Source: Macrostomum lignano | Lineage: Eukaryota | NCBI GenBank assembly: GCA_002269645.1 | Contig: NIVC01003348.1 | Coordinates: 1 to 47,949, forward strand | Length of the DNA: 47,949 bases | Reading direction: 5' to 3' | Made by a program: the position numbers and the translations under genes | The notes under the pieces: model-generated | What the model was told of the DNA's origin: nothing | The model's input: the letters and a program-made list of their open reading frames with translations, nothing else | The model's database searches: none | Part shown: positions 1 to 47,949 of the stretch, piece by piece | Position numbering within the stretch: position 1 is the first letter of the stretch | How the letters are laid out: the number at the start of each line of letters is the position of its first letter

Positions 1-1828
1 GGTACAGATTAAAAGTCACAAAAGCAATTAAAATGGTGAATTGAAAACAAGTAAAAATACAATTTTAATAAGTGCAAAAATACTCAATTGTATAAATATA
101 TAATGCATCATACCCAGTCATTGCATGGAAAGACTTAGTTAATGCAATAATGACTAAGTTGCTCATTGCTTGGTAAAAAGCTTGCTGTCAATTGATCCTT
201 TGCTAGCCAATTACTAGTTTAGAATTGGCTTAATCCAGGAAGATTCAAGACCCAGGTTAGCTTGCACAATGATAAATAGCATGCGTTGATAACAGTGGCA
301 GAAAAAGATAAATTTAAAAGGGTTATAGTTTATAGTTGAGTTTTTAATAATTTCAAATTTATAAGTAAAAAGAATTAGATAATAAAAAATAAAGAAAGAA
401 TAATTCTACTTTAAAACATTTATAAACAAATTATCTATAAGCTATACAAATTCAATAGCTTAGCCTTAGGCTCAAATATGTAGGCTAAGGCTTAGGGGCC
501 TAGGGCCTAATCTCAAGGCAAAATAAAAAGATTGGAATGCCAATTTTATAAAACTTCTAACTTCTAAGTAAACTAACTCTATTTTTAAATCTATTAGGCC
601 TAGGCCTAATCCAATTTTTGAATATGATATAATAAATTAGGCCTAGGCCTATATATAGCCATTTTAGGCTATCTATTTTTTATTTTAATTTTCATTGGCC
701 TAGGGGCCTAGCCTTTAGACAATGGCACCTATAATATATATAGTATATTGAAAGCATATGTACATTGCCATTAGCCACTAATAAAGGCAAAGAAAAAGGC
801 AAAAGCAATAATATAGGCTTAAGCCTAAGGCTTAGCCCAAGGAAATTATTTAATTTTGACTTAAAAAATCAAAACAAAATTTTTAGGCTTAAGGATAGAG
901 CTAAGAGGCCTACAAAAAATTAGTCTTGATAAGCCAATCAATAGGCCTAGCTATAAAATTCTAACTTTAAATAAAAAACCAGAAGTAAGTAAATAAAACA
1001 CTTTATACTTATAGGCCATAGTTAAAGCCTGAATCTTTTAAGGCCTAACTTATATTTTAGTTTAGTCTAATTTAAAATTATAATTTGGAAATCAGGATAT
1101 TACAATTCTATTGCACAAATATATAAAACTATATTCTGGGTTCTTTGTTTGCACCTGGCATTAGGATGGGAAATCAAATCCTGGAAGCTATCCAAGGAAG
1201 GACTAAGTAAAAGACTAGGAAGGTCTAACTTGAGGATAGTAAATGTAAATCATCACTAATACACTATCACAGTAAGTAAGGATAAACCTAGGGTAGGGCT
1301 TAGGCCAGAAATCTATATAGGCTATAGCAGCCAATGAAAAATCGAAACTTATCACACAAGATAGAAACAAGTGTTCGACAATTAGGCCCCTAATCATTAA
1401 TTGATGATCATTAATCATGCCCGGGGGGTTGTCTTTAGTTCTTTTTAAAAATGATGTTCCGCATTTTGTTTTTGGCTGTTTTGAACAAAAGCATCACCGA
1501 TAAGAATATATATTGCATCTTTGTCTATTTTTAATTCTGAGATGTTTAGATTTTTGTAAATATTTTTACCATCATCAATATTGTTGTAATTAAACTTTGT
1601 CTTTAAGTTTATAACGACCCAATATAAAAAATTGCATATATTGCGCTTCAAAAAAGCTTAAAGGGTTATTTAAAATAAGCAAACCTTCCACAGACTACAA
1701 TTCAACGAAAATTAGCGATAAACGTCACAATAGTGCTTGATTTTCTTTTTTATCGATTTAGTGATCTGGATAAATTTGTATCTGAAATTTCCTACTTACA
1801 GTAGAAACAGTAGTTTATGTAATTTTTT

Positions 1829-2022
1829 GTCTTTAAGGTGATGTCTTAAAGATGTCTTAAACAAGACATCTCACAAAAGTCAATTTTAAGTCATCTTGAA
1901 GACAGCTTCGTCAGGATGGCTTGTAGAAGCAAAGTTAAAGATATCTTGAAATTGTCTTGAGGTGTCTTTAGCCATCTTAAGACAATTATAAGATGTCTTA
2001 AGACAACTTCTTTTTGATCGGG
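1829..2022. repeat. Cluster of GATGTCTT/AAGACATC-type motifs ending in TTTTTGATCGGG; possibly one end of a non-autonomous DNA transposon
   Basis: Many short direct and inverted copies of the motif. No matching opposite terminus or TSD found. Confidence 0.35.
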
Positions 2023-3511
2023 TTGTAGGTCGGACATGACATTTGACTTCTCATCCACAGGAAATCTGATTTCTCAATGGCATTAATCGCTTGCTGCTGC
2101 CTCTGTTGATTTACTTTATAAATTTTGTTTTTAGCTACGTCATTCAGTATTTTTTATTTTGATAGTTTGCAGCATTTTACTTGCTGATAATAAATGATGA
2201 TGAAAAATAGGTGATGTAATGCTGAGCAGTGCAATTATTACAATGTCAACAGTAGCATCTTAAGGATTATATCAAATAAAATACAAATTATAAACGCGCT
2301 TTAAGCTGTGAAAGCTATCCCAGCGAACAAAATAAAAGAATTTTTTAACGGTTTATTTAGAACGGCTTTCGTAATTTCTTATTTCATTAACGAAAAATCC
2401 GCGCAGTTTGAGTCACATGATTTCCTTGAAAATGGGCACACTCCGCCGCCGCCAACAATTAATGTCTTGTCAACATCACCAGTGACCCAGTTAAAGTTAT
2501 GCCTGGAGGCTAGAGCCCAGAAATAATTCACATAGTTATGTTAAAAATTTCAGAAATAAGTTATAATTTAACCAATAAATATCGTTAAAGACAATCACTA
2601 ATACATAATATTAGGATTTCTATTTCTAATCTATTATAAATTCAGATTTCAGAGTAGAGGTTGTAACTCGAAGTTAAAATTTATGAAGTAATATTAGAAA
2701 TATGTTATTTTAGTTTTCAGGTTTGTATTTTTATCTAATTGCCATCTCAAACAAATATCGAATAGGCCCCTAAGCTAAAATTAAAGCAAATATTTAAAAA
2801 TTTTAAGACATTTCAATTCATAAAAAGTCATCATCAAAAAGTCATGAAAGTCATAAAAGTCATCATAAAAAAGTTTTTTTGATAATACATATTTTTAGAA
2901 ATTTAAAATAGCCATTAGGCCTAATTTGTATTTTTTATAGTTTGATAAAATTAAAATATATAAATTTGCAACTGCAGCTTGCAATCTAACTATTTAACAA
3001 GAAATCCAAGGTAGATATTTGCAAAAACCCTATATATTAAAAATGAGTTGTCTTTGTGTGTATATGTGTGAGATAGATTTCAGAAAAAATGGCTCAACCA
3101 ATTTTCTTCAAACTTGCACCATTCAATTAGAAATTTTCTAGGACAGTATATGCAATGCATATTGGCTAGGCCCCCTAAGAAATTGCTCAATTTTAAAGGG
3201 ATTAAATATTAAAAAACATGCTTTTTTGCAAAGGTCAAGCAGCTCTTTCAACCTGAAATGCATTGTAAGAATGCTAGAGAAAAAACTAACTGGCTGAATT
3301 TCAATTGTGATAAAGATTGCATCAGAACAAGTTAAAAACAGTGTCAAAAAATATAGACATGACTTGATTGAAATTGCGCAACCATATTGCTAATTTAAAT
3401 TGAGACTAATACTGGCTAACTGAGAAATTGATTATGTCACAACTTTTTGCTCTAACCAACTTATAAAAATTGAATTATAAGGGCCAAAATTCATGTTCTT
3501 CAATTAAAAGA

Positions 3512-4293
3512 GATAGCCCAGATGCAAAGGTCTGCGGTCATTTTGTCTGCCGCCTTTTCATCTGCCAAAGAATTTTAGCAGACAAAACGACTTTTTTATT
3601 TATGTTTATTTTGGTTCACTTATTTAGTATTTTTTATGTAGGGAATTAAAATAAATTAGTACAAGCAAGTAAGCAAGTTTTAAGTATGTTTTCTTATTTA
3701 TATTGATACATTTTGTTTTTCTTCATTTTCCATGAAACCTAACTAACCTATATAATACTTTCGACGCATCGATGCGAAGTTATTTTCTGAGAAAGTGGTG
3801 TTATTGATAATTTTCAATTATCAATTATTCATAATTGCATATGAGTTTACATTTTCTGTGCCTACAATTTCAATTGCTCCTTACATTTTACACTTTGTGC
3901 ATTTAAGCTACTTGTATTCGTGAATAAATTGCATATGAGTTTACATACACGAAAAAAAAGAAAGTTGGAAGGAAACTAAACGGTTGGAGATATTTGCTTC
4001 TGGCTTTGTGTATTTATATGCAACATATTAGCTCCGGAACTTTCAGAAAAATCCTAGCATTATAATAAATTATAATTAATAAGACGTTTACATTACACTT
4101 CCATGCAAAGCTTGATGACATAATTAGTTATTCCGATTTATATATTATATATATTGGCAGACGAAACGACTATATCGTATATTGGCAGACGAAAAGGCGG
4201 CAGACGAAAAGGAGGCAGACGAAATGACTGTCAACCGATGCAAATAGACTAGACTACTAATGTAGTGACCTGGGTTTGAATCTTAGTAGTGCA
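3512..4293 (+). mobile_element. Possible decayed tRNA-derived SINE head, split by the 3529-4236 insertion
   Basis: The reconstructed empty site carries an A-box-like TAGCCCAGATG (3514-3524) and a B-box-like GGTTTGAATCT (4273-4283) at tRNA-like spacing. Confidence 0.35.
3529..4236. mobile_element. Non-autonomous DNA transposon (MITE-like) with imperfect TIRs and an 8-bp TSD
   Basis: GATGCAAA flanks both ends (3521-3528 and 4237-4244). The left end GGTCTGCGGTCATTTTGTCTGCCGCCTTTTCATCTGCCA mirrors the reverse complement of the right end GGTTGACAGTCATTTCGTCTGCC...GCCTTTTCGTCTGCCA. Subterminal GGCAGACGAAA repeats; no ORF. Superfamily not determined. Confidence 0.75.
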
Positions 4294-4790
4294 AAATGAT
4301 TTTTTATTAAAATACCTTAAAATACAAAATGGTTTGACATAAAAGAAGCACAATGTCAAACATAAAAAGCCACCATGTCAAACATAAAAGAGCCACCATG
4401 TCAAGCATAAAAAGCCACTATGTCAAACATAAAAAAGCCACCATTTCAAGCCTAAAAGAGCCACCATGTCAAACATAAAAGAGCCACTATGAAGAACATT
4501 AAAGAGCCACCATGTCAAACATAAAAGAGCCACTATGAAGAACATTAAAGAGCCACCATGTCAAGCATAAAAAGCCACTATGTCAAACATAAAAAAGCCA
4601 CCGTTTCAAGCCTAAAAGAGCCACCATGTCAAACATAAAAGAGCCACTATGAAGAACATTAAAGAGCCACCATGTCAAACATAAAAGAGCTACCATATTG
4701 AACATTAAAGAGCCATTGTTGATATCGAAATAGAATTGCGGTAGAGAAGCACTCTTAACAGATAATAGTAAGACAAAACTCAATATTATT

Positions 4791-4828
4791 TGCGACGCGT
4801 TTCGGCTAAAACTAGCCATCTTCAGGCA
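4791..4828 (-). ncRNA. Minimal type-I hammerhead ribozyme (PLE-type)
   Basis: Minus strand reads UGC-CUGAAGA-U-GGCUA-GUUU-UAGCC-GAAAC-GC-GUC^GCA: core boxes, 5-bp stem II, palindromic ACGCGU stem III, 3-bp stem I, GUC cleavage triplet (cut between 4794 and 4793). Confidence 0.8.
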
Positions 4829-5110
4829 CTATCGAACAGAATTTATTTCAACCTATTAAATACTGTGTAGACGACAAAATCAGGTATTGAAAAGATATAA
4901 AAGGACTAAAGGATCAATGTACAGTATAGCAATGTTCATAATATTATTTGTGGAATGACAGGACAGAGAAAAAAGAGAAAGAGAGAGAGAGAGAGAGAAT
5001 GAGGCGTATGCGCCCCAAATGTACTCTAGCTTAGAACACAACAGCTGTTCACTCGCACCTCCTCCAGATAGTTGGACATTGAGAGTGGGTTTGTGTTGGG
5101 GCGCATACGC

Positions 5111-5147
<37 letters not shown>

Positions 5148-5287
5148 CTCTGTCCTGTCATTCCACAAATAATATTATGAACATTGCTATACTGTACATT
5201 GATCCTTTAGTCCTTTTATACCTTTTCAATACCTGATTTTGTCGTCTACACAGTATTTAATAGGTTGAAATAAATTCTGTTCGATAG

Positions 5288-5325
5288 TGCCTGAAGATAG
5301 CTAGTTTTAGCCGAAACGCGTCGCA
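5288..5325 (+). ncRNA. Minimal type-I hammerhead ribozyme, second copy with an A.C mismatch at the base of stem II
   Basis: Plus strand reads UGC-CUGAAGA-U-AGCUA-GUUU-UAGCC-GAAAC-GC-GUC^GCA (cut after 5322). Confidence 0.72.
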
Positions 5326-5748
5326 AATAATATTGAGTTTTGTCTTACTATTAAAGAGCCACTATGTCAAACATAAAAGAGCCACCATGTCAAACATAAA
5401 AGAGCCACCATATCAAACATCAAAGAGCCACAATGTCAAACATAAAAGAGCCACTACGTCAAACATAAGAGAGCCACCATATCAAACATAAAAGAGCCGC
5501 CATATCTAACATAAAAGAGCCATCACATCAAGCATAAAAGAGCTACCATGTTAAACATATAGTAACTTTATGTCAAACATTAAAGAGCCACCATGTCAAA
5601 CATAAAAGAGCCACCATTTCAAACATAAAAAGCCACCATGTCAAATATATAAGATACACAATTTCAAACATAAAAGTAAGCATCATGCCAATTTTATAGG
5701 AGCCACTATAAAGCTAAGGAAATTGTTGCACTAGCTACTTATTGTTTA

Positions 5749-5810
5749 AGCTTGCTATCTGGGAGATGCTTGCTATCTGGGGATGCTTGCTATCTGGGGG
5801 ATACTTGGGA
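5749..5810. repeat. Short ~18-bp tandem repeat (GCTTGCTATCTGGGGAT), about 3 copies
   Basis: Seen directly. Confidence 0.8.
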
Positions 5811-6161
5811 TGATTTCTTTTTGCATTGCACTTCATTTGAGCAGTTTGTCTATTGTCTTTGTGAAGGCCTTTTTTGGCTATCTTTTTGTTACTTGTAGAG
5901 AACAAATATTCTATCCAGATGTCCCCCATTGGAAGGCAAAAATTGCTAGTCCTATATACTAAAATTAATTAACTAAATACTAAAAACTTATAGAAATATT
6001 ATATAGGAAAAGCAAAAAGCAAAAAGCAAAAAGTGACCTTTTGATCCCAATAATACTTAGACTGAAAAAACCCTAGTAGGAGAAAAATAATACATAAGAT
6101 ATGATAAAGTAGTGTCATAAACTGCTTAGGTCAATAGTACATTCATGTTACTAGCAAATAT

Positions 6162-6339
6162 GCGCAACCTAAGGATAATACATATTACATAATACATATC
6201 ACCCAGCCATTTCTATTGGCAACATATACATGTAAGATGCTATTGGACAAAATAGTTATCTTGTGATTGCTCTCAGCCAATAGCAACTTACATGTGTGTG
6301 TTGCCAATAGAAATGGCCAGGTGAATCCCTAGGTTGTGC
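6162..6339. repeat. Palindromic element (47-bp arms, 30-bp spacer), MITE-like relic
   Basis: 6200-6246 is the near-exact reverse complement of 6277-6323. The outer sequences GCGCAACCTAAGGAT and ATCCCTAGGTTGTGC also pair if a 22-bp insert on the left is ignored. Confidence 0.7.
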
Positions 6340-7868
6340 TTAAGCATGGCTACTAGCTTTATATATTATATTAAGAAAGCCTTGTTAAGTTATAATAAAT
6401 CGGCGTTTATTGAGTTTTGAGAAAGATAGCAAAAGAAGGGGTTAACACATAATTTAGCACTGGCATAGCTCAAACAAAACTTAGTGGTACAGGTAAGGGA
6501 GTCGAAGACCATAGATATAATTAAGAAGTCTGTTATAGAAAATTCTAGAAGGAAAACTTGGATTCACTTACTATAAATATCAAGTTGACTATTTTAAGAT
6601 AAATGATTACTAACATTGTTAACATATTACACTACTAATACAAGGTATAGCATAAAAAATACATTAAGATTTTGCATTAGTATGATCATTTTAGAAGACA
6701 GAACTATTAGCCTTTTAACAACTTGATGGCAATCTTTGGGATTTGAAAAGAGAAAGGATTATACCCTTTCAATAGCTTTGTGGCATCAATAAGATAGTTT
6801 TAAAGGCAGAACTAATATCATTTTTATCAAAAAATAAAATGAAGAAAATAAGAAAAAGTAGAAAAATAAAGAGATAAAATAATATTAAAAAACAAACAAG
6901 TCATAAAAAATCGCATTGAATATTTAAGCCAAAAGGAAAAAGATTTAATTTGTATATATAATAAATCATATTAATATAAAATTCTCTCTAGATATAAATA
7001 TATTGAAGTGGGCAGTAGCTACTGCATGCAGACTTGAAATTGTATTTGCGGAGAGCAAAAGGTTCTTACAAGCGTCTGCACACAATCAGGTTAAATAGGC
7101 CAACACACTAGTTAGTCAATCAACCCCAACCCCCACGTAGCTCAGGCTAGGTGGGCAAACCCCCACCCCTAATCTCTGGGGTTGGTGGCGCATAGATGCG
7201 GCATGATGAGCAGTTGAGTGCAAGGGCATCTAAATGGCCGTCTTCAGGTGCGCTTGCACTTGTCCGCCACAATATCATATTATTTGCTGGTCAAGCAATC
7301 TAACTATCATTGGTAAAATTTAGGTTGTGTATATATAAGATAAAATATATGCTTTTGATACATAAACTATTTTTAGCTTTGCATATATGATTCAAAAAGG
7401 CCTTTCATTTTAGCAAATGCATGGCTGTATATTAGTATAATATTAAATTGTAATTTTATTGATGTTGTTTCATATATATTTATTTAAAAAAATAGGCCTG
7501 GTATATAGAGTATATACAATTTCTTTCCTAAATTTTCTATTAAAATTTGTTTAATTGCACTCAAAATTTCAGTTTTTTATATAATAAATCCTGAAATTAG
7601 AATGTACTTCTTTGCTGGTGAGGTCTGCTTTAGGATTTTACATATTTTGTTATTCTTGTTGCTTGTTAATATAGTTTTTTTCATCCTATTTGGGCCTATA
7701 TGCATTTAATTTTATCCAAGATAAGTTTGCCAATGTAATGGAACTTATGTCTATGGTAGCAAGGCTGGTACAGTGGCATTTAATTTGGTCCAACAAGCAT
7801 CAATTCAGTCCATAGCTTCATTTGCAACAGTTGTGGTGGAGCAGATCAGCCCTAGAATTGTGGACCAT

Positions 7869-8031
7869 ATGCTACGCTGTTGAATGAATGCCATTAACTT
7901 GTGATCAAAGCACTGGAAAGAGGTGAACACCAAAAGGACATTGCAAGGCTGTTCAATGTAAAAGAAAGATGGTTTACAGCATCCAGCAGCACTTTGAAAC
8001 CACTGCCAGCAGAGGTTGCCTGCAAAAAGAA
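7869..8031 (+). pseudogene. Decayed Tc1/mariner-type transposase N-terminus (HTH plus GRPR-like motif)
   Basis: LVIKALERGEHQKDIARLFNVKE, then after a 1-nt frameshift MVYSIQQHFETTASRGCLQK. Reversing CpG decay gives TVYSIQQRFETTASRGRPRK. An in-frame TAA lies at 7895. Confidence 0.55.
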
Positions 8032-8924
8032 GATATTTTTTTTGTTGACATTGTATAAAGTGCAGCAGAATTTGAAGAAGACAGGCAGAAAAAATCTACA
8101 GTTGTTTATTTTGTTCTGTTTCATTTTTTGCAAAATTGTAAGTTTGTATAAAAGTTTGCAACAATAATAATTTTTATTCTCTTGACTTTAAACTACTTAA
8201 AAATACTTTAAGGTGTCGAAAATTTATTGCCTTTAAAGTAAAAGAATGTATCCTTTTCTTGATATATCACACTTAGAGCACTTTTCATTTTTAAGAAGTC
8301 AAGCATTCAGTTTAGGACATAATCAACTATATTCAATCAGATAGAAATTCATATTCGTTCTTATAGTTGGACAAATTGGACAAATAAAACCAGAAGCCAG
8401 CCATTAATGTACCTTAGTGCTTAAGGTACTTAATGTCTGCTTTCTGTCTTGGTGTTTGAGAACTTGAGTGCATGTATTTCTCTTACCCCAGTCTTTCTGA
8501 AGAGTACACAGTTGTGTATGCTCTTAGGGTAGAGGGGTAGACGAAAAATCTCATTGGTAATGTACCGTTAATCTCTGATTTTCACTTATCGTTTACTCTC
8601 ATACAGTTGTTGCTATGTATAGTATTAGTTATTTTGAAACACAGTAAGTAGAGAGAGCAGCTGTTGCCCTTATAGTGTAGCTCAGTACAGCTTACTTTTT
8701 GTACTTTTTCTCTTGACTGTCATGTATTATGTTCTTTATGGTTTAGTGCACTGTGGGGGCGGTTTTTACCTGTTTTTCTGGGAATTTATTCCAAATTGTT
8801 TTGCAGCTAATTATCTAGCTGAATTAGTTTAATATTCTGGCTCCCAATGGTTTCATAACTGTTTTAGTCTATTTCTTTGCATAATCCATTTTATCGTGAC
8901 TTATTAAGGTTATATATCAGCTTC

Positions 8925-9060
8925 TCCACACCCACCCCCCAGTTCCACTCTTACACCTCCCTCCCCCTCTTACATCTCCCTCCCCCCTCTCACATCTCCC
9001 TATCTCCCTCCCACCTCTTACCTCTCCCTCTTCCCCTATCTTACATCTCCATATTCATCC
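8925..9060. repeat. Degenerate C/T-rich ~19-bp repeat (CTCTTACATCTCCCTCCCC)
   Basis: Several diverged copies about 170-300 bp upstream of the DOP1 ATG. Confidence 0.6.
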
Positions 9061-9195
9061 ATAGCATCGTCTGTTTCTATATCTCACAGTTACGTGTTTC
9101 TAATATTTACATTTAGCCCTGTTATTTGTCACTGAACAAAAACCGTTCTTATTTAGATTTAGTATAAGTGACGTCAATGACAGTGACAAGAATTT

Positions 9196-9223
9196 TTCAT
9201 TTCAATTTCATCAATAATTTCAG
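9196..9223 (+). promoter_or_regulatory. 3' splice acceptor 11 nt upstream of the DOP1 start codon (5'-UTR intron or trans-splice acceptor)
   Basis: T-rich tract followed by AATTTCAG|ACCCGCCAAGTATG. Confidence 0.55.
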
Positions 9224-9234
9224 ACCCGCCAAGT

Positions 9235-9761
9235 ATGTTGAATCCATTCGAGGACGAGTCCTCAATCAGGGCTCTAGAGAAGGAGCGTCGCTATAGAAAC
9301 TACAGCTCGGATATGGAGAAGATCCTGCGCCAGTTTGAGAACACATCAGACTGGGCGGATACTATACCTCTGCTGGTTCGCTTAACAAAGACTATCATTG
9401 CTAATAGGCAATACGAACTGATTCCGCACAAATTGATGCTATGCAAACGTCTGGCCCAGTGCCTGCATCAGAATATGCCTAGCGGTGTGCACGAGAAAAC
9501 GCTAGAATGCTATTCGGCCGTATTCTCCTGCGTACAGCGTACCGATTTAAAGTGCAACTTGCACTTGTACCTGTTCGGATTGTTGCCGCTGTTTGCTTAT
9601 TGCGGTTCGACTATTCGGCTGCCTTTGATTTCGTTGTACGAAGAATTTGTGCTGCCGTTGGGGCCCGCCTTGAGGCCATGCCTGCCCGGCCTGTTGCTGG
9701 CACTGCTGCCGGGGATGGAGGAGACCTCCGATCATGTGGATCGGGTGGGACAGCTGCTCAG
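9235..9761 (+). CDS. DOP1: DOP1 coding exon 1 (Dopey_N)
   Basis: ATG at 9235; donor CTCAG|GTGATT at 9761/9762; phase 2, and AG+G re-forms the Arg codon with exon 2. Confidence 0.93.
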
Positions 9762-11682
9762 GTGATTGAGACTGGCTGATGGCAGACATCGAGACAGGCT
9801 AATGGTAGACATCGAGACATGCTAATGGCAGACATTGAGACTGGCTGATGGCAGACATTGAGACTGGCTAATGGCAGACATTGAGACTGGCTGATGGCAG
9901 ACATTGAGACTGGTTAATGGCAGACATTGAGACTGGCTAATGGCAGACATTGAGACCGGCTAATGGCAGACATTGAGACTGGCTAATGGCAGACATTGAG
10001 ACTGGCTAATGGCAGACATTGAGACAGGCTAATGGCAGACACACATACTGGCTAATGGCAGACATTGAGACTGGCTAATGACAGACACTGAGACAGGCTA
10101 ATGGCAGACACACAGACTGGCTAATGGCAGACATTGAGACTGGCTAATGGCAGCCATTAATAAGACAAGCTAATGACAGACACTGAGACAGGCTAATGGC
10201 AGACACACAGACAGGCTAATGGCAGACATTGAGACTGGCTAATGGCAGACATTAAGACAAGCTAATGACAGACACTGAGACAGGCTAATGGCAGACACAC
10301 AGACAGGCTAATGGCAGACATTGAGACTGGCTAATGGCAGACATTAAGACAAGCTAATGACAGACACTGAGACAGGCTAATGGCAGACACACAGACAGGC
10401 TAATGGCAGACATTGAGACTGGCTAATGGCAGACATTAAGACAAGCTAATGACAGACACTGAGACAGGCTAATGGCAGACACACAGACAGGCTAATGGCA
10501 GACATTGAGACTGGCTAATGGCAGCCATTAAGAGAAGCTAATGACAGACACTGAGACAGGCTAATGGCAGACACACAGACAGGCTAATGGCAGACATTGA
10601 GACTGGCTAATGGCAGATATTGAGACCGGCTAATGACAGACATCGAGACTGGCTAATGGCAGACATTAAGACAGGCTAATGGCAGACACTGAGACAGGCT
10701 AATGGCAGACACACAGACAGACTAATGGCTGACAATAAGACAGGCCAATTAGCAGACACTGACTGAGACAGGCTAATGACAGACTCAGGCAGGCTAGTGA
10801 CAGACATTGAGACTGCGACATTAAGGCGGGCTAGTGTAGACCTGAGTTAGATTAAGTAGACAGACAGACATTGATAAGAGTTATGTCACAATATGTCACA
10901 GCATGCAGACCTCACTAATCTGGCTCAATCGCAGGTCCATCTCCAAAGCTGTGAGTCCTCCAGTGTTCTTCACCGGGCTCTGGCGGGTCCTGTCCGATTC
11001 TCCCAGCGTCCGCCTCACCGGCCTCAACTTTGTCCTGGCCTGCTACGATAAACGAAAATCGTTGGACGATCAAGACGATTTAATGGGCCAAGTGTTGGGC
11101 AATCTGATGGACAGTCTGTGCGCTGTGCTGGCCGATCACAATACACTGGTGCAGAGACAGGTTCGTTTGTAGTAGTATCAGTAGTACTTGTATTAGTAGT
11201 GGTAGTAGCAGTAGTAGTACTAGTACTTGTATTAGTAGTAGTATTAGTAGTAGTAGTATTAGTAGTAGTAGTATTAGTAGTAGTAGTATTAGTATTAATA
11301 GTAGTAGTAGTTGTAGTAGTAGTATTCAGTAGTATTAGTAGTGGTAGTAGTAGTAGTATTAGTAGTATTATTAGTAGTGTTAGTAGTAGTATTGGTATTT
11401 GCCAACTCCAATCTTATTTACTCTTGTCTTGTAACTTTACTTTAGTCTTGAAATTCCTTAAGATATAAAAGTACAGTTTTCAGAAGTCCAACCCGTCCAC
11501 ACACTCTGATCCAAACTCTCATCAGGCCCTGGAATTCCTGCTCAATGCGTTCCCGTTGAGCGCCAGTCGCCTCGGCAGCGACGACTTGGCCAGACTGTGC
11601 GCTGCCGCTTTTAACATTTTGTTAAAACGCGACGCCTCTTTGAATCGGCGCTTCTACGCCTGGTTGCTAGGCAACAGTCCCA

Positions 11683-11719
<37 letters not shown>

Positions 11720-14700
11720 AGTTCAAGATGACGCCGCCTCTGCCGCTTCCTCAGCTGGCGGAGGCACCGCTTCTAACAATCGATTTGTTGGCCGAAGCGT
11801 CTGCATAGCGGCCTATCGAATATTTGCCAATCAGAAGGCTGCAGATCCTGTGCCTGCTTTTCGAGTGCTGCAGTCTCTTATTGAGAGGCCGGTTGTTGGA
11901 CAACAGGTGAGATTTGTTGAACAGGTACATCATGAAAGACTGGCTTATCTGGGGTTTGAGCCTACACGATTATCCCCTACTCTTGATTTAGGAGATTATC
12001 ATAAACGATTAGGGAGATCATCCTAAAGAATTCGGGAGATTATCGTAAAGGATTTGGAAGATACTCCTGAAGGATTGGGGAGAGATTACCGAAAAGGATT
12101 TGGGAGATCGTCCTAAAGTATTTGGGAGATTATCCTAAAGGATTTGGGAGATTATCCTAAAGGATTTGGAATATACTCCTGAAGGATTGGGGAGATTATC
12201 GAAAAGGATTTAGGAGATTGTCCTAAAGTATTTGGGAGATCATTTTAAAGGATTTGTGAGATTATCCTAAAGGATTTGTGAGATTATCCGAAATTTTTTT
12301 TGGAATTATCCTAAAAGATTAGGGAAATTATCCTAAAGGATCAGGGAGACTATCATAAAGTATTAATTTGGGAGATTATCTTAGGATTAGTGAGATTATT
12401 CTTAGAATCGGAAGTGGATTGGCCCTTACAAATCAGGGATTAGCTAATTATTAAGGATTATCCTATAATAGTTCCTAAATTTGTTTTAGTTAGCAATCAG
12501 AGGTGTATATATATTTGTTAACAATAATATCCAGATCGTCTCAGACACGCTGTTAACTGCGCTACGCCTTTGGCGCGATGCACCAAATCCGGAGGACGCC
12601 TCAGCCTCGATCGGTCACCTACTTAGCAGCCTTGATGGCGCTTTCCTTTGTCGGTTCTTTGCCGACCTACTGGCTTCCGACTGGTCCCGCTGCGAGGAGC
12701 TGTGCTCGCTGGCTAGAATGGCTCATAATCGATGCTTAGCTAACGATTGGACTCCGTTGCTATTGCGTCTGCTTCGGTTAGTAACTAATCGCCTGCCGGA
12801 GACCAGTCCAGGCATGCTGGAAGCCGCTATTCGACTGGCTTCGGAGCTGCTGGCCAGCGCCGCCTCTGAGCCGTTGGATCCTAGGATTGTTCAAGCTTGC
12901 AGACTGGCTTATCTTCGATTGTGCCTCACTAAACTGGGATTGGACCGAACTGTGCTGGCTAATGCGCCAGCCAGATTGAGGTCGGATTCTACTGAGGGAG
13001 GTCACGTGACCCTGGCGGATAGCGGTGTAGCTTTTGCCGCAGCGTTGGAATCTCTGCTAGCTCTGCTAGGCCGGGTGGCCGCGTGCCCTCTGCGCGACGT
13101 CAATAATGGATTGGGAATTGAAGATGATTCTGAGGACACCAATGACGAGGGCAAGGATGATGCTGATCTTGACGATGAGGAAGAGAATGCTGACCTGCCA
13201 GCGCCTCGGTGGGTGCTGGCTCTGCTGGTGAGTGTTTGTGTCTTTGATCGATTTTAGTTGAGCAGTGTGGGATTTTCGTTGAGCAGTGTGGGATTTTCAT
13301 TGAGCAGTATGGGATTTTAGTTGAGCAGTGTGGGGTTTTAGTTAAGTAGTGTGAGATTTTAGTTGAGCAGTGTGGATTTCAGTTGAGTAGTGTGGGATTT
13401 TAGTTGAGCAGTGTGAGATTTTCGTTGAGCAGTGTGAGATTTTCATTGAGCAGTGTGGGATTTTAGTTGAGCAGTGTGGGATTTTAGTTGAGCAGTGTGA
13501 GATTTTAGTTGAGCAGTGTGGGATTTTAGTTGAGCAGTGTGAGATTTTAGTTGAGCAGTGTGGATTTCAGTTGAGCAGTGTGGGATTTTCGTTGAGCAGT
13601 GTAGGGTTTTAGATAAGTAGTGTGGGATTTTAGTTGAGCAGTGTGGATTTCAGTTGAGCAGTGTGGGATTTTCATTGAGCAGTGTGGGATTTTAGTTAAG
13701 TAGTGTGGGATTTTCATTGAGCAGTGTGGGATTTTAGTTGAGCAGTGTGGGGTTTTAGTTAAGTAGTGTGAGATTTTAGTTGAGCAGTGTGGGAATTAAG
13801 TTGAGCAGTGTGGGATTTTAGTTGAGCAGTGTGGGAATTAAGTTGAGCAGTGTGGGATTTTAGTTGAGCAGTGTGGGATTTTAGTTGAGCAGTGTGGGAT
13901 TTTAGTTGATTAGTGTGGGATTTTAGTTGAGCAGTGTGGGATTTTAGTTGAGTAGTGTGGGATTTTAGTTAAGCAGTGTGGGATTTGAGTTGAGCAGTGT
14001 GGGATTTTAGTTGAGCAGTGTGGGATTTTAGTTGAGTAGTGTGGGATTTTAGTTAAGCAGTGTGGGATTTTAGTTGAGCAGTGTGGGATTTTAGTTGAGC
14101 AGTGTGGGATTTTAGTTGAGTAGTGTGGGATTTTAGTTGAGCAGTGTGGGATTTTAGTTGAGTAGTGTGGGATTTTAGTTAAGCAGTGTGGGATTTTAGT
14201 TGAGCAGTGTGGGATTTTAGTTAAGCAATGGGGGATATAAACTTGAGCAGTGTGGGGAAATAAACTTGAGCAGTGTGGGGAAATAAACTTGAGCAGTGTG
14301 GGGAAATAAATTTGAGCAGTGTGGGGATTTGTGTTTATACCTATCCTAATCTTCATCAATGCTCAGGTGAGCAGCTGTTTTGTCCGCGAGACCAGCATCC
14401 GTCATCCGAGTACTCGAGCCCTTCTAGAACTGCTCGCAGCCGCTCAGTGCCTCACCGCAGCCGATGCTAGCCACGAATTCGAAGCCGATTCTACAACCGC
14501 CGTCGCTTCCTCAAATCAATCGGCATCTGCAGCCTCTACTAAAGTCGTAGCGGTTTCATTTCCAACTCTTCCGCCAGTGGCCCTTGCCTGGCTTCAATCT
14601 AGCCAACTTTATTGTCTTCTAGGAGAGGCGCTCTGGTCAGATTTGGCGCCAGGCGCCGAACCGGCTGATCAACGCGCCGCGGCGAGTCTATTCGCCGAAC

Positions 14701-17700
14701 TGTGCCAATCGGTGCCGGAAATCTGCGAAGATTTGTTGCTAAGGAAACTGGGCAGCGAACAGGGCGATCAAGCTGATGCTCATAAAAGATTCGCATCGCT
14801 ATGGCTTCTGATGAAGCCGGATCGGGCGCCTCAGCTGCCCAGATGCCTGCTAGCTCTGTTACATTTTGTCGGCTCAGGACACGCCTTGGAGAAGATAGTA
14901 GTGGATTGGGCTGAGCACGCGATGAGAATGGGACAGCTGCATCGACTGTTGAATCCATTGTTAGCTCTGCTGCTGTCTCCGAAAGCTGCTCGGCTCAGCG
15001 TCGATAGAATTGCCGAGGAAGCGTCCGCTAAAAATGGCTCATCGGCGAATGGCGGCGGCGGCGCGTCCACGTCGCGTTGGGATGTTGAAGAGGCGCGAAT
15101 TGTCGGTATTGAAAGCGACGGCACTGGGAAGGTAAGATAGGGTGAGATTTTGAGTTTTCTTAGCTTTCAAGGTGAGATTTTGGAGATTTCTTAGCTTTAA
15201 GGATGAGATTTTGGAGATTTCTTAGCTTTCAGGGTGAGATTTTGGAGATTTCTTAGCTTTAAGGGTGAGATTTTGATATTTCTTAGCTTTAAGCGTGAGA
15301 TTTTGAGATGGCTTAGCTTTAAGGGTGAGATTTTGATATTTCTTAGCTTTCAGGGTGACATTTTGAGATGACTTAGCTTTAGGGTGAGATTTTGACATCT
15401 CTTAACTTAAAAAAATTTTTGAGATCTCTTAGCTTTAGGAGTGAGATTTTGAGATTTCTTAGCTTAAAGAGTGAGGTTTTGAGATTGCTTAGGTCTAAGG
15501 GTTAGATGTTGTGATCTCTTAGCTTTAAGGGTGAGATTTTAAGATCTCTTAGCTTTTGGAATGAGATTTTGAGATCTCTTAGCTTTCAAGGTGAGACTAA
15601 GTGAGATTTTAAGATTGCTTAGCTTTAAGTTTGAGATTTTGAGATCCTGTATGCAATATGAGTATGGGTGAGATTTTAAGATTGCGTATTCAGTAGTGGT
15701 GGGATGTGACCTTTTGTAATTATTCAGCAACTTTATCCCAAATCCTTCTAAATCGTGACTATCAACGCCTTAATCCCCCATAATCTCAGGTAATCTATCG
15801 GGTCAACCAGTCGCCAGCCAGGGCCACCGACGGCACCAGCAATCATCAGGCATCTTCGCTAGCAAATCCATCGTCAAGCGGCTCTTCGGGCACCGCTTCA
15901 TCGGCTGGAAGGAGTCGATCAGCTGTTCAACTGTTGGCCACCGCCACCTCGGCTGCGCCAGTGCGGTTGCTAGGCGGCGGCGCCTCATCAGCATCTGCAG
16001 CTTCATTCCGATTGAGAATCAACCCGCTAGACGAAGCCTCGGTCAACGAGACGGATACGGACTCCATCGAGGCTAACTCTATTGAAGATAAAAATGTTGC
16101 AGATACTACTGAATCAGCTGCTGTTAGTAGTAGTAGCAATAGTAATAGAGAAGCGACTCCAACGCCGCCTGCTCGTGTGGCTTCATCTGGAGTTCTGTGC
16201 CCCAGCCCCGAGGCCGTGTCTGTTGTCAACGACATTATCGAAGAATTGATCACAGCCTCTTTGGCTCAAGTTGAGCGAAGCGTGCATCCGCTGTTTTCGC
16301 ACATGTGCCTGTACAATCGAAAGATTGATTGTTTGCAGGTAGGATTCTGTGGCTATGGTCCTTTATTGGGCATTGATGGGTCCTCTTGGCTATGGTCCTT
16401 TATTGGGCATTGATGGGTCCTCTTGGCTATGGTCCTTTATTGGGCATTGATGGGTCCTCTTGGCTATGGTCCTTTATTGGGCATTGATGGGTCCTCTTGG
16501 CTATGGTCCTTTATTGGGCATTGATGGGTCCTGTAGCTATGGTCCTTTATTGGGCATTGATGGGTCCTCTTGGCTATGGTCCTTTATTGGGCATTGATGG
16601 GTCCTGTAGCTATGGTCCTTTATTGGGCATTGATGGGTCCTGTAGCTATGGTCCTTTATTGGACATTGATGGGTCCTGTAGCTATGGTCCTTTATTGGGC
16701 ATTGATGGGTCCCTGGCTATGGTCCTTTATTGGGCATTGATGGGTCCTCTTGGCTATGGTCCTTTATTGGGCATTGATGGGTCCTCTTGGCTATGGTCCT
16801 TTATTGGGCATTGATGGGTCCTCTTGGCTATGGTCCTTTATTGGGCATTGATGGGTCCTGTAGCTATGGTCCTTTATTGGGCATTGATGGGTCCTCTTGG
16901 CTATGGTCCTTTATTGGGCATTGATGGGTCCTGTAGCTATGGTCCTTTATTGGACATTGATGGGTCTCTGGCTATGGTCCTTTATTGGCATTGATGGGTC
17001 CTCTGGCTATGGTCCTTTATTGGACATTGATGGTCCTCTTGGCTATGGTCCTTTATTGGGCATTGATGGGTCCTGTAGCTATGGTCCTTTATTGGGCATT
17101 GATGGGTCCTCTTGGCTATGGTCCTTTATTGGACATTGATGGGTCCTGTAGCTATGGTCCTTTATTGGACATTGATGGGTCCTCTTGGCTATGGTCCTTT
17201 ATTGGGCATTGATGGGTCCTCTGGCTATGGTCCTTTATTGGGCATTGATGGTCCTCTTGGCTATGGTCCTTTATTGGGCATTGATGGGTCCTGTAGCTAT
17301 GGTCCTTTATTGGACATTGATGGGTCCTGTAGCTATGGTCCTTTATTGGACATTGATGGGTCCTGTAGCTATGGTCCTTTATTGGACATTGATGGGTCCT
17401 GTAGCTATGGTCCTTTATTGGACATTGATGGGTCCTGTAGCTATGGTCCTTTATTGGACATTGATGGGTCCTTGTAGCTATGGTCCTTTATTGGACATTG
17501 ATGGGTCTCTTGCTATGGTCCTTTATTGGACATTGATGGGTCCTGTAGCTATGGTCCTTTATTGGACATTGATGGGTCCCTGTGGCTATGGTCCTTTATT
17601 GGACATTGATGGGTCCTCTTGGCTATGGTCCTTTATTGGGCATTGATGGGTCCTCTTGGCTATGGTCCTTTATTGGCATTGATGGGTCCTCTTGGCTATG

Positions 17701-20700
17701 GTCCTTTATTGGCATTGATGGGTCCTGTAGCTATGGTCCTTTATTGGACATTGATGGGTCCTGTAGCTATGGTCCTTTATTGGACATTGATGGGTCCTGT
17801 AGCTATGGTCCTTTATTGGACATTGATGGGTCTCTGTAGCTATGGTCCTTTATTGGACATTGATGGGTCCTCTTGGCTATGGTCCTTTATTGGCATTGAT
17901 GGGTCCTCTGTAGCTATGGTCCTTTATTGGCATTGATGGGTCCTGTAGCTATGGTCCTTTATTGGCATTGATGGGTCCTGTAGCTATGGTCCTTTATTGG
18001 GCATTGATGGGTCCTGTAGCTATGGTCCTTTATTGGCATTGATGGGTCCTGTAGCTATGGTCCTTTATTGGACACTGATGGGTCCTGTAGCTATGGTCCT
18101 TTATTGGACATTGATGGGTCCTGTAGCTATGGTCCTTTATTGGACATTGATGGGTCCTGTAGCTATGGTCCTTTATTGGACATTGATGGGTCCTGTAGCT
18201 ATGGTCCTTTATTGGACACTGATGGGTCCTGTAGCTATGGTCCTTTATTGGACACTGATGGTCCTTTATTGGACATTGATGGGTCCTGTAGCTATGGTCC
18301 TTTATTGGACACTGATGGGTCCTGTAGCTATGGTCCTTTATTGGACACTGATGGGTCCTGTAGCTATGGTCCTTTATTGGACACTGATGGGTCCTGTAGC
18401 TATGGTCCTTTATTGGCATTGATGGGTCCTGTAGCTATGGTCCTTTATTGGACATTGATGGGTCCTCTGCTATGGTCCTTTATTGGCATTGATGGGTCCT
18501 CTTGGCTATGGTCCTTTATTGGCATTGATGGGTCCTGTAGCTATGGTCCTTTATTGGACATTGATGGGTCCTCTTGGCTATGGTCCTTTATTGGGCATTG
18601 ATGGGTCCTCTTGGCTATGGTCCTTTATTGGGCATTGATGGGTCCTGTAGCTATGGTCCTTTATTGGGCATTGATGGGTCCTCTTGGCTATGGTCCTTTA
18701 TTGGGCATTGATGGGTCCTGTAGCTATGGTCCTTTATTGGGCATTGATGGGTCCTCTTGGCTATGGTCCTTTATTGGGCATTGATGGGTCCTCTTGGCTA
18801 TGGTCCTTTATTGGGCATTGATGGGTCTCTGTAGCTATGGTCCTTTATTGGGCATTGATGGGTCCTGTAGCTATGGTCCTTTATTGGACATTGATGGGTC
18901 CTGTAGCTATGGTCCTTTATTGGACACTGATGGGTCCTGTAGCTATGGTCCTTTATTGGACATTGATGGGTCCTGTAGCTATGGTCCTTTATTGGCATTG
19001 ATGGGTCCTCTTGGCTATGGTCCTTTATTGGCATTGATGGGTCCTCTTGGCTATGGTCCTTTATTGGGCATTGATGGGTCCTCTTGGCTATGGTCCTTTA
19101 TTGGCATTGATGGGTCCTGTAGCTATGGTCCTTTATTGGACATTGATGGGTCCTGTAGCTATGGTCCTTTATTGGACATTGATGGGTCCTGTAGCTATGG
19201 TCCTTTATTGGACATTGATGGGTCCTGTAGCTATGGTCCTTTATTGGCATTGATGGGTCCTCTTGGCTATGGTCCTTTATTGGCATTGATGGTCCTCTTG
19301 GCTATGGTCCTTTATTGGCATTGATGGGTCCTCTGGCTATGGTCCTTTATTGGCATTGATGGTCCTGTAGCTATGGTCCTTTATTGGCATTGATGGGTCC
19401 TGTAGCTATGGTCCTTTATTGGACATTGATGGGTCCTGTAGCTATGGTCCTTTATTGGACATTGATGGGTCCTCTTGGCTATGGTCCTTTATTGGCATTG
19501 ATGGGTCCTCTTGGCTATGGTCCTTTATTGGCATTGATGGGTCCTGTAGCTATGGTCCTTTATTGGACATTGATGGGTCCTGTAGCTATGGTCCTTTATT
19601 GGACATTGATGGGTCCTGTAGCTATGGTCCTTTATTGGACATTGATGGGTCCTGTAGCTATGGTCCTTTATTGGACATTGATGGGTCCTCTTGGCTATGG
19701 TCCTTTATTGGGCATTGATGGGTCCTGTAGCTATGGTCCTTTATTGGACATTGATGGGTCCTGTAGCTATGGTCCTTTATTGGACATTGATGGGTCCTGT
19801 AGCTATGGTCCTTTATTGGACATTGATGGGTCCTGTAGCTATGGTCCTTTATTGGACATTGATGGGTCCTGTAGCTATGGTCCTTTATTGGCATTGATGG
19901 GTCCTCTTGCTATGGTCCTTTATTGGGCATTGATGGGTCCTGTAGCTATGGTCCTTTATTGGACATTGATGGGTCCTGTAGCTATGGTCCTTTATTGGAC
20001 ACTGATGGGTCCTGTAGCTATGGTCCTTTATTGGACACTGATGGGTCCTGTAGCTATGGTCCTTTATTGGACATTGATGGGTCCTCTTGGCTATGGTCCT
20101 TTATTGGCATTGATGGGTCCTCTGGCTATGGTCCTTTATTGGGCATTGATGGGTCCTCTGTAGCTATGGTCCTTTATTGGGCATTGATGGGTCCTTAGCT
20201 ATGGTCCTTTATTGGCATTGATGGGTCCTTGGCTATGGTCCTTTATTGGCATTGATGGGTCCCTTGGCTATGGTCCTTTATTGGGCATTGATGGGTCCTC
20301 TTGGCTATGGTCCTTTATTGCGCATTGATGGGTCCTGTAGCTATGGTCCTTTATTGGACATTGATGGGTCCTGTAGCTATGGTCCTTTATTGGACACTGA
20401 TGGGTCCTGTAGCTATGGTCCTTTATTGGACATTGATGGGTCCTCTTGGCTATGGTCCTTTATTGGACATTGATGGGTCCTCTTGGCTATGGTCCTTTAT
20501 TGGCATTGATGGGTCCTCTTGGCTATGGTCCTTTATTGGACATTGATGGGTCCTCTTGGCTATGGTCCTTTATTGGCATTGATGGGTCCTCTTGGCTATG
20601 GTCCTTTATTGGCATTGATGGGTCCTGTAGCTATGGTCCTTTATTGGACATTGATGGGTCCTGTAGCTATGGTCCTTTATTGGACATTGATGGGTCCTGT

Positions 20701-23700
20701 AGCTATGGTCCTTTATTGGACATTGATGGGTCCTCTTGGCTATGGTCCTTTATTGGCATTGATGGGTCCTCTTGGCTATGGTCCTTTATTGGGCATTGAT
20801 GGTCCTCTTGCTATGGTCCTTTATTGGCATTGATGGGTCCTGTAGCTATGGTCCTTTATTGGACATTGATGGGTCCTGTAGCTATGGTCCTTTATTGGAC
20901 ATTGATGGGTCCTGTAGCTATGGTCCTTTATTGGACATTGATGGGTCCTGTAGCTATGGTCCTTTATTGGCATTGATGGGTCCTCTTGGCTATGGTCCTT
21001 TATTGGCATTGATGGTCCTCTTGGCTATGGTCCTTTATTGGCATTGATGGGTCCTGTAGCTATGGTCCTTTATTGGACATTGATGGGTCCTGTAGCTATG
21101 GTCCTTTATTGGACATTGATGGGTCCTGTAGCTATGGTCCTTTATTGGACATTGATGGGTCCTGTAGCTATGGTCCTTTATTGGACATTGATGGGTCCTG
21201 TAGCTATGGTCCTTTATTGGACATTGATGGGTCCTGTAGCTATGGTCCTTTATTGGACATTGATGGGTCCTGTAGCTATGGTCCTTTATTGGACATTGAT
21301 GGGTCCTGTAGCTATGGTCCTTTATTGGACATTGATGGGTCCTCTTGGCTATGGTCCTTTATTGGCATTGATGGGTCCTCTTGCTATGGTCCTTTATTGG
21401 CATTGATGGGTCCTCTGGCTATGGTCCTTTATTGGCATTGATGGGTCCTGTAGCTATGGTCCTTTATTGGACATTGATGGGTCCTGTAGCTATGGTCCTT
21501 TATTGGACATTGATGGGTCCTGTAGCTATGGTCCTTTATTGGACATTGATGGGTCCTGTAGCTATGGTCCTTTATTGGACATTGATGGGTCCTGTAGCTA
21601 TGGTCCTTTATTGGCATTGATGGGTCCTGGCTATGGTCCTTTATTGGCATTGATGGGTCCTCTTGGCTATGGTCCTTTATTGGCATTGATGGGTCCTGTA
21701 GCTATGGTCCTTTATTGGACATTGATGGGTCCTGTAGCTATGGTCCTTTATTGGACATTGATGGGTCCTGTAGCTATGGTCCTTTATTGGACATTGATGG
21801 GTCCTCTTGGCTATGGTCCTTTATTGGCATTGATGGGTCCTGTAGCTATGGTCCTTTATTGGACATTGATGGGTCCTGTAGCTATGGTCCTTTATTGGCA
21901 TTGATGGGTCCTGTAGCTATGGTCCTTTATTGGCATTGATGGGTCCTGTAGCTATGGTCCTTTATTGGCATTGATGGGTCCTGTAGCTATGGTCCTTTAT
22001 TGGACATTGATGGGTCCTGTAGCTATGGTCCTTTATTGGACATTGATGGGTCCTGTAGCTATGGTCCTTTATTGGACATTGATGGGTCCTGTAGCTATGG
22101 TCCTTTATTGGACATTGATGGGTCCTCTTAGCTATGGTCCTTTATTGGCATTGATGGGTCCTCTTGGCTATGGTCCTTTATTGGCATTGATGGGTCTCTG
22201 GCTATGGTCCTTTATTGGGCATTGATGGGTCCTCTTGGCTATGGTCCTTTATTGGCATTGATGGGTCCTGTAGCTATGGTCCTTTATTGGCATTGATGGG
22301 TCCTCTTGGCTATGGTCCTTTATTGGCATTGATGGGTCCTGTAGCTATGGTCCTTTATTGGGCATTGATGGGTCCTGTAGCTATGGTCCTTTATTGGCAT
22401 TGATGGGTCCTGTAGCTATGGTCCTTTATTGGACATTGATGGGTCCTCTTGGCTATGGTCCTTTATTGGACATTGATGGGTCCTTGGCTATGGTCCTTTA
22501 TTGGACATTGATGGGTCCTCTGGCTATGGTCCTTTATTGGCATTGATGGGTCCTCTTGGCTATGGTCCTTTATTGGCATTGATGGGTCCTCTTGCTATGG
22601 TCCTTTATTGGCATTGATGGGTCCTGTAGCTATGGTCCTTTATTGGACATTGATGGGTCCTGTAGCTATGGTCCTTTATTGGACATTGATGGGTCCTGTA
22701 GCTATGGTCCTTTATTGGACATTGATGGGTCCTCTGGCTATGGTCCTTTATTGGCATTGATGGGTCCTCTTGGCTATGGTCCTTTATTGGCATTGATGGG
22801 TCCTCTTGGCTATGGTCCTTTATTGGGCATTGATGGGTCCTGTAGCTATGGTCCTTTATTGGACATTGATGGGTCCTGTAGCTATGGTCCTTTATTGGAC
22901 ATTGATGGGTCCTGTAGCTATGGTCCTTTATTGGACATTGATGGGTCTCTTAGCTATGGTCCTTTATTGGACATTGATGGGTCCTCTTGGCTATGGTCCT
23001 TTATTGGCATTGATGGGTCTCTTGGCTATGGTCCTTTATTGGCATTGATGGGTCCTGTAGCTATGGTCCTTTATTGGACATTGATGGGTCCTGTAGCTAT
23101 GGTCCTTTATTGGACATTGATGGGTCCTGTAGCTATGGTCCTTTATTGGACATTGATGGGTCCTGTAGCTATGGTCCTTTATTGGACATTGATGGGTCCT
23201 GTAGCTATGGTCCTTTATTGGACATTGATGGGTCCTGTAGCTATGGTCCTTTATTGGACATTGATGGGTCCTGTAGCTATGGTCCTTTATTGGACATTGA
23301 TGGGTCCTGTAGCTATGGTCCTTTATTGGACATTGATGGGTCTCTGGCTATGGTCCTTTATTGGACATTGATGGGTCTCTTGGCTATGGTCCTTTATTGG
23401 CATTGATGGGTCCTGTAGCTATGGTCCTTTATTGGACATTGATGGGTCCTGTAGCTATGGTCCTTTATTGGACATTGATGGGTCCTGTAGCTATGGTCCT
23501 TTATTGGACATTGATGGGTCCTCTGTAGCTATGGTCCTTTATTGGACATTGATGGGTCTCTTGGCTATGGTCCTTTATTGGCATTGATGGGTCTCTTGGC
23601 TATGGTCCTTTATTGGCATTGATGGGTCCTGTAGCTATGGTCCTTTATTGGACATGATGGGTCCTGTAGCTATGGTCCTTTATTGGACATTGATGGGTCC

Positions 23701-26700
23701 TGTAGCTATGGTCCTTTATTGGACATTGATGGGTCCTGTAGCTATGGTCCTTTATTGGACATTGATGGGTCCTGTAGCTATGGTCCTTTATTGGACATTG
23801 ATGGGTCCTGTAGCTATGGTCCTTTATTGGACATTGATGGGTCCTGTAGCTATGGTCCTTTATTGGACATTGATGGGTCCTGTAGCTATGGTCCTTTATT
23901 GGACATTGATGGGTCCTCTGGCTATGGTCCTTTATTGGCATTGATGGGTCTCTGCTATGGTCCTTTATTGGCATTGATGGGTCCTGTAGCTATGGTCCTT
24001 TATTGGACATTGATGGGTCCTGTAGCTATGGTCCTTTATTGGACATTGATGGGTCCTGTAGCTATGGTCCTTTATTGGACATTGATGGGTCCTGTAGCTA
24101 TGGTCCTTTATTGGACATGATGGGTCCTGTAGCTATGGTCCTTTATTGGACATTGATGGGTCCTGTAGCTATGGTCCTTTATTGGACATTGATGGGTCCT
24201 GTAGCTATGGTCCTTTATTGGACATTGATGGGTCCTGTAGCTATGGTCCTTTATTGGACATTGATGGGTCCTCTTGGCTATGGTCCTTTATTGGACATTG
24301 ATGGGTCTCTTGGCTATGGTCCTTTATTGGCATTGATGGGTCCTGTAGCTATGGTCCTTTATTGGACATTGATGGGTCCTGTAGCTATGGTCCTTTATTG
24401 GACATTGATGGGTCCTGTAGCTATGGTCCTTTATTGGACATTGATGGGTCCTGGCTATGGTCCTTTATTGGACATTGATGGGTCCTCTGGCTATGGTCCT
24501 TTATTGGCATTGATGGGTCCTGGCTATGGTCCTTTATTGGCATTGATGGGTCCTGTAGCTATGGTCCTTTATTGGACATTGATGGGTCCTGTAGCTATGG
24601 TCCTTTATTGGACATTGATGGGTCCTGTAGCTATGGTCCTTTATTGGACATTGATGGGTCCTGTAGCTATGGTCCTTTATTGGACATTGATGGTCCTGTA
24701 GCTATGGTCCTTTATTGGACATTGATGGGTCCTGTAGCTATGGTCCTTTATTGGACATTGATGGGTCCTGTAGCTATGGTCCTTTATTGGACATTGATGG
24801 GTCCTGTAGCTATGGTCCTTTATTGGACATTGATGGGTCTCTGTAGCTATGGTCCTTTATTGGACATTGATGGGTCCTGTAGCTATGGTCCTTTATTGGA
24901 CATTGATGGGTCCTGTAGCTATGGTCCTTTATTGGACATGATGGGTCCTGTAGCTATGGTCCTTTATTGGACATTGATGGGTCCTGCTATGGTCCTTTAT
25001 TGGCATTGATGGGTCTCTGGCTATGGTCCTTTATTGGCATTGATGGGTCCTCTTGGCTATGGTCCTTTATTGGCATTGATGGGTCCTCTTGGCTATGGTC
25101 CTTTATTGGCATTGATGGGTCCCTGGCTATGGTCCTTTATTGGACATTGATGGGTCCTGTAGCTATGGTCCTTTATTGGACATTGATGGGTCCTGTAGCT
25201 ATGGTCCTTTATTGGACATTGATGGGTCCTGTAGCTATGGTCCTTTATTGGACATTGATGGGTCCTGTAGCTATGGTCCTTTATTGGACATTGATGGGTC
25301 CTGTAGCTATGGTCCTTTATTGGACATTGATGGGTCCTGTAGCTATGGTCCTTTATTGGACATTGATGGGTCCTCTGTAGCTATGGTCCTTTATTGGACA
25401 TTGATGGGTCCTGTAGCTATGGTCCTTTATTGGACATTGATGGGTCCTCTTGGCTATGGTCCTTTATTGGGCATTGATGGGTCCTGTAGCTATGGTCCTT
25501 TATTGGACACTGATGGGTCCTGTAGCTATGGTCCTTTATTGGACATTGATGGGTCCTGTAGCTATGGTCCTTTATTGGACATTGATGGGTCCTGTAGCTA
25601 TGGTCCTTTATTGGACATTGATGGGTCCTGTAGCTATGGTCCTTTATTGGCATTGATGGGTCTGTAGCTATGGTCCTTTATTGGACATTGATGGGTCCTG
25701 TAGCTATGGTCCTTTATTGGACATTGATGGGTCCTGTAGCTATGGTCCTTTATTGGACATTGATGGGTCCTCTTGGCTATGGTCCTTTATTGGACATTGA
25801 TGGGTCCTCTTGGCTATGGTCCTTTATTGGCATTGATGGGTCCTCTTGGCTATGGTCCTTTATTGGCATTGATGGGTCCTCTGGCTATGGTCCTTTATTG
25901 GCATTGATGGGTCCTGTAGCTATGGTCCTTTATTGGACATTGATGGGTCCTGTAGCTATGGTCCTTTATTGGACATTGATGGGTCCTGTAGCTATGGTCC
26001 TTTATTGGCATTGATGGGTCCTCTTGGCTATGGTCCTTTATTGGCATTGATGGGTCCTCTGGCTATGGTCCTTTATTGGCATTGATGGGTCCTGTAGCTA
26101 TGGTCCTTTATTGGACATTGATGGGTCCTGTAGCTATGGTCCTTTATTGGACATTGATGGGTCCTGTAGCTATGGTCCTTTATTGGACATTGATGGGTCC
26201 TGTAGCTATGGTCCTTTATTGGACATTGATGGGTCCTCTTGGCTATGGTCCTTTATTGGACATTGATGGGTCTCTGTAGCTATGGTCCTTTATTGGCATT
26301 GATGGGTCCTGTAGCTATGGTCCTTTATTGGACATTGATGGGTCCTGTAGCTATGGTCCTTTATTGGACATTGATGGGTCCTGTAGCTATGGTCCTTTAT
26401 TGGACATTGATGGGTCCTGTAGCTATGGTCCTTTATTGGACATTGATGGGTCCTGTAGCTATGGTCCTTTATTGGACATTGATGGGTCCTCTGGCTATGG
26501 TCCTTTATTGGCATTGATGGGTCTCTTGGCTATGGTCCTTTATTGGCATTGATGGGTCCTCTTGGCTATGGTCCTTTATTGGGCATTGATGGGTCCTGTA
26601 GCTATGGTCCTTTATTGGACATTGATGGGTCCTGTAGCTATGGTCCTTTATTGGACTGATGGGTCCTGTAGCTATGGTCCTTTATTGGACATTGATGGGT

Positions 26701-29700
26701 CCTGTAGCTATGGTCCTTTATTGGGACATTGATGGGTCCTCTGGCTATGGTCCTTTATTGGACATTGATGGGTCTCTGGCTATGGTCCTTTATTGGGCAT
26801 TGATGGGTCCTGTAGCTATGGTCCTTTATTGGCATTGATGGGTCCTGTAGCTATGGTCCTTTATTGGCATTGATGGGTCCTGTAGCTATGGTCCTTTATT
26901 GGACATTGATGGGTCCTGTAGCTATGGTCCTTTATTGGACATTGATGGGTCCTGTAGCTATGGTCCTTTATTGGACATTGATGGGTCCTGTAGCTATGGT
27001 CCTTTATTGGACATTGATGGGTCCTGTAGCTATGGTCCTTTATTGGCATTGATGGGTCCTGGCTATGGTCCTTTATTGGACATTGATGGGTCCTGTAGCT
27101 ATGGTCCTTTATTGGCATTGATGGGTCCTCTGGCTATGGTCCTTTATTGGCATTGATGGGTCCTGTAGCTATGGTCCTTTATTGGCATTGATGGGTCTCT
27201 GTAGCTATGGTCCTTTATTGGCATTGATGGGTCTCTTGGCTATGGTCCTTTATTGGCATTGATGGGTCCTGTAGCTATGGTCCTTTATTGGCATTGATGG
27301 GTCCTGTAGCTATGGTCCTTTATTGGACATTGATGGGTCCTGTAGCTATGGTCCTTTATTGGACATTGATGGGTCCTGTAGCTATGGTCCTTTATTGGAC
27401 ATTGATGGGTCTCTGGCTATGGTCCTTTATTGGACATTGATGGGTCCTCTGGCTATGGTCCTTTATTGGACATTGATGGGTCCTCTTGGCTATGGTCCTT
27501 TATTGGCATTGATGGGTCCTCTTGGCTATGGTCCTTTATTGGCATTGATGGGTCCTGTAGCTATGGTCCTTTATTGGCATTGATGGGTCCCTGGCTATGG
27601 TCCTTTATTGGACATTGATGGGTCCTTGGCTATGGTCCTTTATTGGACATTGATGGGTCCTCTTGGCTATGGTCCTTTATTGGCATTGATGGTCCTCTTG
27701 GCTATGGTCCTTTATTGGGCATTGATGGGTCCTGTAGCTATGGTCCTTTATTGGCATTGATGGGTCCTGTAGCTATGGTCCTTTATTGGACATTGATGGG
27801 TCCTGTAGCTATGGTCCTTTATTGGACATTGATGGGTCCTGTAGCTATGGTCCTTTATTGGACATTGATGGGTCCTCTTGGCTATGGTCCTTTATTGGCA
27901 TTGATGGGTCCTCTGGCTATGGTCCTTTATTGGCATTGATGGGTCCTCTGGCTATGGTCCTTTATTGGACATTGATGGGTCCTGTAGCTATGGTCCTTTA
28001 TTGGACATTGATGGGTCCTGTAGCTATGGTCCTTTATTGGACATTGATGGGTCCTGTAGCTATGGTCCTTTATTGGACATTGATGGGTCCTGTAGCTATG
28101 GTCCTTTATTGGACATTGATGGGTCCTGTAGCTATGGTCCTTTATTGGACATTGATGGGTCCTGTAGCTATGGTCCTTTATTGGACATTGATGGGTCCTG
28201 TAGCTATGGTCCTTTATTGGACATTGATGGGTCCTCTGTAGCTATGGTCCTTTATTGGACATTGATGGGTCCTCTTGGCTATGGTCCTTTATTGGACATT
28301 GATGGGTCTCTTGGCTATGGTCCTTTATTGGACATTGATGGGTCCTGTAGCTATGGTCCTTTATTGGACATTGATGGGTCCTGTAGCTATGGTCCTTTAT
28401 TGGACATTGATGGGTCCTGTAGCTATGGTCCTTTATTGGACATTGATGGGTCCTCTTGGCTATGGTCCTTTATTGGGCATTGATGGGTCCTCTTGGCTAT
28501 GGTCCTTTATTGGCATTGATGGGTCTCTGTAGCTATGGTCCTTTATTGGCATTGATGGGTCCTGTAGCTATGGTCCTTTATTGGACATTGATGGGTCCTG
28601 TAGCTATGGTCCTTTATTGGACATTGATGGGTCCTGTAGCTATGGTCCTTTATTGGACATTGATGGGTCCTGTAGCTATGGTCCTTTATTGGACATTGAT
28701 GGGTCCTGTAGCTATGGTCCTTTATTGGACATTGATGGGTCCTGTAGCTATGGTCCTTTATTGGACATTGATGGGTCCTGTAGCTATGGTCCTTTATTGG
28801 ACACTGATGGGTCCTGTAGCTATGGTCCTTTATTGGACATTGATGGGTCCTGTAGCTATGGTCCTTTATTGGACATTGATGGGTCCTGTAGCTATGGTCC
28901 TTTATTGGCACTGATGGGTCCTGTAGCTATGGTCCTTTATTGGACATTGATGGGTCCTGTAGCTATGGTCCTTTATTGGCATTGATGGGTCTCTTGGCTA
29001 TGGTCCTTTATTGGCATTGATGGGTCCTCTGGCTATGGTCCTTTATTGGGCATTGATGGGTCCTCTTGGCTATGGTCCTTTATTGGCATTGATGGGTCCT
29101 GTAGCTATGGTCCTTTATTGGACATTGATGGGTCCTGTAGCTATGGTCCTTTATTGGCATTGATGGGTCCTGTAGCTATGGTCCTTTATTGGACATTGAT
29201 GGGTCCTGTAGCTATGGTCCTTTATTGGACATTGATGGGTCCTGTAGCTATGGTCCTTTATTGGACATTGATGGGTCCTGTAGCTATGGTCCTTTATTGG
29301 ACATTGATGGGTCCTGTAGCTATGGTCCTTTATTGGACATTGATGGGTCCTGTAGCTATGGTCCTTTATTGGACATTGATGGGTCCTGTAGCTATGGTCC
29401 TTTATTGGCATTGATGGGTCTCTTGGCTATGGTCCTTTATTGGGCATTGATGGGTCTCTGTAGCTATGGTCCTTTATTGGCATTGATGGGTCCTGTAGCT
29501 ATGGTCCTTTATTGGACATTGATGGGTCCTGTAGCTATGGTCCTTTATTGGACATTGATGGGTCCTGTAGCTATGGTCCTTTATTGGACACTGATGGGTC
29601 CTGTAGCTATGGTCCTTTATTGGACATTGATGGGTCCTGTAGCTATGGTCCTTTATTGGACATTGATGGGTCCTGTAGCTATGGTCCTTTATTGGACATT

Positions 29701-32700
29701 GATGGGTCCTGTAGCTATGGTCCTTTATTGGACATTGATGGGTCCTCTTGGCTATGGTCCTTTATTGGCATTGATGGGTCCTCTTGCTATGGTCCTTTAT
29801 TGGCATTGATGGGTCCTGGCTATGGTCCTTTATTGGACATTGATGGGTCCTCTGTAGCTATGGTCCTTTATTGGACATTGATGGGTCCTGTAGCTATGGT
29901 CCTTTATTGGACATTGATGGGTCCTGTAGCTATGGTCCTTTATTGGACACTGATGGGTCCTGTAGCTATGGTCCTTTATTGGACATTGATGGGTCCTCTT
30001 GGCTATGGTCCTTTATTGGCATTGATGGGTCCTCTTGGCTATGGTCCTTTATTGGCATTGATGGGTCCTGTAGCTATGGTCCTTTATTGGACATTGATGG
30101 GTCCTGTAGCTATGGTCCTTTATTGGACATTGATGGGTCCTGTAGCTATGGTCCTTTATTGGACATTGATGGGTCCTGTAGCTATGGTCCTTTATTGGAC
30201 ATTGATGGGTCCTCTTGGCTATGGTCCTTTATTGGCATTGATGGGTCCTCTTGGCTATGGTCCTTTATTGGCATTGATGGGTCCTGTAGCTATGGTCCTT
30301 TATTGGACATTGATGGGTCCTGTAGCTATGGTCCTTTATTGGACACTGATGGGTCCTGTAGCTATGGTCCTTTATTGGACATTGATGGGTCCTGTAGCTA
30401 TGGTCCTTTATTGGACATTGATGGGTCCTGTAGCTATGGTCCTTTATTGGACATTGATGGGTCCTCTGGCTATGGTCCTTTATTGGCATTGATGGGTCCT
30501 CTTGGCTATGGTCCTTTATTGGCATTGATGGGTCCTGTAGCTATGGTCCTTTATTGGCATTGATGGGTCCTCTTGCTATGGTCCTTTATTGGCATTGATG
30601 GGTCCTCTTGGCTATGGTCCTTTATTGGACATTGATGGGTCCTGTAGCTATGGTCCTTTATTGGCATTGATGGGTCCTGTAGCTATGGTCCTTTATTGGA
30701 CATTGATGGGTCCTGTAGCTATGGTCCTTTATTGGACATTGATGGGTCCTGTAGCTATGGTCCTTTATTGGACATTGATGGGTCCTCTTAGCTATGGTCC
30801 TTTATTGGACATTGATGGGTCCTCTGGCTATGGTCCTTTATTGGACATTGATGGTCCTCTTGGCTATGGTCCTTTATTGGCATTGATGGGTCCTCTTGGC
30901 TATGGTCCTTTATTGGCATTGATGGGTCCTCTTGGCTATGGTCCTTTATTGGCATTGATGGGTCCTGTAGCTATGGTCCTTTATTGGACATTGATGGGTC
31001 CTGTAGCTATGGTCCTTTATTGGACATTGATGGGTCCTGTAGCTATGGTCCTTTATTGGACATTGATGGGTCCTCTTAGCTATGGTCCTTTATTGGCATT
31101 GATGGGTCCTCTTGGCTATGGTCCTTTATTGGCATTGATGGGTCCTCTTGGCTATGGTCCTTTATTGGCATTGATGGGTCCTGTAGCTATGGTCCTTTAT
31201 TGGACATTGATGGGTCCTGTAGCTATGGTCCTTTATTGGACATTGATGGGTCCTGTAGCTATGGTCCTTTATTGGACATTGATGGGTCTCTTGGCTATGG
31301 TCCTTTATTGGACATTGATGGGTCCTCTTGGCTATGGTCCTTTATTGGCATTGATGGGTCCTGTAGCTATGGTCCTTTATTGGCATTGATGGGTCCTGTA
31401 GCTATGGTCCTTTATTGGACATTGATGGGTCCTGTAGCTATGGTCCTTTATTGGACATTGATGGGTCCTGTAGCTATGGTCCTTTATTGGACTGATGGGT
31501 CCTGTAGCTATGGTCCTTTATTGGACATTGATGGGTCCTGTAGCTATGGTCCTTTATTGGACATTGATGGGTCCTGTAGCTATGGTCCTTTATTGGACAT
31601 TGATGGGTCCTGTAGCTGGTCCTTTATTGGACATTGATGGGTCTCTTGGCTATGGTCCTTTATTGGACATTGATGGGTCCTGTGCTATGGTCCTTTATTG
31701 GCATTGATGGGTCCTCTTGGCTATGGTCCTTTATTGGCATTGATGGGTCCTGGCTATGGTCCTTTATTGGACATTGATGGGTCCTGTAGCTATGGTCCTT
31801 TATTGGACATTGATGGGTCCTGTAGCTATGGTCCTTTATTGGACATTGATGGGTCCTGTAGCTATGGTCCTTTATTGGACATTGATGGGTCCTGTAGCTA
31901 TGGTCCTTTATTGGCATTGATGGGTCTCTGGCTATGGTCCTTTATTGGGCATTGATGGGTCCTTGGCTATGGTCCTTTATTGGCATTGATGGGTCTGTAG
32001 CTATGGTCCTTTATTGGCATTGATGGGTCCTGTAGCTATGGTCCTTTATTGGACATTGATGGGTCCTGTAGCTATGGTCCTTTATTGGACATTGATGGGT
32101 CCTGTAGCTATGGTCCTTTATTGGACATTGATGGGTCTCTTAGCTATGGTCCTTTATTGGCATTGATGGGTCCTGTAGCTATGGTCCTTTATTGGCATTG
32201 ATGGGTCCTGTAGCTATGGTCCTTTATTGGACATTGATGGGTCCTGTAGCTATGGTCCTTTATTGGACATTGATGGGTCCTGTAGCTATGGTCCTTTATT
32301 GGCATTGATGGGTCTTGTAGCTATGGTCCTTTATTGGACATTGATGGGTCCTGTAGCTATGGTCCTTTATTGGCATGATGGGTCCTGTAGCTATGGTCCT
32401 TTATTGGACATTGATGGGTCCTGTAGCTATGGTCCTTTATTGGACATTGATGGGTCTCTTGTAGCTATGGTCCTTTATTGGACATTGATGGGTCCTCTTG
32501 GCTATGGTCCTTTATTGGCATTGATGGGTCCTCTGGCTATGGTCCTTTATTGGCATTGATGGGTCCTGTAGCTATGGTCCTTTATTGGACATTGATGGGT
32601 CCTGTAGCTATGGTCCTTTATTGGACATTGATGGGTCCTCTTAGCTATGGTCCTTTATTGGACATTGATGGGTCCTCTTGGCTATGGTCCTTTATTGGCA

Positions 32701-35700
32701 TTGATGGGTCCTCTTGGCTATGGTCCTTTATTGGCATTGATGGGTCCTGTAGCTATGGTCCTTTATTGGACATTGATGGTCCTGTAGCTATGGTCCTTTA
32801 TTGGACATTGATGGGTCCTGTAGCTATGGTCCTTTATTGGACATTGATGGGTCCTGTAGCTATGGTCCTTTATTGGACATTGATGGGTCCTCTTGGCTAT
32901 GGTCCTTTATTGGCATTGATGGGTCCTCTTGGCTATGGTCCTTTATTGGCATTGATGGGTCCTGTAGCTATGGTCCTTTATTGGCATTGATGGGTCCTGT
33001 AGCTATGGTCCTTTATTGGACATTGATGGGTCCTGTAGCTATGGTCCTTTATTGGACATTGATGGGTCCTGTAGCTATGGTCCTTTATTGGACATTGATG
33101 GGTCCTGTAGCTATGGTCCTTTATTGGACATTGATGGGTCCTGTAGCTATGGTCCTTTATTGGACATTGATGGGTCCTGTAGCTATGGTCCTTTATTGGA
33201 CATTGATGGGTCCTGTAGCTATGGTCCTTTATTGGACATTGATGGGTCCTGTAGCTATGGTCCTTTATTGGACATTGATGGGTCCTTGGCTATGGTCCTT
33301 TATTGGCATTGATGGGTCTGTAGCTATGGTCCTTTATTGGCATTGATGGGTCCTGTAGCTATGGTCCTTTATTGGACATTGATGGGTCCTGTAGCTATGG
33401 TCCTTTATTGGACATTGATGGGTCCTGTAGCTATGGTCCTTTATTGGACATTGATGGGTCTCTTGCTATGGTCCTTTATTGGACATTGATGGGTCCTCTG
33501 GCTATGGTCCTTTATTGGCATTGATGGGTCCTGTAGCTATGGTCCTTTATTGGCATTGATGGGTCCTCTGTAGCTATGGTCCTTTATTGGCATTGATGGG
33601 TCCTGTAGCTATGGTCCTTTATTGGACATTGATGGGTCCTGTAGCTATGGTCCTTTATTGGACATTGATGGGTCCTGTAGCTATGGTCCTTTATTGGACA
33701 TTGATGGGTCCTGTAGCTATGGTCCTTTATTGGACATTGATGGGTCTCTTGGCTATGGTCCTTTATTGGACATTGATGGGTCCTCTTGGCTATGGTCCTT
33801 TATTGGCATTGATGGGTCCTCTTGGCTATGGTCCTTTATTGGGCATTGATGGGTCCTGTAGCTATGGTCCTTTATTGGACATTGATGGGTCCTGTAGCTA
33901 TGGTCCTTTATTGGACATTGATGGGTCCTGTAGCTATGGTCCTTTATTGGACATTGATGGGTCTCTGGCTATGGTCCTTTATTGGCATTGATGGGTCCTC
34001 TTGGCTATGGTCCTTTATTGGCATTGATGGGTCCTGTAGCTATGGTCCTTTATTGGCATTGATGGGTCCTGTAGCTATGGTCCTTTATTGGACATTGATG
34101 GGTCCTGTAGCTATGGTCCTTTATTGGACATTGATGGGTCCTGTAGCTATGGTCCTTTATTGGACATTGATGGGTCCTGTAGCTATGGTCCTTTATTGGA
34201 CATTGATGGGTCCTGTAGCTATGGTCCTTTATTGGCATTGATGGGTCCTCTTGGCTATGGTCCTTTATTGGCATTGATGGGTCCTGTAGCTATGGTCCTT
34301 TATTGGACATTGATGGGTCCTGTAGCTATGGTCCTTTATTGGACATTGATGGGTCCTGTAGCTATGGTCCTTTATTGGACATTGATGGGTCCTGTAGCTA
34401 TGGTCCTTTATTGGACATTGATGGGTCCTGTAGCTATGGTCCTTTATTGGACATTGATGGGTCCTGTAGCTATGGTCCTTTATTGGACATTGATGGGTCC
34501 TGTAGCTATGGTCCTTTATTGGACATTGATGGGTCCTGTAGCTATGGTCCTTTATTGGACATTGATGGGTCCTCTTGGCTATGGTCCTTTATTGGCATTG
34601 ATGGGTCCTGGCTATGGTCCTTTATTGGCATTGATGGGTCCTGTAGCTATGGTCCTTTATTGGACACTGATGGGTCCTGTAGCTATGGTCCTTTATTGGA
34701 CATTGATGGGTCCTGTAGCTATGGTCCTTTATTGGACATTGATGGGTCCTGTAGCTATGGTCCTTTATTGGCATTGATGGGTCCTCTTGTAGCTATGGTC
34801 CTTTATTGGCATTGATGGGTCCTCTTGGCTATGGTCCTTTATTGGGCATTGATGGGTCCTGTAGCTATGGTCCTTTATTGGACATTGATGGGTCCTGTAG
34901 CTATGGTCCTTTATTGGACATTGATGGGTCCTGTAGCTATGGTCCTTTATTGGACATTGATGGGTCCTGTAGCTATGGTCCTTTATTGGACATTGATGGG
35001 TCCTGTAGCTATGGTCCTTTATTGGACATTGATGGGTCCTGTAGCTATGGTCCTTTATTGGACATTGATGGGTCCTGTAGCTATGGTCCTTTATTGGACA
35101 TTGATGGGTCCTGTAGCTATGGTCCTTTATTGGACATTGATGGGTCTGTAGCTATGGTCCTTTATTGGACATTGATGGGTCCTGTAGCTATGGTCCTTTA
35201 TTGGACATTGATGGGTCCTGTAGCTATGGTCCTTTATTGGACATTGATGGGTCCTGTAGCTATGGTCCTTTATTGGACATTGATGGGTCCTGTAGCTATG
35301 GTCCTTTATTGGCATTGATGGGTCCTCTTGGCTATGGTCCTTTATTGGCATTGATGGGTCCTCTTGGCTATGGTCCTTTATTGGCATTGATGGGTCCTCT
35401 TAGCTATGGTCCTTTATTGGCATTGATGGGTCCTGTAGCTATGGTCCTTTATTGGACATTGATGGGTCCTGTAGCTATGGTCCTTTATTGGACATTGATG
35501 GGTCCTGTAGCTATGGTCCTTTATTGGACATTGATGGGTCCTGTAGCTATGGTCCTTTATTGGCATTGATGGGTCCTGTAGCTATGGTCCTTTATTGGCA
35601 TTGATGGGTCCTCTTGGCTATGGTCCTTTATTGGCATTGATGGGTCCTGTAGCTATGGTCCTTTATTGGACATTGATGGGTCCTGTAGCTATGGTCCTTT

Positions 35701-38700
35701 ATTGGACATTGATGGGTCCTGTAGCTATGGTCCTTTATTGGACATTGATGGGTCCTGTAGCTATGGTCCTTTATTGGACATTGATGGGTCCTGTAGCTAT
35801 GGTCCTTTATTGGACATTGATGGGTCCTGTAGCTATGGTCCTTTATTGGACATTGATGGGTCTCTGGCTATGGTCCTTTATTGGACATTGATGGGTCCTG
35901 TAGCTATGGTCCTTTATTGGACATTGATGGGTCTCTTAGCTATGGTCCTTTATTGGCATTGATGGGTCCTCTTGGCTATGGTCCTTTATTGGCATTGATG
36001 GGTCCTGTAGCTATGGTCCTTTATTGGACACTGATGGGTCCTGTAGCTATGGTCCTTTATTGGACATTGATGGGTCCTGTAGCTATGGTCCTTTATTGGA
36101 CATTGATGGGTCCTGTAGCTATGGTCCTTTATTGGCATTGATGGGTCTCTTGTAGCTATGGTCCTTTATTGGACATTGATGGGTCTCTTGCTATGGTCCT
36201 TTATTGGCATTGATGGGTCCTGTAGCTATGGTCCTTTATTGGACATTGATGGGTCCTGTAGCTATGGTCCTTTATTGGACATTGATGGGTCCTGTAGCTA
36301 TGGTCCTTTATTGGACATTGATGGGTCCTGTAGCTATGGTCCTTTATTGGACATTGATGGGTCCTGTAGCTATGGTCCTTTATTGGACATTGATGGGTCC
36401 TGTAGCTATGGTCCTTTATTGGACATTGATGGGTCCTGTAGCTATGGTCCTTTATTGGACATTGATGGGTCCTGTAGCTATGGTCCTTTATTGGACATTG
36501 ATGGGTCCTGTAGCTATGGTCCTTTATTGGACATTGATGGGTCCTGTAGCTATGGTCCTTTATTGGACATTGATGGGTCCTGTAGCTATGGTCCTTTATT
36601 GGACATTGATGGGTCCTGTAGCTATGGTCCTTTATTGGACATTGATGGGTCCTGTAGCTATGGTCCTTTATTGGCATTGATGGGTCTCTGTAGCTATGGT
36701 CCTTTATTGGACATTGATGGGTCCTGGCTATGGTCCTTTATTGGACATTGATGGGTCCTTGTAGCTATGGTCCTTTATTGGCATTGATGGGTCCTGTAGC
36801 TATGGTCCTTTATTGGACATTGATGGGTCCTGTAGCTATGGTCCTTTATTGGACATTGATGGGTCCTGTAGCTATGGTCCTTTATTGGACATTGATGGGT
36901 CCTGTAGCTATGGTCCTTTATTGGACATTGATGGGTCCTGTAGCTATGGTCCTTTATTGGACATTGATGGGTCCTGTAGCTATGGTCCTTTATTGGACAT
37001 TGATGGGTCCTGTAGCTATGGTCCTTTATTGGACATTGATGGGTCCTGTAGCTATGGTCCTTTATTGGACATTGATGGGTCCTGTAGCTATGGTCCTTTA
37101 TTGGACACTGATGGGTCCTGTAGCTATGGTCCTTTATTGGACATTGATGGGTCCTCTTGGCTATGGTCCTTTATTGGCATTGATGGGTCTCTTGTAGCTA
37201 TGGTCCTTTATTGGCATTGATGGGTCTCTGTAGCTATGGTCCTTTATTGGCATTGATGGGTCCTGTAGCTATGGTCCTTTATTGGACATTGATGGGTCCT
37301 GTAGCTATGGTCCTTTATTGGACATGATGGGTCCTGTAGCTATGGTCCTTTATTGGACATTGATGGGTCCTCTTGGCTATGGTCCTTTATTGGCATTGAT
37401 GGGTCTCTTGGCTATGGTCCTTTATTGGCATTGATGGGTCCTGTAGCTATGGTCCTTTATTGGCATTGATGGGTCCTGTAGCTATGGTCCTTTATTGGAC
37501 ATTGATGGGTCCTGTAGCTATGGTCCTTTATTGGACATTGATGGGTCCTGTAGCTATGGTCCTTTATTGGACATTGATGGGTCCTCTGGCTATGGTCCTT
37601 TATTGGGCATTGATGGGTCCTCTTGGCTATGGTCCTTTATTGGCATTGATGGGTCCTGTAGCTATGGTCCTTTATTGGACATTGATGGGTCCTGTAGCTA
37701 TGGTCCTTTATTGGACATTGATGGGTCCTGTAGCTATGGTCCTTTATTGGACATTGATGGGTCCTCTTGCTATGGTCCTTTATTGGCATTGATGGGTCCT
37801 CTTGCTATGGTCCTTTATTGGCATTGATGGGTCCTGTAGCTATGGTCCTTTATTGGCATTGATGGGTCCTGTAGCTATGGTCCTTTATTGGACATTGATG
37901 GGTCCTGTAGCTATGGTCCTTTATTGGACATTGATGGGTCCTCTTGTAGCTATGGTCCTTTATTGGACATTGATGGGTCCTCTTGGCTATGGTCCTTTAT
38001 TGGACATTGATGGGTCCTGTAGCTATGGTCCTTTATTGGACATTGATGGGTCCTCTTGGCTATGGTCCTTTATTGGCATTGATGGGTCCTGGCTATGGTC
38101 CTTTATTGGCATTGATGGGTCCTGTAGCTATGGTCCTTTATTGGCATTGATGGGTCCTGTAGCTATGGTCCTTTATTGGACATTGATGGGTCCTGTAGCT
38201 ATGGTCCTTTATTGGACATTGATGGGTCCTGTAGCTATGGTCCTTTATTGGACATTGATGGGTCCTGTAGCTATGGTCCTTTATTGGACATTGATGGGTC
38301 CTCTTGGCTATGGTCCTTTATTGGACATTGATGGGTCCTGTAGCTATGGTCCTTTATTGGCATTGATGGGTCCTGTAGCTATGGTCCTTTATTGGACATT
38401 GATGGGTCCTGTAGCTATGGTCCTTTATTGGCATTGATGGGTCCTGTAGCTATGGTCCTTTATTGGACATTGATGGGTCCTGTAGCTATGGTCCTTTATT
38501 GGACATTGATGGGTCCTGTAGCTATGGTCCTTTATTGGACATTGATGGGTCCTGTAGCTATGGTCCTTTATTGGACATTGATGGGTCCTGTAGCTATGGT
38601 CCTTTATTGGACATTGATGGGTCCTGTAGCTATGGTCCTTTATTGGACATTGATGGGTCCTGTAGCTATGGTCCTTTATTGGACATTGATGGGTCCTGTA

Positions 38701-41700
38701 GCTATGGTCCTTTATTGGACATTGATGGGTCCTGTAGCTATGGTCCTTTATTGGACATTGATGGGTCCTGTAGCTATGGTCCTTTATTGGACATTGATGG
38801 GTCCTGTAGCTATGGTCCTTTATTGGCACTGATGGGTCCTGTAGCTATGGTCCTTTATTGGACATTGATGGGTCCCTGTAGCTATGGTCCTTTATTGGCA
38901 TTGATGGGTCCTGTAGCTATGGTCCTTTATTGGACATTGATGGGTCCTGTAGCTATGGTCCTTTATTGGACATTGATGGGTCTCTTGGCTATGGTCCTTT
39001 ATTGGACATTGATGGGTCCTGTAGCTATGGTCCTTTATTGGACATTGATGGGTCCTGTAGCTATGGTCCTTTATTGGACATTGATGGGTCCTGTAGCTAT
39101 GGTCCTTTATTGGACATTGATGGGTCCTGTAGCTATGGTCCTTTATTGGACATTGATGGGTCCTGTAGCTATGGTCCTTTATTGGACATTGATGGGTCCT
39201 GTAGCTATGGTCCTTTATTGGACATTGATGGGTCCTGTAGCTATGGTCCTTTATTGGACATTGATGGGTCCTGTAGCTATGGTCCTTTATTGGACACTGA
39301 TGGGTCCTGTAGCTATGGTCCTTTATTGGCATTGATGGGTCCTCTTGGCTATGGTCCTTTATTGGCATTGATGGGTCCTCTTGGCTATGGTCCTTTATTG
39401 GCATTGATGGGTCCTCTTGGCTATGGTCCTTTATTGGCATTGATGGGTCCTGTAGCTATGGTCCTTTATTGGACATTGATGGGTCCTGTAGCTATGGTCC
39501 TTTATTGGACATTGATGGGTCCTGTAGCTATGGTCCTTTATTGGACATTGATGGGTCCTCTGGCTATGGTCCTTTATTGGCATTGATGGGTCCTCTTGGC
39601 TATGGTCCTTTATTGGGCATTGATGGGTCCTCTTGGCTATGGTCCTTTATTGGGCATTGATGGGTCCTGTAGCTATGGTCCTTTATTGGACATTGATGGG
39701 TCCTGTAGCTATGGTCCTTTATTGGACACTGATGGGTCCTGTAGCTATGGTCCTTTATTGGACATTGATGGGTCCTGTAGCTATGGTCCTTTATTGGACA
39801 TTGATGGGTCCTCTTGGCTATGGTCCTTTATTGGGCATTGATGGGTCCTCTTGCTATGGTCCTTTATTGGCATTGATGGGTCCTGTAGCTATGGTCCTTT
39901 ATTGGACATGATGGGTCCTGTAGCTATGGTCCTTTATTGGACATTGATGGGTCCTGTAGCTATGGTCCTTTATTGGACATTGATGGGTCCTCTTGGCTAT
40001 GGTCCTTTATTGGCATTGATGGGTCCTCTTGCTATGGTCCTTTATTGGGCATTGATGGGTCCTGTAGCTATGGTCCTTTATTGGCACTGATGGGTCCTGT
40101 AGCTATGGTCCTTTATTGGACATGATGGGTCCTGTAGCTATGGTCCTTTATTGGACATTGATGGGTCTCTTGGCTATGGTCCTTTATTGGCATTGATGGG
40201 TCCTCTTGCTATGGTCCTTTATTGGCATTGATGGGTCCTCTGGCTATGGTCCTTTATTGGCATTGATGGGTCCTCTGTAGCTATGGTCCTTTATTGGCAT
40301 TGATGGGTCCTGTAGCTATGGTCCTTTATTGGACATTGATGGGTCCTGTAGCTATGGTCCTTTATTGGACATTGATGGGTCCTGTAGCTATGGTCCTTTA
40401 TTGGACATTGATGGGTCCTGTAGCTATGGTCCTTTATTGGACATTGATGGGTCCTGTAGCTATGGTCCTTTATTGGACATTGATGGGTCCTGTAGCTATG
40501 GTCCTTTATTGGACATGATGGGTCCTGTAGCTATGGTCCTTTATTGGCACTGATGGGTCCTGTAGCTATGGTCCTTTATTGGACATTGATGGGTCCTGTA
40601 GCTATGGTCCTTTATTGGACATTGATGGGTCTCTGGCTATGGTCCTTTATTGGCATTGATGGGTCCTCTGCTATGGTCCTTTATTGGCATTGATGGGTCC
40701 TGGCTATGGTCCTTTATTGGCATTGATGGGTCCTGTAGCTATGGTCCTTTATTGGACACTGATGGGTCCTGTAGCTATGGTCCTTTATTGGACATGATGG
40801 GTCCTGTAGCTATGGTCCTTTATTGGACATTGATGGGTCCTGTAGCTATGGTCCTTTATTGGACATTGATGGGTCCTGTAGCTATGGTCCTTTATTGGAC
40901 ATTGATGGGTCCTGTAGCTATGGTCCTTTATTGGACACTGATGGGTCCTGTAGCTATGGTCCTTTATTGGACATGATGGGTCCTGTAGCTATGGTCCTTT
41001 ATTGGACATTGATGGGTCTCTGTGCTATGGTCCTTTATTGGCATTGATGGGTCCTCTTGCTATGGTCCTTTATTGGCATTGATGGGTCCTGTAGCTATGG
41101 TCCTTTATTGGACATTGATGGGTCCTGTAGCTATGGTCCTTTATTGGACATTGATGGGTCCTGTAGCTATGGTCCTTTATTGGACATTGATGGGTCCTGT
41201 AGCTATGGTCCTTTATTGGACATTGATGGGTCCTGTAGCTATGGTCCTTTATTGGACATTGATGGGTCCTGTAGCTATGGTCCTTTATTGGACATTGATG
41301 GGTCCTGTAGCTATGGTCCTTTATTGGACATGATGGGTCCTGTAGCTATGGTCCTTTATTGGACATTGATGGGTCCTCTGTAGCTATGGTCCTTTATTGG
41401 CATTGATGGGTCCTCTTGGCTATGGTCCTTTATTGGCATTGATGGGTCCTCTTGGCTATGGTCCTTTATTGGCATTGATGGGTCCTGTAGCTATGGTCCT
41501 TTATTGGACATTGATGGGTCCTGTAGCTATGGTCCTTTATTGGACATTGATGGGTCCTGTAGCTATGGTCCTTTATTGGACATTGATGGGTCCTGTAGCT
41601 ATGGTCCTTTATTGGACATTGATGGGTCCTCTTGGCTATGGTCCTTTATTGGCATTGATGGGTCCTCTTGGCTATGGTCCTTTATTGGCATTGATGGGTC

Positions 41701-44700
41701 CTGTAGCTATGGTCCTTTATTGGCATTGATGGGTCCTGTAGCTATGGTCCTTTATTGGACATGATGGGTCCTGTAGCTATGGTCCTTTATTGGACATTGA
41801 TGGGTCCTGTAGCTATGGTCCTTTATTGGACATTGATGGGTCCTGTAGCTATGGTCCTTTATTGGACATTGATGGGTCCTGTAGCTATGGTCCTTTATTG
41901 GACATTGATGGGTCCTGTAGCTATGGTCCTTTATTGGACATTGATGGGTCCTGTAGCTATGGTCCTTTATTGGACATTGATGGGTCCTGTAGCTATGGTC
42001 CTTTATTGGACATTGATGGGTCCTGTAGCTATGGTCCTTTATTGGACATTGATGGGTCCTGTAGCTATGGTCCTTTATTGGACATTGATGGGTCCTGTAG
42101 CTATGGTCCTTTATTGGACATTGATGGGTCCTGTAGCTGTGGTCCTTTATTGGACATAGATGGGTCCTGTAGCTATGGTCCTTTATTGGACATGATGGGT
42201 CCTGTAGCTATGGTCCTTTATTGGACATTGATGGGTCCTCTTGGCTATGGTCCTTTATTGGGCATTGATGGGTCCTCTTGGCTATGGTCCTTTATTGGGC
42301 ATTGATGGGTCCTCTTGGCTATGGTCCTTTATTGCGCATTGATGGGTCCTGTAGCTATGGTCCTTTATTGGACATTGATGGGTCCTGTAGCTATGGTCCT
42401 TTATTGGACACTGATGGGTCCTGTAGCTATGGTCCTTTATTGGACATTGATGGGTCCTCTTGGCTATGGTCCTTTATTGGGCATTGATGGGTCCTCTTGG
42501 CTATGGTCCTTTATTGGGCATTGATGGGTCCTCTTGGCTATGGTCCTTTATTGGCATTGATGGGTCCTGTAGCTATGGTCCTTTATTGGACATTGATGGG
42601 TCCTGTAGCTATGGTCCTTTATTGGACATTGATGGGTCCTGTAGCTATGGTCCTTTATTGGACATTGATGGGTCCTTGTAGCTATGGTCCTTTATTGGAC
42701 ATTGATGGGTCCTCTTGGCTATGGTCCTTTATTGGGCATTGATGGGTCCTCTTGGCTATGGTCCTTTATTGGGCATTGATGGGTCCTGTAGCTATGGTCC
42801 TTTATTGGACACTGATGGGTCCTGTAGCTATGGTCCTTTATTGGACATTGATGGGTCCTGTAGCTATGGTCCTTTATTGGACATTGATGGGTCCTCTTGG
42901 CTATGGTCCTTTATTGGGCATTGATGGGTCCTCTTGGCTATGGTCCTTTATTGGGCATTGATGGGTCCTGTAGCTATGGTCCTTTATTAGGCACTGATGG
43001 GTCCTGTAGCTATGGTCCTTTATTGGACACTGATGGGTCCTGTAGCTATGGTCCTTTATTGGACATTGATGGGTCCTGTAGCTATGGTCCTTTATTGGAC
43101 ATTGATGAGTCCTCTTGGCTATGGTCCTTTATTGGCATTGATGGGTCCTCTTGCTATGGTCCTTTATTGGCATTGATGGGTCCTCTTGCTATGGTCCTTT
43201 ATTGGGCATTGATGGGTCCTGTAGCTATGGTCCTTTATTGGACACTGATGGGTCCTGTAGCTATGGTCCTTTATTGGACACTGATGGGTCCTGTAGCTAT
43301 GGTCCTTTATTGGACATTGATGGGTCCTGTAGCTATGGTCCTTTATTGGACATTGATGGGTCCTGTAGCTATGGTCCTTTATTGGACATTGATGGGTCTG
43401 TAGCTATGGTCCTTTATTGGACACTGATGGGTCCTGTAGCTATGGTCCTTTATTGGCACTGATGGGTCCTGTAGCTATGGTCCTTTATTGGACATTGATG
43501 GGTCTCTTGCTATGGTCCTTTATTGGCATTGATGGGTCCTCTTGGCTATGGTCCTTTATTGGCATTGATGGGTCTCTTGGCTATGGTCCTTTATTGGCAT
43601 TGATGGGTCCTCTTGCTATGGTCCTTTATTGGACATTGATGGGTCCTGTAGCTATGGTCCTTTATTGGACACTGATGGGTCCTGTAGCTATGGTCCTTTA
43701 TTGGACACTGATGGGTCCTGTAGCTATGGTCCTTTATTGGACACTGATGGGTCCTGTAGCTATGGTCCTTTATTGGACATTGATGGGTCCTGTAGCTATG
43801 GTCCTTTATTGGACATTGATGGGTCCTGTAGCTATGGTCCTTTATTGGACACTGATGGGTCCTGTAGCTATGGTCCTTTATTGGACATTGATGGGTCCTG
43901 TAGCTATGGTCCTTTATTGGCATTGATGGGTCCTTGTAGCTATGGTCCTTTATTGGCATTGATGGGTCTCTTGCTATGGTCCTTTATTGGCATTGATGGG
44001 TCCTGTAGCTATGGTCCTTTATTGGACATTGATGGGTCCTGTAGCTATGGTCCTTTATTGGACATTGATGGGTCCTGTAGCTATGGTCCTTTATTGGACA
44101 TTGATGGGTCCTGTAGCTATGGTCCTTTATTGGACACTGATGGGTCCTGTAGCTATGGTCCTTTATTGGACACTGATGGGTCCTGTAGCTGTGGTCCTTT
44201 ATTGGACATTGATGGGTCCTCTTGGCTATGGTCCTTTATTGGACACTGATGGGTCCTGTAGCTGTGGTCCTTTATTGGACATTGATGGGTCCTCTTGGCT
44301 ATGGTCCTTTATTGGACATTGATGGGTCCTCTTGGCTATGGTCCTTTATTGGGCATTGATGGGTCCTCTTGGCTATGGTCCTTTATTGGGCATTGATGGG
44401 TCCTGTAGCTATGGTCCTTTATTGGACACTGATGGGTCCTGTAGCTATGGTCCTTTATTGGACACTGATGGGTCCTGTAGCTATGGTCCTTTATTGGACA
44501 TTGATGGGTCCTGTAGCTATGGTCCTTTATTGGACATTGATGGTCCTCTTGGCTATGTCCTTTATTGGCATTGATGGGTCCTCTTGGCTATGGTCCTTTA
44601 TTGGCATTGATGGGTCCTCTTGCTATGGTCCTTTATTGGCATTGATGGGTCCTGTAGCTATGGTCCTTTATTGGACACTGATGGGTCCTGTAGCTATGGT

Positions 44701-47700
44701 CCTTTATTGGACATTGATGGGTCCTTTTGGCTATGGTCCTTTATTGGGCATTGATGGGTCCTGTAGCTATGGTCCTTTATTGGACACTGATGGGTCCTGT
44801 AGCTATGGTCCTTTATTGGACATTGATGGGTCCTGTAGCTATGGTCCTTTATTGGACATTGATGGGTCCTGTAGCTATGGTCCTTTATTGGACATTGATG
44901 GGTCCTGTAGCTATGGTCCTTTATTGGACACTGATGGGTCCTGTAGCTATGGTCCTTTATTGGACACTGATGGGTCCTGTAGCTATGGTCCTTTATTGGA
45001 CAGTGATGGGTCCTGTAGCTATGGTCCTTTATTGGACAGTGATAGGTCCTGTAGCTATGGTCCTTTATTGGACAGTGATAGGTCCTGTAGCTATGGTCCT
45101 TTATTGGACAGTGATGGGTCCTGTAGCTATGGTCCTTTACGAGTATTTGGCTGATGGGTCCTCTACCTATAGTCCTTTATTGGACAGCTAAGCCCTGGGT
45201 CACCTTAAGGGTCCTTCAGTAGCAAACCCCGAGTTTTAGCTTGTAAAAACTACTAGATATTTTTTCCTTCCAATGTGTCTCTAAGGTGTCTGGGTTAAGG
45301 AGTTATAAATTTATAAGCAAACTAATTAACACTATTCGCAGGTAAGCTACGTGCTATCCCGCCTGCTAGCCCTGCTGTCAGCTCTGCCCCAGCTGTTCAC
45401 AGCTAAGCTGGCTGGCACCCAGCTTTTGCCGGCTAAATCGCCCGGCTCTTATCAGGTGTTTGCGCTCTTCCTTCGGCACAGGGCCTGCGTTGATGGGGCT
45501 AACTTCTTTCAGGTGAGAAGGCATCGAGAGACTGAGGAAGTTTTTTAGAGAGTTTCATCTAGATGGAGCTCAAGATAGTCCGAGAGGGAGATCGAGAGAG
45601 TGAGAGGGAGATCTAGAGAGTGAGAGGGAGATCGAGAGAGTGAGAGGGAGAGAGAGAGTTAGAGGGAGAGAGAGAGTGAGAGGGAGAGAGAGAGTTAGAG
45701 GGAGAGAGAGAGTGAGAGGGAGAGAGAGAGTGAGAGGGAGAGAGAGAGTGAGAGGGAGATCGAGAGAGTGAGAGGGAGATCGAGAGAGTGAGAGGGAGAT
45801 CGAGAGAGTGAGAGGGAGAGAGAGAGTGAGAGGGAGATCGAGAGAGTGAGAGGGAGATCGAGAGAGTGAGAGGGAGATAGAGTGAGAGGGAGATCGAGAG
45901 GGAGATCTAGAGACTGAGAGGGAGATCGAGAGAGTGAGAGGGAGATCTAGAGAGTGAGAGGGAGATCGAGAGAGTGAGAGGGAGATCTAGAGAGTGAGAG
46001 GGAGCTCGAGAGAGCCAGAGGGAGATCGAGAGAATGAGAGAGAGATCAGGAGAGTGAGAGAGGGAGATCGAGAGAGTGAGAGTGAGATCGGGAGAGCGAG
46101 ACGGAGAAATCTTACTGATTCCAAAACCAACCCATTCACGCAGGACCCGCCTCACGAGCTGCACAAGTCCTACAAATCCGTGACCTACCTCCACCTGCTA
46201 ACTAGCCTAGCCCTGGATTACGTCAGATCCTGCTATTCTCCCTACGCCAGAGAGCGCGTTGAATCTCCCGAATTAATCGGCAATAGGCTAGTGCAGACTC
46301 GAGCTGCGGACCTACTATGCAGTTTAGCCCAATGCGCCGCATCTGGCGACTCACCGGAAGCTGCCAGACAGTTGAGAGACAATCGATTACAGTTTAGTAG
46401 GCTAGCATTGCACTGCCTGTGCTCAGCACTGGCTGCCTGTTATAGTCACTGGACTGTGGAATCGCACGTGTTCTCGGCTAGGATTGTACAGTTTAATGAG
46501 ATCGGCGTTGGCTGGCTGACCAGAGCGGCTCATGTGAAATCTTTGGCTAGTCTGACTCTGCGTCTATTGGCTTTGATGAAGCCTAGTCCGATGGCTGGTA
46601 ATGCTTCAGCTGCGGATGAGGGCGCTACCAAAAAGGCTGCTGTGAGATCCGCGTCTGCTACTGCTCCTGGTGTAGGGGATTTTGTCTATCAGGTACGATT
46701 TGTTATGTTCTATTAGCTTAGATACAGTCATTAGACTGTTGATCAGGGTCATTAGATATTGTTGAGTAGGGTCATTAGATAATGTTGAGTAGGGTCATTA
46801 GATATTGTTGAGTAGGGTCATTAGATATTGTTGAGCAGGGTCATTAGATACTGTTGAGTAGGGTCATTAGATACTGTTGAGTAGGGTCTTTAGATATTGT
46901 TGACTAGGGCCATTAGATATTGTTGAGTAGGGCCATTAGACAATGTTGAATAGGGTCATCAGATTGTTGAGTAGTCATCAGATTGTTGAGTAGTCATTAG
47001 ACTGTTGAGTAGTCATTAGACTGTTGAGTAGTCATTAGACTGTTGAGTAGTCATTAGACTGTTGAGTAGTCATTAGACTGTTGAGTAGGGTCATTAGACT
47101 GTTGAGTAGTCATTAGATTGTTGAGTAGTCATTAGACTGTTGAGTAGGGTCATCAGATTTTTGAGTAGTCATTAGACTGTTGAGTAGTCATTAGACTGTT
47201 GAGTAGTCATTAGACTGTTGAGTAGTCATTAGACTGTTGAGTAGTCATTAGACTGTTGAGTAGTCATTAGACTGTTGAGTAGTCATTAGACTGTTGAGTA
47301 GTCATTAGACTGTTGAGTAGTCATTAGACTGTTGAGTAGGGTCATTAGACTGTTGAGTAGTCATTAGATTGTTGAGTAGTCATTAGACTGTTGAGTAGGG
47401 TCATCAGATTTTTGAGTAGTCATTAGACTGTTGAGTAGTCATTAGACTGTTGAGTAGTCATTGGACTGTTGAGTAGTCATTAGACTGTTGAGTAGTCATT
47501 AGACTGCTGAGTAGGGTCATTAGACTGCTAATTAGATTGTTGATCATTTCATTAGACTTATCAGGCGGTCATTGGTCATTAGTAATGAAATCTCTAAAAG
47601 ACTCTTAGTCTCTTTTATCTATGGCAGGACTGCCTGCCGCTGTCTGGCCAACCGCTGCTCATGCTTGCTCTGCGACTCGGCCTCGGCCCGGCTTGCCATA

Positions 47701-47777
47701 TCGGCGGCGATCACGTGACCTGGTACGGCTTCGTGTCCGACCTGCTGCCTCATTGCGCCGGCTCTCATCTAGGCCAA
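9235..47777 (+). CDS. DOP1: Dopey/DOP1 family protein (Golgi-endosome trafficking, MON2 partner); spliced, 9 exons in window, 3'-partial, 1337 codons
   Basis: The N-terminus ([29 protein letters not shown]...[31 protein letters not shown]) matches the Dopey_N pattern I recall (KYRNY...EWADLI...[21 protein letters not shown]). Later exons give further Dopey-like motifs ([39 protein letters not shown]). All nine exons join in frame through GT-AG junctions. Confidence 0.95.
9768..10820. repeat. Intron 1 minisatellite, 23-bp unit (GAGACTGGCTAATGGCAGACATT) with a 92-bp higher-order repeat
   Basis: About 45 tandem copies; the AAGACAAGC-type variant recurs at 10254, 10346, 10438 and 10530. Confidence 0.95.
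10935..11160 (+). CDS. DOP1: DOP1 coding exon 2
   Basis: Branch-like CTCACTAAT, acceptor CGCAG|G at 10934; encodes [16 protein letters not shown]...LVQRQ; donor CAG|GTTCGT. Confidence 0.92.
11166..11395. repeat. Intron 2 (GTA)n-type trinucleotide microsatellite
   Basis: Imperfect GTA/TTA run seen directly. Confidence 0.95.
11526..11906 (+). CDS. DOP1: DOP1 coding exon 3 (end of Dopey_N plus poly-Gly)
   Basis: Acceptor ATCAG|GCC; encodes [11 protein letters not shown]...[17 protein letters not shown]...PVVGQQ; donor CAG|GTGAGA. Confidence 0.92.
11685..11720 (+). repeat. Coding (GGC)11-GGA repeat encoding 12 Gly
   Basis: In frame in exon 3, just after YAWLLG. Confidence 0.95.
11985..12400. 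repeat. Intron 3 minisatellite, 22-bp unit (GGGAGATTATCCTAAAGGATTT)
   Basis: Diverged tandem copies. Confidence 0.9.
12535..13227 (+). CDS. DOP1: DOP1 coding exon 4
   Basis: Acceptor ATCCAG|ATC; stop-free frame [13 protein letters not shown]...PRWVLALL; donor CTG|GTGAGT. Confidence 0.88.
13250..14325. repeat. Intron 4 minisatellite, 21-bp unit (TTTAGTTGAGCAGTGTGGGAT)
   Basis: About 50 tandem copies; source of the KIPHCST ORFs. Confidence 0.95.
14367..15131 (+). CDS. DOP1: DOP1 coding exon 5
   Basis: Branch-like CCTAAT, acceptor CTCAG|GTG; encodes VSSCFVRE...[22 protein letters not shown]...DGTGK; donor AAG|GTAAGA. Confidence 0.88.
15141..15680. repeat. Intron 5 minisatellite, 30-31-bp unit (GGGTGAGATTTTGAGATTTCTTAGCTTTAA)
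   Basis: Tandem copies that decay toward the 3' end. Confidence 0.92.
15790..16338 (+). CDS. DOP1: DOP1 coding exon 6 (Ser/Ala-rich low-complexity segment)
   Basis: Acceptor CTCAG|GTA; stop-free frame VIYRVNQS...[18 protein letters not shown]; donor CAG|GTAGGA. Confidence 0.88.
16347..45187. repeat. Intron 6 satellite-scale array, 35-37-bp unit (GTAGCTATGGTCCTTTATTGGACATTGATGGGTCCT), roughly 800 copies
   Basis: Uninterrupted 28.8-kb tandem array with no unique spacers; copy number is estimated as length divided by 36. Confidence 0.98.
45342..45512 (+). CDS. DOP1: DOP1 coding exon 7
   Basis: Branch-like ACTAAT, acceptor CGCAG|GTA; encodes [12 protein letters not shown]...[15 protein letters not shown], continuing the Dopey motif begun in exon 6; donor CAG|GTGAGA. 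Confidence 0.88.
45578..46105. repeat. Intron 7 purine-rich minisatellite, ~20-bp unit (GAGAGTGAGAGGGAGATCGA)
   Basis: Tandem copies seen directly. Confidence 0.92.
46144..46692 (+). CDS. DOP1: DOP1 coding exon 8
   Basis: Branch-like TACTGAT, acceptor CGCAG|GAC; encodes DPPHE...[17 protein letters not shown]...DFVYQ; donor CAG|GTACGA. Confidence 0.88.
46730..47540. repeat. Intron 8 minisatellite; 23-bp unit (TAGGGTCATTAGATATTGTTGAG) shifting to a 19-bp unit (TAGTCATTAGACTGTTGAG)
   Basis: Tandem copies; unit length changes near 46960. Confidence 0.94.
47628..47777 (+). CDS. DOP1: DOP1 coding exon 9
   Basis: Acceptor GGCAG|GAC; encodes [50 protein letters not shown]; donor CAA|GTGAGA. This frame is not in the ORF track. 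Confidence 0.82.
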
Positions 47778-47863
47778 GTGAGAATTTCTGTTTTGCTGGA
47801 TTAATCTTAAAACTGCTTTATTGTTTTTGCTATTCATTTTTTTTGCTAATCTTTCATCTCCAT

Positions 47864-47949
47864 TAGCTACTGCATGTCCGCTCTCCCCCTCATTTTCTAG
47901 CTCCGCTCTCCCACTCTTTCTAGCTCCCTCTCCACTCATTGTCTACCTC
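47864..47949. repeat. Start of a C/T-rich repeat in intron 9 (TAGCTCCGCTCTCCCACTCTTTC-like)
   Basis: About three diverged copies before the window ends. Confidence 0.6.

What the first reader, a model, noticed from the sequence alone, without database searches (positions are those of the whole stretch)
4791..5325. Pair of oppositely oriented hammerhead ribozymes inside a ~590-bp fold-back
Seen: two copies of UGC-CUGAAGA-U-[stem II]-GAAAC-GCGUC-GCA, one per strand, near the outer ends of ~256-bp inverted arms. Known: Penelope-like elements carry minimal type-I hammerheads with a palindromic stem III that are thought to cleave as dimers. Inference: a read-through transcript from either strand makes the antisense arm first and the ribozyme last, so it would either fold into a ~256-bp dsRNA hairpin that traps the ribozyme (a possible endo-siRNA source against the family) or be cut at its 3' end into a defined hairpin RNA. 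Neither the ORF track nor gene annotation shows this.
Basis: partly seen in the sequence, partly recalled or inferred. Interest (0 to 1): 0.85.

Follow-up and report, generated by a model that had tools for sequence, protein, structure and literature searches.

The report
Head-to-head truncated Penelope element insertion
The fold-back is a single aborted insertion of a Penelope-like retrotransposon: two inverted, 5'-truncated copies that each carry the family's usual minimal hammerhead motif, a well-described hallmark of these elements, so the finding is real but ordinary.

Summary
Inverted arms 4763-5018 and 5096-5353 are about 99% complementary. Each carries UGC-CUGAAGA-U-stem II-GAAACGCGUC-GCA, at 4791-4828 (-) and 5288-5325 (+).

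The arms are the 3' ends of a young Penelope-like element (PLE) family whose long copies encode RT plus GIY-YIG. Window 4716-5096 is one contiguous minus-strand copy and 5096-5353 a plus-strand copy. They are joined head-to-head, and the 77-nt "loop" is ordinary PLE sequence. An 8-bp target-site duplication (AAGAGCCA) flanks the pair, and only one end has the 27-nt PLE "tail".

About 17 independent insertions in this genome have the same layout with different junctions, so the fold-back arises at integration and is not a mobile unit. Motif pairs genome-wide are oriented (-,+) in 20 of 21 cases.

Stems I and II covary between PLE subfamilies, which supports a genuine minimal type-I hammerhead. 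Helix III (ACGCGU) can form only in a dimer of two sense copies, which a fold-back transcript lacks. The plus copy also has G10.1->A.

A read-through RNA would fold into a -461 kcal/mol hairpin. Cleavage is therefore unlikely. siRNA production is possible, has precedent and is untested here. All of these features are already published for PLEs.

The parts
4708..4715 (.). Left copy of the target-site duplication, AAGAGCCA, within the 23-bp satellite (9 bp if A4707 is counted)
   Evidence: Read. The same octamer follows the right arm at 5354-5361. Other insertions of the family have 7-13 bp TSDs.
4716..4735 (-). 20 nt that follow the tail in a head-to-tail tandem unit (sense TTCTATTTCGATATCAACAA; codons 38-44 of the PLE ORF). 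The template therefore extended into the next unit.
   Evidence: The same 20 nt follow the tail in the tandem copy on L035 and continue there into the RT ORF.
4736..4762 (-). 27-nt PLE 'tail' (sense TCTGTTAAGAGTGCTTCTCTACCGCAA), present on this arm only
   Evidence: Alignment of 32 arms. Exactly one arm of a pair carries the tail in 15 of 16 pairs.
4763..5018 (-). Left inverted arm: the last 256 nt of the PLE before the tail, minus-strand copy
   Evidence: maps to L032 4815->4550.
4791..4828 (-). Intact minimal type-I hammerhead motif UGC-CUGAAGA-U-GGCUAGUUUUAGCC-GAAACGCGUC-GCA. Predicted cut between 4794 and 4793. A9-U-G10.1 (4819-4817) is the ORF start codon.
5019..5095 (-). The 'loop': a further 77 nt of the same minus-strand PLE copy (end of the ORF and start of the 3' region), absent from the shorter plus copy
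   Evidence: blastn shows 4736-5096 contiguous with L032 4842->4472 at 96%.
5096..5353 (+). Right inverted arm: plus-strand 5'-truncated PLE copy with no tail. The head-to-head junction at 5096 has a 1-nt overlap.
   Evidence: L032 4550-4815.
5288..5325 (+). Hammerhead motif with G10.1->A at 5299. This breaks the G10.1-C11.1 pair and turns AUG into AUA. Predicted cut between 5322 and 5323.
5354..5361 (.). Right copy of the target-site duplication, AAGAGCCA
4337..4715 (.). 23-bp satellite, left part of the array the element inserted into
5353..5676 (.). 23-bp satellite, right part of the same array

Best explanation
The 4716-5353 segment is the footprint of one failed ('dead-on-arrival') integration of a recently active Penelope-like retrotransposon of the Penelope/Poseidon type. 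It inserted into a 23-bp satellite about 4.4 kb upstream of a DOP1/dopey gene.

Shown: it consists of two 5'-truncated copies of the element's 3' region joined head-to-head with their 3' ends facing outward. An 8-bp target-site duplication brackets the pair, and the 27-nt tail (here plus 20 nt of the next tandem unit) is on one end only. Each copy includes the family's minimal type-I hammerhead simply because that motif lies 30-65 nt upstream of the point where reverse transcription starts. In this family the motif also contains the ORF's start codon.

Inferred: the GIY-YIG endonuclease made a staggered double-strand break. Both 3'-OH ends primed reverse transcription on PLE RNA, at two alternative internal start sites (hence one tail). 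Both cDNAs stopped after about 260-380 nt and were joined by a template jump or end joining, which created the inverted repeat.

The hammerheads are passengers here. They need a second sense copy to build helix III, which a fold-back lacks, and one is mutated. If the locus is transcribed by read-through, the RNA would be a long near-perfect hairpin. That is a possible Dicer substrate, but it would be a by-product of the insertion and no such role has been shown.
For: Identity as a PLE:
- Long family copies carry a 751-aa frame with RVT_1 (E=9.6e-12) and GIY-YIG (E=8.7e-5).
- More than 500 homologues of about 800 aa have the same domains.

Structure:
- Window 4736-5096 is contiguous with L032 4842->4472, and 5096-5353 with L032 4550-4815.
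- About 17 independent loci show the same (-)(+) layout with different junctions.
- Loci that share a junction also share 3-kb flanks at over 99%, so they are assembly duplicates and not transposed units.
- There is one tail per pair in 15 of 16 pairs, with TSDs of 7-13 bp.
- 20 of 21 neighbouring motif pairs genome-wide are (-,+) and none are (+,-). This is the orientation expected if both break ends prime cDNA synthesis.

Hammerhead:
- 366 pattern hits against 16 for the control.
- In the 17-subfamily alignment, 89% of cells are paired against 19-31% when the partner is slid. Five of 8 pairs change on both sides, and 0 of 500 shuffles reach the observed score.
- The ORF begins at A9-U-G10.1, with the cut site 26 nt downstream, as in Anolis PAc (PMC11167929).

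Literature:
- An inverted 5'-truncated copy and a tail at one end are typical of PLEs (PMC8557442).
- Head-to-head is the commonest arrangement (PMC3846280).
- The PLE protein cleaves and extends both strands and uses two RT start sites that delimit the tail (PMC11167929).
Against: - No expression, RNA-end or small-RNA data are available, so 'no function after insertion' is a default and not a result.
- Within this family the hammerhead is no more conserved than the rest of the arm (0.41% against 0.43% substitutions). Support for the ribozyme comes only from comparisons between subfamilies, and the pattern search fixed the core by construction.
- Rfam hammerhead models give no hit.
- The dual-end priming step is inferred from footprints and from one in vitro study. 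A self-priming (snap-back) model has also been proposed (PMC3846280).
- Truncation points of the two arms are only loosely similar (median difference 136 nt against 263 nt when permuted, P about 0.01, n=17, ascertainment-biased).
Confidence: 0.88

Rival explanations
1. The fold-back acts as a hairpin-RNA (endo-siRNA) source. Read-through transcription gives a roughly 256-bp dsRNA that Dicer processes into siRNAs, which silence the young PLE family in trans.
For: - The predicted hairpin is -461.5 kcal/mol with z = -55.
- The arms are 95-99% identical to long copies that still have open frames, so siRNAs would match them.
- Precedent: siRNAs mapping exactly to Penelope inverted repeats in transformed D. 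melanogaster (PMC3681739).
Against: - There is no evidence of transcription. The locus lies in a satellite upstream of the nearest coding exon.
- The arrangement is fully explained as an insertion by-product that recurs at about 17 or more loci, so nothing singles out this copy.
- In the cited Drosophila work such siRNAs did not silence the element efficiently (PMC3681739).
Confidence: 0.15
2. The inverted repeat was made by self-priming (snap-back) of a single cDNA or antisense template, not by priming from both ends of the break.
For: - This was proposed for A. vaga PLEs from palindromes at inverted junctions (PMC3846280).
- Truncation points of the two arms tend to be similar, as expected if one arm is copied from the other.
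Against: - The two arms end differently at their outer 3' ends, tail against no tail, in 15 of 16 pairs. A simple copy-back would not produce this, whereas it matches two RT start sites (PMC11167929).
- The window junction has only a 1-nt overlap and no palindrome.
- Many pairs have junction offsets of 100-2000 nt.
Confidence: 0.25
3. It is a non-autonomous element that moves as a fold-back unit (MITE or Foldback-like DNA transposon, or a retrozyme-like hammerhead element).
For: It has long terminal inverted repeats, a short unit and a TSD. Retrozymes are thought to derive from PLE pLTRs (bioRxiv 10.64898/2026.07.22.740005).
Against: - No two loci with different flanks share a junction.
- The arms are unequal and asymmetric at both ends.
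- Retrozymes are direct tandem repeats, whereas here the copies are inverted. Only 1 of 21 nearby motif pairs is direct.
Confidence: 0.02
4. The fold-back is an assembly artefact.
For: Contig C3348 is itself a giant palindrome: window 1-18268 is mirrored at 67382-49069. PLE inverted repeats are known to trouble assemblers (PMC8557442).
Against: - The same 722-bp structure, flanks included, is present on a separate 1-Mb contig, C100, at 99.2%.
- The same architecture with TSDs recurs at about 17 independent loci.
Confidence: 0.02

Closest known systems
EN+ Penelope-like elements (Penelope/Poseidon type) with an inverted 5'-truncated copy and a one-sided tail (Evgen'ev & Arkhipova 2005; Arkhipova et al. 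2013, PMC3846280; Craig et al. 2021, PMC8557442)
   Same: - RT plus C-terminal GIY-YIG ORF with a DKG motif.
- Heavy 5' truncation and head-to-head inverted copies.
- A 27-nt tail at one end only, and TSDs of about 8-13 bp.
- A partial tandem is needed for a complete ORF.
- Insertion into simple or tandem repeats.
   Different: Nothing structural. This is a species-specific young family: the best public protein hits are about 40% identical. The window copy has no coding capacity. In the window the tail-bearing arm also includes 20 nt of the next tandem unit.
Minimal hammerheads of metazoan PLEs (Cervera & de la Pena 2014, PMC4209133; Lunse, Weinberg & Breaker 2017, cited via PMC6765202)
   Same: - Type-I topology and CUGANGA/GAAA/UH boxes.
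- An unpaired nucleotide between A9 and G10.1, and a conserved G10.1-C11.1 pair.
- A short helix I of 3-5 bp, and a palindromic 15.2-16.2/loop 3 that forms helix III only in a dimer.
- Many covarying consensus families per genome.
- Pairs on opposite strands 100-700 bp apart.
   Different: No cleavage assay was done here. Rfam hammerhead models do not score it.
Anolis carolinensis Poseidon element PAc (PMC11167929)
   Same: - The ORF starts at the beginning of hammerhead stem II, and the cut site is 26 nt after the AUG.
- The tail lies between two RT start sites, and both target strands are extended.
   Different: PAc was studied biochemically, whereas here there are only genomic footprints. 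Other PLE subfamilies in this genome have the AUG followed quickly by stops, so the overlap is family-specific.
Non-LTR retrozymes (Cervera & de la Pena 2020, PMC7229834; bioRxiv 10.64898/2026.07.22.740005)
   Same: Short non-coding sequences carrying type-I hammerheads that are related to PLE pLTRs.
   Different: Retrozymes are direct tandem repeats that give circular RNAs. This is a single inverted pair that cannot place two sense ribozymes on one transcript.
Hairpin-RNA / endo-siRNA loci formed by inverted transposon copies, including Penelope inverted repeats in transformed D. melanogaster (PMC3681739)
   Same: A long, near-perfect inverted repeat of an active transposon family, with the potential to give dsRNA.
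   Different: There is no expression or small-RNA evidence here.

Membership tests
Hammerhead ribozyme (minimal type-I, PLE type) | Conserved core boxes C3-U4-G5-A6-N7-G8-A9 and G12-A13-A14, and a cleavage triplet N-U-H | tested here: met
   Both copies have CUGAAGA, GAAA and GUC. Of 32 family arms, 2 have GUC->GUU and the rest are intact.
Hammerhead ribozyme (minimal type-I, PLE type) | Helix II closed by G10.1-C11.1 and supported by covariation | tested here: met
   - The minus copy has GGCUA/UAGCC.
- Across 17 subfamilies helix II is 96.7% paired, and 3 of its 4 pairs change on both sides.
- The plus copy fails this feature: A5299 gives an A.C mismatch at 10.1-11.1.
Hammerhead ribozyme (minimal type-I, PLE type) | Helix I formed by the 5' and 3' flanks (type-I topology) | tested here: met
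   UGC/GCA in the window. Subfamilies have GCC/GGC, ACC/GGU, AGC/GCU, AAC/GUU and GCUC/GAGC. Helix I is 76.5% paired, with 2 of 3 pairs changing on both sides. The helix is short and weak.
Hammerhead ribozyme (minimal type-I, PLE type) | Helix III, here only through the palindrome A15.1-CGCG-U16.1 in a dimer | tested here: inconclusive
   ACGCGU is self-complementary. A modelled homodimer with a 6-bp helix III is -21.9 kcal/mol, against -1.5 for the monomeric hammerhead fold. This is energetics only, and the fold-back offers no second sense copy in cis.
Hammerhead ribozyme (minimal type-I, PLE type) | Site-specific self-cleavage | not testable with these tools
   This needs in vitro transcription of monomer and dimer constructs. 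Published PLE minimal hammerheads cleave poorly even as dimers (PMC4209133).
Hammerhead ribozyme (minimal type-I, PLE type) | Match to the Rfam hammerhead covariance models | tested here: not met
   No hammerhead hit at gathering score or at E<=10 over 4700-5420. These models require a helix III hairpin, so this does not exclude the minimal class.
Penelope-like element, EN+ canonical | Single ORF with a reverse transcriptase followed by a C-terminal GIY-YIG endonuclease | tested here: met
   RVT_1 at residues 286-474 and GIY-YIG at 651-734 of the 751-aa frame on L032. The DKG motif is present, and there is no CxxC linker motif upstream of the EN domain (read), as in Penelope/Poseidon. The window copy itself has no ORF.
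Penelope-like element, EN+ canonical | pLTR / partial tandem organisation with the hammerhead in the repeat | tested here: met
   L035 has a truncated copy, then the tail, then a unit whose ORF starts in the upstream hammerhead. A homologue from another organism (L067) has direct hammerhead motifs on both sides of its ORF.
Penelope-like element, EN+ canonical | Adjacent inverted 5'-truncated copy, an optional 30-40-bp tail at one end, and a TSD | tested here: met
   In the window: 27-nt tail at 4736-4762 and TSD at 4708-4715 / 5354-5361.
Non-LTR retrozyme | Direct tandem repeats of about 170-400 nt, each with a type-I hammerhead | tested here: not met
   The two copies are inverted. Only 1 of 21 nearby motif pairs is direct, and that pair is 2.7 kb apart.
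MITE / Foldback DNA transposon | The same TIR-bounded unit repeated at unrelated sites | tested here: not met
   Every independent locus has a different internal junction. Identical junctions occur only where the flanks are also identical.

The most novel reading that the evidence does not exclude
The fold-back, like the dozens of similar ones this family leaves behind, is transcribed by read-through and yields endo-siRNAs. Under this reading, the PLE's own error-prone, two-ended integration would automatically seed RNAi against the family early in an invasion. The footprints here (one tail per pair, exclusively outward-facing 3' ends, loosely matched truncation points) would then be in vivo evidence for concerted priming from both break ends.
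Probability: 0.15. Interest if true: 0.35.

Novelty: new member of a known kind. Interest (0 to 1): 0.15.

Why it matters
It matters mainly for annotation. The locus should be masked as a truncated PLE insertion and not reported as a ribozyme gene or a microRNA-like hairpin; Rfam gives sub-threshold plant-miRNA hits on its GA/TC-rich stem. The family is young (copies are about 0.4% from their consensus) and abundant. Its footprints form a clean natural data set that agrees with the two-start-site, both-strand priming seen in vitro for one lizard PLE. If small-RNA data exist for this species, these fold-backs are obvious places to look for transposon-derived siRNAs. None of this changes current understanding.

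Tried and rejected
- Rfam scans, at gathering score on the whole window and at E<=10 on 4700-5420, found no hammerhead. The only hits were sub-threshold miRNA and snoRNA models (MIR2118 56 bits against a gathering score of 85, and others). These align to the GA/TC microsatellite hairpin and are rejected as compositional.
- Within-family conservation test: the hammerhead has 5 substitutions in 1216 nt and the rest of the arm 18 in 4178. The family is too young for this to be informative, so between-subfamily covariation was used instead.
- A mobile fold-back unit is rejected, because shared junctions always come with shared flanks.
- A retrozyme is rejected on orientation.
- The start codon inside the hammerhead does not explain the conserved bulged U in general. 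It holds for this family, but in other subfamilies the AUG runs into stops within 10-15 codons (read).
- Four cross-species homologue contigs were scanned. One (L067) has a clean direct pair of minimal hammerheads around its ORF, one (L066) has a hammerhead-like motif 3' of the ORF, and two had none under my pattern. This is corroborating but thin.
- Lunse et al. 2017 could not be read and is cited only through a review.
- The host organism was not identified. The only named hit was a coral (Stylophora pistillata) protein at 32% identity, which does not indicate the host.

Full report
**1. Is it there?**

Yes. The repeat finder reports inverted arms 4763-4998 and 5118-5353 (236 nt, 99% complementary). 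A 54-nt continuation through a GA/TC microsatellite extends them to 5018 and 5096. This gives arms of about 256 bp, a 77-nt centre and an outer span of 591 bp.

The pattern CTGANGA-N8-30-GAAACGCGTC matches exactly twice, at 4794-4825 (-) and 5291-5322 (+), and never in 100 shuffles. With their UGC/GCA flanks the motifs occupy 4791-4828 and 5288-5325.

The two copies differ at one base. The plus-strand copy has A5299 where the minus-strand copy and the family consensus have G.

**2. What are the arms?**

A search of the window's own genome with the right arm returned at least 48 arm copies at 92-100% identity. The genome is 764 Mb in 5,269 contigs, which is eukaryote-sized. The copies usually lie as a (-) copy followed by a (+) copy, 0 to 3.3 kb apart.

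The long copies carry an open frame of up to 751 aa. [quoted passage not shown] More than 500 database proteins of about 800 aa share this architecture. The best are only about 40% identical, so this particular family is not itself represented in the protein collection searched.

**3. Anatomy of the window copy**

blastn against a long natural copy (L032) gives the following:
- Window 4736-5096 is one contiguous minus-strand stretch, matching L032 4842->4472.
- Window 5096-5353 is a plus-strand stretch, matching L032 4550-4815.

The "loop" of the fold-back (5019-5095) is therefore just 77 more nucleotides of the longer copy. The two copies meet head-to-head at 5096 with a 1-nt overlap.

At the outer ends the copies differ. 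The plus copy stops at ...CTTACTATTA (5353). The minus copy continues with the 27-nt sequence TCTGTTAAGAGTGCTTCTCTACCGCAA (4762-4736) and then 20 more nucleotides (4735-4716).

On locus L035 those same 20 nt follow the tail in a head-to-tail tandem and run on into the RT ORF. The RNA template for the window copy therefore extended into a downstream tandem unit.

The whole insert is bracketed by AAGAGCCA (4708-4715 and 5354-5361). It lies inside a 23-bp satellite that spans 4337-4715 and 5353-5676.

**4. Is the fold-back a unit, or made afresh each time?**

I mapped 41 fetched loci onto the L032 coordinate system. About 17 independent insertions have the same (-)(+) head-to-head layout. Their internal junctions all differ, with truncation points ranging from L032 coordinate 2283 to 4715.

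Where two or three loci share a junction, they also share more than 3 kb of flanks at 97-99.8%. This applies to the window, C3348 at about 62 kb, and C100 at about 274 kb. These are duplicated loci or redundant assembly, not transposition of a fold-back unit.

Further footprints:
- In 15 of 16 pairs exactly one arm carries the tail.
- Pairs are flanked by 7-13-bp target-site duplications.
- Among the first 100 genome-wide motif hits, which span several PLE subfamilies, 21 neighbouring pairs lie within 5 kb. Twenty are (-,+), one is (+,+) and none is (+,-).

Each fold-back is thus a single integration product.

**5. Comparison with published PLE structure**

This is the published structure of PLE insertions:
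- Craig et al. [quoted passage not shown] - Arkhipova et al. 2013 call head-to-head "the most frequently observed" arrangement and report 8-10-bp TSDs (PMC3846280).
- Cervera & de la Pena 2014 already noted [quoted passage not shown] (PMC4209133).

The 2024 biochemical study of the Anolis element PAc found that the protein cleaves and extends both target strands. It also found that reverse transcription starts at two adjacent internal sites whose spacing equals the tail (PMC11167929).

Priming from both ends of a staggered break predicts what is seen here: 3' ends facing outward, one tail per pair, and a TSD. I therefore favour that route. It remains an inference. A self-priming model has also been proposed (PMC3846280).

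The truncation points of the two arms are closer than expected by chance, which either model could accommodate. The median difference is 136 nt against 263 nt on permutation (P about 0.01, n=17), and the sample is ascertainment-biased.

**6. Is the motif a real hammerhead?**

The pattern occurs 366 times in the genome against 16 for the reversed control. The hits fall into at least eight subfamilies with different helix II sequences: GGCUA/UAGCC, GCAC/GUGC, GUCC/GGAC, GGUC/GACC, GGCC/GGUC, GGUU/AACC and others.

I fetched 18 loci from other subfamilies and aligned 17 distinct motifs with 8-nt flanks. On the hammerhead structure:
- 89% of cells are paired, against 19-31% with the 3' partner slid by 1-3 columns.
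- Five of eight pairs show changes on both sides.
- None of 500 shuffles reaches the observed covariation.
- Helix I covaries as well: UGC/GCA, GCC/GGC, ACC/GGU, AGC/GCU, AAC/GUU, GCUC/GAGC.

The invariance of the core boxes in this set is imposed by the search pattern and counts for nothing.

Several other features match the features that Cervera & de la Pena list as evidence that these motifs are not random (PMC4209133): the unpaired U between A9 and G10.1, the conserved G10.1-C11.1 pair, the 3-5-bp helix I, and the palindromic 15.2-16.2 segment.

Two caveats apply:
- Within the window's own family the motif is no better conserved than its surroundings (0.41% against 0.43%), because the family is too young. 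Four of the five substitutions are CpG transitions.
- Rfam's hammerhead models do not detect the motif, as expected for a motif without a helix III hairpin.

**7. Would the ribozymes work in this fold-back?**

Probably not, for four reasons:
- GAAACGCGUC leaves A15.1-U16.1 and C15.2-G16.2 around a 2-nt loop, which cannot close.
- The monomer hammerhead fold scores -1.5 kcal/mol. The best monomer folds (-8.3 and -4.8) are no better than shuffled sequence.
- A homodimer pairing ACGCGU with ACGCGU scores -21.9, but this needs two sense copies. Any transcript through the fold-back contains one sense copy and its exact complement.
- The full 591-nt RNA folds into a near-perfect hairpin of -461.5 kcal/mol (z = -55), with the ribozyme strand paired throughout.

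In addition, the plus-strand copy has lost the G10.1-C11.1 pair.

Published minimal PLE hammerheads cleave only weakly even as dimers (PMC4209133). In PAc the ribozyme was dispensable for insertion in vitro, and no RNA-seq reads ended at its cut site (PMC11167929).

The first alternative, a dsRNA hairpin that traps the ribozyme, is what thermodynamics predicts if the locus is transcribed at all.

Whether such RNA feeds RNAi cannot be tested here. There is precedent: siRNAs in Penelope-transformed D. melanogaster mapped precisely to rearranged inverted-repeat copies, though they did not silence the element efficiently (PMC3681739).

**8. A detail worth recording**

In this family the ORF begins at the AUG formed by A9, the bulged U and G10.1. 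It then runs, without a stop, through the rest of the hammerhead, the arm end, the tail and the 5' region into the RT domain.

The cut site is 26 nt after the AUG, exactly as described for PAc (PMC11167929). A complete ORF therefore exists only across a tandem junction, which fits the known need of PLEs for more-than-unit copies.

The A5299 change in the window's plus copy destroys this AUG as well. In other subfamilies of the same genome the corresponding AUG is followed by stops within 10-15 codons. The overlap is therefore family-specific and does not by itself explain the conserved bulge.

**9. Context**

The insert lies about 4.4 kb upstream of the first Dopey_N-coding exon of a DOP1-like gene on the plus strand. 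The Pfam evidence is PF04118 with E=1.8e-55 at 9187-9765, and TPR_DOP1 at 45991-46716. No long open frame lies upstream of 9187, so the insert is probably in the gene's upstream region.

**10. Verdict**

The structure as a whole is the ordinary, well-documented footprint of an abortive PLE integration. It is neither a new RNA device nor a new element type. It is a new family member of a known kind, of low interest beyond annotation.

Noticed in passing
window 1-18268 versus G000:C3348:67382-49069; also G000:C100:262000-278000: Contig C3348 is a giant palindrome. The first 18 kb of the window recur in reverse orientation at 49-67 kb of the same contig at 98.4-99.7% identity, with the 36-bp satellite array between the two halves. 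A third copy of the region (97.9-99.4%) lies on the 1-Mb contig C100. This is probably a fold-back or haplotig assembly artefact, though a real inverted duplication is not excluded.
   Followed up: partly
window 16347-45186: A 29-kb array of about 805 copies of a 36-bp unit (CTGTAGCTATGGTCCTTTATTGGACATTGATGGGTC, 95% matches). It lies between exons of the DOP1-like gene and fills 60% of the window.
   Followed up: no
window 9187-16413 and 45991-46716 (+): Exons of a DOP1/dopey homologue (Dopey_N E=1.8e-55; TPR_DOP1 E=5e-10). Its introns are packed with different minisatellites: 23-bp at 9765-10813, 22-bp at 11985-12364, 21-bp at 13250-14330 and 30-bp at 15138-15596.
   Followed up: partly
L035 (G000:C728) minus strand from + coordinate 2105 leftward; window 4819-4817 and 5297-5299: The PLE ORF starts at the AUG made of hammerhead A9, the bulged U and G10.1. 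It stays open through the tail into the RT domain for at least 702 aa, and the ribozyme cut site is 26 nt after the AUG, as in Anolis PAc. A complete ORF therefore exists only across a tandem junction.
   Followed up: yes
L042-L059, 15-70 nt downstream of each hammerhead; window equivalents 4757-4777 and 5330-5345: Otherwise divergent PLE subfamilies share a box (A)TGTTGATTTTC about 15-25 nt after the cut site (window family: ATATTGAGTTTTGTC). They also share a second box, AAGCG(A/T)GC(A/T)AC(C/T)TTACC, which corresponds to the tail (window family: TAAGAGTGCTTCTCTACCGCAA). These may be RT-initiation or endonuclease-recognition signals.
   Followed up: no
17 independent head-to-head pairs (loci L004-L040 and the window): The 5' truncation points of the two arms of a pair tend to be close (median difference 136 nt against 263 nt in permutations, P about 0.01; Spearman 0.67). 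This hints that the two cDNAs stop or are joined in a coordinated way. The sample is small and ascertainment-biased.
   Followed up: partly
alignment of 32 family arms, hammerhead columns: Four of the five substitutions inside the hammerhead are CpG transitions in or next to the CGCG palindrome. This suggests CpG methylation and deamination of these copies.
   Followed up: no
window 4966-5149: Rfam plant-miRNA and snoRNA models (MIR2118, MIR529, MIR408, MIR533, snoR125) give sub-threshold hits with E as low as 3e-10 on both strands. The hits are driven by the (GA)n/(TC)n part of the hairpin stem and are compositional false positives.
   Followed up: yes
L067 (ENA ERZ27314247 contig, 3215 bp) positions 210 and 2844: A 40%-identical PLE homologue from another sample has two direct minimal hammerheads, CUGAUGA-G-GGUUU...AAACC-GAAAUC, flanking its 822-aa ORF. 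Helix II differs from the window family and there is no helix III at all. This is the classic pLTR layout.
   Followed up: partly

Follow-up and report, generated by a model that had tools for sequence, protein, structure and literature searches.

The window, a 47,949-nt contig of the Macrostomum lignano genome (NIVC01003348.1), carries a membrane-trafficking gene, Dopey/DOP1, on its + strand. The gene model has nine exons, GT..AG at every intron, and a reading frame of 1,337 codons that is free of stops and frameshifts. For comparison the analysis drew on two related loci, L001 and L002, in the public Mlig_3_7 assembly. The exons and the features of intron 6 are as follows.

9235..9761, + strand: exon 1, with the start codon at 9235 (Pfam Dopey_N, E = 1.8e-55)
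10935..11160, + strand: exon 2 (Dopey_N profile positions 163-250)
11526..11906, + strand: exon 3, with a variable poly-Gly tract (Dopey_N profile positions 250-305)
12535..13227, + strand: exon 4 (in-frame model; 97.8% identity to the L001 exon)
14367..15131, + strand: exon 5 (in-frame model; exon match in L001 and L002)
15790..16338, + strand: exon 6, with ...NRKIDCLQ at its end (the TPR_DOP1 match begins with its final 18 residues)
16339..16346, + strand: 5' splice site GTAGGATT; at this end of intron 6 nothing else lies outside the repeat (gene model)
16347..45186, + strand: 36-bp tandem array, about 805 units (Tandem Repeats Finder and monomer census)
16354..19231, + strand: first tenth of the array (5' edge), in which GGGCATTG and ACACTG (paralog-type) units are enriched
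42209..45167, + strand: last tenth of the array (3' edge), where ACACTG units are enriched (21 of 81); these are identical to units of the short paralog
45187..45341, + strand: unique sequence closing intron 6 on its 3' side, including a branch-point-like ACTAATTAAC and the acceptor TTCGCAG (comparison with L001)
45342..45512, + strand: exon 7 (171 nt), starting VSYVLSRL (TPR_DOP1 match, gene model, related loci)
46144..46692, + strand: exon 8 (TPR_DOP1 profile positions 73-182)
47628..47777, + strand: exon 9; the gene extends past the end of the window (gene model)

Exons 1-3 cover positions 2-305 of the 306 in the Dopey_N profile (PF04118), which places the gene in the DOP1/Dopey family. Like yeast Dop1, Aspergillus DopA, C. 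elegans PAD-1 and human DOP1A/DOP1B, the window gene has both Dopey_N and TPR_DOP1. Identity to vertebrate DOP1A/B is 36-41% over the N-terminal domain, and the protein is 97% identical to M. lignano A0A1I8G8L0. Homeolog proteins run to 1,989 aa and include TPR_DOP1B and DOP1_C (PF24598). No unusual feature was seen in the protein, and the oddity is the intron. An Rfam scan of positions 1-17000 gave no match, and Pfam searches of the open frames upstream (1-9000) returned only sub-threshold helix-turn-helix matches.

Intron 6 (16339-45341) is 29,003 nt long, 24.7 times the length of the next largest intron (1,173 nt), in agreement with the roughly 25-fold excess reported in a first-pass annotation of this DNA. 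Its borders read CAG/GTAGGA ... ACTAATTAACACTATTCGCAG/GT, its removal restores the frame in phase 0, and its donor, acceptor, branch/pyrimidine region and frame are those of a spliceosomal GT-AG intron. The same annotation had the Dopey motif continuing in frame across the intron, and several comparisons bear this out. TPR_DOP1 (PF24601) positions 1-74 match joined exons 6 and 7 (residues 166-239, with the junction after residue 183), horse DOP1B residues 1198-1351 align collinearly with no gap at the junction, and three deposited M. lignano proteins read ...NRKIDCLQ/VSYVLSRL across it. The unique 3' end of the intron is 93% identical to that of L001, and the last 72 nt are identical. Next to the donor, unique intron sequence extends over about 45 nt in L001 and L002; the window lacks about 27 nt of it.

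Structure of the intron 6 array

Tandem Repeats Finder reports a single array of period 36 (804.7 copies, 95% matches, score 47,976) occupying 28,840 of the 29,003 bases of intron 6 (99.4%), matching the earlier description of an intron made about 99% of one 36-bp family in some 800 units. Splitting the array at a fixed anchor yields 806 monomers in uniform head-to-tail orientation on the + strand, the commonest being TATGGTCCTTTATTGGACATTGATGGGTCCTGTAGC. A 29-kb array with 95% unit identity is far beyond chance composition. The 36-mer core has 802 matches, every one on the + strand; outside intron 6 there are none in the window, L001 or L002, and beyond this intron the 36-mer is absent from the ~130 kb examined (~80 kb of it non-array). 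A 36-bp unit, a head-to-tail arrangement and one locus within the sequence examined, together with a copy number that differs among the three gene copies, are the properties of a minisatellite or VNTR. "Satellite" is thus a generous label for what is, within that sequence, a single-locus minisatellite/VNTR.

Monomers of 35 or 37 nt make up about a third of the array. Errors in the long-read consensus may account for some of them, which leaves the exact array length and the unit order uncertain. GGTCC, which marks AvaII sites, occurs 1,550 times or 1.93 times per unit, close to the two per unit first noted. Neither a multi-kb exact internal duplication nor a strong higher-order period was found in the array. 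Unit-to-unit identity is flat at ~0.2 across lags, apart from 0.32 at lag 1 (identical neighbours) and a weak rise at lags 5-6, and the longest exact internal repeat is a 431-nt run of identical units; on this flat profile and short exact block, higher-order repeat structure and large internal duplications were rejected. Rejected too was the array as coding sequence: frames are open for up to 342 codons, but the 35- and 37-nt units break frame throughout, and orthologs have no insertion at the exon 6/7 junction.

Signals that might divert RNA processing are rare on the sense strand of the array. It has 0 poly(A) hexamers (AATAAA/ATTAAA), set against 804 AATAAA on the antisense strand, and 0 GTRAG donor motifs; AGGT occurs twice, both times in the last 150 nt and followed by CCTG. 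No internal AG/GTRAGT ratchet sites, of the kind expected for recursive splicing, occur in the array. Motifs for G4 (G3+ N1-7 x4) and for QmRLFS initiation zones number 0 on both strands of the array, the 857 sense-strand GGG runs lying too far apart to make up one or the other. A first fold (z = -2.76) suggested that GGUCC quasi-palindromes give the repeat RNA a special self-folding, an idea rejected when wider sampling proved ordinary. Three array segments gave z values of -0.7 to -2.0, compared with -1.1 to -1.4 for exons and -4.5 to +0.8 for the minisatellites of other introns; on these values its folding is not distinctive.

Variation among three gene copies

L002 is a ~99% identical copy of the window gene, and L001 is an older homeolog (dS about 0.05). 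The window is about 99% identical in DNA sequence to NIVC01000100.1. The 36-mer and the unique intron flanks are common to the window, L001 and L002, while intron 6 measures 29,003 nt, 397 nt and 23,474 nt, respectively, and holds about 805, 5.5 and about 650 units, a ~146-fold spread in size. In the window and L002 the unit variants occur in similar proportions, and in both long arrays the ACACTG units, which match units of the short copy exactly, cluster in the first and last tenth, with other variants dominating the centre. The strings of unit variants are non-collinear save near the ends. Any two array segments align at 92-96%, which makes nucleotide alignment of the arrays uninformative, and collinear alignment as a means of placing the 5.5-kb difference between the window and L002 was abandoned for the same lack of information.

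The exons beside the junction are about 99% identical between gene copies. Five exon SNPs, at 16254, 16297 and 16302 in exon 6 and at 45419 and 45431 in exon 7, separate the short copy from the long ones, and all lie within 90 nt of the junction. The short copy carries A at 16297, T at 16302, T at 45419 and A at 45431, and the long copies differ. Exon 6 of L002 has a 1-nt deletion in a GG run, which reflects a PacBio error or else true decay of this locus. GenBank annotates L002 from exon 6 onward only (the 3' half, with a 980-aa product), and its model, PAA90920.1, joins exon 6 to exon 7 over the 23.5-kb intron. RNA-seq data and de novo transcripts underlie the M. lignano annotation (PMC5730564). 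Because multi-mapping reads were allowed and the exons are ~99% identical, the L002 model could derive from transcripts of the short-intron copy.

Minisatellites at these loci are not confined to intron 6. In each of the three loci, every one of the eight introns is 50-99% private minisatellite, and the same holds for further introns and for the neighbouring gene. With every intron here minisatellite-based, intron 6 stands as the runaway extreme of a widespread pattern.

Probable origin and consequences of the array

The explanation that we consider probable is that a 36-bp minisatellite, small at first and private to this intron of one Dopey/DOP1 homeolog, grew in place into an array of about 805 units (29 kb), which is spliced out as an ordinary intron, tolerated and near-neutral. 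An origin in place from a small minisatellite is indicated by the same 36-mer and the same unique flanks in the 397-nt intron of the homeolog. Growth would likely have come about by replication slippage and by unequal exchange between sister or homologous arrays, and its direction was presumably expansion, not contraction. L001 may instead have contracted, as an interior deletion would likewise leave edge-type units and the comparison covers three copies from one genome. Under in-place expansion, the array would be transcribed within the pre-mRNA and excised in one step as an ordinary GT..AG intron, the expanded copy being probably expressed and correctly spliced. Tolerance could have two reasons. 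The sense unit lacks poly(A) hexamers and GTRAG and has almost no AG/GT, and the splice and branch/acceptor regions are untouched; in addition, a neopolyploid genome with other Dopey copies, one with a 397-nt intron 6, would buffer the cost to expression. The array is best read as a neutral or mildly costly VNTR expansion, probably near-neutral for selection. The giant intron is real, and represents an ordinary process taken to an extreme.

The first-pass annotation had itself raised the caveat that the array might be misassembled. The reference assemblies of this species rest on noisy long reads and a third of the units carry 1-nt indels, as in an unpolished consensus. The caveat is answered in part. 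That the true array is far shorter, or of a very different length, and was inflated or looped by the long-read assembler is very improbable. At this intron, two separately assembled sequences carry 23.5 kb and 29.0 kb of sequence, unit-variant proportions and the edge-versus-centre pattern match in both long copies, and the multi-kb exact duplication typical of assembler loops is absent, the longest exact repeat being 431 nt. A biological alternative, which we regard as unlikely, is that the array cripples transcription or splicing, that the short-intron homeolog supplies the function, and that the long-intron copies are drifting into pseudogenes. It would accord with the presence of redundant homeologs, with the frameshifting exon 6 deletion and 3'-half annotated product (980 aa) of L002, and with the loss of ~27 nt of unique intron sequence beside the donor of the window copy. 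Nonetheless, the window copy keeps 1,337 codons with no stop or frameshift, its splice sites and acceptor-proximal 72 nt are intact, the transcript-derived L002 model spans the long intron, and the GG run in which the L002 deletion falls is a typical context of long-read error. The pairwise dN/dS between the window and the short-intron homeolog, 0.156 (dS 0.048), also points away from decay, as a value that covers both copies together and is not specific to the expanded one.

It is highly unlikely that the array has acquired a function, whether as an intronic enhancer or chromatin element, as a timing device or as a source of repeat RNA, roles of the kind put forward for the human CACNA1C 30-mer and the Drosophila Y loops. 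By analogy, the enhancing effect of CACNA1C arrays in reporter assays (bioRxiv 10.1101/311795) might favour such a role; two copies both keep more than 23 kb, and the strand asymmetry is strict (AATAAA 804 antisense, 0 sense). The long copies, however, differ almost wholly in unit order and by 5.5 kb despite ~1% flank divergence, which is the signature of unconstrained turnover. Moreover, the short homeolog manages without the array, the folding of array RNA is not unusual (z -0.7 to -2.0), and G4 and R-loop-initiation motifs are absent. The delayed expression, R-loops and abundant repeat RNA that had been envisaged for the giant intron appear weakened as predictions from sequence; with at least one further Dopey copy whose intron 6 is 397 nt, the organism is not dependent on transcribing 800 repeats. 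R-loops in particular would be favoured by the G>C skew of the array (+0.22) alone. The speed of Pol II is commonly cited as 2-4 kb/min. At that speed 29 kb adds roughly 7-15 minutes, unlike the megabase introns of the Drosophila Y (PMC6508621).

One nucleus in which one essential-type gene has 5.5, about 650 and about 805 intronic repeat copies is a natural experiment. Because junction-near SNPs separate the copies, existing RNA-seq could gauge the cost of transcribing and splicing a 23-29-kb repeat intron, with the control built in, and M. lignano is amenable to transgenesis (PMC5730564). The locus also shows the homeologs of a young polyploid diverging mainly through repeat indels and less through substitutions, and the partial GenBank annotation of the long-intron copy calls for caution when such loci are annotated or reads are mapped to them. 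A literature search, which did not take in Wasik et al. 2015, found no earlier account of intronic minisatellites in Macrostomum. The three M. lignano subgenomes differ by ~2% in SNPs and by up to 36% when indel lengths are counted (PMC10733133). We suggest, tentatively and with some doubt, that most M. lignano introns are built round a private minisatellite, that array copy number is the chief driver of intron length, and that runaway arrays are a main source of the ~36% indel divergence between subgenomes; they could then drive unequal homeolog expression and, following the recent duplication of the genome, the eventual loss of gene copies.

Comparison with known repeat-filled introns

Pathogenic intronic expansions in humans include FXN GAA, C9orf72 GGGGCC, CNBP CCTG and RFC1 AAGGG. 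Their units of 3-6 bp form triplex, G4 or R-loop structures. Like the 36-mer array, they represent in-place intronic growth able to disturb transcription or RNA processing; they are structure-forming, whereas the M. lignano 36-mer is without a G4 or R-loop-initiation motif and is not known to lower expression.

The Drosophila Y fertility genes kl-2, kl-3 and kl-5 have gigantic introns filled with satellites (PMC6508621; PMC11207136; PMC8248703). These introns, like intron 6, are more than 99% tandem repeats within a protein-coding gene and have to be transcribed and spliced out. They extend over megabases of simple 5-10-bp satellites, whereas intron 6, at 29 kb with a 36-bp unit, falls below the size of "intron gigantism". 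They lie on a heterochromatic Y in genes expressed only in spermatocytes, whereas intron 6 belongs to a housekeeping-type gene that has a short-intron copy. The Drosophila introns require dedicated RNA-binding proteins (Blanks, Heph, Maca); on present evidence, no special expression programme is indicated or needed for M. lignano Dopey.

A further parallel is the 30-bp VNTR ("TRACT") in intron 3 of human CACNA1C (Song, Lowe & Kingsley 2018, bioRxiv 10.1101/311795; PMC13131567). That VNTR is a small part of a much larger intron, whereas the M. lignano array is 99% of its intron, and the CACNA1C comparison is among alleles in a population rather than among homeologous copies in one neopolyploid genome. 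Enhancer activity has been seen in reporter assays for CACNA1C, whereas the M. lignano array is not known to have such activity or to be associated with a phenotype. In both cases, a unit of minisatellite size (30 bp and 36 bp) is found at one intronic locus of a gene that is conserved and of broad importance. Both arrays consist of hundreds of head-to-tail copies (3-30+ kb in CACNA1C) and are prone to wrong sizing in reference assemblies, and both vary in size and unit sequence between copies, as products of lineage-specific expansion.

Gene structure and the intron 6 array

A nine-exon model of the Dopey gene was built on the plus strand of the window, with GT..AG at all introns, and its 1,337 codons contain no stop.

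Exons (gene model, + strand) and introns of the window's Dopey gene, with coordinates and minisatellite unit
9235-9761, +, exon 1
9762-10934, intron 1, 23 bp
10935-11160, +, exon 2
11161-11525, intron 2, 3 bp
11526-11906, +, exon 3
11907-12534, intron 3, 22 bp
12535-13227, +, exon 4
13228-14366, intron 4, 21 bp
14367-15131, +, exon 5
15132-15789, intron 5, 30 bp
15790-16338, +, exon 6
16339-45341, +, intron 6 (29,003 nt, GT..AG), 36 bp
45342-45512, +, exon 7
45513-46143, intron 7, 20 bp
46144-46692, +, exon 8
46693-47627, intron 8, 19 bp (window)
47628-47777, +, exon 9

The first-pass annotation had described intron 6 as about 25 times larger than the next intron, with the Dopey motif continuing in frame across it. 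The model confirms the first point (24.7 times the next largest, 1,173 nt), and the second is supported by the reading frame and by two comparisons: positions 1-74 of TPR_DOP1 (Pfam) span the join of exons 6 and 7, and the alignment to horse DOP1B over this junction is gap-free. Dopey_N (Pfam) lies on exons 1-3, and positions 73-182 of TPR_DOP1 fall in exon 8.

The same annotation held that the intron consists almost wholly of one 36-bp repeat family with two GGTCC per unit, and the counts agree. Tandem Repeats Finder returned a single array of period 36 at 16347-45186 (804.7 copies, 95% matches, score 47,976), which makes up 99.4% of the intron and contains 1,550 GGTCC, or about two per unit. 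Composition is uniform along the array (GC 0.45-0.46, GC skew about +0.22, AT skew about -0.45). MspA1I does not cut within the array, and in the window its predicted fragment is about 29.1 kb. Splitting at a fixed anchor yielded 806 units, mostly of 36 nt (n = 492), 35 nt (n = 169) and 37 nt (n = 100). A 27-nt core of the unit, allowing up to four errors, matched 802 times, always on the plus strand, and never in the window outside intron 6.

Related loci and array size

The best protein match to the window's Dopey is the M. lignano UniProt model A0A1I8G8L0 (97% identity), followed by vertebrate DOP1A/B (36-41%). The A0A1I8G8L0 cluster contains two GenBank proteins from Mlig_3_7, whose loci we refer to as L001 (NIVC01000029.1) and L002 (NIVC01000100.1); the same GCN5/PCAF-like gene lies downstream of Dopey in both. 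In unique sequence L002 and the window share about 99% identity; because several intron lengths differ, L002 would be either a separate, nearly identical copy or the same locus as represented by a different assembly. L001 is an older homeolog; its exons are 96-99% identical to those of the window (dS 0.048, dN/dS 0.156). These relations fit the three subgenomes (S, L1, L2) reported for M. lignano, with about 2% SNP divergence and up to 36% when indel lengths are counted (PMC10733133). The loci also vary in the exon 3 (GGC)n poly-glycine tract (window 11685-11719), which encodes 12 Gly in the window versus 8 in the protein from L001; L002 has an exon 3 with 15 additional nt and 16.7 GGC copies, versus 11.7 in the window.

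Intron 6 length and number of 36-mer units at the three loci
window, 29,003 nt, about 805 units
L002, 23,474 nt, about 650 units
L001, 397 nt, 5.5 units

In L001 the 36-mer is the one seen in the window and lies between the same unique flanks, and the final 72 nt before the intron 6 acceptor are identical in the two. These shared features argue that the array changed size in place, probably by growth and less likely by shrinkage, rather than being inserted from elsewhere. The window copy has lost about 27 nt of unique sequence beside the donor, where only GTAGGATT is left before the array. Units of the ACACTG type, the one found in the short copy, cluster in the two outermost tenths of both long arrays, and the middle is mostly ACATTG and GGCATTG variants; such old edges and a homogenised centre are typical of arrays shaped by unequal exchange.

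Noisy long reads and known assembly problems in M. lignano raise the question of whether the true array is much shorter or of a very different length. We consider such an artefact very unlikely: two assembled sequences (the window and L002) carry more than 23 kb of array, their unit-variant structure is common to both, and there is no multi-kb exact duplication inside the array. The earlier caution that array length may be misassembled thus stands for the exact length and unit order, which those same reads and assembly problems leave uncertain, but probably not for the presence of a very long array. Unit variants occur at similar frequencies in the two long arrays but in a different order, and the arrays differ in length by 5.5 kb; turnover has thus been fast relative to the roughly 1% divergence of the flanks.

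Intronic minisatellites and RNA processing

Private minisatellites occupy 50-99% of every one of the eight introns at all three loci, and each intron has a unit of its own (23, 3, 22, 21, 30, 36, 20 and 19/23 bp in introns 1-8). The identity of the repeat in each intron is kept between homeologs but copy number is not, differing less than three-fold in seven of the eight introns and about 146-fold in intron 6. The pattern extends to later Dopey introns and to the neighbouring GCN5/PCAF-like gene, and 24% of L001 consists of tandem repeats. Genome-wide, simple and tandem repeats amount to 15%, and introns average 1.1-1.4 kb (PMC5730564). None of the papers searched describes this pattern of intron-private repeats.

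On the sense strand the array contains no AATAAA, ATTAAA or GTRAG, two AGGT (both at its extreme end) and 557 weak, acceptor-like TGTAG sites. G-quadruplex and R-loop-initiation motifs are absent from both strands of the array, and the predicted folding of its RNA does not stand out from that of neighbouring minisatellites or exons. On these results the simplest reading is that the array would be removed in one step, as an ordinary intron of processing-silent repeat. The antisense strand carries 804 AATAAA, one per unit (16347-45186), and antisense transcripts of the array would encounter poly(A) signals at 36-nt intervals. We infer that array orientation may matter for processing.

Several other features of the region were noted. 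The acceptors of exons 5, 6 and 7 (14367, 15790 and 45342) run into donor-like sequences (AG/GTGAGC, AG/GTAATC and AG/GTAAGC), and joining exons 6 and 7 re-forms CAG/GTAAGC, a better donor than the original CAG/GTAGGA. The short-intron homeolog carries the same motif, which therefore did not arise as an adaptation to a giant intron. Skipping of exon 7 (171 nt) would keep the frame. In A0A1I8G8L0 exon 7 continues into ...SYKSVTY, a join placed eight residues beyond the 46144 acceptor of exon 8 that is used in the window model and both GenBank models, reflecting either an alternative acceptor or a gene-prediction difference. At 9200-9234 a pyrimidine-rich stretch and TTTCAG/ACCCGCCAAGT precede the start codon; a 5' UTR intron could end here, or the site could be a spliced-leader acceptor, given that trans-splicing affects many M. 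lignano mRNAs (PMC5730564).

GC content steps up sharply at about 9000, from 29-37% upstream of the gene (1-9000) to 44-50% within it (9000-47949). In the transcribed region G exceeds C in nearly all 1-kb bins and T exceeds A in most, the clearest exception being A-rich intron 1 (10001-11000). Upstream, a 236-nt inverted repeat (4763-4998 and 5118-5353, 99% complementary) encloses a (GA/TC)n core, and on either side lies an array of one common 23-bp unit (4337-4715 and 5353-5676), a 23-mer also found at L001 29392-29556. The structure at 4337-5676 represents either a dispersed element of the foldback type or a palindrome created artefactually by long-read assembly.

Possible use of the expanded copy and comparison with known systems

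The GenBank protein model on L002, PAA90920.1, begins in exon 6 and reads ...CLQ/VSY... over the 23.5-kb intron. The L002 annotation is transcript-derived, but because it allowed multi-mapping this evidence for joining of exons 6 and 7 across a long intron is suggestive only. In exon 6 of L002 one nucleotide of a GG run is deleted (about 9666), which shifts the frame, and a GTG to ATG change at about 10001 supplies the initiation codon of the annotated 980-aa product; together they explain why only the 3' half of L002 Dopey is annotated. The deletion reflects either an error in the PacBio consensus or genuine decay; the copy in the window is intact. Within 90 nt of the exon 6/7 junction, five exon SNPs distinguish the long copies (A16254, T16297, C16302, C45419, G45431) from the short copy (G, A, T, T, A), making an RNA-seq test of copy use straightforward.

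The chief value of intron 6 is as a natural experiment with its own internal control, in a neopolyploid amenable to transgenesis. Dopey intron 6 is an extreme, new case of intronic VNTR expansion. The gigantic introns of Drosophila Y genes resemble it in composition but differ in scale, repeat type and biology (PMC6508621), and its closest analogue is the 30-mer VNTR in intron 3 of human CACNA1C, which spans 3-30+ kb (10.1101/311795; PMC13131567).
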